Shown here piece after piece: positions 1 to 64,000 of a DNA stretch of 64,000 nucleotides. Source of the stretch: a virus. The notes below the pieces were generated by a model that was not told where the DNA came from, did no database searches, and saw nothing but the letters and a program-made list of their open reading frames with translations. The position numbers and the translations under genes were made by a program. Each line of letters begins with the position of its first letter. The stretch's first letter is position 1. Location: IMG/VR virus record IMGVR_UViG_3300044714_000074, positions 9,016-73,015 of that record. One strand, given 5' to 3'.

Positions 1-8
1 CGCAACAG

Positions 9-539
9 ATGACCGCTCCGGTGCAACGAAAGCCCGTCCAGGCGAAACCCGGTGCCGCGAACGGCCACGGCATCGAGCGTCCGCTGCAGGTCATCATCGA
101 CGCGATTCGCTGGTGGAACGTCATGGGCATCCCGGCGCCTAGCCATCCGCAGGTCGGCTTCGTTGCCGGCTATTCGCACAAGTCCGGGACCTGGGCGACC
201 TATCTCAGCCGCCTCCGCTCCGCCGGCCTGATCGAAGGCCGCGGCGATCTCATGCTGACGGAGCAGGGCGCCGCCGCCGCCAACGAACCCGCCGCGCCGC
301 CGTCCGGCGAGCAGCTGCGCGCCACCGTCATCGGCAAGGTCGACGGATCGCTGGCGAAAATCCTGACGCCGATCCTCGACGCTTATCCCGGCGGCTTGAC
401 CCACGAGGCCGCCGGTGCGGCCGCCGGCTACAGTCCGGCGTCGGGGACGTGGGCAACCTACTTGAGCCGACTGCGGTCGCTCGAATTAATCGAGGGGCGC
501 GGCGAACTCAAAGCGCAGGACTGGCTATTTCCGTTTTAA
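9..539 (+). CDS. protein with tandem winged-helix-like repeat (probably the C-terminal part of a longer gene cut by the window edge)
   Basis: Two copies of GYSxxSGTWATYLSRLRSxxLIEGRGxL; frame is open to the window start. Confidence 0.65.
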   Translation: MTAPVQRKPVQAKPGAANGHGIERPLQVIIDAIRWWNVMGIPAPSHPQVGFVAGYSHKSGTWATYLSRLRSAGLIEGRGDLMLTEQGAAAANEPAAPPSGEQLRATVIGKVDGSLAKILTPILDAYPGGLTHEAAGAAAGYSPASGTWATYLSRLRSLELIEGRGELKAQDWLFPF

Positions 540-553
540 CAGGGAGAACGACG

Positions 554-916
554 ATGACGGAAGAACAACTGCTTGAGCGACTCCTCGTCGAGGCGACCTA
601 CAACGGCCGCATCATGAAGGAGCGGGACGACGCGCTCGCCACGATGGAGAACGCCGGGAAGGCGCTCGCCGCGACGCAAGAGAAGCTGAAGCACGAGACG
701 CACGATCTCAACAACGCGCGGCAGGCGCTCCGCATCTCCGACGAGGCGCGGCGGCGGGCCTATCACGCGCTGATCGAGCTTCTCGACGCGGCGACGAATT
801 ATCGAGCGGCCGTTAGCGGGAAGCGGAGCCGCGCGGAGCGCGTCAAGATCGCGCTGGTTCTCCACAACAAGATCGAGGCCGCGCAAGAGGTCTACAACGA
901 AGAAGTTCCTTTTTAG
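554..916 (+). CDS. hypothetical coiled-coil phage protein
   Basis: AGGGAG RBS at 541-546 before ATG 554; helical composition; ends EEVPF. Confidence 0.7.
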   Translation: MTEEQLLERLLVEATYNGRIMKERDDALATMENAGKALAATQEKLKHETHDLNNARQALRISDEARRRAYHALIELLDAATNYRAAVSGKRSRAERVKIALVLHNKIEAAQEVYNEEVPF

Positions 917-924
917 GTGCGCCG

Positions 925-1536
925 ATGGCGAGGTTATACCGGCCGCACGTCCCGCTGAGCGTCCGCTGTCAGGTGGCGGAGCGGCAAGCCATGGAGGCTC
1001 CGTCGCTCCGCACCGGATTTTACCTGACGGTCGACTGGTCGGGTCACCAAGCGAAACGGCTGGAATGCCTGCTCGGAATACTCGCGACGCGCTTCGGCTG
1101 CGAAGTCAAGGATCTTCGCCTCGACCACAACCCGGCGCTCGCGACCCGGATGAAGCGTAGCCACTTCAACGGCAAGAAGTGGATCGCGTTCTACTCGCCA
1201 GACGCCAACGATCCGAACTATCTGGTCTACCGCGAGAAGCACGATCACCACATCAAGACGAACGTGCGCGGTGACGGCGCTCAGCATCCGGACCGCGTCC
1301 TAATCAAGCGGGAGCGGAGGCGGCAGAGGGCCGAATCGATTCCTCCGAGGAAAGCAAGCGGATTCCAGAAAAGACGGTCCGGGTTCAAGCGCAACTTCAC
1401 TTTAGGCGTCAATAAATCGAAGCCGAAACTGAAGTCGAGGTCGTTCCAGCAGATGAGATGCGCGATCGGCGCGCGGTGCTTCTGCGACCGGCAAAGGCGC
1501 AAGCGCTGCGGCAACTACAGGCAGGTGGGAAAATGA
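925..1536 (+). CDS. HNH-endonuclease-like protein with basic C-terminal tail
   Basis: LDHNPAL...ANDPNYL...HDHHIKT pattern resembles phage HNH proteins. Confidence 0.55.
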   Translation: MARLYRPHVPLSVRCQVAERQAMEAPSLRTGFYLTVDWSGHQAKRLECLLGILATRFGCEVKDLRLDHNPALATRMKRSHFNGKKWIAFYSPDANDPNYLVYREKHDHHIKTNVRGDGAQHPDRVLIKRERRRQRAESIPPRKASGFQKRRSGFKRNFTLGVNKSKPKLKSRSFQQMRCAIGARCFCDRQRRKRCGNYRQVGK

Positions 1537-1751
1537 CGACGAAGGCCGAAGACGCCCTCCGCGCGCTCGCGCTCCGGACGCTGGAGTACGTCGGGATCGA
1601 GCCGGACCCCGTTCACGGCGACGTCCTCGACTCCGACGCCGAGATGCGATCGCTCGCGCTCGACGCGCTGAAGATGCTCGGCGTAGACGCCGCCCACGAG
1701 CTGCGGCGCTACCTGCGCCGGAAGAAGATCAGCACCAGGAGGAACGCATGA
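1533..1751 (+). CDS. hypothetical protein
   Basis: ATGA overlap with the upstream gene; GC3-rich codons. Confidence 0.6.
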   Translation: MTTKAEDALRALALRTLEYVGIEPDPVHGDVLDSDAEMRSLALDALKMLGVDAAHELRRYLRRKKISTRRNA

Positions 1752-1909
1752 GCCAGAAGATCGGGCCGCGCGAGCAGGCCCTCCGCGACGCGCGGGAGCG
1801 GGAAGCGAAGGCGGCGAAGCCGACCCGCGAGGCCCTGGCTGCGGCGCTCCCGGCGACGTCGGGCGTGAAGCCGAAGAAGCGAAAGAAGGTCCGCCGTGGC
1901 GCTCGATAA
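1748..1909 (+). CDS. small basic hypothetical protein (MSQKIGPREQALR...)
   Basis: ATGA overlap; read manually because it is below the ORF-track length cutoff. Confidence 0.5.
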   Translation: MSQKIGPREQALRDAREREAKAAKPTREALAAALPATSGVKPKKRKKVRRGAR

Positions 1910-2092
1910 ACAGCGGTACAAATTCCACGCGGCGTTCGGCTATCTTTTTCCGCCGACTTCGCCAACGATGGTGCAAAAATGCTGGATGGCGGTGAAGCGG
2001 TCTTTGCCATCTGAAGATTTGGACACGCTGATCTCGGCGATGCTCGAAGCCGGCGTAGAAAAGTCGAACAGCGAGAAGCGGAGGACGAAGCG

Positions 2093-2347
2093 ATGAGCGA
2101 CGACGACGAGTTCATCGTGGCGGACGCGATCCCTGGTGTCGTTCCGGCGACCGCGTGCCATATGCCGACTCCGGTCTCGCGCGATGAGGCGACGATCTAT
2201 CGGCACTTCCGCGATCTTATCATGCGTGCCCACTGCGCCGACAACCGGCCCTCCCATCGCTGCGCCGGTACGATCAGCATCGACCGTACTTCGATCACCT
2301 TGAACTGTCCGCGCTGCGGGGACGCCCGCAAGATCATCGAATCGTGA
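2093..2347 (+). CDS. small Cys/His-rich (zinc-ribbon-like) protein
   Basis: HC...HRC...CPRCG motifs; overlaps neighbouring genes. Confidence 0.55.
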   Translation: MSDDDEFIVADAIPGVVPATACHMPTPVSRDEATIYRHFRDLIMRAHCADNRPSHRCAGTISIDRTSITLNCPRCGDARKIIES

Positions 2348-2610
2348 AAACGCAAGCGACGGAGGAAATGATGAAGGCGACGATGGAAAGCACGGACAGG
2401 ATCGTCCCGGTGAGGACCGGCGACGGCCGAACGGTCCGGGTGCGCGTGTGGGAAGGCAAGACGGAGCGCGGCGTCCCCTTCGTGGCGTACATCGCGATGA
2501 TCCAATGCGCGGTCGAACACGATCAGGCCGAGCTCGAGCGCGATCTCGAAGAGCACAAGCCGCCGACGGCGGAAACGCTGCGCGCGATCGACGCGAGGTT
2601 CATTCTGTGA
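2344..2610 (+). CDS. hypothetical phage protein
   Basis: GTGA overlap; GC3-rich codons. Confidence 0.6.
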   Translation: MKTQATEEMMKATMESTDRIVPVRTGDGRTVRVRVWEGKTERGVPFVAYIAMIQCAVEHDQAELERDLEEHKPPTAETLRAIDARFIL

Positions 2611-2898
2611 CCCCGCGCACCGTCGACGAGATCGTCTCCGCCGTCGCGATCGCGGCCGGCATATCGTCATGGACGATCCGCGACCTGACCTGCCGGACCT
2701 CACCCGGTCGTCGTCGCGCGTCACGTCTGCTTCTACGTCGCCCGCAAGGAGACTAAACTATCGTTCATGAAGATCGCTCACGTCTTTGGATCGGACGATC
2801 ACACGCTGACGCTTCACGGATTCAACCGGGTGTCGGTCGCCAAGGCGAACCACGATCCGGAGACGATCCGGCTGCTGCGCAAGGTCGAAAGGGAATAG
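2607..2898 (+). pseudogene. DnaA domain IV (C-terminal HTH)-like protein interrupted by a +1 frameshift at about 2700
   Basis: First frame MTPRTVDEIVSAVAIAAGIS...DLTCRT continues in the +1 frame as HPVVVARHVCFYVARKETKLSFMKIAHVFGSDDHTLTLHGFNRV, matching the DnaA-IV pattern RxxAMYLAR...SLxxIGxxFGxRDHTTVLH. Confidence 0.7.
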
Positions 2899-2900
2899 CG

Positions 2901-3680
2901 ATGGGTGAGAACAGCAAAATCGAATGGACCGACCACACGTTCAATCCCTGGGTCGGATGCACGAAGGTCGGTCCGCCTTGCGACAACTGCTATGCCGAGG
3001 CGTGGGCCAACCGATGGGGTAAGGTTACGTGGGGTCCGCACGGCGAGCGCAGGCGCACCAGCGATGTAAACTGGAAAGCGCCTCATAGGTGGAACGCGGA
3101 CGCGAAGCGTCTCGGCCGCCGCGCTCGCGTGTTCTGCGCGTCCTTGGCGGACTGGCTCGACAACCAGGTCTCCGACAATTGGCGCGAAGATTTAGCCTGC
3201 CTGATCGAGGCGACGCCGCATCTCGATTGGCTGCTCCTCACGAAGCGGATTCAGAACTTCGGAAAGCACGCGCCGTGGCACGACGATGATATTCCGTCAA
3301 ACGTCTGGCTTGGGATCACATGCGGCGATCAAGGCGAGTTCGATCGAGATTGGTGGCGGCTTCGGGCGCTTGAAGCGCCCGTTCGGTTCATCAGTTACGA
3401 ACCAGCGCTCGGCCCGCTGCGCGTCGAACACATCGTCGTTGACATTGCTCCCGACTGGATCATCTGTGGCGGAGAGAGCGGCCCGCGGGCGCGCATGATG
3501 GACCCAAGATGGGCCGCCAATCTTCAGCGCGATTGCCGCGACCGGCCGAAGCCGATCGCCTTCTTCATGAAGCAGATGACGGGTAAGGCGCCGATCCCGC
3601 CCGACCTGATGGTCCGGCAATTTCCCGTTGCGGATCGTGCAGCATCATTAGAGGCTGTTCAATGCGGAGAAAAACGATGA
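2901..3680 (+). CDS. phage Gp37/Gp68 family (DUF5131) radical-SAM-like protein, copy 1
   Basis: SKIEWTDHTFNPWVGCxxVGPPCDNCYAE, RVFCASLADW, LLLTKR, WIICGGESG, FFMKQ. Confidence 0.9.
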   Translation: MGENSKIEWTDHTFNPWVGCTKVGPPCDNCYAEAWANRWGKVTWGPHGERRRTSDVNWKAPHRWNADAKRLGRRARVFCASLADWLDNQVSDNWREDLACLIEATPHLDWLLLTKRIQNFGKHAPWHDDDIPSNVWLGITCGDQGEFDRDWWRLRALEAPVRFISYEPALGPLRVEHIVVDIAPDWIICGGESGPRARMMDPRWAANLQRDCRDRPKPIAFFMKQMTGKAPIPPDLMVRQFPVADRAASLEAVQCGEKR

Positions 3681-4573
3681 AACCACTTTGCATCTACCAC
3701 GGCGGGTGCGACGACGGATTTGCGGCGGCGTGGTGCGTCCGCGCTGGTATGGGCGAGGAAGTCGAGTTTTATCCTGGCGTCTATCAGAAAGAGCCGCCGC
3801 CACATGAAGGCCGAGACGTGCTCTTTGTCGATTTCAGCTACAAGCGGCCCGTGCTTAACGCCATGGCCGAGCGCGCCAGTTCAATCCTGATCCTGGACCA
3901 CCACAAAACCGCCCAAGAGGATTTGGCGGACGTTGCCGAAGCGCCACGCCTAGTTGATTGGCGCAGCGCGGCCAAGATTGATGGAAGCGGCAATAAGATG
4001 TTCGCGCTGTTCGATATGGAGCGCAGCGGTGCGGCCCTCGCTTGGGACTATTTCATCGGCGACGGGAGTTCGGCAGGATGGTCGCCTGCCACGGCCAAAC
4101 ACTACCGGAAATTCATCGACTACATCCAGGACCGTGATCTATGGCGCAAGCAATTGCCATGCGGCGATGAATTTACGATTGCCTTGAGGTCATACCCGCA
4201 AGAGTTTTCCGTGTGGGACGGTCTTGTTGTGAAAGGGCCACAAGAACTGATTATGGAAGGCCGCTCTATCCAGCGTTACTATCGGCTTCGCGTTGATGAA
4301 TTGAAGCGCGCTGCATACTCGGCAGAGCTTGGCGGCGCCGGCTGCTGGATTGCTAACGCACCGTATTTTGCCGCGAGCGAAGTTGCTGGCGAACTCTCTG
4401 AGCATACCGGCTTCGGCGCCTGCTATTTCGAGGTTGAGGCCGGGCGCTTTCAATACTCGCTACGTTCACGCGGCGATTTCGACGTGAGCGCGATTGCGCG
4501 AAAGTTTGGCGGCGGCGGACACAAAAATGCTTCCGGCTTTTGGAGCCAAGGGACCGTACATATTCCGCATTGA
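3677..4573 (+). CDS. DHH/DHHA1-family phosphoesterase (NrnB/oligoribonuclease-like)
   Basis: YHxxCDDG, VDF, LDHHKT, DRDLW, YSLRS and GGGGHKNASGF motifs. Confidence 0.9.
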   Translation: MKPLCIYHGGCDDGFAAAWCVRAGMGEEVEFYPGVYQKEPPPHEGRDVLFVDFSYKRPVLNAMAERASSILILDHHKTAQEDLADVAEAPRLVDWRSAAKIDGSGNKMFALFDMERSGAALAWDYFIGDGSSAGWSPATAKHYRKFIDYIQDRDLWRKQLPCGDEFTIALRSYPQEFSVWDGLVVKGPQELIMEGRSIQRYYRLRVDELKRAAYSAELGGAGCWIANAPYFAASEVAGELSEHTGFGACYFEVEAGRFQYSLRSRGDFDVSAIARKFGGGGHKNASGFWSQGTVHIPH

Positions 4574-4671
4574 AAAGACCTTAACGGACGGCGCCCCTGA
4601 AACGGGGACGGGCGCCGACCTTTCGGCCGACGCCCGCAGGGCAAATGACACTCTGACGCAACAAGCCGCCG

Positions 4672-4700
4672 ATATAGGCGAGCGAGCGGATCGACACAAG
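4672..4700 (-). promoter_or_regulatory. candidate sigma70-type promoter firing leftwards
   Basis: Minus strand CTTGTG-N17-CTATAT, close to the rhizobial consensus CTTGAC-N17-CTATAT. Confidence 0.5.
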
Positions 4701-4704
4701 AACG

Positions 4705-4730
4705 AAAAAGGCCGCCCACGAGGAGCGGCC
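4705..4730 (-). terminator. rho-independent terminator ending the late operon
   Basis: Minus strand GGCCGC-loop-GCGGCC followed by TTTTT. Confidence 0.7.
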
Positions 4731-4885
4731 CAAGTTTGGGGGGATAGACCGTCCCCACAAAGGAGGACACTTGTCTCCTATATCATCAGGTGGTTGGTCC
4801 GCGCTAGCAGCCTTTGCAAATCGACGGCGACGGCGACCAGTCCGGAGGAATGGGCGGGACTTGGCTCGGCGCCATCCGGTCGCAA

Positions 4886-5350
4886 TCAATCATGTTGCTG
4901 CAACGACCCGAGATGAAAGGGGCGGCCTAAGCCGAGCCCCGTACCGCCTCCGATGAGGGCATCGCCGGCAATCAGGATCAGCGCGATCAAAGCCACGACT
5001 GTGATGATGAATCGAATCGCTTCAACGATCGGTGCGCCGATTCCCATGTTGGCGGCGAGCCAATTCAAGAACAGATCGACAAGGTAGAGGACGACGATCA
5101 GCACCAGAACGCCGACCGCAAAGATCACGATCGATTCCGGTGATGCCGCCAGGCCGGCGCCGCCGAAGCCAAGGACGCCGGCGACCGCGAGAACGAACGC
5201 GATGAGGATCAGGCAGCCGATCACGACCTTCGCTATCTTGGCGAGGAAGGGGTCCTTGGCGACCCTGTCGATCGTGAGGAAGAAGATGAAGCCGATCGCA
5301 AATAGCACGATGATGCTGATAAGGAAACCCAACAGCGATGATCCGTTCAT
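4886..5350 (-). CDS. 4-TM membrane protein with internal duplication
   Basis: Four hydrophobic helices arranged as two similar hairpins; GGAGG RBS. Confidence 0.75.
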   Translation of the reverse strand: MNGSSLLGFLISIIVLFAIGFIFFLTIDRVAKDPFLAKIAKVVIGCLILIAFVLAVAGVLGFGGAGLAASPESIVIFAVGVLVLIVVLYLVDLFLNWLAANMGIGAPIVEAIRFIITVVALIALILIAGDALIGGGTGLGLGRPFHLGSLQQHD

Positions 5351-5543
5351 GTCGCAATCCTCCGGCCCTGAGCAATTTTGACCAGACGATTAGGCTGGCG
5401 GGGCGCGACATGGAAACATGCCAGAGACGGAATCGTTCCAGACCTACGCCGACGAGGCCATGACCGCCGCGCGCGACGCGCGAAGCGACGAGGAACTGCT
5501 CCGCTTGCTCGAGCTGGCGGTCGTGTGGAGGCGGGCGGCGGCC

Positions 5544-5981
5544 TTAGAACGGACGATGACGGCGCGCGCCGAGAGGACCGGCACCGGCGAGCGGGGCATG
5601 ATCCACCATCTTGTCATGGATGAGCCGCCACGCGCCGCTCCAGGTATTGTCGGCCGAGATCGCCGGAGCCATCAGGTGACGGACCCCAGAGATCAGAGTG
5701 GCGACCAGGAAGGCGACGAAGAGGATCAGCACCGGTCCCGGCGGTGTCCAAGAGAACGAAACGATGTAGGCCGCGGCGTAGGCGGCCGAGATGCTCAACG
5801 CGCAGAGGAAGAGCCGCTGCGCCCCGCGCAGCAGCGCCAGCGGGCAACGAAAGCCGGCCCCGGTCGTCACCGCGAAGGCGAGAAAGAAGATGATCAACGC
5901 CGACGATGCCAAGGTCCAGACCGCGGCGCAGCGGATCGTCTCCTGGCTGAAATAGGGAGCCACGATGTCGAACATGCTCAT
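5544..5981 (-). CDS. membrane protein (3 TM), lysis region
   Basis: Hydrophobic segments; AGGAG RBS; ATGA overlap. Confidence 0.65.
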   Translation of the reverse strand: MSMFDIVAPYFSQETIRCAAVWTLASSALIIFFLAFAVTTGAGFRCPLALLRGAQRLFLCALSISAAYAAAYIVSFSWTPPGPVLILFVAFLVATLISGVRHLMAPAISADNTWSGAWRLIHDKMVDHAPLAGAGPLGARRHRPF

Positions 5982-6286
5982 TCTCCTGGTTCCACTTTGG
6001 CGGCCGACCATTTGAGCCGGCTCGCCGCCACCCGGATGCCGGTGATGATGGGAAGCCCCGCGGCACCGACCGCGAACGTTGCAAAGCCGCTCGGCTTGAA
6101 GCCGAGAAGCGGCGGCAGTACCGGGCCGCCGTAGGAACCGACACCGGTGCCGACGACGATGGAACTCACCACCCCGAGCACTGTCGGCCTCGATCCCTGG
6201 GTCGCGAAGGCGGCGCAGACGCCGCCGGTAAACGCCGCGAAGACGTCCGACGGGTTGACCCCGATGTGGAGGAGAAACGCTTCCAT
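5978..6286 (-). CDS. putative holin
   Basis: About 100 aa, 2-3 TM segments, basic C-terminus, located in the lysis region. Confidence 0.5.
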   Translation of the reverse strand: MEAFLLHIGVNPSDVFAAFTGGVCAAFATQGSRPTVLGVVSSIVVGTGVGSYGGPVLPPLLGFKPSGFATFAVGAAGLPIITGIRVAASRLKWSAAKVEPGE

Positions 6287-6361
6287 GGCTTCATCGTTCC
6301 TCTTTTGCGTTGATAGTTTCTACCCAACGAACGGCAACGCCCGTCTGTATAGTGTCATCTT

Positions 6362-6784
6362 TTAGGGCGGAAGCGGCGAATTTTTTCTAACACCGGAATT
6401 GTTGTTGTCGATGATGATCAGGGCCGCGGCGATCTGGCGATTGATGTCGGTGATCTGAGACTGAATCTGGTCGATCTCTTTGGCGACGGCCGAGTTCGTC
6501 GCGTCCGCAGTCTTCTGGTCGACCGGATCATGAGGAACTCTGGCTATCAGATTTTTGAGATCTTGCTCAAGGATCGTGACCCTTGCCTTGAGATCGTCGG
6601 TTTCATCCCGCGCCGCATAATCGTGCTGCTGGCGTATGAGATCGCCGCGAATTTCGTCGGTAATCTTGTTGACGTTGGTGAACTCGGTCTGGGTGACCAC
6701 CCATTGGGCGGACACCATGAGCCCGACGAGCGCCGCCGCCGCCGCGATGTTCTGCCAGGAAATATCCTGGTTACCCGCCGGCAC
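6362..6784 (-). CDS. single-TM plus coiled-coil protein (possible i-spanin-like or antiholin)
   Basis: N-terminal TM (IAAAAALVGLMVSAQWVV) then heptad repeats; GGAGGGAG before GTG 6784. Confidence 0.5.
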   Translation of the reverse strand: MPAGNQDISWQNIAAAAALVGLMVSAQWVVTQTEFTNVNKITDEIRGDLIRQQHDYAARDETDDLKARVTILEQDLKNLIARVPHDPVDQKTADATNSAVAKEIDQIQSQITDINRQIAAALIIIDNNNSGVRKNSPLPP

Positions 6785-7466
6785 CGCTCCCTCCGGAAGC
6801 GAGCGCATGTACCGCGGCCACATAGTTTTTCACGTTGTGGCAGGCGAACGCATCAATCATCGGCGTGCCGAACTGCGTCAGCGGAACCTGCTGGTAGGGA
6901 AAGTCCGGCAGCGTGAACGGAACCTGCGGCACCGGATCGTCGCCATACTTGTAGGCCGTCGTTGGGACCGACGTTGCGATCGCGACAAACTTGGCACCCC
7001 CTACCCGCGGCGGCGCGAACAGCGCGACCTTGGCGGGCGGTGTACCATCAAGCACGAACTCCGCGGCCAGCCGCTCGGCGATCGCCGCGCCGAGGCTGTG
7101 CCCCGTGACGGCGAACGGCCCCTTGGCGGCGATCGGGGCCAGCTTCGTCAGGACAATCATCGCTGATGCGTCGAATCCGGCGTGCACGAGCCCGAGCTGC
7201 GGGTGCTCGATCTTGGGATGGTTCCAGACACCGATGGTGCAGAATAGCTGCGCGACGGGGAGGCTTAGCGCGTTGACGGCGAAAAAATCGAGCATCCACC
7301 CAGGTAAGTTGTGAGTTCCCTCGATCGCGATGATGTTGAAGCCGTCGGGCCGCGTGGTCACGAAGGCGCGAACGGCGTTGTCGATGTACTCGACGTAGGG
7401 AACGGCGTCCGGCGCGTACGTCGCCGCGCAAAGATCGACCAATTCGCTGTCCGTGGGAAGCTGCAT
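6771..7466 (-). CDS. class 3 lipase / alpha-beta hydrolase
   Basis: IAIEGT, VHAGF, TGHSLGAA nucleophile elbow, FAPPRVG, DPVPQVP and a C-terminal His. Confidence 0.9.
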   Translation of the reverse strand: MQLPTDSELVDLCAATYAPDAVPYVEYIDNAVRAFVTTRPDGFNIIAIEGTHNLPGWMLDFFAVNALSLPVAQLFCTIGVWNHPKIEHPQLGLVHAGFDASAMIVLTKLAPIAAKGPFAVTGHSLGAAIAERLAAEFVLDGTPPAKVALFAPPRVGGAKFVAIATSVPTTAYKYGDDPVPQVPFTLPDFPYQQVPLTQFGTPMIDAFACHNVKNYVAAVHALASGGSGAGG

Positions 7467-7684
7467 CAACTTTCCCCCGCCTGGGTCAGCGCGTTGTGAG
7501 CATCGGCGACGACGCGGCGATGAACGGTCACCATGTCGAGGAAGAGCCCGGCGTCGAACTGCTTGATGGCCTCGTCGATCGGCTCGCCGCCGGTGACCTT
7601 CGCCCAAGCCGCCGCGTAGAGGCCCTTCACCGATTCGGCGAAACCGTCGTCGAGCGCCTTGAGCACATCGTCGTGCAGGCTCAT
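7466..7684 (-). CDS. hypothetical protein
   Basis: Translationally coupled ORF MSLHDDVLKALDDGF... Confidence 0.55.
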   Translation of the reverse strand: MSLHDDVLKALDDGFAESVKGLYAAAWAKVTGGEPIDEAIKQFDAGLFLDMVTVHRRVVADAHNALTQAGES

Positions 7685-7790
7685 TGCCGGAGTCCTATCG
7701 CCACGCCGATCGCGAATCCGACGAATAGCGCCATCGCGATCTGGAACGCGAGAGCGTTGACGAGTCTGCGCCACCAAGGAAAGCGTCGGC

Positions 7791-7964
7791 TCATGGGCGA
7801 TCCGCATCCCGCATGCAGGCGGCGTAGTAACCGGGCCCATCCCTTCGTGCCATGTCCTTGCAAATGGCCTTCCAGCAGGCGTGATCGCACTTGGCGACCG
7901 CTGCGCCGGGAATAGCACAGCCGGTCAGGGCGAGGAGGAACGCCAGCGCGACGATCCTGCGCAT
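7791..7964 (-). CDS. small lipoprotein (possible o-spanin-like), 57 aa
   Basis: Manual translation MRRIVALAFLLALTG|CAIPG... with an LTGC lipobox and four further Cys; ATGA overlap with the next ORF (7681-7794, single TM). Confidence 0.65.
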   Translation of the reverse strand: MRRIVALAFLLALTGCAIPGAAVAKCDHACWKAICKDMARRDGPGYYAACMRDADRP

Positions 7965-7967
7965 GGT

Positions 7968-8219
7968 CTACGCCTTGGGAGCGCTGCTCGGTGCTGGCGA
8001 CGCCACGACGGCGTCTTCGTGAACCTTCTTCATGTTGAAGTTGCGCACGAAGCTGTAGATCGCGGCTGCCGCACCAAGCGCGATCGGCGCCGCGCCGGTC
8101 ACCAAGTTGGCCCAGGTCGAGGCGTCAATGCCGTGAGCGCCGGCCCACGTCGAAGTGCCGGCGATGACAGCTAGCACGACGTAATTCTCGGCCTCGTTCT
8201 TGTTCGGGATCGGGTTCAT
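7968..8219 (-). CDS. putative holin (2 TM)
   Basis: GGAGGG RBS; two hydrophobic segments and a polar tail. Confidence 0.55.
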   Translation of the reverse strand: MNPIPNKNEAENYVVLAVIAGTSTWAGAHGIDASTWANLVTGAAPIALGAAAAIYSFVRNFNMKKVHEDAVVASPAPSSAPKA

Positions 8220-8243
8220 TTTGGAAGGTCCCCTCCAGTGAAG

Positions 8244-8276
8244 AAAAATCGGCGCGCCTTGCCGAGCGCGCCGATT
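8244..8276 (-). terminator. rho-independent terminator downstream of the OMP gene
   Basis: AATCGGCGCGC/GCGCGCCGATT inverted repeat with a T-run on the minus strand. Confidence 0.7.
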
Positions 8277-8305
8277 CAATACCACTGTGGCGTGCGCCGC
8301 ACCAG

Positions 8306-9103
8306 TTACTTGATGCCGAGGTCGTAGTGGATGCCGGCCATGTACCACGTCGTCATCTCGGCGCTTGCATGGACGCCGAGAGGGGTGCCTCCGGCGGTGG
8401 CGAAGAGGCCGTTCATGTCGACCCCTTTGTTCGCGAACAATATTTGAGCGTAGACGTTGAGCGAGCCGTTGTTCGGCAGGCCGTTGGTGCCGAGCGTCTG
8501 CCAGCGGTAGCCGGTCTTAGGACCAAAGGAGAAGTTGAACGTCTGGCCTTGCAACGAACCGAAGGTTCCGTTGATTTCGGTCCCCTGTCCGACAATGCCG
8601 AAGTACGGGCGTGGGGTGGCCGCGACGTTGACCGCAGCCGGCAGCAGGCTCGTCGGATTGAACGTCGGGAACGGATTGTTGAGGTTGCTGCCGATCGCCG
8701 CGAAGAATTGATTGACCACTTCCGCGCCGACGTCTAACTCCGCACTGACGGCCCATCGAGAATTGACCGAGCCAACGGTGTTGGCGCCGCCGATGTTCTG
8801 ATACTTGCCATCGACCTCGACTTGGCACCACGTTCCGCCGATGCAGGCGTTCCAGATGCGGCCGACATCGCCGACGACACTGCCGCCGCCAGCGGTGAGG
8901 TTGCCGCCGGTTAGGCTGAACGCAGTGCCAGAGACGTCGGAAGCGGCGATCGAGCCTTCCGTACCGGCGCCAATGTACCAGCCGGAACTCGCGGCGGTGG
9001 CGAAGGCTCCTGGTGGGGCCTTGGTCGGCATGTCGGCGGCGAAGGCGGAGGTCGCGAACGCCGCGGCCGCCGCAAGGATGATAGAGGTTTTCAAAAAACG
9101 CAT
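8306..9103 (-). CDS. outer-membrane beta-barrel protein (Omp25/RopB-like)
   Basis: Sec signal AFA|ADMPTKAPP typical of Rhizobiales OMPs; amphipathic beta strands; C-terminal AGIHYDLG. Confidence 0.8.
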   Translation of the reverse strand: MRFLKTSIILAAAAAFATSAFAADMPTKAPPGAFATAASSGWYIGAGTEGSIAASDVSGTAFSLTGGNLTAGGGSVVGDVGRIWNACIGGTWCQVEVDGKYQNIGGANTVGSVNSRWAVSAELDVGAEVVNQFFAAIGSNLNNPFPTFNPTSLLPAAVNVAATPRPYFGIVGQGTEINGTFGSLQGQTFNFSFGPKTGYRWQTLGTNGLPNNGSLNVYAQILFANKGVDMNGLFATAGGTPLGVHASAEMTTWYMAGIHYDLGIK

Positions 9104-9160
9104 GGCGATTCGCTCCTGAGTTGATTCGAGGAAAGCGAAGCCATCTTAAGCCGGCAAGGT

Positions 9161-9178
9161 GTGTTGTTACCGCAACAC
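9161..9178. promoter_or_regulatory. palindromic operator-like site upstream of the OMP gene
   Basis: GTGTTG-N6-CAACAC perfect inverted repeat in the intergenic gap. Confidence 0.45.
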
Positions 9179-9185
9179 TCGTCTT

Positions 9186-9533
9186 TTATGTCGAGGCCGG
9201 CGCGGGAACCACTTCGATGGTGACGTCGCCGAGCCCGGCCTCGTCGGTGATGCCGATGGCGTTGGCGGCGATCTTCATGAGGTCAATAATTCTATCTGGA
9301 GGTGCGGGGCCTCTATCGACGATCTGCACAATCACAGGATCGCTCGCGGCCGGGTAGCCGCTCGGCGCGAAAAACTCGCGTTGGACCTTGACGAAGGTTC
9401 CGAGCGGCAGCGTCTTGTGGGCGGCGACGTACTCGTTCCAAGCCGCGACGGGATGCCCCGACCAAGCCGTCTTCTCGCTGCCCTCGGTGCGCCAGATGGA
9501 GGCGACGCCGGATTCCGTGTAGAAGTCGGTCAT
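9186..9533 (-). CDS. rlpA: RlpA-like double-psi beta-barrel lytic transglycosylase
   Basis: GVASIW...TA...AAHKTLPLGTFVKV...VDRGP...RIIDL motifs. Confidence 0.85.
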   Translation of the reverse strand: MTDFYTESGVASIWRTEGSEKTAWSGHPVAAWNEYVAAHKTLPLGTFVKVQREFFAPSGYPAASDPVIVQIVDRGPAPPDRIIDLMKIAANAIGITDEAGLGDVTIEVVPAPAST

Positions 9534-9814
9534 AATTGCATCGCCTTTTTCTTCGGCACTGTATGCCATCGCTTGATCGAAACAACGAGAAATGGTCCTA
9601 CAAAATATCCGGCGATGAAAAACGGCGCGTAGGCATAGTTAGTCAGCGACGCGCCTATTCCGGTCAGCTGGCACACAGCCTGGAGCGCGGAGATCATGCC
9701 GACGCAGATCGCGCAGTTCCGCTCTGCCCAGTGCACCCACATAATGCCGGAGCCCTCGTAGAACGCTCCGCACCCGAACACAACAAATGCGGAGACATAA
9801 AACTGAACGGTCAC
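9530..9814 (-). CDS. membrane protein (3 TM)
   Basis: Hydrophobic segments; coupled to the endolysin stop codon. Confidence 0.6.
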   Translation of the reverse strand: MTVQFYVSAFVVFGCGAFYEGSGIMWVHWAERNCAICVGMISALQAVCQLTGIGASLTNYAYAPFFIAGYFVGPFLVVSIKRWHTVPKKKAMQL

Positions 9815-10755
9815 AGCTCCGCTTCTATCTCGGCGATGAAGCCCTTCGCCGGAGCCGCAGCGACATCAGCCGCGAGTTTGGGCGCGTCCCCGGGATTGTA
9901 GATCGCGACGCCGGCCTGTTTCAGCAGCGCCTCCACAGCCCCGCCCCAGGCCAATTCGGGGAAGCCGTTCTTGGCCAGCCACGCCTTGAGCGCGACGTTC
10001 GTCGCGTTGCCGCTGGCGTCGTCAATACCGAGCGGCGGCGTCTGGCCGGCCTTGTTGAGGAGGACCTGGTTGATCGCGGCGTTAAAGGTCGCGTTCTTCG
10101 GGACGCAGCCGTTGAACGGTAGCCGCGCGCCGACATCGACGGTTGGAGTATGCAGCGAATCGGGATCGACGTTGATGACGCCGCCATTGACCGTGAGGTT
10201 GGCGACCGCGCGCTGGATGACGTCGTAGTCGCCCGCCGCGGCGTCCGCCGCGCTGTCGTCGAAGCCCATCGACTGGGTTTCCCACCGCAGGACGATGACG
10301 CCGTCGTTCTTCAGCTTGTTGATGAGGTAGCCACTGCCGTAGCAGCCGATCTGATAGCCGGCACCGAGCGCTGCAGCGAATGCCGCGTAGTACGCCTTGA
10401 CCGCGTCGTACTGGCTCTCGGCGATGTCCATGTCGGTCGTCGGGCAGACGATGCAGCCGAGACCGGGCGGCAGGCCGACTGTCAGCATGAAAGCCTTGCA
10501 ATCTTCCCCGTCTGCAGTGCCGGCCATCGCGCCGGACAGCGAGCGGTTCGCGGTGGTCTCCCACACGATCGCCAGATTGATACCGAGCAGGCCGAGAAGG
10601 ATCGCCTCGGGCTGCTGGATCTCTTTCCACTCGTTCGACGGTCCCGACGCGGCATAGCGCCAGACGAAGGTGATACTGGCGGCGTTCAGGCCAGCGGCAT
10701 AAGGAGATGTGTCGACGCATGCGTCGAAGCCGGTCGTGTTCGGAGGGTTCGTCAT
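9811..10755 (-). CDS. endolysin, DUF1906 / GH25-like glycoside hydrolase with a C-terminal peptidoglycan-binding-like domain
   Basis: GFDAC, FVWRY, WKEI...E, IVWET, DMD, IGCYGSG; C-terminal LGIDxxSGxATxxAL. Confidence 0.8.
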   Translation of the reverse strand: MTNPPNTTGFDACVDTSPYAAGLNAASITFVWRYAASGPSNEWKEIQQPEAILLGLLGINLAIVWETTANRSLSGAMAGTADGEDCKAFMLTVGLPPGLGCIVCPTTDMDIAESQYDAVKAYYAAFAAALGAGYQIGCYGSGYLINKLKNDGVIVLRWETQSMGFDDSAADAAAGDYDVIQRAVANLTVNGGVINVDPDSLHTPTVDVGARLPFNGCVPKNATFNAAINQVLLNKAGQTPPLGIDDASGNATNVALKAWLAKNGFPELAWGGAVEALLKQAGVAIYNPGDAPKLAADVAAAPAKGFIAEIEAEL

Positions 10756-10946
10756 CGCGCCTGCTCCTTTGCGGCGGCGTCCCGCCGCTCCTGCGCCAGT
10801 TGATTATATTCTGGCGCCGTCATGTTGTGATCTTTCAGCCAGTCGAACTGCGTCTGAGTCATCGGTTTCTGCCCGACGCCCTGCATTCCGATTCGTTTCC
10901 ATGGAAAATCATCACTCGTTGCCATTTTGGTTTCATCCCGCGTCAT
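10752..10946 (-). CDS. hypothetical protein
   Basis: Coupled small ORF. Confidence 0.5.
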   Translation of the reverse strand: MTRDETKMATSDDFPWKRIGMQGVGQKPMTQTQFDWLKDHNMTAPEYNQLAQERRDAAAKEQAR

Positions 10947-12265
10947 GGCAGAACCCGGATGTAAACCTGGACGTTGGCCGTCGCCGGGCTACCTTCCGCC
11001 TCCGTGATGCGAAAATACAGCGTCGGGTAGCCAGCGGCGGTTACTGAAATAGTCGAAACTCCGGAGATGTGCTGAAAATTGTTGGCGGTGGCGTCCGCCG
11101 TCGCGCTCACCGTAACGGACGTACTGTTGACAAGAGCCACGCCGGCGCCGCCCGCCGCCGTGAACACTGCGGCGCCGGCCGAGGTCAGGGAGGCGGACGC
11201 GCCGGTGATGTTGACCGACTCGACGTAGTAACGGCTGAAGCCGGATACCGAGGGTACCGGAAACGAAGTGTCGGCGAGGTTGTTGAAATTTACGCTGCTC
11301 AGATTGATCGAAAAGCCGAGGCCGCCGACGCCAGCTTGCGCGATGGGCGAGAACGAGATGCCGCCGGTCGATCCCGGCAATAGAGTGTTGGGATCACCCC
11401 CGGCAGTATCAACAACGCCGCTGCGGGAATCGATCAGGTATTTCGCGGCGGTGATGCCAGAGAAGCCGCTGAAGGTGATGCCAGCCAGGTCCATGAAAGA
11501 ACCGTTGGTCATCGACACGACTTCGGTGAACGTCAGACTTGAGCCGCCCGTGATCGTAACGCCGGCATTGCTCGCTATCGAGCCGCCCTGAGTGCCATCA
11601 AACAAAGTAGTTGCGCTTGAGATGACGGATAGGTTGCCGTTGAAGATGATAAGCGCGCCAGCGTATGACGCACGAAGCATGGCCGTCCCGCTGCAATCCA
11701 GCGTCAGACCGGCCGCATAGACTATGGCGCTGTTGGCGACGATGCAGCCGTGAGTACCTTCAACTTGCAGGTTTTGGATTTGCCAGACTGAATTGACGTT
11801 GCGGGCTATGAAGGTCGGCTCAGTGGTGCAGTCGATAACGACATTAGATGGCGTCGAGGCATCGCCTGCGATGATCGCCTGCGGCGTCAGATTGTTGCCG
11901 AAGTTCGAGTTGCTGGCGAAATCAGGGAGAGCCTCGCACTCGTTATAAGTGCCATCGGCCAACTGGAACGTAAGAGTTTGATTGCCGAGATCGTAGAGCG
12001 GCGGGATCACGGTCAGCGCGTTCGCCAGCGTCTTGCATGGTGTCGTCGGCGACAGACAGCTGTTGCTGTCCGAGCCGGGCTGACAAGTAAACGCGCCACA
12101 CGGAGACGTTGACGATGACGAATTGACATAAGCCGTCAACGACGCCGCGAGCAAAATTTTGGTCGGCTGTGGTGTTGGCTGTGGACCGGGTCCAGGTCCG
12201 GGACCCTGCGCGAGGGCGGTTGAGCCGATAACCGCCGCGACGATCATTGCGAGGATAAATTTCAT
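10943..12265 (-). CDS. beta-helix tail-fibre/tailspike-like protein with a Sec signal peptide
   Basis: MKFILAMIVAAVIGSTALA|Q; YV...GSDSNxxLS...TL..AL...QLADGTY motif of pectin-lyase-like fibre domains; position after the baseplate genes. Confidence 0.7.
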   Translation of the reverse strand: MKFILAMIVAAVIGSTALAQGPGPGPGPQPTPQPTKILLAASLTAYVNSSSSTSPCGAFTCQPGSDSNSCLSPTTPCKTLANALTVIPPLYDLGNQTLTFQLADGTYNECEALPDFASNSNFGNNLTPQAIIAGDASTPSNVVIDCTTEPTFIARNVNSVWQIQNLQVEGTHGCIVANSAIVYAAGLTLDCSGTAMLRASYAGALIIFNGNLSVISSATTLFDGTQGGSIASNAGVTITGGSSLTFTEVVSMTNGSFMDLAGITFSGFSGITAAKYLIDSRSGVVDTAGGDPNTLLPGSTGGISFSPIAQAGVGGLGFSINLSSVNFNNLADTSFPVPSVSGFSRYYVESVNITGASASLTSAGAAVFTAAGGAGVALVNSTSVTVSATADATANNFQHISGVSTISVTAAGYPTLYFRITEAEGSPATANVQVYIRVLP

Positions 12266-12267
12266 CT

Positions 12268-12597
12268 TTAATAGACCACGACGCTGAATTTGTGACCGCC
12301 AGTTGCGGCGTTTACGCTGGTATTCGTAGTTTGGCCAGGAATCAGTTGCCAGATGCCGCCGGGAGGAATCCGGAAGTTGGTGCCGTTCACCCCGCCGGCA
12401 ACGGTTGGACTCGCCGCGGCACCGACAGGGTTGATGACGAGATCCTCGGCGGCGGGCAAGTTGCCCTGATCGGCCGCCGACACCGGGTTTTGGATGAAGC
12501 CGCCATTTGGACCAGCGGCAACCGCGATCACCGGCGTGCCGCCGACGGTGACGACGGAGGCGGCGCCAGCGACGGGAGTGACGGGATTAGCCGCCAT
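12268..12597 (-). CDS. small virion protein, paralogous to the N-terminal domain of 14632-15708
   Basis: Shared ANPV...GG..NP..A.DQG...PGG...QTT..SVNAAT.GHKFS. Confidence 0.75.
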   Translation of the reverse strand: MAANPVTPVAGAASVVTVGGTPVIAVAAGPNGGFIQNPVSAADQGNLPAAEDLVINPVGAAASPTVAGGVNGTNFRIPPGGIWQLIPGQTTNTSVNAATGGHKFSVVVY

Positions 12598-12598
12598 G

Positions 12599-13993
12599 TC
12601 AGCCGACCATTCTTAGTTCGGCGGCGACGTTGTCGTTCGCCGGCTCCAGGGCGCTCATCTCTTCCCAGACATGCAAATTGCAAACTGGGGTTCCGGCGGC
12701 GGTCGAGCACCACGTCGTCGTGTTGGTCGAGCTGTTCTTCACGCAGACCTCGTAGGTCTGTTGCGATGACGTGTTGGGCGCATCATAGGCATCGGCCGTG
12801 ACCGAGAACACGCCGACACCGGATAAACTCAATGGCAATGTGTTTCCCACTGCAGTGGTGCAGGCGCCGCTGCCGCCGGACGCTCGAAACACTTGCCACG
12901 TTCCGTCGCTGCCGGACAGGGCGGCCGTTCCGATCGCCTGGATGTGAATCAAGTTGGCCGCGCTAGTCGGCGTGATCGAAACGGCAGGAGCTCCACCGAC
13001 GTAGGATGTCGTGGATGACTGCGTCTGCGACGATGTCGACACGACCAAATGCTGCACGATGTCGCCGGCCTTCTTCACTCCGGGACCCATGAGTTGAACA
13101 TATGTCGGACCGGTAGCCCACGTCCCCGCCGTCGACTCGGCGATGTCGATGTAGCCAATCTCGCGAACCGCCACGTTGGAGAGCGACGATGTCGAGCAAT
13201 AAGGCGTTTGCGCTGAGCTGCCGCCGGTCGTCCCGCTGGCGCTGCTTTGAAGCGCTTGCTCGTTGATCCCGACGATGCTCGGCCCCGACGAGTTCACGGA
13301 ATTGTAGGCACACAGCGCGACCGTCCCGGCGTTGTTCGCCAGATAGACGCGGAGCCGGCAAAATATGCTGCTGCTCTGGCAACCCATGGTGTGAGTCGAC
13401 GCTATGGTGATGCTGAGCGCGCCGGTGATCGATTCGAAGACCGGATCGCCGTTCGCGATCGTCGCGTCGCGAAAGGCGACGAGGATCGGGTTCGACGCGC
13501 TGGCGTTCGACCCGTTGTTGCCGACGACCGCGATGGTCAGAGCGTTCGTCGACACCGTGGCGTTGATCTGAAGGTTCGGCGGCATGTTGAAGCCGAGCGA
13601 CGAGTTTCCAACCGTCGACGCCGTGGTCGGCAGGTTGACCGGACCGAGCACCACGAAGCAGGAACTGTTGTAGGTCAGCAGGATCGGTTGACTGGTCACG
13701 ATCTCGCCGCCGACAAGCGTCGTCGTCCCGGCGCCGTTCGGTTTGCAGAAGTGCGGCGGTGATCCGAAGCTATTGACGTTGAGCGTGGCATCGCCGGTGT
13801 TCGAGGCACCGGGATTGTAGATGATGATCGCGCTGACAAGATCGGCGTAGGACAGGACCTGCGGCGGCAGCGTGAGAGTCTGCGTGTTCGCTGAGCCGGC
13901 CCCGGTCCCGGCGTAGGTCGGAAACTGCGCGGCCGCCGGCGCCAGCATGGCTCCGAAGAAGAGTGCCGCAGCGACGAGGATTCTAGCGATCAT
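12599..13993 (-). CDS. tail-fibre-like protein with a Sec signal peptide (true start 13993)
   Basis: MIARILVAAALFFGAMLAPAAA|Q; GSANTQTLT...NTGDATLNVN fibre domain; C-terminal GDIVQ...SITPTSAANLI...DAPNTSSQQTY domain; ATGA overlap with the upstream gene. Confidence 0.75.
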   Translation of the reverse strand: MIARILVAAALFFGAMLAPAAAQFPTYAGTGAGSANTQTLTLPPQVLSYADLVSAIIIYNPGASNTGDATLNVNSFGSPPHFCKPNGAGTTTLVGGEIVTSQPILLTYNSSCFVVLGPVNLPTTASTVGNSSLGFNMPPNLQINATVSTNALTIAVVGNNGSNASASNPILVAFRDATIANGDPVFESITGALSITIASTHTMGCQSSSIFCRLRVYLANNAGTVALCAYNSVNSSGPSIVGINEQALQSSASGTTGGSSAQTPYCSTSSLSNVAVREIGYIDIAESTAGTWATGPTYVQLMGPGVKKAGDIVQHLVVSTSSQTQSSTTSYVGGAPAVSITPTSAANLIHIQAIGTAALSGSDGTWQVFRASGGSGACTTAVGNTLPLSLSGVGVFSVTADAYDAPNTSSQQTYEVCVKNSSTNTTTWCSTAAGTPVCNLHVWEEMSALEPANDNVAAELRMVG

Positions 13994-14625
13994 GGCTTGT
14001 AGCTCCAGACGTTGCTGCCGTAGTAGCGGAAATAGGCGCACTGCCCGTTGACGTTCAGTTGGACGGACGCGGCATCGGCGATCGTCATGCCGGCCGGGGC
14101 GTTCACCGTCACCGGATAGGCGTTGAAGTTGTGGTTGAGATCCTCGATCGCGTAAAGCTGACCGGCTACCGCCGCCGAGGGAAGCGTCGTCGAAGATGTC
14201 GCCAGCGACGTGCTGCGGTTGAGCCCCACCGCACCGCCGGCGTCGGCAGTCGACATCGTGAAGGCGCCGCTCGCAGTGACGATGCGTGACGGTGACAGCG
14301 AACCGGTCTGCTGGAGCGCGGCCATCTGGCCAGCCGTGAGGAGGTTCGCGAAGAGATCGCCGGCGAGCCACGTCTGCGCGACGGTCCCTTCCTGGGCGCG
14401 CACCATCGTCGTGATGGTATCGCCGGAGATCGCTGTGCAGTAGACGATCTCCGTCAGCAGCCCGGTCGCGGCGTCGTTGAAGGTGGCGGCGAACTCCTGG
14501 CCGGCGCTCGGCGTCGGGAAGAGCGCCCCGGTGCCGGAGGCCAAGGTGACGGAGGTCGCCGCGGCCGAGATCGGGCCGGCGATCGTCGTTGACGCATCGT
14601 TGGCGAAAATGAAAGCGGTCACCAA
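13990..14625 (-). CDS. baseplate-proximal tail fibre / adaptor protein
   Basis: FANDASTTIAG..S...TSVTL..GTGALFP...EIV.CTA...RAQEGT N-terminal fibre-attachment motif. Confidence 0.75.
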   Translation of the reverse strand: MVTAFIFANDASTTIAGPISAAATSVTLASGTGALFPTPSAGQEFAATFNDAATGLLTEIVYCTAISGDTITTMVRAQEGTVAQTWLAGDLFANLLTAGQMAALQQTGSLSPSRIVTASGAFTMSTADAGGAVGLNRSTSLATSSTTLPSAAVAGQLYAIEDLNHNFNAYPVTVNAPAGMTIADAASVQLNVNGQCAYFRYYGSNVWSYKP

Positions 14626-14631
14626 GCCCTC

Positions 14632-15708
14632 CTAGACCGCCACGATGAACGTGGCTTGAAACGGCAAAGCAAGAACGCCCGAATCGATGCCCTCTTTGAG
14701 TACGCTTGCCAGGGCCGGCGGGTTCGGCCCGCTGTTGAATTGCGTGACCAGGTGGTTGAACGCCATCCTGTTGTAGCCGAATCGGTTGAACAATGCACCC
14801 CCGAGAATCGTCCTCGAGCCGCCGCCGAGCCGGATGGCGACGACACCGTCGCTGCCGAAACTGACGTCGACGATGTAGGTCTGGTCGATGTTCGGAGCCG
14901 TTCCCTGCGGACCGTAGAGGAATCGCATGATCCGGCGCTTCAGCCAGCGGACGTTGAAGACGTTCCCGTCGCCCTTGTAGAAATTCCAGGTGATGATCCG
15001 CTTGAAGACGTCGTCGGAGGTCGCCGTCACGTTCGACGGGCCCACGACCTTCGTCGCGTTGAAGGCGTGCGTATTGAAGGCGAAGGTGTTGTAGGGACCG
15101 ATGTTTCGGTTCCGGCCCGAAGACAACGCCGGCCGAACGAACCCGTAAAGCCCCTCCGCCACCCAGTCCAGCAGCGAGCCGACGATCTGCGCGCCGGTAT
15201 AGACCGGCAGGCCGATCGTGGCGAACCACGTCACGTAGCTTTGCGCGAGCGCGTTCCAGGAAGCGACGAAGGCCTGGAGGTTGTCGTCGTCGGCGTACTG
15301 AACGTAGAGGTACGATGGGATCAGCGCGGTCAGCGTCGTCGGCCCCGCCGGCGGGAAGGTGCCGGGCTGCGGCGTCGGCGGGTACGGCGTCTGAGGCTGA
15401 AGGACGTAGGCCGAGAACTTGTGTCCCGATGTCGCCGCGTTGACGCTGACGCTCGTCGTCTGGTTCGGGATCGTGAAGGCGCCGCCGGGCTGGATCGGGA
15501 CCGACGTCGCGGTCTCGCCGACTGTCGCGTCCGCACCGGTGATGTCGACATAGAGTGGCTCGACGATCGCGATGCCCTGATCCTCGGCCATCGCCGGGTT
15601 GAGGATGGCGCCGCCAAGGACCGGGCCGAAGACAGCCGTGACGGCCTTCCCGCCGACAACAACCTCGCTGGCGACCGGGGCGTAGAGCGATACGGGGTTG
15701 GCGCCCAT
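14632..15708 (-). CDS. baseplate wedge protein (DUF2612 / gpI-like) with an extra N-terminal domain
   Basis: PSYLYVQYADD, GSLLDWVAEGLYG, SDDVFKRIITW motifs; follows baseplate J. Confidence 0.75.
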   Translation of the reverse strand: MGANPVSLYAPVASEVVVGGKAVTAVFGPVLGGAILNPAMAEDQGIAIVEPLYVDITGADATVGETATSVPIQPGGAFTIPNQTTSVSVNAATSGHKFSAYVLQPQTPYPPTPQPGTFPPAGPTTLTALIPSYLYVQYADDDNLQAFVASWNALAQSYVTWFATIGLPVYTGAQIVGSLLDWVAEGLYGFVRPALSSGRNRNIGPYNTFAFNTHAFNATKVVGPSNVTATSDDVFKRIITWNFYKGDGNVFNVRWLKRRIMRFLYGPQGTAPNIDQTYIVDVSFGSDGVVAIRLGGGSRTILGGALFNRFGYNRMAFNHLVTQFNSGPNPPALASVLKEGIDSGVLALPFQATFIVAV

Positions 15709-15730
15709 CGTTAATGTTTACTTTCGTTTT

Positions 15731-16375
15731 TTAGATCGCAACACAAGAGAACTGTCCGGTCGGCGTGCGGGCCATAAAATATTCGTTGATTCGACTCTGC
15801 ATTTGGCGAAGGCATCCACAGCTTCGAGTATTACCGCTCATCAGCGATTTAGCCGCGACCATGATCTCGTTGCCGCAATCGCAGTGAGCGAGCCAGCGTC
15901 TTTGACCACGTCCAGCATCGAATTTTCGCGGCAAAACATGCAAGACGGTCAAATGACCAAATTTTTGACCAGAAAGGTTTTTTCTCATCCGACAGCCACA
16001 TGATCTGGCGCGACCACAGTTCAACAATTTTATTTGAATTGCCGATTCGGCACCGCAATCACATTTGCAGAGCATCCATCCGCGTCCAGCTGTGGCCATA
16101 ACCGTAAGCTGACCAAACCGCCTGCCGATTAGATCGCGTCGCAATTTTCTGCATCCGCATGTTTTGAGACCGCCCTTGGTCAGAACACTAAGCGGAACCT
16201 TTCTATAATTTCCGCAATCGCAACGGCACATCCAACCTCGATTAGCTTTCCCGGTAATGACCAGCATTCCAAAACGAGAACCAACAGGCGATTGAATCTG
16301 TTCTGCTGGTGACGATATGGGTCCACCAACAAATTCGACTGGAAAGCCAAAACCCTTGCGCCGAATGCTTCTCAT
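15731..16375 (-). CDS. homing-endonuclease-associated protein with three CxCDCG repeats
   Basis: Three G.RFG.L.V...W.C.CDCG...SCGC repeats; lower GC than its neighbours. Confidence 0.7.
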   Translation of the reverse strand: MRSIRRKGFGFPVEFVGGPISSPAEQIQSPVGSRFGMLVITGKANRGWMCRCDCGNYRKVPLSVLTKGGLKTCGCRKLRRDLIGRRFGQLTVMATAGRGWMLCKCDCGAESAIQIKLLNCGRARSCGCRMRKNLSGQKFGHLTVLHVLPRKFDAGRGQRRWLAHCDCGNEIMVAAKSLMSGNTRSCGCLRQMQSRINEYFMARTPTGQFSCVAI

Positions 16376-16387
16376 TGACTCGTCCTA

Positions 16388-17830
16388 TTAACCTTGTGTC
16401 ACGGTGATGCCGGAGCCGAGAGGATCGGTATAGAAGCTAGATTCGATGTCGCCGAAAACGAGCAGCGTCCCGGCCTGTGGCGGCGTCACGATGCCGTTGA
16501 TCGAGACCGTGAAGGTCAGCACCGATATTTGCGAGGGATCGAGCACGCTCGCCACGGCCGTCTGGAAGGTGCTGTTCATGACCCCGACGTTGATCGGTTG
16601 TCCGGCCACGATCGAGTCGATGTAAGCCGCGATCGCCGGCGCCGCGAGCTGCGCGACGGCCGCCTGCGAGACGAAGTTCGGCTGCGCCGTGTTCCACAGC
16701 ACCGCGATCGTCACCGCCTGCTGCGGCGGGTCGACGAAAATCACCGAGTAGGTGTTCGGGTAGTCGAGAAGATTGACGGAAACATTGCGGAGATTCGGTG
16801 TCAGGACGCCGCCGCCGCTGTAGGCCGGGTAGCCGCTGGTGTTGATTCCGATGCTGAAGGACTTCTCGGTGAGAACGGTGACAGTGAACGATTCGCCGTT
16901 GAGCGGAATCATCCCCTGGATTCCGGTCGCGACCGCGACCTGCCCGCTCGAGTAGTTGTGGTTCAGGTTCGTCGTGATCACGGCGTCCGCGGCCTGCGTG
17001 ACATTCGTGATCGCAAGCGTCGAGCCGACGAGCGTCGAGACGTCAAAAAGCGCCTGGAAGATCGCGAGCGCGACCTCGTAGGGATCGCCGCCGCCGCAGA
17101 TGACCTCCCAGCCACCACCGGCCGCCGTCTGCTGGATGACCGAGATCAGCCTTTGCTGGACCCCGGGAACAGTGCCGAGGAGCGTCTTGAGGAAGGTCGG
17201 CATCCCCTGCGCCACCGCCTGTCCGGCTTGGAGGACGCGGGCACGGTACTGCTCCGAGGTCTCCGCCGGACCGCCGGAAATCCCGGCCGCCGGGTTCGAG
17301 CAGGTCAGCACTATGCCCGACGGAACCGAGGTCACCAGGTTTGTCACGGTGCCGGCCGGGACCGCCCAGGAGCCAGCGATCGTCGCTTGGCAGAACAGCG
17401 GCGCCGAGGTTCCACCGGAGGCCACGACGCCACCGTCCTGGACGACGTACTGGTAGGTGCCATCGGAGACCGTGAAGCCGACCGGGATCACGAAGCCGAC
17501 TGTCCCGGTGAACTCGACGTAGACCGACGTGTTCGTCGGCACCGCCGGCGCCGAGCCGGGACCGATGTAAATCTGGCCGAGCTCGAGCAGCGTGAAATCG
17601 TTGGCACCGAACGGGGTTAGCGAGTTGATGGTCTCGACGCGCGCCGAGTCGATCTCGGCGAGGCCGCCGACCTGCGTGCTGGAAACGTCCTCGATTAGCG
17701 ATCCCGGAAGCGACGACGTGTAACCCGGCACGGTCGCCGCGACAGAGGCGAGGAGCGCGGCGAGCAGCGCGGCCGGCGGCGTCGGCTGCGCGCCGGCGGC
17801 CGTGACAACTACGGGAATGTCCGCGCTCAT
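16388..17830 (-). CDS. baseplate J-like wedge protein
   Basis: LPGSLIED, VIPVGFTVSDG, GGPAETSEQYRARVL motifs; synteny. Confidence 0.85.
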   Translation of the reverse strand: MSADIPVVVTAAGAQPTPPAALLAALLASVAATVPGYTSSLPGSLIEDVSSTQVGGLAEIDSARVETINSLTPFGANDFTLLELGQIYIGPGSAPAVPTNTSVYVEFTGTVGFVIPVGFTVSDGTYQYVVQDGGVVASGGTSAPLFCQATIAGSWAVPAGTVTNLVTSVPSGIVLTCSNPAAGISGGPAETSEQYRARVLQAGQAVAQGMPTFLKTLLGTVPGVQQRLISVIQQTAAGGGWEVICGGGDPYEVALAIFQALFDVSTLVGSTLAITNVTQAADAVITTNLNHNYSSGQVAVATGIQGMIPLNGESFTVTVLTEKSFSIGINTSGYPAYSGGGVLTPNLRNVSVNLLDYPNTYSVIFVDPPQQAVTIAVLWNTAQPNFVSQAAVAQLAAPAIAAYIDSIVAGQPINVGVMNSTFQTAVASVLDPSQISVLTFTVSINGIVTPPQAGTLLVFGDIESSFYTDPLGSGITVTQG

Positions 17831-18204
17831 TCCGGCACCTGCAGCACGGCGACTGCTCCCTGGTTCGTAACCACGTTTATCTTATAACTCGGCGGATTGC
17901 TTCCCAATTTCGTGACGATCAGAGAGGCGAAGTATTGCGAGAACTGCTGCTGCGTCCGCGTGACGTAAAAATCCGGCTGAACCTGCTGGATGATGGTCTG
18001 CTGATCGGGGATGCCGTAGTTGGCGTAGAACGGCGATTCGCCGAGGTTCAGGAGCAAGACTTGGCACAGAGTTGTAAGCCAGACAGAATCATCGAACCCG
18101 TTCGCGTCGGTCGTGACCTCTTGCCAGTAAGGATAGCCGGCGGGCTGCGGCACCTTTCGGCTGCCGTCCGAATTGAGCGCGAAAACGCGACCCCACGTTC
18201 TCAT
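17827..18204 (-). CDS. baseplate wedge / sheath initiator (gpW/gp25-like)
   Basis: LLLNLGESPFYANYGIP motif; lies between spike and J. Confidence 0.7.
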   Translation of the reverse strand: MRTWGRVFALNSDGSRKVPQPAGYPYWQEVTTDANGFDDSVWLTTLCQVLLLNLGESPFYANYGIPDQQTIIQQVQPDFYVTRTQQQFSQYFASLIVTKLGSNPPSYKINVVTNQGAVAVLQVPE

Positions 18205-18211
18205 GGTATCG

Positions 18212-19312
18212 TCATCCGATCACCAGCACCGAATATGTCACGGTCGCCACCGGCACTGTACCATTGAAAGTGTTCGTGACGGTGAGCGTGACTGTGTTCG
18301 TCGCCGAGACGTAGGCGGTAAGGATTATCAGGCCGTCGATCGCGGCGTTCTGTCCAAGAGAAACGGCATCGCCGACCTGCGCTCCGGCGACCGTGACGGT
18401 CTCGGTCTGCGAATCGAAGGCTCCGAGCGAGCCGCCGAAGTTTGTCGTGATCGAGCCGGCGAGAATGCGTGCGACTGCGACGCCGCCGTTGACGGTGAAG
18501 TTTCCCTCGATCGCGAGATCGGCTTCCGCCGTGAGGAGGCCTTCGATCGTCGCGGCACCCTCAGCGATCAGAAGCCCGGAGATGGTTGCCGGACCATCAA
18601 GGGCGATTGGTTCGCCGCTGGCTGGCGTGATCGCGACGCCGCCGGCCGACGTCGCGACGGAGTTCCCGAACTTGTCGATGAGGGAGAGCCCGCCGGCACC
18701 GGTGATTATTTCGTTGCCGTTGTCGTCGATAATCGAGACCCCGCTCGCAGTAGTCGCGATCTCGTTGCCATTCTTGTCGACGATCGAGATTCCGGTTGCG
18801 CTGGTCGTGATGGTGTTGCCGTTGCCGTCCTTCAGCACGTTGCCGGTCGACTTGATCGTGAGCGATGAGGTCTTGTCCGTCGTGCGGATGATCGCACCAT
18901 CGGGACCGTAGATCACAACCGCGTTGGGATCGTCGGTCGGGCTCCAGTTCTTGTTGCCGATCGGCGACCAGATCAGCGTCGAGAGGTTCGCCCGCTGCGA
19001 GAGGTCCGCCGTCCCGCCGCCGAGCCCGCTGACGCCGCCGAGATAGGCGTCCGCTGTCATCACCCAACCGAGGCATCCCGGCTGGATCGGCAGCCGGACG
19101 TACTCGGAACCGATCATCGGCACGGTGACGTTCGGCAGCGTATATGGCGTGTTCGTCAGCTCGAACTTGACCGTGACGATCCCGGAGCCGACCACCGAGA
19201 CGATGGAGGCCGGGAGCGATTGGCCGATGATCGCCATCGCTCCGCGGACCTTCCGCTCCGCGAACTGGTTGAGCGTGCGGGCGAGCGGTGTTTTTTGGCT
19301 GCTGTCTGCCAA
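18212..19312 (-). CDS. baseplate central spike (gpV/gp138-like)
   Basis: OB-fold-like N-terminus (LPASIVSV...LPNVTVP...PIQPG) and repeated DxNGNxI beta-strand units. Confidence 0.75.
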   Translation of the reverse strand: MADSSQKTPLARTLNQFAERKVRGAMAIIGQSLPASIVSVVGSGIVTVKFELTNTPYTLPNVTVPMIGSEYVRLPIQPGCLGWVMTADAYLGGVSGLGGGTADLSQRANLSTLIWSPIGNKNWSPTDDPNAVVIYGPDGAIIRTTDKTSSLTIKSTGNVLKDGNGNTITTSATGISIVDKNGNEIATTASGVSIIDDNGNEIITGAGGLSLIDKFGNSVATSAGGVAITPASGEPIALDGPATISGLLIAEGAATIEGLLTAEADLAIEGNFTVNGGVAVARILAGSITTNFGGSLGAFDSQTETVTVAGAQVGDAVSLGQNAAIDGLIILTAYVSATNTVTLTVTNTFNGTVPVATVTYSVLVIG

Positions 19313-19327
19313 CGATGACCCCCGACT

Positions 19328-20353
19328 TTATGCCGCGGCCGCGGCGCCGACGAGCTTGTTCGGCGCCAAGTCTACCACGGTCACCCAGGAATCCGCCGTC
19401 GGTTGCCGGAAGTTTCCGACGTGCCGTAGCCCGGTGACATAGAAGCCGCCCTGGAACGTCGCGTTGAGGTTTATCAACGAGGTCGGCGCCGCCGACGAGT
19501 TCGTGATCAGCGCCTTCGGCATCGTGATGGCGCCGAAGTACGGAAGGTCGGCGCGCATCACGGTTTTCATCTGGATCGTAGCACCTTCGAGCCACGTCGG
19601 CTGGCCGATGAGGTCCTGGAAGGCGATCTGCACGTTGCCGGCCGGGTTGTCGCTGACGGCGATCGTCGATCCGGCGACCGAGATGTTCACTCCGGGATAG
19701 TTCGCGGTCTTGATGACGTCGAGGCTGGTCTGAAGGACGTACTGCGACAGCTGCTCCAGCGTCGGATAGAAGCCGACCTCATCGTTCGGCCGGACCAGGC
19801 CGGAGTTTATGTTGATCTTCACCGTGGAGCCGGGGAAGGCGGTCTGCAGCGACGTTTGCAGCGCCGACGCCAGCGTCGTCCCGGCCTTCCAGTTCAGCAC
19901 GATGTTCTTCGGCTGCGCCAGCGTGCCGACGCCGCCCTTGGTCGACGAGTTTCCGAACAGCGGAACAATGACGAAGTCGAGCGTCTGGTCGGTCCCGATC
20001 CAGTTGCCGAACGCCTGGAAGATCGTCCCCTGGACGAGAAGCCCGGCCTGCGCCGGATTCGCCAGCGGGAGACCTTTTTGCATCCCGCCGTAGACCGCGA
20101 TGTTCTTGCCGTTGAGATTGGCGGCTTGGTTGATCTCCTGGATACTAATTCCCCAGACGCGGAGGATGCCGGAGCCCTGCGGCGTCGCCTGCCCGATCAC
20201 CGGAATATCCAATTCGATATTCCAAGCCGACGGCAAGGTTTGCCCATTGACAAATGATGTATAGCTCGCGCCGCCGAGCAGGCCGGCAAAGCCGGGCGGG
20301 ACGAAGACCTGCCCGCTGCTCGGATCGGTGATGACGATCTTGTAGTACCTCAT
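19328..20353 (-). CDS. baseplate hub protein
   Basis: MRYYKIVI...GGMQKGLPLANP...DLIGQPTW...RHVGNFRQ; synteny. Confidence 0.7.
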   Translation of the reverse strand: MRYYKIVITDPSSGQVFVPPGFAGLLGGASYTSFVNGQTLPSAWNIELDIPVIGQATPQGSGILRVWGISIQEINQAANLNGKNIAVYGGMQKGLPLANPAQAGLLVQGTIFQAFGNWIGTDQTLDFVIVPLFGNSSTKGGVGTLAQPKNIVLNWKAGTTLASALQTSLQTAFPGSTVKININSGLVRPNDEVGFYPTLEQLSQYVLQTSLDVIKTANYPGVNISVAGSTIAVSDNPAGNVQIAFQDLIGQPTWLEGATIQMKTVMRADLPYFGAITMPKALITNSSAAPTSLINLNATFQGGFYVTGLRHVGNFRQPTADSWVTVVDLAPNKLVGAAAAA

Positions 20354-20448
20354 GGGAAAAATTCGTCCGCCAGAGCGACGAGCGGAATCAACGGCTTAAC
20401 GTCGAAGTGGACGACTTCTTGGGAAAATCTATTTTTTTCGTCCACCCT

Positions 20449-20778
20449 TCAGCACTCCTCGAAGACGCCGTTTGTCAGGTAACCATGCCAGTGATAGCCG
20501 GGCTTTCCCTGGTCGGCGCCCTGATGATGGATTCCGATCGACGGTTTCAGCGTCATGTGCTGATCGTCTCCGGTGCGCGTCCACATCGGCGTTCGATCTT
20601 CCGGCGCCCATGCCTCCGGGTTGAGCCGAACGAACGACCATCGTCCACACCCGCACGGACAGCAATGGCTGAAGCCGACAATCTCCTTACTATCCGGATG
20701 GAGCGTGAACTGGATCGCTCCCGGCTTGCCGGGCATCTCCAGCACGTCGACGATAAATGATGCGGCGTTGCGCTTCAT
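20449..20778 (-). CDS. DUF6527-like Cys/His protein
   Basis: HCCPCGCG...WT...TLKPSI...HWHGYLTNG. Confidence 0.6.
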   Translation of the reverse strand: MKRNAASFIVDVLEMPGKPGAIQFTLHPDSKEIVGFSHCCPCGCGRWSFVRLNPEAWAPEDRTPMWTRTGDDQHMTLKPSIGIHHQGADQGKPGYHWHGYLTNGVFEEC

Positions 20779-21284
20779 TCGGAGGTCTCAAATTGATTCG
20801 CCTGCTCCCGAAACACCAGCGTCGACGTGAAGGGATCACCGTTCACGTCCAACAGGCCGCCGATCAGGTTGATGTTGTAGGCAACCATCCCTAGGACCGT
20901 CGCCGCGCCGGGATCGGCCGCGATCGGCCAGGAGAATGCGCTCGGCCCGGTGATCAAACACGGCACCAGACCGTTGAAGGCGTCCGGCGAGCAGCCGGAG
21001 ATCGTCAGACCCACGGTCGATCCGATCTTGTAGCCATGAGGATTGACCGTCGTCGCGATGGCGCGCCCGTTCGCCCAGGACAGCGCCTGGAGCGCGATAC
21101 CCGTCGGCGAGCCGACGACGGCGCGGCAGCAGGTCAGCGAGCCATCCGGTGCATAGAGGTTCAGGTAGAAACGCTGGCCGAACAAACTCCAAGTTATGAC
21201 CGCGCTGTAAACCTCACCGTCGAGTTCCGGAGAGAATAAGAATGGAGAAACCGTCGTCGGAACAAAGTTGGTGAAAGTCGTCAT
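20775..21284 (-). CDS. baseplate/tail protein with an inserted FCCH-like beta domain
   Basis: PFLFSPELDG...WSLFGQRFYL...NLIGG...STLVFR; synteny. Confidence 0.65.
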   Translation of the reverse strand: MTTFTNFVPTTVSPFLFSPELDGEVYSAVITWSLFGQRFYLNLYAPDGSLTCCRAVVGSPTGIALQALSWANGRAIATTVNPHGYKIGSTVGLTISGCSPDAFNGLVPCLITGPSAFSWPIAADPGAATVLGMVAYNINLIGGLLDVNGDPFTSTLVFREQANQFETSE

Positions 21285-22027
21285 GGTCCATTCGCTCCGA
21301 TGAGCGGCGACGCCACCCCCGAACCGACCGGGGCCTGCGCCGAGGGCACGACCGCAGGCGCCGCGATGCTTCCCGGATTGCCGACCGCCGGTCCTAACCC
21401 GGACCAGGCCGGCGCGCCGCTGATCGGCACGCCGCCGCTTATCATCGACATCAGGTTGTTCTGCGCGTTCTGCGCGTCCTGGAGCGTCAGCAGCGGCAGC
21501 TCGAAGTCCCACTGCCAAGTGTTCTGCGCCTGCGCGTCGTCGCTCCCGGAAACATCAACAAGCCGGAGGAAGACCGCGTTGGTGTAGAGGAACGACGGCG
21601 TCGCCACGATGTACGTCCCGCCGGAGGCGTTGTGCTGCTTGATCACCGCCTGGAGCGCCATCATCGTCGCCAGCTTCGCAGCGTAGCCGGATGGATCCTT
21701 CACCGGGCAGATCATGCGCAGCGAGATGTTCGTCGGCTGCGCGATCACAGCGTTCGCCGCCACGGCCTGGTTGGCGAACGGATACTTGCCGATCTGCTGC
21801 TCGAGAAGCGAAGCGCCGGCGATCGGGATGAAGCTCGCGAAGAAATCGTCGAGGTCAGTCAGCTCATCGCCGCCGGAAAGCAGGCCGTCGACGAAACTCA
21901 ATGCCTGCGTGATCGCGACCACGGGCAGCATGCCGCCCGGAATGTTCTGCGCGATCCCGCCCTGGAAAATGATGGGCGATAATGTGAACGAGAGTTTGAA
22001 GGCCGCGAGGCCCGCCGAGATTCCCAT
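21281..22027 (-). CDS. tail tube initiator / baseplate protein
   Basis: YPFANQAVAANA, WQWDFELPLLT; directly after the tape measure. Confidence 0.65.
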   Translation of the reverse strand: MGISAGLAAFKLSFTLSPIIFQGGIAQNIPGGMLPVVAITQALSFVDGLLSGGDELTDLDDFFASFIPIAGASLLEQQIGKYPFANQAVAANAVIAQPTNISLRMICPVKDPSGYAAKLATMMALQAVIKQHNASGGTYIVATPSFLYTNAVFLRLVDVSGSDDAQAQNTWQWDFELPLLTLQDAQNAQNNLMSMISGGVPISGAPAWSGLGPAVGNPGSIAAPAVVPSAQAPVGSGVASPLIGANGP

Positions 22028-22028
22028 G

Positions 22029-23720
22029 TCAGTTCTTCAGCCCGTTGACGGTGACGTTCGCGTTGCCGCCGGTGTTGTTGTTGATCTCGACCTGGACCTT
22101 GTCGTAGCCCTTCACGCTTCTCGCGTATGCCACGTAATCGCGACCATAGGGACCTAGCTTCATATCATCGCCCCGAGCTTTTCCGCTATGATAGGCGGCA
22201 AGAACGCGATCGAGATTGCCGTGATAGCGTTTAAGCAAGTCGGCGAGAATGATCTTGGCGGTAGCCTCATTGTAGGCAACGTCCTGAAGCCTGCTCGGAT
22301 CGCGGCCATACTGCTTCGCCGTGCCCGGCATGATCTGATAAAGGCCGGTCGCGCCATAAGGCGAGACGGCATGCTCCATTCCCGGACGGCCTCTCGTTTC
22401 ATCCTGTCGGACCAACGATAGAAGGTCGGTCATCGGATCGCCGCTGATTGGAATCTGCGGGAAGGATGCCCATGCACTGTTTCGCAATAGCCAATTCGCG
22501 GCTGGATTCTGTACGGTTTCACCGCGAGCAATTCGACGTGAATTTGCCGCCGCCAGGCGATCGCTGATTCGAGCGCGACCTTCCGTCTTGTCGCCGCCAA
22601 AGCCGAACCATGAAAGAAAGTGCCCAATCGCAGAAGCCATATTGCCGACACCAGTGACGAAGTTTTCAACTTTTGTCGCAAACTCGTCGGTTCCTATATA
22701 GGCGGCAAATTTCTCAAGGCCCTGATCGACAGTTTTAATCCAGCGCTCCAGCGCCGGACTGCCGAGGAAAGCGCGAACAACATTCTCGAAAGCACCAGAT
22801 AGTTTATCGAGCCCCGGTGCCAGAGGCGCCAAGCCGCGCACAAAGGTGTTGAAGATCGACGTGCTGGCGTTGGAGAGCTGCGTCGAGAGGTCCTGCCACG
22901 ACTTCTGGACGTCCTGCGGAAGGTCGAACTGCGTCCGGCGGGTGCCGTACTGCTTGAGCAGTTGCGCGAACTCGCCCGGCGACGTATTGCGAAGCCGTTC
23001 CAGGTCCTCCGGGGAAACGAACTGCCCCAACTGGCGGGCGCCGATCACCTGCGCGAAGAGTGCCGGGTTCGTCGTGTCCGCGATCCTCTTGAGGTTTTGC
23101 AGAAGCGCCACGGCGGTCTGCGCGGTGTCGCCTGCGATCTCTCCTGGCGTCAGGCCGGCACCGAGAAGGCCGACGCGCTTGGTGACGTCGAACTTCGCCC
23201 CGGCGACGCCGCCGAGGAAGGAATCCGGATCGACGAGCCGCGCGAAGTTGGAGAAAGCTTGCTGTTCGCCGTAGCCGAGGCCGAGCCCGAGCGAGGATCG
23301 GCGGCCGGCCGATACTCCAAGCGCCAGACGATCAATACCGAAGAGGCTACCAGCACCAAGCAACCCCGTAACAGCGGTAGTTATGGCGCCCCATCGCAAA
23401 AGCGACAGGGTGATGTCTTTGACATTGGATGCGACGCTCTTGGTGCTGCGCGCAATATCGCGCCATCTGTCGGCGGTCGTGCGCGTGATTCGGTCGGCTT
23501 CTTTTTGAGCGATTAGAGCCAGCTTTGCCTGAACATTTTGGGCCGCAAATTTGGCAACTAGCTTTTCAAAACCAGCACCCGTGCCCTTGATTTCCTGATT
23601 GATCTTTTGCCATGCGGCCGGGGTTGCCTGAAGCAATGCCTGATATTGCTTGTAAGTGTTGTAAAACTTTTGAAAATTGACATCGTTGACATCGATGTCG
23701 AGTACGCTGCGAACAGTCAT
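22029..23720 (-). CDS. tape-measure protein with a C-terminal lytic transglycosylase (SLT) domain
   Basis: Helical N-terminus; ET...SPYGATGLYQIMPGTA...LAAYHSG SLT motifs. Confidence 0.8.
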   Translation of the reverse strand: MTVRSVLDIDVNDVNFQKFYNTYKQYQALLQATPAAWQKINQEIKGTGAGFEKLVAKFAAQNVQAKLALIAQKEADRITRTTADRWRDIARSTKSVASNVKDITLSLLRWGAITTAVTGLLGAGSLFGIDRLALGVSAGRRSSLGLGLGYGEQQAFSNFARLVDPDSFLGGVAGAKFDVTKRVGLLGAGLTPGEIAGDTAQTAVALLQNLKRIADTTNPALFAQVIGARQLGQFVSPEDLERLRNTSPGEFAQLLKQYGTRRTQFDLPQDVQKSWQDLSTQLSNASTSIFNTFVRGLAPLAPGLDKLSGAFENVVRAFLGSPALERWIKTVDQGLEKFAAYIGTDEFATKVENFVTGVGNMASAIGHFLSWFGFGGDKTEGRARISDRLAAANSRRIARGETVQNPAANWLLRNSAWASFPQIPISGDPMTDLLSLVRQDETRGRPGMEHAVSPYGATGLYQIMPGTAKQYGRDPSRLQDVAYNEATAKIILADLLKRYHGNLDRVLAAYHSGKARGDDMKLGPYGRDYVAYARSVKGYDKVQVEINNNTGGNANVTVNGLKN

Positions 23721-23830
23721 TTTCAGTTACCCCGCATTTCGCAAGTATCTCTGCCGAAATTCGTGGGCTGATTCATACTCCAAATCGGCTTGCTTTATAA
23801 ACTCAGAGAAGCCCTCCTCAGCCGCCCAAC

Positions 23831-24487
23831 TCAGCGCGGCACCGACAACGGTTTCCCGTCCAGCGTTGCAGCCGCAGGAGCGGGCTCCTCGCTCGCAGGT
23901 GCAGGGGACGTCGTCTCGCCAGAATTGGCGGTCGCGGTCGACGTCGGCAAGGAAGCGGCGAACTCCGTAGAGTTCAACGACGAGGTTCGCGCACCCCAGA
24001 GAGCGGAAGCGGTCTCGATCATCTCCTTGCGCTGCGCGCGATTCAGCGTCGCATATACGGCAATAAAAAAAACGATGGCGTTCTCGACCTCCGCACGGTC
24101 CTCGTCGCCGATGATCTTGCGGTCGACTGCGATTTGAAGCGGGATCGGCTGCCAGCCGTTCTCCGAAGGCGCGATGACCATCGTGAGGCGCCTGATCTCC
24201 TCGACGAGGCCATTCTTGACGCCGACCACGCCGGCGGCGGAATCATCCTCCCAAACGCCGGTTTTCTGCGCTAGCTGCCGGAGCAGGCGCATCGCCATGC
24301 CGGGCCCGGCCGCGGCGCCGAGTCCCTGGTTGAAGATCGCGGAGAACGTCTGGCCGAGAATGAGGAAGTGCTGGTCGACGACCTCGCGCGAGAGCGGCGT
24401 CGAGTGGACGTAGGCCCGGACGGTCTGCTCGTCGTCCTCATAGATCGGGACGACGAAGTGAAGCCGCTTGTCGATCCTGAGCGCCAC
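23831..24487 (-). CDS. tail assembly chaperone (possible -1 frameshift extension to 23727)
   Basis: Lies between tube and tape measure; T8 run and an open -1 frame. Confidence 0.7.
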   Translation of the reverse strand: MALRIDKRLHFVVPIYEDDEQTVRAYVHSTPLSREVVDQHFLILGQTFSAIFNQGLGAAAGPGMAMRLLRQLAQKTGVWEDDSAAGVVGVKNGLVEEIRRLTMVIAPSENGWQPIPLQIAVDRKIIGDEDRAEVENAIVFFIAVYATLNRAQRKEMIETASALWGARTSSLNSTEFAASLPTSTATANSGETTSPAPASEEPAPAAATLDGKPLSVPR

Positions 24488-24503
24488 GTAACGATTCCGA
24501 GGT

Positions 24504-24947
24504 TTAATTAAAGAGCGAAGAGTTGACGTAGTACACGCCGCGGCAGGAGACGCCCCACACCGGGGTCGTGCCGCCGAGGTTGAGCTCGCCGACCGTCTCG
24601 ATCGCCATGTTGCTGACCTGATACGGCGAGAGCCCGGAGGTCACGTCCGGCCATACGATTCCGTCACCGATCAGGGCCAACAACTCCATCTGCGCCTTGT
24701 AGGCGTCGGAAAGCGGCTGCGTCTTGAGCAGCGGGATCGTCACCGTGACGCCCATGTAGGGCTGCGGCGACTGGACGACCCCGGTCATCGTGCCGTGCTG
24801 GACCGACGATTCGCCGTCGAGCCGCAGCGTGATGCCGGCCTTGTCGAGGTACGGCGCCGAGACGTTCAGCACCGGGAAGTCGGTCCAGGTCACCGCCGCC
24901 TTGAGGAGGTTGAGCGTGCCCTGATCGACCAGCGGGTTTCCGGCCAT
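24504..24947 (-). CDS. tail tube protein
   Basis: 147 aa beta-rich ORF immediately after the sheath. Confidence 0.7.
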   Translation of the reverse strand: MAGNPLVDQGTLNLLKAAVTWTDFPVLNVSAPYLDKAGITLRLDGESSVQHGTMTGVVQSPQPYMGVTVTIPLLKTQPLSDAYKAQMELLALIGDGIVWPDVTSGLSPYQVSNMAIETVGELNLGGTTPVWGVSCRGVYYVNSSLFN

Positions 24948-24962
24948 GTTGCAGTTCTCCTA

Positions 24963-26600
24963 TCAGGCCGCGAAGTTGCTGACGGTGATGTTGATCGTGA
25001 TCGACTCGAACCCGCGCAGCGGGGTGTAGACGATCGAGAAGCCGCCGTAGGAGCCCGCCGCGTATGCGTTCGGATTCTCCGCGATGTAGTCCTGGAACGG
25101 CTCCGCGTTGACGACGGTGTAGCCGTCGTAAGTGCCGGCGTTCAGCGCGGCGGCGAAGTCGGCGGCGTCGAGCGTCGTCAGCTTGACGGGATTGAGAACG
25201 AGACCGTTCGTGATCCCGGTCGTCATCGTCGAGATCAAGACCTGCTGGAGCGCGTTGATGCCCTGCTGGTCGTAATAGATCGGGTTGATCGGGTTGTTCG
25301 ATCCCTGGATCAGCGCGGCGGTGACGTTGAGCTGCGCGTTGATCTGAACCCAATCGACGGAATACCAGAAATTGAACGGGTTCCCGTCCATGGTGTTGCC
25401 GCCGATCAGGATGTCCTCGGAAATCCCGCCCTGCGCGCCGGTACCGACGACATTGATGTTGCCGGCGTTGAGCTCCGAGAGGATCGAGGCGTTGCCCTGC
25501 GTCGGGAACGGCGTCACCCCGAACAGGTAAGAGAGGTTCAGCGGCGTCACTTTGTTCGTCGACGACGGCTTGTAGTTCAGCGTCACCCAATAATCGGAGG
25601 CGTGGCTGAACTCCGTCGACGGGATTCCGGACGAGGCGTAGAGGCTTTGCAGCAATTCTCCAAGCTGCGTTTCCGCCCCGATGCTCGACGGCACGCCGAA
25701 CTCGAGCGTTGCCGCCGTGGTCTGAAGCCCGGCCTCGAAGTAGCCATTCCAGCCGGCGGGCAGGTTGCCGGCGAGCTGGAAGGTGTCGCCGGGAAGCACG
25801 TTGTGGTTCGTCGTCGTGACGGCCGAGGCGACGCCCGCGGTCTGCGAGAGCGAGATCAAGGCGTTCTGCGCCCAGACACCGTATTCCGGGCACTCGACCA
25901 TCGCGACGATGCTTTTCATCGCCGACGTGTAGGCCTGCCAATTCTGCAGGCTCGTCGTGACGAAGAAGTAGGTCTTCGCCGTCGTCGCCTCAAAGTTCGC
26001 GGCGAGCGCCAGGAAGGCGGCGTTGCCGTCCCAGTAGCGCGGCACGAGGTAGGAGTAGAAGACGCCGGGATTCGCCGCAATCCAGGTCGTCAGGAAGGCG
26101 CAGCCGTCCGTGGCGTTGCCGGCGCCGAGTTCCAGGACGTAGACGCCCTGGCCGGAGCCCTGCGCGAAGAACGTCGTCGCCATCGCCAGCAGTTCGGAAA
26201 CGTCCTCCAGCGTGTAGATGATCGTCCCGGTCGCCGGGGAGGTCGTCGATGACGGCACCGAGAAGGTGAAGGTGCTGGCCCCGGTGATCGTGCAGTATTG
26301 CGCGCCGTTGTAACTGGACTGGTTCGCCCCGGCGACCGTCAGCAGCAGCTTGTCGCCAACGGTGAAACCATGCGGGGCCGTCGTCGTGGCCAGCGCGTTG
26401 CCGCCGCTCTGCGTGATGCTGGAGATCGCGAGCGCGCCGGTGAGGATCGGCGTCAGACTCGAAAGCTGCGCCAGGAGCGTCTTCGTTCCCGGCGACGTGT
26501 TCGTGGCGCCCTGCGAGATGAAGGCGCCGGTCTTCTGCAGCGTCGACGGCGTCGGCGCCGAGAGGACGCTGACATTCACCGCCACTATGGGATTGCTCAT
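24963..26600 (-). CDS. contractile tail sheath protein (DUF3383-like)
   Basis: IVAVNVS N-terminus, MATTFFAQ, NFWYSVDW, YYDQQGIN; size and position. Confidence 0.8.
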   Translation of the reverse strand: MSNPIVAVNVSVLSAPTPSTLQKTGAFISQGATNTSPGTKTLLAQLSSLTPILTGALAISSITQSGGNALATTTAPHGFTVGDKLLLTVAGANQSSYNGAQYCTITGASTFTFSVPSSTTSPATGTIIYTLEDVSELLAMATTFFAQGSGQGVYVLELGAGNATDGCAFLTTWIAANPGVFYSYLVPRYWDGNAAFLALAANFEATTAKTYFFVTTSLQNWQAYTSAMKSIVAMVECPEYGVWAQNALISLSQTAGVASAVTTTNHNVLPGDTFQLAGNLPAGWNGYFEAGLQTTAATLEFGVPSSIGAETQLGELLQSLYASSGIPSTEFSHASDYWVTLNYKPSSTNKVTPLNLSYLFGVTPFPTQGNASILSELNAGNINVVGTGAQGGISEDILIGGNTMDGNPFNFWYSVDWVQINAQLNVTAALIQGSNNPINPIYYDQQGINALQQVLISTMTTGITNGLVLNPVKLTTLDAADFAAALNAGTYDGYTVVNAEPFQDYIAENPNAYAAGSYGGFSIVYTPLRGFESITINITVSNFAA

Positions 26601-26643
26601 GATTCGCTCCTCTCAGGGCGCCCGCAGCGCAAGGCTCCGTGGC

Positions 26644-27018
26644 TCACTGATAGGCGAACGAAACGACCTGACCGGTGCCGAGCTGAACCGCGATACCGAC
26701 GAGGCAGGGAAACTCGATCGCAATGGGACCGACGGTCTCCGGGATAACCGCGACCTCGTTCGCCGTGGCGATCGCAGCCGTGGTCGCGCAATCGTTGATG
26801 GTGCCGGTGCCCGATCCCGCCACCAGGACGTTCGCGCGGACGATCGAGCCGGGAGCGGCCTTCAGGACGAACGGCGTTGAGCCGTTGGCGTACAGCTTCG
26901 TCTGCGTGCCGCTCAATGTGCTGATGGTGAGGTTGCCCGCGGCGTCGGCTTGCGCCGGGTTGGTCGTGCCGGCGGGGCGTTGGGCGTTCAACTGGACGGG
27001 GATCGGACCTTGCGGCAT
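26644..27018 (-). CDS. small beta-sandwich virion protein
   Basis: KAAPG...GIAV pattern resembles the C-terminal domain of 37388-38851. Confidence 0.6.
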   Translation of the reverse strand: MPQGPIPVQLNAQRPAGTTNPAQADAAGNLTISTLSGTQTKLYANGSTPFVLKAAPGSIVRANVLVAGSGTGTINDCATTAAIATANEVAVIPETVGPIAIEFPCLVGIAVQLGTGQVVSFAYQ

Positions 27019-27043
27019 GGCGGATTCCTTTTCGTCGTTTGCA

Positions 27044-27979
27044 TCACGCCGGAGCGGTCATCGCCTCGGCGAATGGACACAGTCGCAACACTTCGTCGGC
27101 CACACTCACGTCCTCTGTAACAGAATCCGGATCGCCCTGCACGCAAATCCTGTGGCGGAAATTCCACCAGTGCATCGGCCGGGCTCCCCGGAGCGCCCAG
27201 GACAGGATTTGCCCGACGTCGATCGGCCACGGGTTGTCGCCCAAAACCTTGCTTTTCGGGGACATCTCGACGATCGCCATCTCGTCGGGGTCGGTGACCA
27301 GATGGATCTCGGAATGGCGGTAGTTGTCGACCAGGTCCATGTCGATCGTGCCGTCGAACTTGAGCGCGCGGTCCTTGACCACGGCTAAGGGATGAAGGTG
27401 GAAGGCCCGCAGGATGACCGAATCACCGTTTCGAAAGTAGATTCCCCACGGCAGATGGCATTTCCCGGTCGGCCAGTAGCAGGAGCGCGTGATCGGGTGC
27501 GGCCGCCGCAGCGACCAGGCCAGCAGGTCCCGCGCTGGAAGGGGCCCCGGCGCGCCTAGGAAGCCCGGCAGCGTGCGTGTCCCGCAGGTGACGATTGCTC
27601 GCTTGCCCTGGCGGAAACGCCACTCGGCGGCCACGAAGGCCTCCCTGGAGACCATTATATCGGCGTTGAGGAGGACGACCCGCTCGTTCGCCCTGGCGCT
27701 CTCGATCGCGTGGGCGTGGGCACCGGCCATCGCCCGCATCGGGTTCTTCGCCTTTTGCTCGGACGGCGCCGGGACAAGCGTCAGCTCGAGATCGCCGAGC
27801 GCCTTGGCGACGGCCACCGGATCGTCGGTCTGGACGACGTAGCGGACGTGGATCGAGCCGCGGTATTCGTCGTCGAGAGCGGCGAGCGCGGCGCGGTGGG
27901 TTCGCAGCACCGGGCCGAGAAACAGCTTCCGGTGATGATCGCCCCAGGCCGGGACGGCGACGATGAAGTCGCGGCTCAC
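27044..27979 (-). CDS. GT-A-like (glycosyltransferase-like) protein, paralog 1
   Basis: IVAVPAWG N-terminus, VVLLNAD (DxD position), RAFHLHP, TIDxDL, VTDPDE...ExSP. Confidence 0.55.
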   Translation of the reverse strand: MSRDFIVAVPAWGDHHRKLFLGPVLRTHRAALAALDDEYRGSIHVRYVVQTDDPVAVAKALGDLELTLVPAPSEQKAKNPMRAMAGAHAHAIESARANERVVLLNADIMVSREAFVAAEWRFRQGKRAIVTCGTRTLPGFLGAPGPLPARDLLAWSLRRPHPITRSCYWPTGKCHLPWGIYFRNGDSVILRAFHLHPLAVVKDRALKFDGTIDMDLVDNYRHSEIHLVTDPDEMAIVEMSPKSKVLGDNPWPIDVGQILSWALRGARPMHWWNFRHRICVQGDPDSVTEDVSVADEVLRLCPFAEAMTAPA

Positions 27980-28644
27980 CGCTTCGGTCCCACGCAGAGT
28001 GCGAGTCGGTAGTGGGCCATGGGCGAGAAGCCGGTATGAACAACCTCGTCCGACATCGAAAAAATAAATACGTTCTGGAAGAACCTTTGAAACGTATCTT
28101 GGAAGGCAGCGCCAGTCTTACAGTTGACGTGGCCGGCCCGACTTTGCGCCGAGGCGTGTGTTTGCGATTCGAGCGACGGGCACCCCGCAATAAAAACGCC
28201 ATCGTCCCGGAGAGACCGCGTGATACTCGAAAGCGCCGCTATCTCCAGCGATGGCGCTATATGCTCGAGAACGTCAAGAGCATAGATTGCCCGATAAAGG
28301 CGATTGGCGATCGGGCCATTGAGCGCAATATCGTGGACGATAAAGTTTAATGGCTCAGCCGCTTCGTCGGCATATTTTTTCCATGTCTCGTCAAAATCGA
28401 CGAGGTCGAGATGATCGCCGACTTCGGCCGCTACGATTCTTGAACCAAAACCATCCCCGCAGCCGATTTCCGCGACCGGCGACATACCACCGATCATCTT
28501 CGCCACGAACTTGTAGCGCGCCAGCGTGAAGACAAGTCGCTTCGGATCGCGCCGGTAGGCCTCGCTCGCCATCGGCCCTAGCGTGACCGGCTCGGCACCG
28601 AAGCAGGCGGCGTATTGCGGCTCTTTGGTCTTCACGGCTTCCAT
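27976..28644 (-). CDS. class I SAM-dependent methyltransferase
   Basis: EIGCGDGFG motif I; ALDVLEHI; DPKRLVFTLARYKF. Confidence 0.85.
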   Translation of the reverse strand: MEAVKTKEPQYAACFGAEPVTLGPMASEAYRRDPKRLVFTLARYKFVAKMIGGMSPVAEIGCGDGFGSRIVAAEVGDHLDLVDFDETWKKYADEAAEPLNFIVHDIALNGPIANRLYRAIYALDVLEHIAPSLEIAALSSITRSLRDDGVFIAGCPSLESQTHASAQSRAGHVNCKTGAAFQDTFQRFFQNVFIFSMSDEVVHTGFSPMAHYRLALCVGPKR

Positions 28645-29225
28645 CGGTGCACTCCCTGTTTGCGTCCGATTCCAACATCGACCATCAGCGCGGCCAAGCT
28701 GTCAACCGTTTCACCAGTCACGCGCGTCGGCCGAATGATTGCCCCGTCGATCGCCTGGACGTAGGACTCGACCTGCGCTTTCTGGCGGGCGTAGGCGGTC
28801 CCGCCGCACCATTCGACGGCGTCGCTGCTGACGTAGACGATGAACGGCGAGGATTCAGAAAACTCCCGTTCCTTCTTGATCCACTCTAGCATCGTCACTT
28901 GGTAGCGCCGCGCGATAGCGATTTGCGCGTCGACGTTGACGACCCACGATTCGGCGGTCCCCTCGCAACTCGCAAAGCCCGGCTTCGCGGCAACGAGATA
29001 AACGACCTCTGCCGGCGGCAGCACGTTGGGATCGTCCGCGCTGAGATCGAAGAACAGCTTGCCGTCCGGCATCATCCAGCCGGCGTGCGGTCTGATTCGC
29101 GGGACCAGCGGGCCGGGCGGCTCCCGGCGCGTCGTCGCCAGAAAGTCGATCCCGCGCTTCTCCAGCTCCGCGCAAAGCGCGGTGCCGATCAGCCCATTGC
29201 CGCCGATCACGAGATGGCCGCTCAC
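28632..29225 (-). CDS. NAD(P)-dependent NDP-sugar reductase/epimerase (RmlD-like SDR)
   Basis: VIGGNGLIG Rossmann motif, VSSDAV, YARQK (YxxxK). Confidence 0.8.
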   Translation of the reverse strand: MSGHLVIGGNGLIGTALCAELEKRGIDFLATTRREPPGPLVPRIRPHAGWMMPDGKLFFDLSADDPNVLPPAEVVYLVAAKPGFASCEGTAESWVVNVDAQIAIARRYQVTMLEWIKKEREFSESSPFIVYVSSDAVEWCGGTAYARQKAQVESYVQAIDGAIIRPTRVTGETVDSLAALMVDVGIGRKQGVHRWKP

Positions 29226-29917
29226 AGCCGGCGCTCCAGGTTGTGCTTCAGCGCGACCTCGTAGCCGGGTGCCGTCTCGCGGGCTCCGGCGTCGCGGCGA
29301 AATAGCGCGACGACCGCGCGGGCACGCAGCACCGTCGTCGGCATCTCCGCGAACGGCGCGTCGTCGAGGTACGCTGTCGCGACCGTCATGCGGGTTTCGA
29401 TCCGAAGCCGAACCGTCGCGCCGCGGCGAACCTCGCAGGTCCCTCCGCCGCCGAAGGACAGTCGACCATCCTCGACCAGGAAGCCGAACCCAGTTGGCAT
29501 CAGCGCTGGCATGGCGCCATCATCGAAACCGAAGAATAGCGAAATGTCTTTCGTGCGGTCGAAGCGGAGCCGCGTCATCGCGACGTTCGCGCCGAGCGCC
29601 GTCCGCCAGGAGAAGGCCTGCAGCACCGCGACGCCGTCCATCTCCATCGTCTTGCGGACCATCTCGGAATCATTGAAGCGCTCGATCGCCGCTGATCGTT
29701 CCGGATCGGTGTCCGGCGTGCCGAGGAACCAGTCGAATATCTTGACGAAGGAGCCCGGCAGTTCCGGCGGCGTCACCAGATGCCAGTCCGCCGGCGTCAG
29801 ACCACGCGCCTGATAGAACACGGTCGTCACCGGATCCAAGAACATTTGCCCCAGATGCGCCGGCTGAACGATGCCACGCGGATCATAGACCGTGACGTCA
29901 CGAATCATCTCGTTCAT
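29222..29917 (-). CDS. hypothetical protein
   Basis: Coupled ORF between the neck gene and the sugar cassette. Confidence 0.65.
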   Translation of the reverse strand: MNEMIRDVTVYDPRGIVQPAHLGQMFLDPVTTVFYQARGLTPADWHLVTPPELPGSFVKIFDWFLGTPDTDPERSAAIERFNDSEMVRKTMEMDGVAVLQAFSWRTALGANVAMTRLRFDRTKDISLFFGFDDGAMPALMPTGFGFLVEDGRLSFGGGGTCEVRRGATVRLRIETRMTVATAYLDDAPFAEMPTTVLRARAVVALFRRDAGARETAPGYEVALKHNLERRL

Positions 29918-30951
29918 GCCGCAAGTCCACCGACGTAGAAGGTCGGGACCGCCGACGTGATGATCTGGCGGGCGATGTCGCGCACCCGGTTCTGGTGATA
30001 CGAGATTTCAACCTCGAAGGTCTTCTTCATCGCGATCGTCGCTATCTCGCTTTGCGTCCGCTTCTCGTCGCGCGGCACCGGCGAACTCATCAGCCCGAAC
30101 AGGTTGGTGTCGAGACTGTACTGATTGAGGCAGTCGAGGAAGTCGAGCGCGTTATAGTTCCGCGTGCCCCACAGCGTGATTCTCACCCGCTCCGCGCAAA
30201 GTTGAGAATGCGACGAGGTCTTACCGCCGATGTGCGGCGCCATCGCCAAGGCCCGCGTGCTCTCCGGGAAGATGTGCACGGTGCCGAACGGCGGCGTGAA
30301 ATTCTCCGGAGCGAGGAACGACGGGAAGAGCGTCAGGCTCGGATTGCCGAAGCCGTAGGGCGGATCGTAGCCGTTCATCCCGAGCCATGCTGGCAAACTG
30401 TCGGAGACGACGACGTTGCGCGAGTCAAAGCCGGATAGATTGTCGACGATCTGTGTCTCCATGTCGGGATAGACGGCGAATCCGACGTAATGCCAGAGGT
30501 CGGCCTGCCGGTAGAACGACGAGCGGCTCGAGAAGGCGAACTTGAGCCCGTGGTGCTCCGCGATCCAGAGCTCGTCGGGAGCGACATCGTTGAGATCGTT
30601 GATCTCCTGAAGCGACGTGAAGACCATCCGGTTCGCGGCGTAGGTCTCCGCCTCCTCCTGGCGGGTGTCGGTCGCGTAGTGCAGCGATCCCTGCGCGATG
30701 AAAAACGGGGCCGCGATCTTGATGTTCGGCGACTGATTGAAGCCGGCGCGGTTGAAGCCGGCGGCGTTGTAGATCGCCGAGTTGCCAAGCGTCTCGGCGC
30801 GGACGAAAAACACGTAGCCATCAAGTGGAAGAACCAGACGCCTGTACAAAGTGAATAAAATTTCTTGATTCAGCGAGATCGCGTTGACGCCCTCGGCGAG
30901 ATCGGAGCCGAGCGGCGTATCAGCGGTGAGGGCTTCCTCGGCGTTCGCCAC
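29914..30951 (-). CDS. neck / head-closure-tail-completion protein
   Basis: RLVLPLDGYVF, GSLHY, YRQADLWHYVG, RDEKRTQSE; synteny. Confidence 0.65.
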   Translation of the reverse strand: MANAEEALTADTPLGSDLAEGVNAISLNQEILFTLYRRLVLPLDGYVFFVRAETLGNSAIYNAAGFNRAGFNQSPNIKIAAPFFIAQGSLHYATDTRQEEAETYAANRMVFTSLQEINDLNDVAPDELWIAEHHGLKFAFSSRSSFYRQADLWHYVGFAVYPDMETQIVDNLSGFDSRNVVVSDSLPAWLGMNGYDPPYGFGNPSLTLFPSFLAPENFTPPFGTVHIFPESTRALAMAPHIGGKTSSHSQLCAERVRITLWGTRNYNALDFLDCLNQYSLDTNLFGLMSSPVPRDEKRTQSEIATIAMKKTFEVEISYHQNRVRDIARQIITSAVPTFYVGGLAA

Positions 30952-30954
30952 GGC

Positions 30955-31308
30955 TCAGCCCTTCTTCCGGCTGCCGGCCTTCGCCTCCGCGTATTCCCAC
31001 CCGGCGCGCTGAAGATGGCTCGCCGGCCACGCCAGCCGGTTGCCCTTTGCCGGCCGCGTCGAAATCCAGGACTGATCGGCTTGGTTCCACCTGAAGGCGA
31101 TAGGATCAGCACCCGTCGGCGGCTTCAGCATGTGGACCGAGCCGTCTGCGGTGCCGGTCGGCGGCAAGCAGTTCTTCTTCCCGTTCGCTTCGGGCGGCAG
31201 ATCTGGCGGTCCGGAATGGACGAGGTAGCCGATGCCGGGGACGAACTGGTGGTGCGTCGGTCTCTTCATCGCCTCGACGCGCGAGGCGAGTGGCGGCGTG
31301 AAGACCAT
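30955..31308 (-). CDS. hypothetical protein
   Basis: GGGAG RBS; coherent ORF within the operon. Confidence 0.6.
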   Translation of the reverse strand: MVFTPPLASRVEAMKRPTHHQFVPGIGYLVHSGPPDLPPEANGKKNCLPPTGTADGSVHMLKPPTGADPIAFRWNQADQSWISTRPAKGNRLAWPASHLQRAGWEYAEAKAGSRKKG

Positions 31309-31323
31309 TGCGGCGACTCCCTG

Positions 31324-31785
31324 TCAATCTATCCAAGCGTGAAACGATGCCTGATACAAGCCCGTATCGATGAAGCTAGGCCGTCTCGGACCTTTTCTCA
31401 ACTTGAGCCTGTGGTTGACGCCTTTTAGCGCCGCCTGGGTCGGCACGCCGGGATAGCCAAGTGCTTCCATCTCCTTGTTCGATAGAAACATCTTGAAGCG
31501 GTCCTCGATCTCCGAAGTCGCGGTGCCAAAAGGATCGTTCGACGGCGGCGCGCCGAGCAGGACGTTCTCCAGTGCGCCTTCCAGGGAGTTCTCCAAGTAG
31601 CCGGCGATGTCGGCCTGCCGCTCCTGAAAGAAGATTTCCATGATGTGGTAGCGGTTCTCAAGAAATTCAGCCACGTCGCCAGTCGTCACTGTGCTGGCCG
31701 AAGTCTTGCGGCGACGACGCCCCTTCCGCGGTGGCGGCTGGGCTTGGTTGTAAGGCAAATCTGCGACACCTAAATGGAGGATCAC
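31324..31785 (-). CDS. neck / tail-completion protein
   Basis: LHLGV, TTGDVAEFLE, GVPTQAA, RPSFIDTGLYQ motifs; GTGA overlap. Confidence 0.7.
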   Translation of the reverse strand: MILHLGVADLPYNQAQPPPRKGRRRRKTSASTVTTGDVAEFLENRYHIMEIFFQERQADIAGYLENSLEGALENVLLGAPPSNDPFGTATSEIEDRFKMFLSNKEMEALGYPGVPTQAALKGVNHRLKLRKGPRRPSFIDTGLYQASFHAWID

Positions 31786-32579
31786 TGCACTGTCTCTGCA
31801 TATCGCCAATGATATTTATAGGCGGAACGCCAATGGCCGCGTTTTCGACATACCGCAACAATAGCAGATGGTGAGGCTTTGGACTCGCCCTTCGATTTAA
31901 GCCAATCGACTGCAGCACGAACGGTCAAAAATAATTCTCCTGTCTCTTCGCAAATCACCTTTCTAGCCATTGGATGATTCCCACCATGATAAGTGGGCGG
32001 ACGATTTCCATTCTCAAGAGAGATACGACGTTTCTTTTCTCTATATTCCTTTTTTGAGGCTGTCATGATTATTGACGCATTGCGACGCGCAATCATCTCT
32101 AGGTTTTTATTTAGTCTGCGAGCGACCTCTTGTTTTTTAGGAAGCACTCGTTGAGCGCTTTCAACCATTGCAGCTGTATGTTTTGCTTTATATTCCGGGT
32201 CTTTATATCTCAACAACATAGTTTCGCTTCGCCGCTGCTTTACTTCCGGTAATTTATTTGTCGCCCTAAGTGTTGCGGCGCGTTTTTGAATAAGTTCTGG
32301 CACTAATCGAATGCCATCTCCACCATTCGTCAAATTTACTAGCCTCGCCCCGAGAGCCCTGAACTGAGCGATCAGCTTCATTTCATGATCAAAAGCGTTT
32401 TTCTCTTTGGCCCAATACTCAACAATTTCGACGATGAAACCTTTTTCCGCTGCGCGTTCACTCCACAATTTGCTTCGCCGGTTGGTATCCCAAGCTCTTT
32501 TGCGCGTTCCCTTCCCTACATAGAAAACGCCAGCGATTCTGCTGACACCAGATTGCCTATGAATGTAAGTGTAAAACAT
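31782..32579 (-). mobile_element. free-standing GIY-YIG-like homing endonuclease with NUMOD-type DNA-binding tail
   Basis: FYTYIH...FYVGKG...RAW...E..LI...LVNLTNGGDG; KVICEETGE...SAYKYHWRY; AT-rich. Confidence 0.8.
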
Positions 32580-32662
32580 CGGGCCATTATAGCTCGATTC
32601 CCTCAAAAACACCTAAGTGAAGCGTCAGCATCGTCACGCCGCCTTGTTGAGCCACGCCGGGG

Positions 32663-35600
32663 TCATCGGTAGGTCGCCAAGATTCCGCTCGGGGTGACGT
32701 TCATAATCTGGCTGGAAAACGGAATGTCGAATATGGCACTCGCACACTTCGTGACAAGGGCCGGTGCGATGGTCGGTACGATGAGATCGTTGGCGCCAGC
32801 TAGAATCGTAGGCGTCGCGTTGTATGTGGCGCAATAGACCAAGGCGCTTCCCTTAACATAAGGGACGGTGCTCACGCCGATTTTCTGGACGGCGTTGCTC
32901 GCCAATCCGGTGAATAAGTAGACGTAAGCACCGCGCGAGATGCCGGCACCGCTTCCCCAATTGATAGTGACCGTGACAGTTCCCGAATTGGCCGGGATCA
33001 CGGCGCTGAAGATGAACTCGTTGGTACTGTTGCTTACGTCCGGGACGCTGATCGTGATGTTGCCAGCCCAGCCGGGGCCGGTTCCGCCGCTAAGCACGAC
33101 GGTGCTGATCCCCGGCGAGTTCTGTGCCCCGCAGGCAAAGACGGCTAACCCTGCGGCATTGTTTCCGAACGCGGCGGTGAAGGTCTGCGCGGCTGGCGTC
33201 CCGTTGTAGAAATTTGATGCGATAAACGAATAGGTACCAGTCGCCGCTAGGGTGGGATCAACATATGGACCGAGCACGTTCTGTTCGATGATGCCCTGCC
33301 ATTTGGCAGTGCTCTCATCACCGGGAAAATACCGCAGGCCGATCCATGCCAACGAACCGAGTTCAACAAATTGCGCTGGGTACGGCGCGTTGCCGCCGAT
33401 CTGGCCGCCGACTCCCCCGCCGCAGGCTTCATAAAGCGCCGCATAGCATGCCTCTACGGTATAGGAACCAGATTGTCCGGTGTCCCAGGCCCAGTTCATC
33501 ATATAGCTGAGAAATTGGCTGTTGCCTCCAAGCCCAGAACCGAGAGAGCCCCACAAATTGCTGTCGAGGGCGCCCCCAAGACTTGAGCCGCCCTCATAGA
33601 AGCCGAGTCGAATAGGCCCGGTGCCATAGATCACCCCGAAGGTGTCGGAGATCAAAGCCTGCTGCTGGATGAACGACGGCACGCTGTTGGCGAACGTTGG
33701 CGAGAGGCCGCTGCCAGACGCCGTAGTGGCGTAGCCGTTATCGGCGGCGCCAATCATGATAGACTCGGAGATTTGCTCCGCGAAATACGTATAGATCGTA
33801 GGGTATTGGCTTGGGCTTGACGTGTGATTCGCGGCGCCGTTGTCCATCAGATCAAACAGCAGACCGTTGGCCGCATAGCCGGAATACTGGCCCGTGTTCG
33901 AATAGGTCAGACCTGTCGTGTTGATCGCGCCGCTTCCGCTGTTGCCGCCGTAGTTGGTGAACGAGAAGCTTGATGTCGTCGCCGCCGAGAGGACCACGTC
34001 CTGATTGTTGAGCAGCGAGCCGATTGTCCCCGCGCCGGTGTTGCTAAAGAAAAGCCGGACGATTTGTGCGGCGGTCAAGCCGGCGGCTGTTGCGGTCGTC
34101 GCTTGGCTTGTCTGATAGACGCCGGCGCCGCCGGCTGTGCCGGAAATCTGGCCGACGATGAAGGTGCCAGCAGGCACGCCGCTGCCGGTCAATAGAGCGC
34201 CCGGCGCGATGGTGCCGGTAACGCTGGTGATGGCAAGCTGGTTGCCGCTTGCCGTGCCGGTGAAAGTCGCTAAGCTGAACGGATTGCCGCCAGTACCGCA
34301 CTGGCAGGTTGTCGTGGTCCCAACGCTTACGCTGGAAAATGAGCCGTTGTTGGCGCCGATCCCGGTGCTGCTCTCTCCATTGGCGAAATAAACCGCCATG
34401 TCCATTTCGTCGAACAAATTGCTTAAATTTAACCCGGCCGGAACGCCGCTGACACCGGGATTGTTGATAGCATACAGGGCGCCGGCAAACCCGGTCGTCG
34501 ATACCGCTATGTTGGTTGCTTGAGTGCCAAGAGCACCGCGCCAACGCGACCGCTGCGTCGGTCCATAGACCGCGTTGACGATAGCCCAAAGCTGCGCAGT
34601 TCGGTAGCCGGCAAAGGCATAGGCTTGGCCCGAGGTCCCGGTGCCGGGATAAATCTGCGCCTCGCAGTAGTAAAAATTACCCTGCGCGAAGTTCCAATTT
34701 TCGTTGCCATATTCGAACTTGACCCAAAGATTGGAGTTTAAGTTCGATTGAAAAAATTGCGCGATAGCCTGCATCCCGGCATTCGTCATCGCGTTCGGGA
34801 TGTTGTAGTGGACGTTGCAGCCGGTCAGGTTGGCGAGCTGACAGATGATGCTCGGATGCACACCGCTTTTTGGTCCATAGGGGCCGTTATACGAGCCGAC
34901 GATGGCCAACGAAGTCATCGCCTCAGACGCGACGGTCTGAGAAATGTTGACCTGGTAGGTTCCGTTCGACCCAGTCGAGCCCGTGAGCTGCTGGACGACT
35001 ACGGTTCCGGCCGCGAGCGCTCCGGTCGTATCGGATAACGCGACGTTCGGCCCGACGTTGCCCACATCGGCCGCAACGAGCCCGCTCACTGTCAACGTCG
35101 TACCGGAGATTGCACCCGTGAAGTAGGCTTGTCCTCGACCGTATTGAGCAATTGAGTTGTAGTTTGCGTCGGCAAACTGCGAGATGTCACTGATCCCGCC
35201 GCCATCAATGATGTCGTTCCAATCCATGAAACGCAGGACGCCGAACGGTTGAACGTCGGCAACCCAGTCAGGATTAAAGTATTGCCCGGCCGCGACGTTG
35301 GCCGCATACTTGGACTGGAAGATTTTTATGTTATGCGGCGGGTCGCTTTTGTTGGTAACCGCGAACTGGACGCCGAGATTGTTCACCCCGGTCGTACCTA
35401 GCGTTATTGTGCCGCTGTTGGCGCCGAACGACGACGAGCCGCCGCTGCCGGGGTTCCCGGTCAATGTCGCCGTCGCGGTGCCGCTCCATTCGACGGTGAA
35501 CGTCGCGCCATACCACCACGGATTGCCGCTTAACGAAATGTATTGATAGAACGGTGTCGGCGTGAAAAAGATGCGACTTATAGAGGTCACATCGGACGGG

Positions 35601-35914
35601 CACGGGTTGTTCAATTCCCCGGTGCTCGGGTTGAAGTAGGCGGTCCCGCCGCCGGGCGATGCGGTGCCCACCGCGTTCCACGCCGCTTGACTATTTACCG
35701 TCCCGTTGAGTGTGCTGACGACGGTAGTCGTAGAGGCCGTCAGCCACCAGTTTAGAAATGGCACCTCGCCGGTATAGTAGGAAACGCCGCCGACATTCAT
35801 CAGCATGCCGCCGCTGGTCTGTGGCGGGATTCCGTGAACAGGCCATGCTGCGGCTGGCGACGTTGCGACCAGCGTCGCGGCCAGCGTGGCGGCCAGGAAC
35901 TTGCGGCGCGACAT
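32663..35914 (-). CDS. large Tat-signal glycoside hydrolase (clan GH-A-like) / depolymerase
   Basis: MSRRKFL...SPAAA|W twin-arginine signal; LRFMDW, HYNIP, EYGNENWN (acid/base), FYEGG (nucleophile). Confidence 0.7.
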   Translation of the reverse strand: MSRRKFLAATLAATLVATSPAAAWPVHGIPPQTSGGMLMNVGGVSYYTGEVPFLNWWLTASTTTVVSTLNGTVNSQAAWNAVGTASPGGGTAYFNPSTGELNNPCPSDVTSISRIFFTPTPFYQYISLSGNPWWYGATFTVEWSGTATATLTGNPGSGGSSSFGANSGTITLGTTGVNNLGVQFAVTNKSDPPHNIKIFQSKYAANVAAGQYFNPDWVADVQPFGVLRFMDWNDIIDGGGISDISQFADANYNSIAQYGRGQAYFTGAISGTTLTVSGLVAADVGNVGPNVALSDTTGALAAGTVVVQQLTGSTGSNGTYQVNISQTVASEAMTSLAIVGSYNGPYGPKSGVHPSIICQLANLTGCNVHYNIPNAMTNAGMQAIAQFFQSNLNSNLWVKFEYGNENWNFAQGNFYYCEAQIYPGTGTSGQAYAFAGYRTAQLWAIVNAVYGPTQRSRWRGALGTQATNIAVSTTGFAGALYAINNPGVSGVPAGLNLSNLFDEMDMAVYFANGESSTGIGANNGSFSSVSVGTTTTCQCGTGGNPFSLATFTGTASGNQLAITSVTGTIAPGALLTGSGVPAGTFIVGQISGTAGGAGVYQTSQATTATAAGLTAAQIVRLFFSNTGAGTIGSLLNNQDVVLSAATTSSFSFTNYGGNSGSGAINTTGLTYSNTGQYSGYAANGLLFDLMDNGAANHTSSPSQYPTIYTYFAEQISESIMIGAADNGYATTASGSGLSPTFANSVPSFIQQQALISDTFGVIYGTGPIRLGFYEGGSSLGGALDSNLWGSLGSGLGGNSQFLSYMMNWAWDTGQSGSYTVEACYAALYEACGGGVGGQIGGNAPYPAQFVELGSLAWIGLRYFPGDESTAKWQGIIEQNVLGPYVDPTLAATGTYSFIASNFYNGTPAAQTFTAAFGNNAAGLAVFACGAQNSPGISTVVLSGGTGPGWAGNITISVPDVSNSTNEFIFSAVIPANSGTVTVTINWGSGAGISRGAYVYLFTGLASNAVQKIGVSTVPYVKGSALVYCATYNATPTILAGANDLIVPTIAPALVTKCASAIFDIPFSSQIMNVTPSGILATYR

Positions 35915-35999
35915 TCCGCGCCGCTCCCGGCGCGACGTGCTTACCGCGAGGAAGGTTGATACGTAGAGCGAGGCGATAAATTTTTTGATTTCGAACACA

Positions 36000-37217
36000 T
36001 CAGCCGCCGATGATGTGGCCGCCGCCACCGACGACTGGTGGATTGATTGTAAAGCCGCTGTTGCCCCCGTTATCTGACGAGTTAGTCGTCGTCAGCGTAC
36101 CGGTCCCGGTTATCTTGAAGCCTATAAAGTTGCACCATGTGCAGGACGAATTGGAACCGATTGAAAGGGTTGCCACCCCGGTGCTATTCGCGATCATGCC
36201 CAACTGCGCGCCGCTGGTGCCCGTACCCGTGATTGCTCCCGTGACCGTCGTAGTGGCGTTGTTTGGAAACTCAATGAGGTTCGCCCCGGTCAATGTCATG
36301 GACGCGAAGGTCGCGCCGCCACCGACGAAACTGACGCTATTGTTGGCTGTCGAGATCGGACTAGCGTTTCCAGTTATTGTTATCGCGCCGAATATTGATC
36401 CGGCTGTTGTGAAAGTGCGACCGCTCGTCGGCGTAGCCCCAGGAGTAACGATGAGCGACGCCGACGAGCAGCTTATTGTCCCGCTGACATTCCAGATCGT
36501 GCTGCCATTGGTATCGAGCGTCCATGTACCGGAACCGCAATTTATACTGCCAGCACCAGCCACCGAGCCGATGGTCACATTGGAGTTATTCGTTGTCGCA
36601 TCAACCGTTCCCGCCGTGAGCGTCAGCACATAGCTTAAGGTCGAAGTCGAATTAATACCGTCCTCTAGCTCAAAGAAGCCGCCCGACCCATTGAATGTGA
36701 CGTTCTCAAGCGTGTTGTGAGACGGGTTGGTCCAGATTGTTGTCGGACTGACGGACGTGCCGGTCGTTGACGTAAATGCGATAGTGCGATTGGACCCTTC
36801 TGACAAAGTCAGACTGGCGTTCAAATAGAAATAATTTCCCGCCGTCGTTATGACGGTGCCGGTCGCCGTAATGGATAGCGTCCCAGCAAAGGCACCCTCG
36901 CCGTCACCAGACAGGTTCGTGTCGAGACTGTTGATCGTGATTGCGGCGGCAACGGTGGATGTGCCGGCGGTGAAGCCATCGAGCACGATGTCGTCGTAGG
37001 GTGAGCTCGTTGCTGGAGTACAGGCGCACGATAAGCCGCCCGGCGTGGCCGACCACGCTGTAATCGTCCCCCAGTTCGTTCCCCCGATCCAGTAACAGGT
37101 ATGGGCGCCCCCATGAACCGCCGTGCCGGTGCAGTTCGCCTCGGCCGGCGTCGGCACCAGCGCCGCACCAATCCAGACGCAGAGCGCGACGAGCGCGAGG
37201 CGGAGGAAGGTTTTCAT
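36000..37217 (-). CDS. Thr/Gly-rich beta-helix adhesin-like protein with a Sec signal peptide
   Basis: MKTFLRLALVALCVWIGAALVPTPAEA|N; YWIGGTNW...WSATPGG...P...DD motif. Confidence 0.7.
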   Translation of the reverse strand: MKTFLRLALVALCVWIGAALVPTPAEANCTGTAVHGGAHTCYWIGGTNWGTITAWSATPGGLSCACTPATSSPYDDIVLDGFTAGTSTVAAAITINSLDTNLSGDGEGAFAGTLSITATGTVITTAGNYFYLNASLTLSEGSNRTIAFTSTTGTSVSPTTIWTNPSHNTLENVTFNGSGGFFELEDGINSTSTLSYVLTLTAGTVDATTNNSNVTIGSVAGAGSINCGSGTWTLDTNGSTIWNVSGTISCSSASLIVTPGATPTSGRTFTTAGSIFGAITITGNASPISTANNSVSFVGGGATFASMTLTGANLIEFPNNATTTVTGAITGTGTSGAQLGMIANSTGVATLSIGSNSSCTWCNFIGFKITGTGTLTTTNSSDNGGNSGFTINPPVVGGGGHIIGG

Positions 37218-37384
37218 TTTGTCACCGTACAGGTCAGCCCGATCCGCCAGCCTTCCAGGCAAAGCTGCTCCGGCGTCATAGGCTGCGAGAAGATCAGCAT
37301 CTTTGCGGGTGGCTGATAGTTATGTACGACGCTCAGAAGCATCACGCACCAAAATGCGACAATGGTGGCCAACACAAACTTCAT
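37214..37384 (-). CDS. small membrane-anchored protein (56 aa)
   Basis: Manual translation MKFVLATIVAFWCVMLLSVVH...; ATGA overlap with the downstream gene. Confidence 0.55.
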   Translation of the reverse strand: MKFVLATIVAFWCVMLLSVVHNYQPPAKMLIFSQPMTPEQLCLEGWRIGLTCTVTK

Positions 37385-37387
37385 GGC

Positions 37388-38851
37388 TCAGTTGTACCCG
37401 ATGGTCAGCGACATCGCCGACGCCGTGGCGTTCGTCGTGTCGTTCGTCGCGTAGCCGCTGGTGACGCAGATGCTGATGCCGGTCGAGAACGGGATGCCGA
37501 ACGGCAGCGGGATGTTGATGCCGCCGACCGAGGTCGAGGCCGGTATCTGGATTTGAGCGATCAGGTTCGTTGCACTACCGCAGCCGTTGAAGCCCGACGC
37601 GGCGTTGTAGAACCGCAGATAGTTCACCGTGGCAGAATTGTTCTCGGCGAGAATCCAATAGACCTGGCCGGCGCCGTTCTTGACGTTGGTGTGGTTGTCG
37701 CTCGCCGCCGGCTGCAAGAAGTACGTCGTGTAGCCGCCCGAGGTCACCAGCGAGGGAACGACGCCGTTGCCGTTGGCGACGGTCGGGGTCGTGTTCAGCG
37801 ACATCGGCTGCGGCGTGCCGCTGGCGACGCCTTGGACACTTAGAACTTGCGTCGATGGTGTTCCCGCCGTGCCCGGCGCCGAACCCGCGATGGTGGTCGT
37901 GTCCTGCCCGACCGCGACGCGCAAGGTGCCAGTGCCAACAGCACCGGCTCCCACCGACGCCGTCGCCCCACCGATCTGAGTCAAGTTGACCGACTGGTTG
38001 GCGACCAGGGCACCGATGACATTGGTGCCGGCCGGGATGCTGGATTGAACGGCGGTTATCAGCGCTGAAAGCTGGTTGTAGAGTCCCTTGAGCAGCGCAA
38101 CAACCGACCACGCATTGGTGCTGTTGTTCGCGGCGCTATCGGTCGTCGAGCCCTCTGCAGTATCGGCACCGTTGGCGATGGTGACGGCACCGCCTCCACC
38201 GCCGCCACTGCTTCCTGTGCCGCCAGCGAACTGCGCGCAGCTTGTCATCTGCGTCAGGTTGACTTTCCCCGTCCCGGTCGCGGCGAAGACCGCCAGCGTG
38301 GTTGCCGGGCCGACGTTCAAAATGCAGAGGCCGCCCGTCGGCAACACCGGATTCGATGCCGACGCCGTGATGTTCGACGCGCCAAGCGCATAGTTGACGT
38401 TCACCGTGGTGCTCTGATCAGGGACGATCAGAAGCGCCGGGAAACTCTTCGTACTGGCAGGTAGCGCAACGCTGGCGGAAGTTGCGCTGCTCGACGTCGC
38501 CGATGCGCCGAGATTGCTGACCGACTGCGCGGTGGCGAGGCGCGGAGCGAAGCAGAGCGCCGCGGCGATCAACCCGGCGATTGCGATCTTGCCGAGATGC
38601 TTCATGTAGGTCCCGCCTTTCACCTTGGCGAGATGCTCGTCGACGAGCGCCTCGGCCTTCTCCGCATCATCGCACGATTCCCCGCCGATCACAGCCGCGA
38701 TCTCGAGGAGCGGGAGACCGCCATGCGCCGCGAGGAATTGCAACGTCCGGCCGGTCGTCTTCTCGATCGCCGCGCGGTGCGGCTCGACCAGATTCCACGG
38801 AACGCTGGTCCGCTTCTCCGATCCGGTCACCGGGAACGTCAGTCCGATCAT
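37388..38851 (-). CDS. head/neck fibre-like protein; signal peptide begins at internal Met 38605
   Basis: ATGA-coupled start at 38851; MKHLGKIAIAGLIAAALCFAPRLATA|Q; Gly linker, short coiled segment, C-terminal beta domain. Confidence 0.65.
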   Translation of the reverse strand: MIGLTFPVTGSEKRTSVPWNLVEPHRAAIEKTTGRTLQFLAAHGGLPLLEIAAVIGGESCDDAEKAEALVDEHLAKVKGGTYMKHLGKIAIAGLIAAALCFAPRLATAQSVSNLGASATSSSATSASVALPASTKSFPALLIVPDQSTTVNVNYALGASNITASASNPVLPTGGLCILNVGPATTLAVFAATGTGKVNLTQMTSCAQFAGGTGSSGGGGGGAVTIANGADTAEGSTTDSAANNSTNAWSVVALLKGLYNQLSALITAVQSSIPAGTNVIGALVANQSVNLTQIGGATASVGAGAVGTGTLRVAVGQDTTTIAGSAPGTAGTPSTQVLSVQGVASGTPQPMSLNTTPTVANGNGVVPSLVTSGGYTTYFLQPAASDNHTNVKNGAGQVYWILAENNSATVNYLRFYNAASGFNGCGSATNLIAQIQIPASTSVGGINIPLPFGIPFSTGISICVTSGYATNDTTNATASAMSLTIGYN

Positions 38852-39366
38852 GAGATGCCCCACGTCGTCGGCCCGTAACTCTGGGCCAGACCGAGATATG
38901 TCCGGCCCCAAGGAGTCTTGAGGTTACCTAAATCTTTCAGCGTAAAATTCTTGGCGGCGTCCTGAACGACCATGGTCTCGCTCGTTGATTCATCCGACGC
39001 CGATTGTATCACGCCCGACACGAAGCCGAGGATGTTCCATTTCTTGCGCGAGTATTCAAAGAACGGCAGCGGCGGATTGCTGCCGTCTACCGTTGGCGCA
39101 TCCGGCAAATCCTGCGCGTAGTTGAACACGTTGTCGGCGGCGAGGTTATAGACCGCGAGCGCGAAGATCGACCAGCCGCCGGAGTTCAGCACCGCGCCGG
39201 CCGAATCGGTCGACGGGACCGGGATGCACCGAAGCGCGGGATTGACGATCGCCAGGGCGACGGCGAAGGCCATCGCGACGACCGGGGAATCAGACGGAAG
39301 GATCGTCGTGCTGATCCCGACGACGTTGATGAGGAAGGCCTGGAACCCGGCGAGCGTCGGCTGCAT
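38848..39366 (-). CDS. head-tail adaptor (DUF4054-like)
   Basis: PTLAGF, AVYNLAA, GVIQSASDES, LKTPWGRTYL. Confidence 0.75.
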   Translation of the reverse strand: MQPTLAGFQAFLINVVGISTTILPSDSPVVAMAFAVALAIVNPALRCIPVPSTDSAGAVLNSGGWSIFALAVYNLAADNVFNYAQDLPDAPTVDGSNPPLPFFEYSRKKWNILGFVSGVIQSASDESTSETMVVQDAAKNFTLKDLGNLKTPWGRTYLGLAQSYGPTTWGIS

Positions 39367-39384
39367 CCGTCCTCCTCGCCACGA

Positions 39385-39987
39385 TCAGGCTCGCGGGCGC
39401 GATCCTCGCTTCGCCCGGCCGGACGACGGCTTGCCCGATGACGGTCGGCCGGAAGCCGGGGCGGCCGCGGAAATGCGGTAGCCTTCCTCGATCCGCTTCT
39501 CGCCGGCCTCGCTCTGCTCTTCCTGCTCGAACTCGACCTCGACCGCCGGCGTCGGCTCGATCTCGATGCCCTTCGCCGCGAACTCGTTCGACACCGCCTG
39601 CGTGATCAGTTCGTTCGATGCGACCGCGGCTCGAGCCCGACGGTCGATTCCCTCCTGCGTGAGCAGCCCGGCGTTGAGGTCCATGACGTAGCGGATGGTG
39701 TCCGCCGGCACCGGACGGTCGACGTTGAAGACGAACGGGATCTTGCCCCTGACGCGGGGAACCTCGGCGACGCCGACCATGCCGTACTTGCCGAGCTGGC
39801 CGCAGATCGATTCGACCTGCTGAAGATGAAGGTCCTTGTTGCCGATCACCACCTGACGGCCCGGCGCCACCGGCTGCTTGTTGGCAGGCCGAAACGCGAT
39901 TTCCGGAGATCCCTTCGGCGTGAAATCGAGGCGGTAGTAAAGCTCGTGATTCTGCCGCGTGCAGTTCGCGACGTACAGTCTGGTCAT
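39385..39987 (-). CDS. conserved head-module hypothetical protein
   Basis: LYVANCTRQ...YR; follows the capsid gene. Confidence 0.65.
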   Translation of the reverse strand: MTRLYVANCTRQNHELYYRLDFTPKGSPEIAFRPANKQPVAPGRQVVIGNKDLHLQQVESICGQLGKYGMVGVAEVPRVRGKIPFVFNVDRPVPADTIRYVMDLNAGLLTQEGIDRRARAAVASNELITQAVSNEFAAKGIEIEPTPAVEVEFEQEEQSEAGEKRIEEGYRISAAAPASGRPSSGKPSSGRAKRGSRPRA

Positions 39988-40092
39988 GGTTTCGGTTCCC
40001 TGTGCTGGTGCGGAGGATGGCCTGCAGGCGTCCGAGTGCCCACCATCTCTCCCCGTCCCGGACTTCCTCGTCGGCCGATTCGGCTTCAGCCC

Positions 40093-41118
40093 TTACTGAT
40101 ACGTCATGCTCACAATCGTAAGCGCTTGGTAGCGCGGGGCCCATCCCGACGTGATCCTCCATTCCTGCACGAAGTCAGTCGCGCCGCCGGCGAGCGGCGA
40201 GATGATCTCGCGCGGCGCCGCCATGTCGCAGTACTGCGTCAGGCAGACGTTGTTGCCGGGCGCCATCTTGGCGAACTCGCTCGTGTTCACCGGCATGTCG
40301 CCGTCCGGTTTCGAGACCTCCGGCATCGCCAGGATCACGATGTCGGTGTCGGAGTTGACCCCGGCGCCCTGGAGCGTGTCGTCGTACGCCCAGGTCAGAT
40401 CGTCGCCGTTCGACATCAGGATTTCCTTGAGCGTTCCCGCAGTCGACTGCGTGCCGGCGCCGACGCGCTGGTACTGGACGAGTTCGACGACGTTGTACTC
40501 GAAGAGGCCGAGCGTCCGCTGCGGGCCGAGGATCGTGAACTTCTTGCCGATCCCGAGCTGGTAGGTCCGCGTCTTGATGTTCAAAATCTGCTGCGCGAGG
40601 AAGAACGCCATCTGGCCGTTGTCGTAGGTGACCACGGTGTCGTTGCCGTTGGTGTCCGCCGGCAGGTTGACCGACGTCGCGCCCGGCGCGTTGAGCAGGC
40701 CCTCGCCGTTCTGCGGGTTGAAGCCGAAGAGGTTGGCGTCGCGGGCCAGCTGGAAGTGGGCCTGCCGGCCGCCGAGGCGGTAGGCCTCCGGAACGGCGAA
40801 GCCCCAACGACCACCGGCGGCGACGTCGTGATGATCATACTCGGCGCGCACCTTCTGCAGGTACGTCGGAGCCGAGAACATCGTCGCTTGGATGTCGACG
40901 CCGGGCAACTCGTTCATGCTCGCCGTGCCGGCCGCCATCTTGGTCCGCAGGTTCAGCTGCTTCATGTAGACGATGAGATCGTCCTCCGCGAGCCGAACCC
41001 GAAGCTGGCCGTCGGCGAGCGTGTCGACGAAGCCCGAGGCTTGGCTGTACTGAAGCAAAATCTCCGGCTCGATGAACGAGGGGTTCAGCGTCACGTAGGC
41101 GTGGGCTTGGATGGTCAC
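40093..41118 (-). CDS. major capsid protein (HK97-fold, DUF2184-like)
   Basis: 341 aa; AGGAG RBS; FGFNPQNGEGLLN, RITSGW; very biased codon usage; position. Confidence 0.8.
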   Translation of the reverse strand: MTIQAHAYVTLNPSFIEPEILLQYSQASGFVDTLADGQLRVRLAEDDLIVYMKQLNLRTKMAAGTASMNELPGVDIQATMFSAPTYLQKVRAEYDHHDVAAGGRWGFAVPEAYRLGGRQAHFQLARDANLFGFNPQNGEGLLNAPGATSVNLPADTNGNDTVVTYDNGQMAFFLAQQILNIKTRTYQLGIGKKFTILGPQRTLGLFEYNVVELVQYQRVGAGTQSTAGTLKEILMSNGDDLTWAYDDTLQGAGVNSDTDIVILAMPEVSKPDGDMPVNTSEFAKMAPGNNVCLTQYCDMAAPREIISPLAGGATDFVQEWRITSGWAPRYQALTIVSMTYQ

Positions 41119-41177
41119 TGGGTCAGCTCCTTAGAAGAACGTGTTTCTTCCTCGTTCGCGAGCGCCGAAGAGAGCGC

Positions 41178-42065
41178 TCAAATCTGGATGACGGCGCACG
41201 CTCCGTTGTAGTTCCAGGTCGCGTAGCCAGTCGCCGAGGCGTAGGAGACCGTCTCGCAGTTCGTCGCCTGGACGTCGAGCACCTTGACGTTGAGCGCTTG
41301 GCTCGCCGAGCCGCCGACCGTCAGCGTGCCGCTGGTGATCGTCGAGGCGCCGAGGCCGGCCGCGGCCTGATAGGTCACCGACGTTCCGGAGGCCGTCAGC
41401 GCCGTGAAGGTGCCGGCGAGGCTGGCGAAGGCGCCGGTGCCGGAGAGGCCGGCGACGGTGATCGAGTCGCCGGCGTCGAACGTCACCGCAACCGCCATCA
41501 CCAGCGTCACGATGCCGGTGGTGTTGTTGTAGGTGCCCGACGAGATCGTCAGCGAGCCGAGGTAGGGGACGAGCAGCTGGTTCGTGAAGTCCCAGGAGAC
41601 ATTCGCCCCGATCGGGCCGGCGCGGAGGTCGATCAGCGCCGGGTCGCAAGCCACGGCGATGCGAGCCAGCGAGCCGAGCGGATAGACGGCAACCTGCCCG
41701 TAGGAGCCGATCAGCGGCACCGGCGACTGCGGCGACGTCACCATTCCGTAGGCTTGGTCGAAGACCGAGAAGCCAGCAAGCGCGGTGTTGCCGGTCAGCG
41801 CGGTGGCGCGGCCGCAGATCGGGCCGAGCGAGTAGTTCGGGTTCGTGGTGCCGCCGGTGGCGCTGCCGGGAACATCCATGTAGACGCCGACGCCGCCCCA
41901 CATCGGGAGCGTCTCCGTGTTCGCCAGGAGGCAGCCGCGGAGCCGATAGCGCGTCGACGGATCGGGATAGGCGGTGCCCTGCCGAAGACCGGTCGAGGAG
42001 ACGTTGAAAAGCCCGGCATTGCCGGCGGATTGAGCGTACGGGTTGAAGGTGACGGTGGCGGGCAT
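41178..42065 (-). CDS. head decoration / minor capsid protein
   Basis: Lies between scaffold and capsid; LPMWGGV, LGSLARIAV, SWDFTNQ. Confidence 0.7.
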   Translation of the reverse strand: MPATVTFNPYAQSAGNAGLFNVSSTGLRQGTAYPDPSTRYRLRGCLLANTETLPMWGGVGVYMDVPGSATGGTTNPNYSLGPICGRATALTGNTALAGFSVFDQAYGMVTSPQSPVPLIGSYGQVAVYPLGSLARIAVACDPALIDLRAGPIGANVSWDFTNQLLVPYLGSLTISSGTYNNTTGIVTLVMAVAVTFDAGDSITVAGLSGTGAFASLAGTFTALTASGTSVTYQAAAGLGASTITSGTLTVGGSASQALNVKVLDVQATNCETVSYASATGYATWNYNGACAVIQI

Positions 42066-42132
42066 CGGTCTTGTGCTCCTGGAGTTGGTGCGCCTTCGGT
42101 TCCCTGTCGCGTCGGTCGGATCGGCGGCTCAA

Positions 42133-44073
42133 TCAGTTGCCGCCGAGCCCTCGCATCTTGAACTGGCCGGTGCCCTTGAGCTGGACGTTCCCGACGAACC
42201 GGTTCATCCACGCCGCCGGCTCGCCGACGAAGGTCACGTAGGTATGACCGCCAACGGTTTTGCGGATTTCCCGCAGCTTTCCAGCTCCAACTGTAGCCGG
42301 GCTCATCGCGGTGCGGCTGGCGTCGGCGTAGATTTGCGTCTCGGCGACGGTAAATGCGGCGTCGTCGGCGAACGCGGAGCCGGAAACATCGACCGGTTTC
42401 CAGGTCTGGCTGTGCTGCTTGAGGTCCTTCGCGATCCGGCGGCGGTAAAGCGGTGCCGTCTCGCCGAGCAGCGGGCGCGGCGCCTGCTGGCCGAACTTCG
42501 AATAGACCTCGTCGGCGCGGGCCTGCGCGTCGACCATGGCGTGGAAGTCGGAGTCGGCCTGCGAGGCCGGAATTTTCCTGGCCAGCTCGTCGATCCGCTT
42601 GTTGATGTCGGCGGAGTCGGCCTTCGCGGCGTCGGCCTTCTTCTTCTCTTCCTCGGCCTCCGCGTCGGCTTTCTTCTTCGCGTCCTCGGCGTCCTTCTTC
42701 GCCTTGTCGGCGGCGAGGCGCTCCGGGTCTTCGGCGGCAGCGGCGTCGGCTTTGCGCTTCTCTTCGGCGTCCTTGCGCTCCTTTTCGGAGGCTTCGAGCG
42801 AATCCATGCGCTTGCTCATGGAGTCGCAGAACTCGTCCATCTTGGCCAGCGTCTTGTCGAGCGCGGTGCCGGCAGCGGCGTCCGCCTTCTTCTTTTCCTC
42901 AGCTTCGGCGTCGGCCTTTTTCTTCGCGGCCTCGGCTTCCTCGGCGTCTTTTTTGGCCTTGTCGGCTGCCATTTCCGCGTCCTTCTTGGCCTTCTCTTCT
43001 TCCGGGGTCATCGCTGAGTCCTCTCTTGATTCGGATCGGATTCCGGTGGGCGGCCCCATCTTGTCCCAGACACCGAGGGGCGCAATCGCGACGTGGTCGA
43101 GCAGGGACGGGTCACCTTCGATCAGCACCTTTCGCCCGTCGTCAGTGGTCAGCTTCGAGTTGACTTCCACGTTGTGGAAGAAGACCGCAGGCGACGTCGA
43201 AAGCTGCTTGTCCTCCATTTCCCGGGCGGCATCGTCGTCGTAAATCTTGGCGATGCCCCAAACCTCGCTTCCAGCGATATACGGCAAAAAAATGCTTCCC
43301 ACAACTCTTTCGGAGAACTCTTCCGAGTTGAGCATGGATTTTGCGGGATGCAGCCAGATCACTGGGAGCCCGTTGCAGCGCGTCAGGAACTCCTCGTTGA
43401 GATAGTTTTCCGGGTTTCTGTGGACGAACTCGTTGTGCTTGGTCCGGTAGGCGACGTCGGTCCCGGTGATCCGAATCGCGAACAGCATCACCCCGGCTTT
43501 ATCGTCGCCGTAGTATTGCGGCGAGGTCAGACGGCCGTCGGCGATGGCGCGGGCGACGCCGAGTTCGTTCATGCCGAGTCGGTCGAGAGCGATCCGGCAT
43601 CCGGGATGAAGCGGCTCCGGCGGCGCATCGAGCGGAGCCCACGCCCATCCGTCGTGCTCGTCATTGAGCTCCGGCGTGAACTCGTTGGTGACCTTCTGGA
43701 CGAAAACGGTGAAGTCCACCGGTGGCAGCGCGATCGCAGGAGCGGGAATGAGCGGCTGCGCGGTCGCGACGCCAGGAGGAGCCGCCGGGGCGCCCGCGGC
43801 GACAGGGATCACCGCCGGCGCCCCGAGGCCGACCGCGGCTTGCGCCCCGGTAGCCGGTTTCGTTCTAGTGAGATAGCGGCGCTCGCCGTCGGGAAGGAAG
43901 CCGATCTCCTCCCTCGTCTCGCGGATGGCGCACTGCTCGGCGGTCTCGTCGCCTTCCTGGCCGCCGCCGGGGAAGTCGTAGCACCCGGGGCAGTCGGGCG
44001 CGCTCATCGTCCGCCGCAAGAACAGCGCGGTGTTGTTCAGGGAAACGAAGAGGATGCCGGCGGCTTTCATCAC
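42133..44073 (-). CDS. NUDIX domain fused to DUF2213 prohead protease and scaffold
   Basis: Nudix box GGQEGDETAEQCAIRETREEIG; RITGT...GLPVIWLHP...LSTSP...LDHVAI; KKDAE-rich scaffold. Confidence 0.85.
   Translation of the reverse strand: MMKAAGILFVSLNNTALFLRRTMSAPDCPGCYDFPGGGQEGDETAEQCAIRETREEIGFLPDGERRYLTRTKPATGAQAAVGLGAPAVIPVAAGAPAAPPGVATAQPLIPAPAIALPPVDFTVFVQKVTNEFTPELNDEHDGWAWAPLDAPPEPLHPGCRIALDRLGMNELGVARAIADGRLTSPQYYGDDKAGVMLFAIRITGTDVAYRTKHNEFVHRNPENYLNEEFLTRCNGLPVIWLHPAKSMLNSEEFSERVVGSIFLPYIAGSEVWGIAKIYDDDAAREMEDKQLSTSPAVFFHNVEVNSKLTTDDGRKVLIEGDPSLLDHVAIAPLGVWDKMGPPTGIRSESREDSAMTPEEEKAKKDAEMAADKAKKDAEEAEAAKKKADAEAEEKKKADAAAGTALDKTLAKMDEFCDSMSKRMDSLEASEKERKDAEEKRKADAAAAEDPERLAADKAKKDAEDAKKKADAEAEEEKKKADAAKADSADINKRIDELARKIPASQADSDFHAMVDAQARADEVYSKFGQQAPRPLLGETAPLYRRRIAKDLKQHSQTWKPVDVSGSAFADDAAFTVAETQIYADASRTAMSPATVGAGKLREIRKTVGGHTYVTFVGEPAAWMNRFVGNVQLKGTGQFKMRGLGGN
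42620..42990 (-). repeat. imperfect repeats encoding ADKAKKDAE / KKKADAEAEE scaffold units
   Basis: Repeated peptide units visible in the translation. Confidence 0.6.
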
Positions 44074-44076
44074 GAT

Positions 44077-44355
44077 TTATCGGTCCCAAATCGGATGAAT
44101 AGTGTTCGGCGCAATGCCGAGAATTTCGCGCAATACCGGAGCGTTGGTCGGGTCGATCTCGCTGACCGGATCATGGATTATTTCGATGAAGTTCTTGTGG
44201 TATTGATGCTTCGATTTGAGAGCATCCCACTTCACTAACACTGTTTCGCCGCCGCGTTGGACTCTTATCAATTCGCCTTCTCGGTCAGCGTTTTTCCGAG
44301 GCGTCAACCATTCCAAACCCTTTTTGCTGAATCGACATCTTGGCATTTTAGTCAC
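44077..44355 (-). CDS. hypothetical protein
   Basis: Coupled ORF, lower GC. Confidence 0.55.
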
Positions 44356-44576
44356 CTGCTACGAGCACAATACGCATCCATCCGCCCCATCACCGATTCC
44401 ATCTTCGCAAAAACGTCCTCGATGTTGCGGCCGTGAAGTCGGGCGGTGTGATCGGAATCGCCGCGCGATTTATTGAGCGCAGCCGCAACGGCTTGCTTCT
44501 GCGGATGTCCAGCGTGCACCATTTCGCTGATGTTCTCGCTGATTGTTTCACGTGAAGTGCCGGACTTCAGCGGCAT
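44352..44576 (-). CDS. small phage protein (MPLKSG...QKQAVAAAL family)
   Basis: Motif commonly seen in phage head modules. Confidence 0.65.
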
Positions 44577-44580
44577 GGCG

Positions 44581-44856
44581 TCACCCGTTCCGCTCGCAGG
44601 CCTCGACAAACGCTTGAATCGAAGCCGCCTGACGATCAGCGGCGATGTAGCTGTCCTCCTGGCGGAACGTCCAGACGCCGTCCTCGTATCGAACGATCGA
44701 GAGTTCTCCGGCCATGTTCAGGTTGATCGGGAAGTAGAATCCGGTGTGATCATTGCTCGGCGTCCCGGTCTTGAAACCGGCCGCCTTCAGCTTCGCGACC
44801 AGCGGCGTCGCGATGAGCTTCTGAAGCTCGCGGTCCGTCATCTGGAGTTCGCGCAC
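44581..44856 (-). CDS. hypothetical protein
   Basis: ORF in the operon; GC3-rich. Confidence 0.55.
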
Positions 44857-44860
44857 GGGC

Positions 44861-45754
44861 TCAGGCCCTCCGTTCCCGGCGCTTCCTTAGCACGGATTCG
44901 CAGATCGCACGATCACCGGCCTGGTCATGGTCGCCCTCAATGGCGATCCGATGCTCGAAGAACCACTCGTGCAGCGGACTTGTCGCGTAGAGCCGGGCCC
45001 ATTCGACGACGGTCTCCTCGTCCATCGGGCGCGCGCCGACGCCGAAAGTACGCTCCGGCGGCGACAGTTCGGCGAAGGCCGCCTCCGCCGCGTCGGTCAC
45101 GACGTGGATCTCGTCCCGCGCGTAGGCCTCCGGCAAATCACAGTCGATCGTGACCCCATTGAAGCCGAGATCGCGGTCGACCACAGCGGCGAACGGGTGA
45201 AGGTGCCAAGCTCGCAGCACGACGCTTTTCCCGTCCCGAAAGAACACGTTGGAGCACATTTCCGAGCGCCCGGTCCCGAAGAAGCACTCCGTCGTCGAAT
45301 GGTGAGGATGCCGCATCGCCCACCGCAGAAGATCGGGCGCCGGCGCGCCAACCGGCGGCAGTGCGGCGCCGTCGGTCCGCGTTCCAGCCATCATCACCAT
45401 CCCGGTCCCGGTCGCGATTCGCTTCTCCGCGGCCGCGAAGAGTTCGATCGAGCAGACCATGTCGGCATTGATGAAGCCGAGAACGTCGCCTCGTTTCGCC
45501 ATCCTGATCGCTTCCTGGTGGCAGGCACCGAGGCGGTAGTGCGTCCCCTCGATCGGCGGGACCGGAAGCGTCGTCAGCGCGAGGCCGCGGCCGGCGGCCA
45601 CCTCCGCTATCCTGGCGCGGTCGTCGGTGTGGACGAGAAGCCGCGCATCGGCCTTGGCGTGTCGGAGCGCGGCGGCGATCGCCGGCAGCGCCGACTTCTC
45701 GAAGGTGCTGAGACAGCGCTCGCCCCAGGCCGGGATGACGATGGTCCAGTTCAT
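44861..45754 (-). CDS. GT-A-like protein, paralog 2
   Basis: IVIPAWG, FINAD, RAWHLHP, TIDCDL, VTD...ELSP. Confidence 0.55.
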   Translation of the reverse strand: MNWTIVIPAWGERCLSTFEKSALPAIAAALRHAKADARLLVHTDDRARIAEVAAGRGLALTTLPVPPIEGTHYRLGACHQEAIRMAKRGDVLGFINADMVCSIELFAAAEKRIATGTGMVMMAGTRTDGAALPPVGAPAPDLLRWAMRHPHHSTTECFFGTGRSEMCSNVFFRDGKSVVLRAWHLHPFAAVVDRDLGFNGVTIDCDLPEAYARDEIHVVTDAAEAAFAELSPPERTFGVGARPMDEETVVEWARLYATSPLHEWFFEHRIAIEGDHDQAGDRAICESVLRKRRERRA

Positions 45755-45759
45755 CCTCT

Positions 45760-46080
45760 TTATTGCCCAGAAATAAATAGTTCTTTGAGCCGCGCATTGG
45801 CGCGTTTGATCATTTCAAGCCGATCTGGCGTCTTGTCTTCAGAATAGCAATCAACATAAGGCGTATTATCGTTATTGCCGTTGTTCCGAAACTTTCCGCC
45901 GAATCCAAGTGCGCCCATGAAACGCCATTCTCGACAGACGAGCATTCCGCGCTCGTCGGATTTTGTAATACCGCGAACGAAGGCTTCACCATCGCGCGGA
46001 TCAAAGACTTTGTGACCACATTCCTCAATCAAGATTTTGAGGATGGCGCAGGCTTGTTGATCTGTTATTTTTCGGTGCAT
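45760..46080 (-). CDS. hypothetical phage protein
   Basis: EWRFMGALGFGGKF...VDCYSED motif. Confidence 0.65.
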   Translation of the reverse strand: MHRKITDQQACAILKILIEECGHKVFDPRDGEAFVRGITKSDERGMLVCREWRFMGALGFGGKFRNNGNNDNTPYVDCYSEDKTPDRLEMIKRANARLKELFISGQ

Positions 46081-46083
46081 CGC

Positions 46084-46788
46084 TTATCTGCGCCCCTTGT
46101 TCATAAACCGCTGCCAAGCCTTCTTGTACTCGTCCTCGGGATCGCCGTGCATCGCCCGATATTGCGCCTGAATCGGTATCTTGTCGCTGGTCGAATCTTT
46201 CCGCTTTTCGGCAACGACCACACTGACGAAGTCGCCGATCAACGTCCCCGGCGTCGCCGAGACCGGCTCGCCGCGGTGATACGGTTCCCATGGTATCGGC
46301 ACCCACGGCCCGCCGTAGATTCCGTTCGGGAAGGCGAACAACTTGATCCAGCAGTCCTCGTAGCCGTTCGCGGCGAAGAAGTCGAAGAACCACTCCGGGG
46401 AAAAGCACAGCACAGCACCCTGGATCGCGGTGCCGTGCTCGACGAGCATCATCCGGCCGCCTGGTCTGAGCATCTTCGAAAGCGATCGAATCGCCATCGC
46501 GGGATCGAAGACGTTGTCGAGGCAGGAGCCGTCGAAGATGAAATCGCAGATCGAGGCGTAGCGGTCCGGCAGCTCGACGTTGAGGTCCCACACAATGTCG
46601 GCGCCCTCATAGGCGGAGACGTCGAGCGCGTTGACGGTGACAACTTCCGGGAATTGCTGAAACAGTTCTGTGTCGGTGAGCGTCGATCCCTCGACGGTCT
46701 GCCGTCCAATCAGCAGGACATCGCCGGCGATCGGCCGGAAGGCATTCTCGCGCTTCAGCTCCTCGATCACGGCGGGGAAGATGCTCAT
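46084..46788 (-). CDS. class I SAM-dependent methyltransferase
   Basis: LIGRQ, ALDVSAYEGADIVWDLN, DGSCLDNVFDP, LRPGG. Confidence 0.8.
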   Translation of the reverse strand: MSIFPAVIEELKRENAFRPIAGDVLLIGRQTVEGSTLTDTELFQQFPEVVTVNALDVSAYEGADIVWDLNVELPDRYASICDFIFDGSCLDNVFDPAMAIRSLSKMLRPGGRMMLVEHGTAIQGAVLCFSPEWFFDFFAANGYEDCWIKLFAFPNGIYGGPWVPIPWEPYHRGEPVSATPGTLIGDFVSVVVAEKRKDSTSDKIPIQAQYRAMHGDPEDEYKKAWQRFMNKGRR

Positions 46789-47591
46789 GGCCGATAGGTC
46801 GCCGCGATATGACGGCTGAGAGGCAGTGGTATCTTGGCGACCATTGCGGACGCCATCTTACGGGCACTTACATTGCTGCTCGATGTTCGCGGAGACTTCC
46901 AACCAAAAGCGTTAGAATGCTTGCGATCATAGCCATCGGCATCTTTGTGCTTCAAGCCAGACAAGGCGTGGACTGGGTTTTGATTGGTCACTTTCTGGCC
47001 TGGCGATCCGATATTGAACCACGATCCGCCGCTGTTTTTGACACTCTCCGATTGGAAGGAACGTCCAGAACCGTCAAACCGAAAGCCTGGATTTTTATGG
47101 GCGCGCGAAGTGAACGGCATCAATGCCGGCACGTCGCCCCAAAGGTAGAAGCTGCCAAATGACCAGCGAGCACGCCCGACCCACGGCTGGGCACCCTTGA
47201 CGTTCTCAATGATAAGCGGAACGCGACGCCCAGCCGCAAGAGACGCCTCGAATTGGATTCGCAGGCATGCCTTAAATAGACGCGTAAGCCGTTCAAGCTC
47301 CGCGCCAGTCGTATCGGCCCGGATCGCCGCCGCCTTGGCCTTCGCGCGCTTCCAAGGCATCGCCATGTAGGAGTATTCCTGACACGGCGGCGATGCGACG
47401 ATTAGGTCTGCGCCCCTGAACTGCGATCCGTGCAGCGTCAGCACGTCTTGCACGACCAGTTGCGCCGGATAGCGGTGCTCGCCGTATTGGTGGCGCTCAA
47501 TATCGAAGCCGATCACGTCGTAGCCCTCCGCTAGCAAGCCCTCGGTCCAGCCGCCGAGGCCGCAAAAGAGGTCGATTGCCAACGGTTTCAT
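46785..47591 (-). CDS. C5-cytosine DNA methyltransferase-like protein
   Basis: DLFCGLGG (motif I), ASPPCQ (IV), IENVKG (VI). Confidence 0.8.
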   Translation of the reverse strand: MKPLAIDLFCGLGGWTEGLLAEGYDVIGFDIERHQYGEHRYPAQLVVQDVLTLHGSQFRGADLIVASPPCQEYSYMAMPWKRAKAKAAAIRADTTGAELERLTRLFKACLRIQFEASLAAGRRVPLIIENVKGAQPWVGRARWSFGSFYLWGDVPALMPFTSRAHKNPGFRFDGSGRSFQSESVKNSGGSWFNIGSPGQKVTNQNPVHALSGLKHKDADGYDRKHSNAFGWKSPRTSSSNVSARKMASAMVAKIPLPLSRHIAATYRP

Positions 47592-48487
47592 CGCCCCAGG
47601 ATTCCCTTCACGGCCTCATCGTCGCCGCAGCCTTCCCCGGTCCCGACGATAACGATTCGCTGCGCCAGCATCCACCGATAGATCGAATGCTCGAGATGCT
47701 GGCCGGCGTAGCGTTTGGACAACGGGGGTAAGTCGGTGCGTTCTGGCGGTTCGTCGGCATCGCGCGATCCCGATGTCTTGCTCGGCGGTGACAGTTCGAT
47801 CACGGCGAGCTCGTCCGGGCTGGTGACGAGATGAACCTCTGCCGGCTCGAAATTGGCAACGAGGTCCGAGTCGATCGTCGGCATGAACGGCAGCGCGCGA
47901 CCATCGGCGAGAAGCGCCAGCGGGTGCGCCAGCCATAACCGGGCGGCGACGTTCGGCCCGGCTTGGAAATAAACCCGGGAGAGGTCGGCAGCGCGACCGT
48001 CCGGCCAAGTGCAGGCCGCCGCCATGGCATGCCGGTGCGACCATCCCCATTCCGATAGATCGCGGGAGCCGGCGCCGTGCGGCAGCACGCCCTCATCCTT
48101 GACCCTCGTCGCGTTGCAGCAGACCAGCTTCTTGTGCCGGCCGAAGAGCGCATCGCGGCAGGCCGTCAGCGTGTTCGCCGAGATCACCATATCGGCGGTC
48201 AGGAGGACGACGACCTCGCCTGGCTTGGCGATCCGCATGACGTCCCGATGCGCCCGCGACATGCAGTGGAACCACTGCTGGCCGGCCGGAACCGGACGCG
48301 TCTCGATCGCCAGCTCCGGCGTTCTATGCCGCGACAGCCAGTCCGGCGCGTCGGTGTGCGCGATCAGCGTCACCGATTCGCCGAGTGCGCGGGCCGCAGC
48401 GCGGAGCATCGGGAGGCCAGCGGCGCAGAAGACATCGACGAACCGCTGGCCCCACACCGGGACGGAGACCAGCCAACGCCGTCCCAT
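47588..48487 (-). CDS. GT-A-like protein, paralog 3
   Basis: VSVPVWG, VLLTAD, LAHPL, TIDSDL, VTSPDE...ELSP. Confidence 0.55.
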   Translation of the reverse strand: MGRRWLVSVPVWGQRFVDVFCAAGLPMLRAAARALGESVTLIAHTDAPDWLSRHRTPELAIETRPVPAGQQWFHCMSRAHRDVMRIAKPGEVVVLLTADMVISANTLTACRDALFGRHKKLVCCNATRVKDEGVLPHGAGSRDLSEWGWSHRHAMAAACTWPDGRAADLSRVYFQAGPNVAARLWLAHPLALLADGRALPFMPTIDSDLVANFEPAEVHLVTSPDELAVIELSPPSKTSGSRDADEPPERTDLPPLSKRYAGQHLEHSIYRWMLAQRIVIVGTGEGCGDDEAVKGILGR

Positions 48488-48510
48488 CGAAGTCCCCTGT
48501 TATCGCCGCG

Positions 48511-49224
48511 TCAGTGCGGAAATTGTCGGACCAACAAATCGTCCGGTATTGGCGCTTTGCCGGTCATCTGCTTCATGAAGAACGGAATTGCTAGGCGCTC
48601 GCATGATGATTTTGTCCAGCGCGCCCACTCGGCAGGCATCATTCGCGCTCGCGGCCCACTCTCCCCGCCGCAAATCAACCAATCGGGGTGCGACGGTTCA
48701 AAAGGAATGGACAGTGGCGCAAGCGCAGGCTCGTAACTGATAAAGCGAATGCGCGCCGATATAGCCGCCAAGGTCGGCCAATCGCGATCAAATTCATCTT
48801 GATCGCCGCAAGTGATCCCCAGCCACACATTCTCTGGCGCTGTCGGCCACGGTGCTAGGCGCTCGTAATTCTGGATGCGCTTAGTCAGCAATAGCCAGTC
48901 GAGTTCTGGCGTAGATCGGATAAGGTCTGCCAAATCCTCACGCCATTGCCTCGGAACCTGATTATCAAGCCAATCCGCCAATGAGGCACAGAATACGCGC
49001 GGACGCTTGCCGGTCAGCCGCGCGGCTTTGGCCCACTGTAGAGGCTTCCGCCAGTTTGCCTCACTGGTACGCCTGCGATCCTCGCCAGGACCCCATTTAA
49101 CGAGGCCGGATCGTTTCGCCCATCCCTCAGCGTAGCAGTTATCGCAGGGCGGTCCTACTTTCTGGCAACCGACCCACGGTTTGAACGTGTGATCAGTCCA
49201 CTCGATTTTGCTGTTCTCGCCCAT
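48511..49224 (-). CDS. phage Gp37/Gp68 family (DUF5131) protein, copy 2
   Basis: MGENSKIEWTDHTF...CQKVGPPCDNCYAE...GGESG...FFMKQ. Confidence 0.9.
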   Translation of the reverse strand: MGENSKIEWTDHTFKPWVGCQKVGPPCDNCYAEGWAKRSGLVKWGPGEDRRRTSEANWRKPLQWAKAARLTGKRPRVFCASLADWLDNQVPRQWREDLADLIRSTPELDWLLLTKRIQNYERLAPWPTAPENVWLGITCGDQDEFDRDWPTLAAISARIRFISYEPALAPLSIPFEPSHPDWLICGGESGPRARMMPAEWARWTKSSCERLAIPFFMKQMTGKAPIPDDLLVRQFPH

Positions 49225-49249
49225 CGGATTCCTCGCAGTGACGGCGCAA

Positions 49250-50104
49250 TCACGCCGCAAACTCCCCGCGCGCCCGTGCACGCGCTTCCTCTAGCGCCGC
49301 TTTACCTTTCGCCGTCAGCATTGATTCGGGAAGGTCTCTAAGTCCAAATTTCCACAAATAATAGCAGCGGCAGAAAGGAAGTTCTGCGGGGCGCTCGATT
49401 TCATCCACGTAACCCACGCCCGGCATCGGCTTGACCAAACCCGCCTTGTGCGCCCAGGAATCGCGGACCAGGAAAATATCCTTGCCGATGTCGCGCTCTT
49501 TGTGCGGCTCGCGCGCTTGGTATCCTGGCTGCCTCCAATTTGAGCGCCACTGCCCTGCTATCGCCCCGCCATCGGTGGCGAGGATTTCTGATAGCGAAGC
49601 CGTGAGTTTGTGGCCTTGGTCGATCAGAACGCGCCGTTCTTCAAACGGCAGCGACGAAAGTGCCTTGCGAACATCCTTCTTGGTCTGCCGCGTCTCTGCG
49701 GCCGCAGTGCCACCTTTCGGGATCGACGTCGCCCACCCCTGGAAACGCTGCAGCGTCTTGTCGATGGCCTGGTCCCGATTGAGTTTTATCAGATTGGCCG
49801 ACGCCATGATCCGGCGGTCGAGCTCGGAGCGGAGCGCCGGTCGTATCTTGTCAAGGGTGAAGCGCTCGACGCCAGGGTTCAGCTTCAGCAGGCCGCCCTG
49901 ATCAACCATCTTTCGGTAGATCGAGGCCAAGCCGTCGCGAAGGGATTGCTCCAGCGATTCGGGGCGGATCATTGACCGCTGCGCCGCCTCGCGGATCAGG
50001 CGCGACCATTTCGCGACGCGCTCGACGGAATCGAAGCCATTCTCGACGAGATCGTTTATGGCCGCCGAGAGTACCGAATAGAAATCATCCTTCGCCGCGG
50101 GCAT
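49250..50104 (-). CDS. head morphogenesis protein (Mu gpF / SPP1 gp7-like)
   Basis: IDQGHKL, REPHKERD, PAELPFCRC. Confidence 0.8.
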   Translation of the reverse strand: MPAAKDDFYSVLSAAINDLVENGFDSVERVAKWSRLIREAAQRSMIRPESLEQSLRDGLASIYRKMVDQGGLLKLNPGVERFTLDKIRPALRSELDRRIMASANLIKLNRDQAIDKTLQRFQGWATSIPKGGTAAAETRQTKKDVRKALSSLPFEERRVLIDQGHKLTASLSEILATDGGAIAGQWRSNWRQPGYQAREPHKERDIGKDIFLVRDSWAHKAGLVKPMPGVGYVDEIERPAELPFCRCYYLWKFGLRDLPESMLTAKGKAALEEARARARGEFAA

Positions 50105-50283
50105 GTGATCATCACGCCTCGCCGAGCCGAATATGGCTCAAATCGACCCGGTGCTCGTATCGTTCGATCCTGATGACCGGGAGGAGGATGATGAGCGCGG
50201 AGTCGGACGGATCGCGGTGCACGGCGTCCGGGTTCTTGCTGCGCTGTTCGTAGTCGGCGAATCGAATAATGGTGGCCGGCATG

Positions 50284-50478
50284 TCATTCCACCAAGCGTA
50301 GAGTTGGTTTATTTGGCGTCGCCTCAGCGGTCATCGGCTTGGAAATAAATTCAAGCGCCTCTTGCAGAGCGGCAATCACTCTCGGCTTCTCTTCAGCCGC
50401 AGGATACAAGCACAAACTGTCTTTGGTCGTGTCGTATGAAAACCATTCCCCAATTTCATCTTTTACAACGATGATCAC
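50284..50478 (-). CDS. hypothetical protein
   Basis: Small ORF with RBS. Confidence 0.45.
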   Translation of the reverse strand: MIIVVKDEIGEWFSYDTTKDSLCLYPAAEEKPRVIAALQEALEFISKPMTAEATPNKPTLRLVE

Positions 50479-50496
50479 GGTCGCTTTCCCCTGTCT

Positions 50497-52059
50497 TCAA
50501 GCGTTCAGCGTCTTTCCGTTCAGGTGCCCGTTCGGCTTCGGCGTGTGCCCGGCGAGCGGCGCGAGGAGATCGGGCTCGGCATCAATCTGGCGTCTTGCTG
50601 CCTTCCTGGCAACCCGGCGCTGCTCCTGCGAATCGTTCGCCGCGAACGGCTTCGGCTCCTTCGGCTCCTCGAGAGCCTGCTGCTGCGGCGGGACGTATTC
50701 CTCCAGCGCTTGGAGGTTGAGCTGCAGCGGGTTCTGGAACATCAGCTTGTCGCTGTTGATGTTGGCCTCCAGCCAACCCGCCACGATCGCCTTGTTCTCG
50801 GGATCGAGCGCCGGCGCCAGAACTTCCCACACCGCGATGATCGCCTTGAGCTTGACGTCCGCCGTCTTGACCTTCTCGGAGTCCGGCTCCGTCAGCAGGT
50901 TCGGCCATTCCGCCGCGAACGAGTTCGACCACTTGTAGAAGGCGTCCTCGTAGCGGAGGTCGGCATACTCCGGGAAATCGTTCTGGATCGTCTTGTAGAA
51001 CTCCGGCGTCCAGGCCCGGCGCATGATGATCGGGTCGAGGAAAGCGTAGACCGGCCGGATGTGGCGGCGAAAGGCGTCGACGAACCCGGCGACGAGCTTG
51101 GCATCCTCGGTGCCCTCGCCGAAGCCCTCCGCGAAGGTCTCCTGCTTGAGAATAATCGCCGGCATGTCTGCCGCGGTCGCGATGTTCTCCAGGATGTTCT
51201 TGCGGGAATTGCCGTAGGCGCCGTCAATGTTCTGCATGTTCAACGTCTCGATCTTCTCGTCCGTGCCGATCGAGATCACGTTGCCGTTGACGACGGTGGC
51301 GTCCTTGACGAAGAGCCGCTTCAGACCGGCGGACGCCGACATGATGGCGTCGATGATCGCGCCGGCGGTTTTCAGCATCGCGATGAAGACGCCGGCCTTC
51401 TTGGTCACCAGGTCGTCGGTGATCATTGTCTGGATGAACGACTTCAGCGGATAAAGCGCCCGCTGGAAGACGGAGCGGCCGACGAAGCCGTAGGCCGATG
51501 TCGTGTAGGCGATATAGACCGGCCGCTCGTGCATGAGCGTGACCGTCCGGGAGCGATGATACGCCTTGCCGGAAACCGCGATCGCGGTGACCTTCATGAA
51601 GTCGATCGAGCCTGGATCCTGGTTCAGCACCAGCGAGCCGGCGGTGTTCAGCGGATCGAAGACTGAGAACGCGATCTTCAGGTCGGCGTACTGCTTCGGG
51701 TCGATCGGTTCGCTCGGTGGCACGTCCTCGCAGACCGTTGCCAGCGACCCGATTCCGTAGGCGCGAGAAACCGCGACGACGTTGTGCACGACCTCATCGC
51801 AGCCGTCGGTTTCCCATTGCTTGACGAACTGATCGCGAACCCGCTCCATCTCCGGACTGTCCGGGACGCTGATCGTGCGGGCCTGGCTCTGCGCCATCGT
51901 GATCGGCCCCTCGACCATCTTCTTGCCGAGCGGATGGTAGAGCCAGAGCGCCTTGCAGGTCTCGTAGGACGGCTGGTCGCCAGGGACGATGTCTGGCGCG
52001 GTGAGCAGTTCGCTCAGCGCGTTGCCAAGGCCGGAGCCGTTGATGTCGACTTGGCCCAT
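50497..52059 (-). CDS. portal protein (DUF1073 family)
   Basis: 520 aa; YHPLGKK, HRSR, GFVGRSV, ATAADMP, GFGEGTED; follows terL. Confidence 0.85.
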   Translation of the reverse strand: MGQVDINGSGLGNALSELLTAPDIVPGDQPSYETCKALWLYHPLGKKMVEGPITMAQSQARTISVPDSPEMERVRDQFVKQWETDGCDEVVHNVVAVSRAYGIGSLATVCEDVPPSEPIDPKQYADLKIAFSVFDPLNTAGSLVLNQDPGSIDFMKVTAIAVSGKAYHRSRTVTLMHERPVYIAYTTSAYGFVGRSVFQRALYPLKSFIQTMITDDLVTKKAGVFIAMLKTAGAIIDAIMSASAGLKRLFVKDATVVNGNVISIGTDEKIETLNMQNIDGAYGNSRKNILENIATAADMPAIILKQETFAEGFGEGTEDAKLVAGFVDAFRRHIRPVYAFLDPIIMRRAWTPEFYKTIQNDFPEYADLRYEDAFYKWSNSFAAEWPNLLTEPDSEKVKTADVKLKAIIAVWEVLAPALDPENKAIVAGWLEANINSDKLMFQNPLQLNLQALEEYVPPQQQALEEPKEPKPFAANDSQEQRRVARKAARRQIDAEPDLLAPLAGHTPKPNGHLNGKTLNA

Positions 52060-52066
52060 AGCGGGA

Positions 52067-52327
52067 TCAGTTTCTTTCTCTGCGCACGCCTACGGTATTG
52101 GCGGCCTTGGTGATAGCCCCTTGCAGCATCTTCGGTTGGCGTGGCAAGTCCATCGTCTTTTTGCCATCAACTACCAGGAAGCCCCGCGTTTCGCAGACGC
52201 AGCATTCGTGTTCTCCGCACCAACCGCCATAACAATTCGGGCAGCCTATAATCTGGTCCAGAGATACGAGACCATCTTTCAATCCTTTAGTCTCGGTCAC
52301 AGAATTAATTCTTTGTTTGAGTATCAT
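52067..52327 (-). CDS. small Cys-rich hypothetical protein
   Basis: CPNC...CCVC. Confidence 0.45.
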   Translation of the reverse strand: MILKQRINSVTETKGLKDGLVSLDQIIGCPNCYGGWCGEHECCVCETRGFLVVDGKKTMDLPRQPKMLQGAITKAANTVGVRRERN

Positions 52328-52332
52328 TAGAA

Positions 52333-52722
52333 CTATCCCCTCAGCTTCATCGGCACCGAGCTCGGCGGCGGCGTGTGGACGATCGGCGCCTTCTGGATGC
52401 CGTCGGCAAAGGCGGATTGAATACCCTTGCGGACAATCGCAAGCGTGTTGATGTCGGACGAGACCGAGCCGGCAAGCAGGTTTCCCATCTGCCACGCCAC
52501 GATGTTGAGGATCATCGTCGGGTGAACTCCTGGGGAAGAGACTAGCGTGCCGCGGAGCATCATCCCGAAGGCTTGGCGGACGATGGGCCCGAGCGCGTTC
52601 GCTGCGGCCTGCGCCGCCGCCATCATCTCCGGCGTCGGCTGCGCGACGGCTCCGGGGTTCTTCTCCAGGTGCTTGAGGACTTCCGCGACCATGTTGGGGT
52701 CGGCGCCGTTGCCTTCGGTCAT
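52333..52722 (-). CDS. hypothetical protein
   Basis: GAGGGAG RBS; coupled ORF. Confidence 0.65.
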   Translation of the reverse strand: MTEGNGADPNMVAEVLKHLEKNPGAVAQPTPEMMAAAQAAANALGPIVRQAFGMMLRGTLVSSPGVHPTMILNIVAWQMGNLLAGSVSSDINTLAIVRKGIQSAFADGIQKAPIVHTPPPSSVPMKLRG

Positions 52723-52928
52723 TGCGTCCGCTCCCTCAACACACGATTAGCAGCCTTGATGGCATCAACCGCCCGCCACCGCAGCAGCCAGTCCGGCTCC
52801 CACCACCGCCGCTTGACGCCCCAGAGAATAGCGATCCGCGTCAACTCGTGGCCGCGCACCGGCTTCCGGCCGATCAAGGCCGTCATCGTGTAGCTGCGGT
52901 CTGAGTTCCAGGTCGGGCTGAACGACAT
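52719..52928 (-). CDS. hypothetical protein
   Basis: GGAGG RBS; coupled ORF. Confidence 0.5.
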   Translation of the reverse strand: MSFSPTWNSDRSYTMTALIGRKPVRGHELTRIAILWGVKRRWWEPDWLLRWRAVDAIKAANRVLRERTQ

Positions 52929-53022
52929 CAGAAGCCCTCCGCGTTGCCGAGCACCACGCTGTAATCACTTTCATCCAATACCAAGATACGCTATCTTTGG
53001 CAATACTCAAAGGGAGTTCTTT

Positions 53023-53694
53023 ATGGTTGCCAGATGCGCCGCTCGCGACGAAGCAAAAGCAAAGGGCGAGCTTTTTTACTTTACGGGAATCCCATGTCCC
53101 AAAGGACACTTAGCCCCTCGCTATACGAGCGTCTATAAATGCACTGAGTGTGCGAAAGACGAATTGAAGGCGAAAAGAGAACAAACTGCGGCCCGCCGAG
53201 CAGCCCGCCCTTTATCGGTGCGCGAGCAGGCTAAGGCCGATGGAGCTACCCGATACTTTACCGGAAAGGCGTGTCCGCGCGGACATTTTGCTGAGCGCGC
53301 CACAGTCAATGGAGTTTGCGTTGAATGCCAGCGCGAAGATCGCCTGCGTCGAAATGCAGATGATCCAATCGTTAGAAAAAAGCGCGCTCAATATCGCAAG
53401 AAAAACGCGGAACGGTATCGGTCACATGTCCGCAATCGTCGCGCCGCCGCCAAAGCTATTCCGGGATCGCACACTAAGGATGATATTCTGACGATCTTGG
53501 AGGCACAAAATTATCGCTGTGCATATTGCCGTCGATCAATTCGAAGAACTCATCATGTCGACCACATCATTGCCTTATCGAAGGGCGGCACCAACTGGCC
53601 AAGCAATCTTCAGCTTACTTGTTCCGGCTGCAATCTCCGCAAATGGAATAAGGACCCTGTCGATTTTGCTCAAGAACTCGGGAAATTACTTTAA
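53023..53694 (+). mobile_element. free-standing HNH homing endonuclease, antisense to the late operon
   Basis: Two YFTGxxCPxGH...CxEC repeats; CAYC...HVDHIIALSKGGTNWPSNLQLTCSGCN; lower GC. Confidence 0.9.
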
Positions 53695-55097
53695 AAGCCG
53701 TCGTTATTTCCAAGAGCGATTATAGCCGCGTAAAGTGCGCAGTCTAAAAGATCATCTTCGCGTTTGGCTGCTTCCTTGTCGCCGATTCGGAAGCCAACCA
53801 ACTGGCCGAGCAAATGATTACGAGCCGTTTCTTTATAGGTTGTGGTCTTGTCGTAGGCTGGCCGGGCCATCTTAACCATTCCGCGGTAAAAATAGCCACT
53901 CACAGACAATGCCCGCTCATCCTTGCCCATGGCGGTCAGCTTCGATTCGATGGCATGCGCCGGCCAGCCGCGTCGAATAGATTGCTGGATCAAGACCATG
54001 CCGGAGTTCTTGTCCTCGATAAAAGCCCCTAGCGAACCCGTGCGCGCCTTGCAGGTGCGCGCCAGATGCTCGAGATGTTGGAAGACGGTCGGCAGCCAGG
54101 TCTCGAGCAGCGCGCCTTCGATCTGGCGGATGTCCCAATCGAGGATGACGAGGTTGTGGGCTGGACCGACTGTGCCATCGGCGTTCACCGGCCGGATCGG
54201 ATTGCGGACCACGGCGCAATAGATGACCGCGGTCCCGTCGTGCTCTTTGCCGGTCTTCGTGGCGGTGTCGATGACTGCGAAGACACCTTCGCATCGAACA
54301 GGCAACTCCAATGGCTCACCATTGACCAGCAAGCTATCCCGAGTGAAAAAAGCGGCCCCTGAAAAATCGACGAAGTCAGCAAGGAACTCCTGCTGATAAA
54401 CCAGTGGCGGCGTGTTTTTCAGGAGATCGACGAAATAGGCTTCGCGCCTGAGCTGCCATTGTTCCAGAGTTTCGCCGGCGTTGCGCAGCGGGATCAGTGG
54501 ATTGCTCATCGTCGGCGCGTGAAAATCAATGAAGCCGAACCGCGATATTTTTTCCCCTCGATCCTCATAGGGACAGATCGCGCGCATCGGATTGTCGGGC
54601 TCGATGCCGTTCGTGTTCGACATAATGATCGCGGAGCCATCGTAATCCAACAGCGTGGGTTCGATCGAGCGCTGCCAAGTATCAATGGCCTGCGGCTTTG
54701 CGAAGCCGAACTCGTCGATGATCACTCGGTGATACTTGCGTGACCGCCCGGCGTTCTCGTCCTCCAGTGACCAGAACTCGACCTTCCCGCCGGTGATCGA
54801 TTCGATGATGCCTTCGGTTTTCGAGGACCGCTTCTTTGCCGCCTCGATCTGCTCGGCGATGACGTTGTAGGATTCGGAGAGCCGTTTGTGCTCCGGCGCG
54901 AACCAGCCGACCAGGCGCCCCTTGCAGGCGTCGGAGACCGCGATCGATTCGCCGAAAACGTTCTTACCCCACCTTCTTCCGCAGCGCGCCGCCTTGCGCT
55001 TGCCCTTCAGGCGGAACAGCTGAACCTGCGCCGGGTGGAACGTCGGCAGCGCGATCCGTGCCTTGCTCGGCTCCGGCTGCGGGATGTTGAGCGCCAT
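53691..55097 (-). CDS. terL: terminase large subunit
   Basis: HPAQ, CGRRWGK (Walker A), IIDE (Walker B), YQQEFLADF, IDTA...HDGT, DDLLD. Confidence 0.9.
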   Translation of the reverse strand: MALNIPQPEPSKARIALPTFHPAQVQLFRLKGKRKAARCGRRWGKNVFGESIAVSDACKGRLVGWFAPEHKRLSESYNVIAEQIEAAKKRSSKTEGIIESITGGKVEFWSLEDENAGRSRKYHRVIIDEFGFAKPQAIDTWQRSIEPTLLDYDGSAIIMSNTNGIEPDNPMRAICPYEDRGEKISRFGFIDFHAPTMSNPLIPLRNAGETLEQWQLRREAYFVDLLKNTPPLVYQQEFLADFVDFSGAAFFTRDSLLVNGEPLELPVRCEGVFAVIDTATKTGKEHDGTAVIYCAVVRNPIRPVNADGTVGPAHNLVILDWDIRQIEGALLETWLPTVFQHLEHLARTCKARTGSLGAFIEDKNSGMVLIQQSIRRGWPAHAIESKLTAMGKDERALSVSGYFYRGMVKMARPAYDKTTTYKETARNHLLGQLVGFRIGDKEAAKREDDLLDCALYAAIIALGNNDGF

Positions 55098-55176
55098 CCG
55101 AAGTGGATTCGGAGATCGCGTCGCCAATGCGGCATTGGTGATGTCGAGCATGGCCTTTGCGCCGCGAAAATGCGGG

Positions 55177-55455
55177 TTATTTTGTTTCTCCGCTGCGGTG
55201 CTTCTCGCTGGCATTTTTGGCAATGTCCATCAGCTCCATCTTAGCGAGTTCGGCTTTGATAGTGGATACTGCCGTCTCGATGGTTTTGTTATCCATCGGA
55301 TCAAAGGGCTTTTGCCGATCAGCGCGAGCTTTCATCAGAAGCCCGATCGCTTCGTCCATATCGCGCGTATCATAAATGATGCCGCCTATAGTGACCTGCT
55401 TTACCATTTCGCCGGCTTTGTTGAAGGCACCCATGGTACTTACGATGATTGGCAT
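55177..55455 (-). CDS. hypothetical protein
   Basis: AGGAG RBS. Confidence 0.55.
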   Translation of the reverse strand: MPIIVSTMGAFNKAGEMVKQVTIGGIIYDTRDMDEAIGLLMKARADRQKPFDPMDNKTIETAVSTIKAELAKMELMDIAKNASEKHRSGETK

Positions 55456-55501
55456 TTTACTCTCCTATGTTTTGGCAGTGACGGCGCAAAAACTCGGTGC
55501 C

Positions 55502-55741
55502 TTAAAGATTGAAGTCGGACTTGTAGAAGCGATTCGTGGCGACCGGCCTTCTTACCCGCTTCGTCACGCCCTCAGCTCGGAACAAACCGTAGTATTTGCT
55601 GACGACTCGCGACGAGCATTTTAGCTTGCGAGCAACAAATCCGATTTTCTGACCGGCACAATATGCCTCTTTGATCTCGGCGATCTCAGCTTCGGTCAGA
55701 TGCTGGCCGTGGCCACGGGGTTTGTCCCAGGTGTCTTTCAT
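55502..55741 (-). CDS. small HTH-like protein
   Basis: LTEAEIAEIK...VARKLKCSSRVVSKY. Confidence 0.55.
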   Translation of the reverse strand: MKDTWDKPRGHGQHLTEAEIAEIKEAYCAGQKIGFVARKLKCSSRVVSKYYGLFRAEGVTKRVRRPVATNRFYKSDFNL

Positions 55742-56025
55742 GCTGAGACCTCGTTCATGTCGTGCCAAGTATGGAAATATTCGCCGGGCCGCAAAACAAT
55801 CGGCAATGCACCGGCGCATGGATATACGAACATCACATCATCGCCCGTATTTGTTATGGTGAATGTCTCTCCAGAACGGCAATCCTTGGGGATCACCGTG
55901 ATCCCGCCATTAAATCGAACTGGCACAAGAGATGATTTGATCGGCATCAGCAATCCAGGCCGAATAATTGCCGGAGCCGCGAGTGCCGAAACTAAGCCAG
56001 CGATAAATCCACGTCGCTTGATCAT
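55738..56025 (-). CDS. small protein with a twin-arginine-like N-terminus
   Basis: MIKRRGFIAGLVSALAAPAII. Confidence 0.55.
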   Translation of the reverse strand: MIKRRGFIAGLVSALAAPAIIRPGLLMPIKSSLVPVRFNGGITVIPKDCRSGETFTITNTGDDVMFVYPCAGALPIVLRPGEYFHTWHDMNEVSA

Positions 56026-56411
56026 CACGCTTTCCCTTCCGCTCGGCGCTCGGCTTGCCGCCGCCACCAAGTCCGCTCCGAAATGCCTTCAGCAACCCAC
56101 GGCTTGCGATGGGTGATCGTTTCCGATTCGGTGCCGATGCGCGGTCGACCGATCTTCGCTTTTTTAGGCTCGCGCGGGCCGGGCGCTACTCCGGCTGCCG
56201 GTTGACGAGTATCCGGCGACACGACTCCGGCTTTCGCCTTTGCGTCACCCCGGTCCAGGCTTCGCGCTTGACCTTTCGGTTCAATGGCTACTTTCAAGCC
56301 GGGTGCTTCTGCGGGTCTGCTTTCCTCGCCGCCGCGCGATTTCGTGATGCACCGATGGCGCTGGCCAACCATGGCGTAAAGGGCACCGCAATCGGGGCAT
56401 CGATCTGTCAT
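56025..56411 (-). CDS. hypothetical protein with zinc finger and C-terminal HTH-like motif
   Basis: CPDC...HRC; KPWVAEGISERTWWRR. Confidence 0.55.
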   Translation of the reverse strand: MTDRCPDCGALYAMVGQRHRCITKSRGGEESRPAEAPGLKVAIEPKGQARSLDRGDAKAKAGVVSPDTRQPAAGVAPGPREPKKAKIGRPRIGTESETITHRKPWVAEGISERTWWRRQAERRAEGKA

Positions 56412-56443
56412 GGCAGAATTATTGGCAGAGATATGGCAGAACG

Positions 56444-57022
56444 TCAAGCCGCCGCCTCTGAATCCGGCTTCGGATCGGGGACAGGTGATTCGGCCGCCGG
56501 TTCCGCGGCGGATTGATCCTCAACCACCAGGCCGCCATCCTGCGCATCCGGCAATCCGCCGGTCACCTCGATCTCGTTCACCATGTTCTGCTGGATCATC
56601 ACCGCCGCCAGCTTCGGACTTTCGTACGCCGCCGCCCCGAGCGCGGTCTCCGTCGCCAGCTTGGCGTAGACCAGGAACTTCTGCTCGTTGAAGTTCGGGT
56701 TCGCGTTGACGACCTTCCCCGCAGCATCGCGCGTCCACGTCGGGTAGGGCTGGTAGAATGCTGCGAGCCCAGCGAACAGTCCCGCGAAGTCGAACGCGAT
56801 CTCCTTCATCAGCTTCTTGCCCTGAAGTTGCGCGACGTCGACTGCGTTCGCACCTTCCTTCGCCATCTTCTCCAGCAGCGCGAGCCGCTCCTGCTCCAGC
56901 TTGATCTTCGCCTCGCGCTCGACCGTCGCGAGGTTCTTCGTCCCCTTGGCGCGGCCGGCGGGGCGCGTTCCCTTGGGCGGGCCGGGCTTCTTCCGGGGTT
57001 TGGGCGGGGCGTGCTCGGTCAT
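56444..57022 (-). CDS. terS: probable terminase small subunit
   Basis: GRAKGTKN N-terminal motif; AAAYESPKL; upstream of terL. Confidence 0.65.
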   Translation of the reverse strand: MTEHAPPKPRKKPGPPKGTRPAGRAKGTKNLATVEREAKIKLEQERLALLEKMAKEGANAVDVAQLQGKKLMKEIAFDFAGLFAGLAAFYQPYPTWTRDAAGKVVNANPNFNEQKFLVYAKLATETALGAAAYESPKLAAVMIQQNMVNEIEVTGGLPDAQDGGLVVEDQSAAEPAAESPVPDPKPDSEAAA

Positions 57023-57775
57023 TCCGGGCAAAGTAGGATAGTTAGGAGATCGCGGCTAGAGACCGACGGCGCGGTCGATGGCGGCGCGGGTGCATCGGCA
57101 GGAGACGCGGAGGTAGCGACGGAGCGCCGGTCCTATGGTTCCGTCTTGGGCGCGGTCGAGCGCTCTCCGGGCTCGCCGCTTGACGGCTTTCATCGCGGCG
57201 GGGACGGCGCGCCAGTGCGGGCCGCATATCCACAGGTTGTCGGGCCACGCGACGACGGGATCATCGGTCTTCGTGGTCCGCCGGCAGAACGGGACGCAGC
57301 ACGGCATCCTGGTCACGCGGCGACCTTCCCCGAACACTCCGGGCAGAAGAAGCGGCGTCCGCCGCTCGCGCTGGTATCCTTCCAGCCGGCGCGCATCGCC
57401 AGCGCGTACTGACCCATGAAGCCGTCGGGATGCTCGAAGGACGAGGAGAGCGGGAACAAGCCGTGGTCTCCGTCGCAGGTGAGCGTCAGGCGCGTCGCCC
57501 GGGGAACGGGCGCGCTTTCATCCAAGAGGTCGATCGCGAAGCTCACTGATAGCCCTGGTGAAGCGCGAGCGCGGAGGCCCGCTCCGGCAAGGTCATCGAC
57601 TGCAGCGATCCAAATCGTCCATGGCGTCCCCGAGCGCAATTCGAGCAGAGGAATTAGCTAAGTGCTCGAAATTCTCTGCCTCAAGGAGTAGGGCCTTGGC
57701 GCGTCTACGAAGATTTGTCGCCTGCATTCGCAGATATTCAGCCCGGAACATCCAATCTCTTTGCGTCGTCATTTG

Positions 57776-58042
57776 TCACTTGCTCCCCACAACCAAAGAT
57801 GTTTCGCCGCGAAGGTACGCGCCGATCTCCAAATGAAGAACGTCGCGCTCGAAGCGGTCGGCGTTCCGCTTCAGCATCCTGGCGCCGCGCTCGCGCTCCG
57901 CCGGATCGTCCGACGCCATCAGTCCGAGGTTCGCCGCGAACGTGCGCTGCCAGGCGCCGAGAGCCTCGTTGCCCTCCGCCTCGACCTTGCGCGCGCCGGC
58001 TAGAAGTTCGCGGCGTTCTTCCAAGCATCCATCGCGAGTCAT
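57776..58042 (-). CDS. hypothetical protein
   Basis: First ORF after the divergent intergenic gap. Confidence 0.5.
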   Translation of the reverse strand: MTRDGCLEERRELLAGARKVEAEGNEALGAWQRTFAANLGLMASDDPAERERGARMLKRNADRFERDVLHLEIGAYLRGETSLVVGSK

Positions 58043-58145
58043 GATTCGGAGATTAGAGAAAAAAATCTCAAATGGCTAGTGGACGCCGGGCGACGTCAAA
58101 CGCTAGGCTGCCTCCTCGTTCGCGTAACCGAGGGGAGAAGCCGCG

Positions 58146-58505
58146 ATGATCTCGACGAGCATGAGGGACGTTCTGATCGACCACATGGACGGGAAGGGCG
58201 TCGAGCCGATCCGCGTCGACACGAGCGGGGACGGGCTGAGAACGAGAGAACTCCTCAATAGGTCCGCCTCGACGAACGCGCTCCTCGCTCGCGGGCTTAT
58301 TTCCTTCGACGAGCGGACCAGGTCGAAGACGACCTACATCACCGATGCCGGACGGAAAGTCCTCGCCAAGGCGCTCGGCGACTGGGCCGACGCCTGCGTC
58401 CGCGCCGGGTACGATCCGCTTCATCTGTCGGGCCCGCCGAAGCCACGTTCGGAGCAGGCGTTTGATCGCAATACCGATGATGACGGCCCGACGGCCATCG
58501 CTTAA
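58146..58505 (+). CDS. winged-helix-like protein, divergently transcribed
   Basis: GGGGAG RBS; ALLARGLI...YITDAGRKVL wing motif. Confidence 0.6.
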   Translation: MISTSMRDVLIDHMDGKGVEPIRVDTSGDGLRTRELLNRSASTNALLARGLISFDERTRSKTTYITDAGRKVLAKALGDWADACVRAGYDPLHLSGPPKPRSEQAFDRNTDDDGPTAIA

Positions 58506-58804
58506 ACGGCCCCGTCCTGCCCATTAGGCGGTCCGTGGTGCGTCGTCTTGTCCGAAGGCCCCGACATAGCCACCGGATCGGATGGCGCAACGGCTGCGGC
58601 CCGGCGCGGTCTAGCGCCCGGCATTAAACTCTCCGGATCGTCGCTCCAGCGGACGGCGGTGAGCGCCATCGGCTCCTTCAGGCCGGGGCCGGTGACCTCG
58701 ACATCGACGAAGCCGAACTTGTCGGCCCAGACGCCGGTGACGACGGCGTCCCAGACGTCGCCGGCGAAGGACCGATAGGCCACCGGATCACCCTTGATCG
58801 GCAT
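58502..58804 (-). CDS. hypothetical protein
   Basis: GAGGG RBS; GC3-rich. Confidence 0.55.
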   Translation of the reverse strand: MPIKGDPVAYRSFAGDVWDAVVTGVWADKFGFVDVEVTGPGLKEPMALTAVRWSDDPESLMPGARPRRAAAVAPSDPVAMSGPSDKTTHHGPPNGQDGAV

Positions 58805-59060
58805 CGTTCCCTCGCTTCTGCATCGCGGCCGTGTTCAGGGCGGCCCGCCGCAGCTCTTCCTCCAGCTTGCGCTTGCCGGGCTCGCGATAGAATCCAGCGT
58901 CGGCTTGCGTGTCGACTTTCTTGACCTCCTTGGCGGGCGGAAAACTCGACATAGCCTCGCCTGCCTTGTCGCGCGGAATCTCGTTCAGCTGCGCGAAGAC
59001 GGAGACCAGCGCGGGCACGATCGAGCCCTCGGTGAGGTCGGCGACGTTGCTCTCAGTCAT
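58788..59060 (-). CDS. hypothetical protein
   Basis: GGAGG RBS before ATG 59060. Confidence 0.55.
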   Translation of the reverse strand: MTESNVADLTEGSIVPALVSVFAQLNEIPRDKAGEAMSSFPPAKEVKKVDTQADAGFYREPGKRKLEEELRRAALNTAAMQKRGNDADQG

Positions 59061-59664
59061 AAAGACCTCCGTAGCCGAGCCGGCGGATCGTCGCGGAGTT
59101 CTTCCGCTTGTCCTCCAGCATCTTCGTCTCGATCGCGCCGAAGTCGATCGCGTGCATGGCTTCCTCGACCGGCGCGAGGCTTTCAAGGAAGAGCGTCGCT
59201 TCCGAGGTCAGCAAGCCCATCGCTACGACTTGGGTGCGGAGATCGAGAGATTGCTTCTCGATCTTCACGATCGCCGCCTTCATCATCGCGTCGATCTCGG
59301 CCTTCGCGACGCGCCGAAGTTCGGCGCGGCGGCTCGCCGCCTTCATCTGGCCTCGGCCTTCCCAACCGAGCGCGAGCTGCGGCGAGAGGTCCTTCGGGAT
59401 GCCGAGCTTGCGGCACTGGTCCTCGATCTTTTCCTGCGCCTTTTTGACGACCTCCATCGCCTCCTCGGTCGCGCGCTTCCAGACCTCGTCATCGTCGTAG
59501 GAGTAAATCTTCGAGACCTTGCCCTCGAAGTCGGCGAGGCACTTCGCGGCCTGCTCCTCGGCGTGCGCGCGGAGGACTTTCGTCCGCTCCTTGATTATCA
59601 TGCTGAGATCGTGCGTCTCGTTGCGCGACAGCTTTCGCGGCGGCGCAGCGCTCAGATCGCTCAC
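59053..59664 (-). CDS. conserved helical phage protein
   Basis: GAGGAGG RBS before GTG 59664. Confidence 0.65.
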   Translation of the reverse strand: MSDLSAAPPRKLSRNETHDLSMIIKERTKVLRAHAEEQAAKCLADFEGKVSKIYSYDDDEVWKRATEEAMEVVKKAQEKIEDQCRKLGIPKDLSPQLALGWEGRGQMKAASRRAELRRVAKAEIDAMMKAAIVKIEKQSLDLRTQVVAMGLLTSEATLFLESLAPVEEAMHAIDFGAIETKMLEDKRKNSATIRRLGYGGLYD

Positions 59665-60341
59665 GTCGCGGCCTCCTCTCGTTCTTGCAATCTCGCCTGC
59701 GCGGCAGCGATCCTGCCGAGCGACGCCCTGATCTCCGCCTCGCTCGGCGACTTCCAGGATCGCGGGACCCGCTTCGAGAACGTCTCCCACACGCCGAGCG
59801 AGATCCATAGTCCGGCTTTCCCATCGCGGCTTCCGATCTGCCAATCCTGCGCCTCGGCGAGCGGACCTCGGGCCCACTCCATGACGGCCGCGTACTGAGG
59901 GAGGTCTTCGCCGACGAACAGGTTGGCGCGGCATCCAGGATCGTTCCGCGGCGGCACGTAGGCCCAGTTGGAGATCGGCTTCGGCTGGCGCGCGGCCGCG
60001 GCGAGACGGTGCTGCTCGACGGCTTCCTCCTCTAGCGCGTCGGCGACCTCCTTGATGTTCGGCGGAAACTGGTATCGACGCTGGATGCTTCGCGAGTAGG
60101 TCGGCTCCGTGGCCGCGAGGATGACGCGCTCCGGATAGCGCTCCATGATCACGCCGACCTGCGCGACGAAACCGTCAGGGTCCGCGTAGTCGTCCCGGCG
60201 GTAGCTCGAGAGCAAAACCTTTATCTGCCTGGTGATCATCACCGGCTTCGAGACGCCTTTGTAATCGCTCCACTGCCCCGATTGCCGAGTTGCCGGATCG
60301 TTGCTCATGACGTCCTCCTCCGCTCCGTTGTGAGAACTCAA
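59661..60341 (-). CDS. replication-associated protein (helicase-loader/inhibitor-like); start uncertain
   Basis: Follows the initiator; YP..VI...FPPNIKEV motif. Confidence 0.5.
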   Translation of the reverse strand: MSSHNGAEEDVMSNDPATRQSGQWSDYKGVSKPVMITRQIKVLLSSYRRDDYADPDGFVAQVGVIMERYPERVILAATEPTYSRSIQRRYQFPPNIKEVADALEEEAVEQHRLAAAARQPKPISNWAYVPPRNDPGCRANLFVGEDLPQYAAVMEWARGPLAEAQDWQIGSRDGKAGLWISLGVWETFSKRVPRSWKSPSEAEIRASLGRIAAAQARLQEREEAAT

Positions 60342-61008
60342 CTTCGTTGTCGCACCAAGTCCGCCACGTCGCGGCGAGGTCAGCGATCATCGTGCCCCGG
60401 CTCCGGTGATGGTTGACGAACTTCGCGGCCATCTGGCCGATCTTCGGAAGGTCGAACCCCTTGCGGATCGCGTAGTCGCGGTCCTTGTTCGTCGGCGACC
60501 AGTCCTCGGGGATCAGCGAGCGCGGCGCGCGCCTCTTCGCGCGCGGCTCTACCTCTTTCTTCCTTCCTCTTTCTTTATCTACCTCTAAGTCTAAGTATGC
60601 ATCGCCGCGCATTGCGGTCGCATTGGGTTGCGCATGGCCGTTTGATTGATTTCCTTCGGTTTTTTGCCATCGCCGATTTGCGGCCTCCCGACCGGACTGA
60701 CTCAGCCCTTCCCGACGGAGCCTGATTCCTGCGATGACCTTCGCGGCGTACGGGTTGACGATTCCGGCGGGGTCGCGCACCAGTTTTCCGGCCCTGAAGA
60801 GAACGTCGAGCGCTTCGCTGACGACGCGCTTGTTGTAGCCGGTGCGCCGCGCCAAGGCGTCGAGCGTGTCCGGGCAGGCGCCGCCTTCCTCGTAGCATCG
60901 AAGACAGACGATCCAGTAGGTGTAGCCGACGTGAGGCTTCATCGCGGAGAGCGCGGCGAGCAGCTTCGATTGCTCGCAAGGAAACCAAGGCAGGCGCTCG
61001 TCGGCCAA
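60175..61008 (-). CDS. phage replication initiator (DUF1376/YdaU-like N-terminus, DnaT-like C-terminus)
   Basis: LPWFP...G.Y..LAR; GREAANRRW; IPEDWSP...KFVNHH...ATWRTW; TTG start after AGGGGG. Confidence 0.7.
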   Translation of the reverse strand: MADERLPWFPCEQSKLLAALSAMKPHVGYTYWIVCLRCYEEGGACPDTLDALARRTGYNKRVVSEALDVLFRAGKLVRDPAGIVNPYAAKVIAGIRLRREGLSQSGREAANRRWQKTEGNQSNGHAQPNATAMRGDAYLDLEVDKERGRKKEVEPRAKRRAPRSLIPEDWSPTNKDRDYAIRKGFDLPKIGQMAAKFVNHHRSRGTMIADLAATWRTWCDNEVEFSQRSGGGRHEQRSGNSAIGAVERLQRRLEAGDDHQADKGFALELPPGRLRGP

Positions 61009-61120
61009 TGAATTGCCCCCCTTTAGGGCGAAAAGAATTTGTGGCCGGTAATCCCGAAAGGGGCGAGAAACGGTAGCGAGCCGCTGTCCCGGCGCAATGC
61101 GATCATATCTGATTCGCCGC

Positions 61121-61378
61121 TCACGGCGCGAGTTCCTTTCCCTCGACGTCGAGGTAGCGAATCGAGCCGCCATCAGGCGGTGCACACGTCGGGCACCGCT
61201 CCCACTCGACCTTCACCGTCCCGTCGGGCCACGCTTCAAACGCCGCGACGGAACGTCCCTTTCCGCAGGCCGCGCACGACATCGTCACCATGATCGGCGC
61301 GTCGTCGGTCTTCCGCCTGAAGCCGATCGCGCGGTCGATGGCGCGCTCGAAGGGCGTAAGAGGGCGGCGCGTCCTCAT
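61121..61378 (-). CDS. small Cys-containing hypothetical protein
   Basis: CAAC...CPTC; ATGA overlap. Confidence 0.5.
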   Translation of the reverse strand: MRTRRPLTPFERAIDRAIGFRRKTDDAPIMVTMSCAACGKGRSVAAFEAWPDGTVKVEWERCPTCAPPDGGSIRYLDVEGKELAP

Positions 61379-62712
61379 TCGCTACCGCCGAAAAGAGGGC
61401 CGGGGTCGGCGAGTTTTTCGAGCTGGCGGACCATGTGCCTAGCGCCCTCGTCCTTGCCCATAAAGGCGGCTTCGATCCTGGCGCGGGCCAGCCGGCAGTA
61501 TTCCGAGTTGAGTTCGATCAGGGTGCAAGAACGGCCCAAGGTGGCCGCAGCCAAGGCCGTGGTGCCCGCTCCGCCGAAGGGGTCTAGGACAAGGCCGCCG
61601 GCTGGCGAGCCGGCCTTGATGCAGCGCTCGGCCAGCGCAGAGGGAAATACAGCGAAGTGAGCTTCGGAGAACGGTTCGGTGCCGATGGTCCAGACGTTGC
61701 GAGAGTTGCGGGTCGGATATTCACGATTGTGCTTTGCTTCATAGGCGCTGAGATTGTGTGGCCGACTGTTTGGAGGAATCGCGCCATTCGCGTGATCTTT
61801 GGCCCGGTGCACAACAGCTTTCATATTGCCGTTCGTCTTCGCCCCGCCATTGGCCCGCTCGCTACCGACTTGATCGGCCCATGTTGCCTGCGAAACGCGA
61901 TCAATGGTCGATCCGGTCACTGGCTCGGCGATGGCTTCGGCATCGTAGAAATAATTGGCCTGCTTGGTCAGCAGCCAGATTTTCTCGTGCGATGTTCCGG
62001 GCCGGTCCTTGATGCTCTCCGGCATTGGATTCGGCTTGTGCCAGATGATCTCGCTGCGGACCCACCAGCCGTCGTCCTGTAGCGCGATGGCGAGCCGATT
62101 CGGAACCATGCAGAGATCCTTCGGCTTGAGATAGCCAGCGTGCATGACGCGGTAATCAGCAACGGCCTCATCCGAGCCGCCAAGATTGTGACCTCCGCGC
62201 TCGGATCGCCTGTTCCATTTGACCAACTTGCCGCCTACAACGCGGCCCTTGGGAGTTGCCGAAGAGTCAGAATTTCCTTTATTTTTGCCACGGTATCCGC
62301 CGCCTTTGGCTCCGCCATTCGGATCATAAATTGCGCCGACAGTAGAAAACGGCTTATCCCGGAAGGTGCGATCATCGTTGCCAGCAGCCTTTGTATCCGC
62401 CGCGCTACGCCCATTCGGGGAGGCCGCGTAGCAATCCCCGTAATTCACCCAAAGCGTCCCGCTCGGCTTCAGGACGCGGCGCACTTCGGCGAATACATCG
62501 ACCATGACGGCAAGATGCTCGCCAAGGCTGCGCTCGAGACCGAGTTGTCCTTCGACGCCGTAATCGCGGAGGCCCCAATAGGGAGGCGACGTCACGACGC
62601 AATCGAAATAATCGGCCGGCAGATGCTTAAGGACTTGGCGGACGTCGCCGCACCATTGAGTGACCTTGCCATCCAGGAAGACATCAGGCGCGCCGAGACG
62701 AACGTCCCTCAT
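61375..62712 (-). CDS. N4-cytosine/N6-adenine DNA methyltransferase (beta class)
   Basis: VTSPPYW, IIWHKPNPMPES, HFAVFP, LDPFGGAGTT. Confidence 0.9.
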   Translation of the reverse strand: MRDVRLGAPDVFLDGKVTQWCGDVRQVLKHLPADYFDCVVTSPPYWGLRDYGVEGQLGLERSLGEHLAVMVDVFAEVRRVLKPSGTLWVNYGDCYAASPNGRSAADTKAAGNDDRTFRDKPFSTVGAIYDPNGGAKGGGYRGKNKGNSDSSATPKGRVVGGKLVKWNRRSERGGHNLGGSDEAVADYRVMHAGYLKPKDLCMVPNRLAIALQDDGWWVRSEIIWHKPNPMPESIKDRPGTSHEKIWLLTKQANYFYDAEAIAEPVTGSTIDRVSQATWADQVGSERANGGAKTNGNMKAVVHRAKDHANGAIPPNSRPHNLSAYEAKHNREYPTRNSRNVWTIGTEPFSEAHFAVFPSALAERCIKAGSPAGGLVLDPFGGAGTTALAAATLGRSCTLIELNSEYCRLARARIEAAFMGKDEGARHMVRQLEKLADPGPLFGGSE

Positions 62713-62805
62713 TCCGAATCCTCGAATCAGAAGACAGGGAGGACCGTTATAGCGAGTCGGCGGACGTTGCCAGCCGGTGCCTGAGTCCGGCTCCCGCTAT
62801 CCCCG

Positions 62806-64000
62806 CTATTCCGGGCCGGGATCGGCGAGCATGTTGCCGATCTTGGGAATCATCTTGATCTCCAGGCGCGCTCGACCGAGGACCGGGTTGACGTCGCGGA
62901 TCAGGTTGCGGAGCCGGTCCGCGCCCGCTTCGGCGCCGACGCCGTAGACCTTCGCGACGCTCCGCGACGTGTCGATCACGGCCGGCATGACGCGGGCGAG
63001 CTGAGCGACGAGCGCCTTCTCATCCTCGCCGACGATCCTCGCGGTTTTGCCGCGGTTGGTGATCGTCCCGGCGTCGAGGTCGAGGACGACGCCGTTGCGT
63101 ACGACGACGTTCGCGCTGGGCGCCGGCGGCTGCGGCGGCTCGCTCGATGGCGCGGCGCGCGGCGCGGGTTGACGAATCGCTTCCTTCTTCGGCTCCGGTT
63201 GCGCAGCGGCTTTCGGCTTCGTCAAGCTGGCGGCAAACCGAGTCGAATCGCTTTTTGTGCTCTGAGACTTCGTGCTCGAGGCCGGGAGCCTGATTCGCAT
63301 CACCTTGCACCAGGCTGCCGCCACGGCTCGGCCGAGTGGTTCCCCGGTCGTCGCCGCCGTTGTCGCTCCGATCGCCGCCCACTCTTCCGTCGACTTCGAC
63401 GAGATGACCTCGGGAAGATGCGCATCAATCTTCTCGTTGAGCGACGACGTGTCGAGATCGGCGATGACTCGCAGGATCATCGCCGTCGCGGCGACCTCGT
63501 CGGCCTTGATCGGTCCGCGCTTCGCCCTGACCAGCACCTTCATGACCCGCATCAAGAACTCCTCGCCATAGTTCTTGGCGACCGCCTTCATCGTGCCGAT
63601 GGCGATGGTCGCACCGATCGGCTGCTTGTTCCGAAGGTTCACCGACGACGGCAGGATGGTGGCGCCAGCGGCGTTGCAGGCTCGCGCGACGATCACCGCA
63701 AGTTCGTCGCCGGCGGCGAGCTCGGCGTGAAAGATCGCCGGCGGCGTCAGGCCGAGCCAGTCGCGGTTGTGGCCAACGAAGGCGGCGGAGCGCGCGCGGA
63801 TGTCGGCGGCGTCGACGACCATCACCGGAATCTTCTCTATCCCCGGATGGGACGCCGCCGCGATGGCCGTGTGCTGACCGTCGATGACGACCAGCACATT
63901 GCCAGATTCCGAAAGCCGCACGCACACCGGCGGTTTGAAGCGAGCCCAGTTGAAGCCGGAGTAAATCTTGCGGATAAGCCTCGTGGCGGTGGGGGGGACG
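62806..64000 (-). CDS. ParB/Srx-like N-terminal domain protein with a C-terminal wHTH-like region; 5' end outside the window
   Basis: FNWARFKPP...VIDGQHTAIAA...IPVMV; frame is open to the window end. Confidence 0.7.
   Translation of the reverse strand, partial: VPPTATRLIRKIYSGFNWARFKPPVCVRLSESGNVLVVIDGQHTAIAAASHPGIEKIPVMVVDAADIRARSAAFVGHNRDWLGLTPPAIFHAELAAGDELAVIVARACNAAGATILPSSVNLRNKQPIGATIAIGTMKAVAKNYGEEFLMRVMKVLVRAKRGPIKADEVAATAMILRVIADLDTSSLNEKIDAHLPEVISSKSTEEWAAIGATTAATTGEPLGRAVAAAWCKVMRIRLPASSTKSQSTKSDSTRFAASLTKPKAAAQPEPKKEAIRQPAPRAAPSSEPPQPPAPSANVVVRNGVVLDLDAGTITNRGKTARIVGEDEKALVAQLARVMPAVIDTSRSVAKVYGVGAEAGADRLRNLIRDVNPVLGRARLEIKMIPKIGNMLADPGPE

What the first reader, a model, noticed from the sequence alone, without database searches (positions are those of the whole stretch)
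10943..38851. Five fibre/adhesin/depolymerase genes in the virion operon carry export signals, with even Cys counts in the Sec-type ones: candidate periplasm-matured virion appendages
Seen in the sequence: Sec-type signal peptides on 10943-12265 (ALA|Q), 12599-13993 (AAA|Q), 36000-37217 (AEA|N) and from Met 38605 (ATA|Q), plus a Tat signal on 32663-35914. All five sit in tail-fibre or neck positions of the late operon, most with overlapping or abutting start/stop codons. By hand count the mature Sec-type proteins have 8, 10, 8 and 4 Cys, often closely spaced (CQSSSIFC, CTWC, CSTAAGTPVC). Established: tailed-phage virions assemble in the reducing cytoplasm and their fibres normally lack signal peptides. 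Inference: these appendages are exported, oxidatively folded in the periplasm and attached to particles at lysis. Alternatively, virion-derived domains have been repurposed as lysogen surface or secreted proteins. I do not know of a described system of this kind.
Basis: partly seen in the sequence, partly recalled or inferred. Interest (0 to 1): 0.9.

Follow-up and report, generated by a model that had tools for sequence, protein, structure and literature searches.

The report
Phage tail-fibre proteins carrying export signals
A soil phage with a contractile tail puts ordinary bacterial secretion signals and paired cysteines on five fibre-like late proteins, one of them the outer half of its tail fibre, so part of its host-recognition gear probably folds outside the cytoplasm where the particle is built.

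Summary
All five minus-strand genes start with canonical signals: four Sec-type, one twin-arginine (SRRKFL). The mature Sec proteins hold 8, 10, 8 and 4 Cys.

The signals are conserved in relatives:
- B family: 75 of 119 by a strict home-made test, and 70 of those 75 have even Cys counts.
- D family: 6 of 6.
- E family: 123 of 149.
- Tat family: 8 of 13.

B (12599-13993) is the distal part of a split tail fibre. Its first mature domain matches the segment that follows the anchor in leaderless fibres of related phages (hhalign 97.6%). The anchor is now a separate 211-aa gene just upstream.

B ends in a tail like the host-lineage tmRNA tag ANDNYAPVA(Q/L)AA. In the fetched loci this tail occurs only on signal-bearing proteins (21 of 21 evaluable).

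E, D and the Tat protein form a mobile 7-kb cassette that 6 of 6 checked relatives lack at this site.

Export and oxidative folding are well supported. Attachment to particles at lysis is untested.

This scan has noted the same phenomenon on other DNA. My five paper searches found no description.

The parts
13990..14625 (-). fib211: leaderless 211-aa tail-fibre anchor protein, directly upstream of B with an ATGA stop/start overlap
   Evidence: PHROG tail fiber families phrog_8469 (E 2.8e-17) and phrog_30299. Residues 1-100 are 46-58% identical to residues 1-105 of the leaderless 356-386-aa fibres of L008, L009 and L013. Overlap seen.
12599..13993 (-). B: Sec-signal protein of 464 aa with 10 mature Cys; the exported distal part of a split tail fibre
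13928..13993 (-). B signal peptide (residues 1-22, AAA|QF)
   Evidence: The AxA|QF site is conserved in alignment A1 (P19, A22, Q23 and F24 are each in at least 90% of rows).
13628..13912 (-). B first mature domain (residues 28-122), homologous to the post-anchor segment of leaderless fibres
   Evidence: blastp 31-35% identity, E about 1e-6. hhalign probability 97.6%, E 2.8e-12, B 29-123 against fibre 119-210. Also matches Pa193 baseplate/tail-fibre chain 9b45_2 at Z 8.3, 25% identity, 91 aligned.
12650..13075 (-). B C-terminal TNF/C1q-like jelly-roll head (residues 307-448)
   Evidence: Model mean pLDDT 79.6. VIA-align: 9ib6_A Z 13.6, rmsd 2.2, 119 aligned; 4jdn_A Z 12.8; 8okw_C Z 12.0. Foldseek: Pgp3 and PLTL at probability 1.00.
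12602..12646 (-). B C-terminal tail EPANDNVAAELRMVG, resembling the host-lineage tmRNA (SsrA) tag
   Evidence: The model is disordered here (pLDDT below 50 for residues 450-464).
12268..12597 (-). adp: leaderless 109-aa protein with no Cys, a free copy of the N-terminal domain of the wedge protein 14632-15708
   Evidence: Alignment A4: 50% identity to window 15391-15708 and 61-68% to the same gene in L014-L017.
15391..15708 (-). N-terminal adp-like domain of the baseplate wedge protein (gene 14632-15708)
   Evidence: The domain is absent from the wedge proteins of L004, L008, L009, L010 and L013, where matches start near residue 117-120.
10943..12265 (-). A: Sec-signal protein of 440 aa with 8 mature Cys; signal, then a GP/PT-rich linker, then an orphan body
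   Evidence: The same slot in L014 and L015 holds 1229- and 1253-aa proteins with a signal plus a GP-rich linker. The last 121 aa are 42% identical to a roughly 165-aa signal-bearing ORF in L060.
12209..12265 (-). A signal peptide (residues 1-19, ALA|Q)
37388..38605 (-). E: Sec-signal protein of 405 aa from Met 38605, with 4 mature Cys. The reading frame is open upstream to the ATG at 38851.
   Evidence: The 82-codon extension has GC3 0.84.
38528..38605 (-). E signal peptide (residues 1-26, ATA|Q)
37391..37744 (-). E conserved C-terminal beta-sandwich domain with two invariant Cys
   Evidence: Alignment A2 has invariant C424 and C462 in long-form numbering. Model pLDDT is about 85-94 over residues 370-487. 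The best structural match is only Z 7.9.
36000..37217 (-). D: Sec-signal protein of 405 aa with 8 mature Cys and a C-terminal GGGHIIGG
37137..37217 (-). D signal peptide (residues 1-27, AEA|N)
   Evidence: conserved in 6 of 6 homologues.
32663..35914 (-). Tat protein: 1083 aa with a twin-arginine signal and 11 Cys; fold and activity not established
   Evidence: No family or PDB-sequence hit.
35846..35914 (-). Tat signal peptide (residues 1-23, SRRKFL ... AAA|W)
31782..38851 (-). 7-kb block (E, D, Tat protein, g31782) inserted between two neck genes that are adjacent or nearly adjacent in relatives

Best explanation
All five proteins leave the cytoplasm late in a lytic infection: A, B, D and E by Sec, and the 1083-aa protein by Tat. 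The Sec ones fold with disulfide bonds in the periplasm. They come from two modules.

**Module 1: a split tail fibre at the end of the baseplate operon.** The order is leaderless anchor fib211, exported B, leaderless adp, exported A.
- B is the distal part of the fibre, cut off from its anchor.
- It has gained a signal peptide, two conserved disulfides, a TNF/C1q-like lectin-type head and a C-terminal tail that resembles the host's tmRNA degradation tag.
- I infer that this tail marks copies that fail to be exported for destruction by cytoplasmic proteases.

**Module 2: a mobile cassette (E, D, Tat protein)** inserted between two neck genes.

**How it most likely works.** The exported proteins accumulate in the periplasm. 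They meet the cytoplasm-built particles only when lysis mixes the compartments. B, and probably A, then dock on the anchor fibre or baseplate. The E-D-Tat proteins act as free or loosely attached factors that bind or cut envelope polysaccharide.

**Shown here:** the signals, their conservation, the Cys pairing pattern, the fibre origin of B, the tag-like tail, and the cassette's mobility.

**Inferred:** actual export, disulfides, the degron function, and docking at lysis.

My odds for the separate steps:
- export: 0.9
- periplasmic disulfides: 0.8
- B descends from the distal fibre: 0.85
- tail acts as a degron: 0.4
- B joins the particle at lysis: 0.4
For: **Signals and Cys.**
- Searches give the signals and Cys counts.
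- B family, lenient test: 89 of 120 listed homologues have a signal. Mature Cys is even in 75 of 89 (median 6), against 16 of 31 (median 2) without a signal.
- B family, strict test: 75 of 119 have a signal, and 70 of those 75 have even Cys.
- In alignment A1, C205, C212 and C266 are in at least 90% of rows. Signal-less P0061 has lost all four conserved Cys. P0074 has lost the 228/266 pair together. P0007, P0009 and P0051 lack C228 and carry a Cys at another column.

**Fibre origin of B.**
- fib211 matches PHROG tail fiber families.
- fib211 residues 1-100 match fibre residues 1-105, and B residues 28-122 match residues 123-214 of the same leaderless fibres.
- hhalign gives 97.6% probability, E 2.8e-12.
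- Those relatives carry one 356-386-aa fibre plus a Tfa chaperone and no exported genes.
- The fib211-B module recurs in L014-L017, L021, L078 and L079.
- B's head is TNF/C1q-like (Z 13.6, 12.8, 12.0).

**Tag-like tail.**
- Host-lineage tmRNA tags are ANDNYAPVAQAA and ANDNYAPVALAA. A second tmRNA in one genome gives ANDNVALNEVRLAA.
- B ends in ANDNVAAELRMVG.
- 66 of 120 B homologues have such a tail. In 58 of those 66 it is 11-13 aa long, against 12 for the tag.
- The tail is on 60 of 89 signal-bearing homologues and 1 of 31 signal-less ones; that one is a fragment.
- In the loci, 22 tail-bearing ORFs: 18 pass the strict signal test, 3 have a signal with a long n-region by eye, and 1 is cut by the locus end.
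- The same tail sits on unrelated exported proteins: the L014 1229-aa protein, the L099 1152-aa protein, and D-family P0149.
- Passages of PMC3985003 say that tagged proteins are degraded by ClpXP, ClpAP, Lon and FtsH in the cytoplasm and by Tsp in the periplasm.

**Cassette.**
- In relatives the two neck genes lie 3 bp to 1.15 kb apart; here they are 7 kb apart.
- E and D are adjacent in 7 of 22 viral loci.
- Large Sec/Tat-signal proteins lie downstream in L099 and L108.

**Lifestyle.** No integrase or resolvase was found.
Against: - No experiment or dedicated predictor shows export; the signal calls are my own rules.
- No known tailed phage adds exported parts to its particle, and the two compartments meet only at lysis.
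- B's tail ends in MVG (51 of 66 family tails end in VG, only 4 in AA). The passages I read say ClpX recognises the C-terminal ALAA, so B's tail may not be a ClpX degron.
- The same tag is also a target of periplasmic Tsp, which could work against the exported form.
- 29 of 89 signal-bearing B homologues have no tail, and neither do A, D, E or the Tat protein here.
- The Tat family has 5 of 13 members without any signal.
- E, D and the Tat protein are absent from 13 sheath-anchored related loci and from 4 complete related records. They are therefore not needed to build this kind of particle.
- A has no full-length relative in two collection scans.
- The folds of A, D and the Tat protein are unknown.
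Confidence: 0.45

Rival explanations
1. The proteins are exported but never become part of the particle. They act on the envelope of the infected cell or as soluble factors released at lysis. Lectin-like heads (B, E) and a possible glycosidase (the Tat protein) would bind, mask or destroy the phage's own polysaccharide or protein receptor. That would stop progeny being lost on debris, or block superinfection. Alternatively they clear capsule or EPS around neighbouring cells. This is the logic of T5 Llp, or of free depolymerase.
For: - E, D and the Tat protein are a mobile accessory cassette missing from close relatives and linked to each other in unrelated phages.
- Arrays of 4-7 consecutive signal-bearing genes surround E-D in L096, L107, L108 and L110.
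- L107 has a leaderless protein with a fibre-type N-terminus and an E-like end next to a signal-bearing E-domain gene. Virion and exported copies of one head domain can therefore coexist.
- A passage of PMC6116005 says haloes come from virions and/or free enzymes.
- The heads are lectin-like.
Against: - B keeps the very domain that follows the anchor in intact fibres, and sits with ATGA coupling behind a truncated anchor gene that has lost its own distal part and its Tfa chaperone. This looks like a division of one virion part, not a new accessory.
- Soluble copies of the receptor-binding head released with the progeny would compete with the progeny for new hosts.
- No enzymatic family was recognised for any of the five.
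Confidence: 0.4
2. The genes are lysogenic-conversion morons: surface or secreted proteins made by a lysogen from their own promoters, as with lambda Lom and Bor.
For: - The genes are variable cargo inserted in a structural operon.
- GC3 of A (0.71), D (0.68) and the Tat gene (0.72) is lower than in most backbone genes, which run 0.83-0.93.
- A distant B-mid-domain homologue lies in a 180-kb Bradyrhizobium contig (L082).
Against: - No tyrosine or serine recombinase was found in a record rated 100% complete, while the same searches ring in 14 of 14 and 12 of 14 control genomes.
- Three of four related records are classed as having direct terminal repeats.
- A and B are translationally coupled to late genes.
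- Promoter-like and terminator-like sites do not exceed shuffles.
Confidence: 0.05
3. The proteins are not exported. The N-terminal hydrophobic stretches are uncleaved membrane anchors, or result from wrongly chosen starts, and the proteins assemble in or at the cytoplasm.
For: - E's frame is open 82 codons further upstream, to an ATG that overlaps the adaptor stop. The public gene call uses that long form (P0157, 487 aa), and the extension has coding-like GC3 of 0.84.
- Ribosome-binding sites before the internal Met codons are weak.
Against: - Homologues start directly with the signal: 123 of 149 for E, 6 of 6 for D and 75 of 119 for B.
- The AxA|Q site is conserved.
- Cys parity tracks the signal.
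- A degradation-tag-like tail restricted to signal-bearing forms makes sense only if they leave the cytoplasm.
Confidence: 0.05

Closest known systems
Leaderless P2/Mu-type tail fibres with a Tfa chaperone in related contractile-tailed phages (L008, L009, L010, L013)
   Same: They share the N-terminal anchor with fib211 (46-58% identity). The next domain is shared with B (31-35% identity; hhalign 97.6%). The genes sit in the same place after the wedge gene.
   Different: There, one 356-386-aa cytoplasmic protein with 2-4 Cys is followed by a tail fibre assembly protein. Here the fibre is split: the distal part has a Sec signal, 10 Cys, a TNF-like head and a tag-like tail, and no Tfa gene follows.
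Bdellovibrio bacteriovorus MAT (mosaic adhesive trimer) fibres (PMC10769870; passages read)
   Same: Phage-fibre-like proteins that work outside the cytoplasm. Their swappable tips include TNF-like domains with disulphides. The Bd2734 tip matches B's head at Z 12.0, rmsd 2.3, 118 aligned.
   Different: They are cellular proteins displayed on a predator's surface, not phage-encoded and not next to baseplate genes. There is no detectable sequence relation (8% identity in the structural alignment).
Exported accessory proteins of tailed phages: T5 Llp, lambda Lom and Bor, phi80/N15 Cor, PBSX XepA (recalled from my own knowledge, except XepA, which appears as PDB 6i56)
   Same: Phage genes with signal peptides placed in or beside tail, fibre or lysis genes. 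Llp-type proteins protect progeny from the receptor.
   Different: As I recall them, Llp, Cor and Bor are small lipoproteins, Lom is an outer-membrane protein, and none derives from a fibre. Here the proteins are 405-1083 aa, fibre-derived or fibre-like, and form multi-gene arrays. The XepA match to E's domain is only Z 7.3, which is generic.
tmRNA (SsrA) degradation tag of Bradyrhizobium-type bacteria
   Same: Both start with ANDN and have the same length (12 aa for the tag; 11-13 aa in 58 of 66 B-family tails). Related tails on other exported phage proteins end in AA, for example NDNSPAWLAQAA and ANDNAPPWLSKAA.
   Different: The tail is encoded in the gene, not added by trans-translation. 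B-type tails end in MVG, not AA. No degradation was tested.
Filamentous phage (Ff) coat proteins pIII and pVIII (recalled)
   Same: Virion proteins made with Sec signals, with periplasmic disulfides in pIII.
   Different: Those particles are assembled at and extruded through the membrane without lysis. Here the head and contractile tail are of the cytoplasmic, lysis-released kind.

Membership tests
Sec-type signal peptide | Positive n-region, uncharged hydrophobic h-region of about 10-15 aa, and small residues at -3 and -1 (AxA) | tested here: met
   A, B, D and E all show the pattern. My strict rule set passes 75 of 119 B, 6 of 6 D and 123 of 149 E homologues. SignalP was not available.
Twin-arginine (Tat) signal peptide | S/T-R-R-x-F-L-K-type motif before a mildly hydrophobic h-region and an AxA site | tested here: met
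   MSRRKFLAATLAATLVATSPAAA|W. An RR motif also occurs in 6 of 13 homologues; 5 of 13 have no signal.
Periplasmic disulfide-bonded protein | An even number of Cys, conserved in pairs | tested here: met
   Mature Cys counts are 8, 10, 8 and 4. Counts are even in 70 of 75 signal-bearing B homologues. Pairs are lost or moved together in A1. E's domain has two invariant Cys.
Periplasmic disulfide-bonded protein | Cys side chains juxtaposed in the structure; dependence on DsbA | not testable with these tools
   Model coordinates are not returned by structure prediction, and no experiment was possible.
Myophage tail fibre (P2 gpH / Mu gp49 type) | Homology to a fibre's body domains | tested here: met
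   B residues 29-123 against leaderless fibre residues 119-210: hhalign 97.6%, E 2.8e-12. B's middle domain is shared with many leaderless fibre-like proteins.
Myophage tail fibre (P2 gpH / Mu gp49 type) | N-terminal baseplate anchor on the same polypeptide | tested here: not met
   The anchor is on the separate protein fib211. B starts with a signal peptide.
Myophage tail fibre (P2 gpH / Mu gp49 type) | Presence in the virion | not testable with these tools
   No cultured relative exists: B has one weak match (30% identity over 35% of the query, E 1e-4) and E has none in 50,697 GenBank phage records.
TNF/C1q-like trimeric lectin head | Ten-strand jelly-roll fold | tested here: met
   9ib6_A Z 13.6, rmsd 2.2, 119 aligned; 4jdn_A Z 12.8; 8okw_C Z 12.0. 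Trimer formation and sugar binding were not tested.
SsrA (tmRNA) degron | N-terminal ANDN part, and the overall length of the host tag | tested here: met
   Host-lineage tags are ANDNYAPVA(Q/L)AA. B ends in ANDNVAAELRMVG. In 58 of 66 family tails the length is 11-13 aa.
SsrA (tmRNA) degron | C-terminal (L)AA recognised by ClpX | tested here: not met
   B ends in MVG. 51 of 66 family tails end in VG and 4 in AA. By my count of the printed tails, the tails on other exported families end in AA in 5 of 9 cases.
SsrA (tmRNA) degron | Degradation by ClpXP/SspB or Tsp | not testable with these tools
   Inference only. The general facts come from passages of PMC3985003.
Moron / lysogenic-conversion gene | Own promoter and terminator, expressed from a prophage | tested here: inconclusive
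   Promoter-like and terminator-like sites do not exceed shuffles. No integrase or resolvase was found. The scans are simple consensus scans.
Glycoside hydrolase / depolymerase (Tat protein, A, D) | Match to a catalytic family or fold | tested here: inconclusive
   No Pfam, NCBIfam or PDB-sequence hit for the proteins, for 9 of 10 scanned Tat homologues, or for profile A3.

The most novel reading that the evidence does not exclude
A tailed phage builds the outer part of its host-recognition apparatus in the periplasm. The distal tail fibre and further fibre-like proteins are exported and oxidised by the host's Dsb system. A built-in copy of the host's tmRNA 'destroy-me' tag polices them: any copy left in the cytoplasm is degraded ('export or die'). 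The particle is completed only in the moments after lysis mixes the two compartments. The same tag-plus-signal design on several unrelated protein families in many uncultured soil phages would make this a general assembly route in its own right.
Probability: 0.35. Interest if true: 0.95.

Novelty: new variant of a known kind. Interest (0 to 1): 0.8.

Why it matters
Textbook assembly of tailed phages takes place wholly in the cytoplasm. If receptor-binding parts are exported, folded with disulfides and added after lysis, several things follow:
- Host range would depend on the host's Sec, Tat and Dsb systems and its proteases.
- Fibre genes with signal peptides should no longer be dismissed as mis-annotations or morons.
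- Oxidised, robust fibres could explain persistence in soil.

A genetically encoded mimic of the tmRNA tag, restricted to exported proteins, would be a new kind of compartment checkpoint. It can be tested directly in clpX, sspB and prc mutants.

The E family alone has 4019 representative clusters at E up to 1e-3 and no annotation.

Tried and rejected
**Family and structure searches that gave nothing usable.**
- Pfam, PHROG and NCBIfam gave no passing family for any of the five. The only rows were phrog_21413 at E 0.0023 for the Tat protein and a sub-threshold ArfA row for E.
- phmmer against PDB sequences for A, D, E and the Tat protein, and profile A3, gave nothing credible.
- The protein atlas gave no usable hit for the Tat protein. 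For E it gave only unnamed, mostly viral clusters.
- E's C-terminal domain has no structural match above Z 7.9 (PR772 6q5u_O; XepA 6i56_D at Z 7.3). I treat this as a generic beta-sandwich.

**A has no full-length relatives.** Single-protein scans of viral contigs and metagenome contigs found none. Comparison with the L014 and L015 giants matched only the signal plus linker.

**P0061.** I wanted the context of this signal-less B homologue. The scan returned only loci that share its different C-terminal domain, so its neighbourhood stays unknown.

**Complex prediction.** Mature B with adp gave 'no answer' (score 0.00, controls not run). I draw nothing from it.

**Cys-Cys distances.** They could not be measured because model coordinates are not returned.

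**Rejected readings.**
- Mis-called starts: homologues start at the signal.
- A sortase-type C-terminal sorting signal for the tail: no transmembrane stretch follows the motif.
- An outer-membrane beta-signal: no terminal aromatic residue.

**Correction to my notes.** My notebook says E-D adjacency was seen in 8 loci. The count is 7 of 22.

**Literature.** Searches (listings and abstracts only) found no paper that describes Sec or Tat signals on tailed-phage fibres, or tmRNA-tag-like ends on phage proteins. Subscription journals and supplements were not searched.

Full report
**What the window is.** The window is 64 kb of a 73,015-bp virus record that CheckV rates 100% complete and that IMG/VR classes as linear. 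The finding lies in one long minus-strand operon. That operon has the genes of a contractile-tailed phage:
- sheath, 24963-26600 (phrog_205)
- baseplate wedge, 16388-17830 (phrog_6)
- hub, 19328-20353 (phrog_196)
- a tape-measure-like protein with a transglycosylase end, 22029-23720

The portal is at 50497-52059 and a major-head-like protein at 40093-41118. The sheath is 37-44% identical to unnamed proteins of 14 GenBank phages, including Klebsiella phage Chronis, Pantoea phage PdC23 and Yersinia vB_YenM phages. No tyrosine or serine recombinase was found, although the same searches ring in 14 of 14 and 12 of 14 control genomes. No tRNA or tmRNA gene is present. Full-length relatives of protein B occur in contigs of Rhizobiales and Xanthobacteraceae MAGs (L078-L080), so a Bradyrhizobium-type soil host is likely.

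A, B, D and E each have a basic n-region, an uncharged hydrophobic core and an AxA-type site. The 1083-aa protein starts with SRRKFL before a milder core and AAA|W. Mature Cys counts are 8, 10, 8 and 4, and 11 for the Tat protein. The three close-spaced Cys motifs are there. Cys density is three times that of 21 backbone proteins (1.53 against 0.52 per 100 aa). None of the five has a passing Pfam, PHROG or NCBIfam family. 'Fibre', 'adhesin' and 'depolymerase' were therefore guesses that needed testing.

**Conservation of the signals.**
- *B family.* B has at least 185 relatives at E up to 1e-3, of which 120 are listed. With a lenient home-made test, 89 of the 120 have a signal. With a strict one, 75 of 119 do.
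- *Cys parity in the B family.* Among strict positives, 70 of 75 have an even number of mature Cys (median 6). Among the other 44, 25 are even (median 2.5). That group includes some true signals the strict test misses.
- *Cys pairs in alignment A1 (31 sequences).* The site AxA|QF is nearly invariant. C205, C212 and C266 are in at least 90% of rows. The one signal-less member (P0061) has replaced all four conserved Cys. P0074 has lost the 228/266 pair together. Three members that lack C228 carry a Cys in another column.
- *D family.* Six relatives; all six keep the signal, the N-terminal Cys cluster and the end GGHIIGG.
- *E family.* It is very large: 4019 representative clusters at E up to 1e-3, sharing a C-terminal domain of about 120 aa with two invariant Cys. 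Of the best 149, 123 pass the strict signal test. The nearest atlas clusters are 85-95% viral. Yet E has no match in 50,697 GenBank phage records.
- *Tat family.* Thirteen relatives: 6 with an RR motif, 2 more with a Sec-type signal only, and 5 with none.
- *A.* It is an orphan. Its last 121 aa recur in a small signal-bearing ORF of L060. Its slot in L014 and L015 is filled by 1229- and 1253-aa proteins that start the same way, with a signal and then a Gly/Pro-rich linker.

**B is the outer part of a split tail fibre.**
- The gene just upstream of B (13990-14625, 'fib211') overlaps B's start as ATGA. It matches PHROG tail fiber families (phrog_8469, E 2.8e-17).
- In more distant relatives (L008, L009, L010, L013) the wedge gene is followed by one leaderless fibre of 356-386 aa and a tail fibre assembly protein (phrog_188). 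No signal-bearing gene is present.
- fib211 residues 1-100 match residues 1-105 of those fibres (46-58% identity). B residues 28-122 match the next segment, 123-214 (31-35%, E about 1e-6).
- A profile comparison of the B family with three such fibres gives 97.6% probability and E 2.8e-12 for B 29-123 against fibre 119-210.
- The signal peptidase site therefore sits just where the post-anchor domain begins.
- The B model (mean pLDDT 79.6) ends in a TNF/C1q-like jelly roll (residues 307-448). It matches a Photorhabdus lectin (9ib6_A, Z 13.6, rmsd 2.2, 119 aligned), Chlamydia Pgp3 (Z 12.8) and the tip of the Bdellovibrio fibre Bd2734 (Z 12.0).
- Its first domain also matches a chain of the Pa193 baseplate/tail-fibre complex (Z 8.3, 25% identity).
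- The module fib211, then B, recurs in L014-L017, L021, L078 and L079. In six of these seven it comes with two copies of a small domain: one fused to the N-terminus of the wedge protein and one free ('adp', 12268-12597).

**A tail that looks like the host's degradation tag.** B ends in EPANDNVAAELRMVG.
- alpha-tmRNA genes were found in 4 of 4 genomes that hold B-family loci.
- ARAGORN reads their tags as ANDNYAPVAQAA (once) and ANDNYAPVALAA (three times). A second, divergent tmRNA in the Bradyrhizobium genome gives ANDNVALNEVRLAA.
- In the B family, 66 of 120 proteins have an ANDN-type motif in the last 22 residues. In 58 of those 66 the stretch from that motif to the end is 11-13 aa, against 12 for the tag. 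However, 51 of the 66 end in VG and only 4 in AA.
- A second form, (A)NDN-x-P-x-W-L-x-x-A-A, ends other exported proteins of quite different kinds: the 1229-aa A-like protein of L014, a 1152-aa protein in L099, D-family members in L096 and L107 and P0149, and others.
- The tail goes with the signal. It is on 60 of 89 signal-bearing B homologues and on 1 of 31 signal-less ones, and that one is a fragment.
- Among 22 tail-bearing ORFs in all loci, 18 pass the strict test and 3 have a signal with a long n-region by eye. The last is cut by the end of its locus.
[quoted passage not shown] They also say that ClpX reads the C-terminal ALAA and that SspB binds the tag.
- My inference is that the tail removes copies that stay in the cytoplasm. 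The MVG ending of B-type tails, and the sensitivity of the tag to Tsp, both count against a simple version of this.

**E, D and the Tat protein are a mobile cassette.**
- In 13 sheath-anchored related loci, none of the three is found.
- The two neck genes that flank them here (38848-39366 and 31324-31809) lie 3 bp to 1.15 kb apart in six relatives, against 7 kb here.
- D is absent from four related virus records rated 100% complete by CheckV, three with terminal repeats and one classed linear.
- Conversely, 7 of 22 otherwise unrelated viral loci found with the E domain have a D homologue right behind E.
- L099 and L108 continue with large Sec- or Tat-signal proteins. L096, L107, L108 and L110 show runs of four to seven consecutive signal-bearing genes.
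- L107 also has a leaderless protein with a fibre-type N-terminus and an E-like end. The E head domain therefore exists in both cytoplasmic and exported forms (by reading only).
- The E model is confident only for the C-terminal beta-sandwich. Structural matches stay below Z 8.
- Nothing identifies the activity of the Tat protein.

**Reading.**
- Export and periplasmic disulfide formation are the only simple explanation for three features that travel together across hundreds of divergent proteins: signal, Cys parity and tag-like tail.
- Lysogenic conversion is unlikely.
- For B, and by position for A, descent from the distal fibre favours a role on the particle. So do the truncated anchor, the lost chaperone and the extra small domains on the baseplate. 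The parts could only meet at lysis. That is physically plausible because fibre attachment is a late, spontaneous step (own knowledge of T4 in-vitro complementation).
- The rival is that all five act as free or envelope-bound factors that mask or destroy the receptor. It fits the mobile E-D-Tat cassette better, and nothing here excludes it for B.
- I put the split-fibre-plus-docking reading at 0.45 as a whole and the free-factor reading at 0.4.

**What is known.**
- Five literature searches (listings and abstracts) gave no description of secretion signals on tailed-phage fibres, or of tmRNA-tag-like ends on phage proteins.
- Passages of a review mention only exported endolysins and free depolymerase (PMC6116005).
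- The nearest described things are leaderless fibres of related phages, Bdellovibrio MAT fibres (PMC10769870), small exported phage accessory proteins, and the tmRNA tag itself.
- Earlier agents of this scan have reported the same phenomenon on at least eight other genomes. Those are unchecked notes, not independent evidence.

Noticed in passing
window 15731-16375 (-): A 214-aa protein with 16 Cys in repeated CxCG...SCGC units matches PHROG HNH endonuclease families (phrog_374, E 1.6e-34). It sits between the wedge gene and the next baseplate gene, which are only 15 nt apart in L001. It is probably an inserted homing-endonuclease-like gene.
   Followed up: partly
window 27044-29917 (-): Four genes lie between a neck gene and the sheath, where relatives have only about 400-700 bp. 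They are an unassigned 311-aa protein, a class I methyltransferase, an NAD-dependent epimerase-like protein and an unassigned 231-aa protein. This is a second cargo insertion in the structural operon.
   Followed up: partly
window 31782-32612 (-): A 276-aa gene at the downstream edge of the E-D-Tat insertion looks GIY-YIG-like to the eye, but Pfam gives no hit. Its first 144 aa are 40% identical to a stretch in L011 and L012.
   Followed up: no
L151 (Bradyrhizobium sp. genome G006, contig 12): A second, divergent alpha-tmRNA (165 bits against 312 for the main one) lies next to a tRNA-Gly. Its tag, ANDNVALNEVRLAA, resembles B's tail ANDNVAAELRMVG more closely than the main tag does. Whether it lies in a prophage was not checked.
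   Followed up: no
L096, L107, L108, L110 (viral contigs): Runs of four to seven consecutive genes that each start with a signal peptide surround the E-D pair. Several end in the ANDN-type tail. This looks like a widespread multi-gene exported module in uncultured phages.
   Followed up: partly
window 32663-35914, 24963-26600, 16388-17830: A small module of about 70 aa in the Tat protein is 50-64% identical to a stretch in proteins of about 600-700 aa (P0135-P0143). By their N-termini, read by eye, these look baseplate-like. The sheath and the wedge protein each carry an extra small domain of their own (phrog_9998, phrog_584). I did not test whether these are the same module.
   Followed up: no
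window 8306-9103 (-); L014 17345-18151; L015 18526-19341: A signal-bearing protein of about 265-270 aa sits in the lysis region here and in two relatives, with N-termini like ...AAAADMAVKA. NCBIfam gives no hit.
   Followed up: no
window 42133-44073 (-): A 646-aa protein in the head region starts with a NUDIX domain (PF00293, E 2.4e-13).
   Followed up: no
window 38606-38851 (-): The 82 codons between the adaptor stop and E's signal peptide are open, have GC3 0.84, and have no match in six relatives. Either E is made as a longer precursor with an internal signal, or a small upstream gene has lost its stop.
   Followed up: partly
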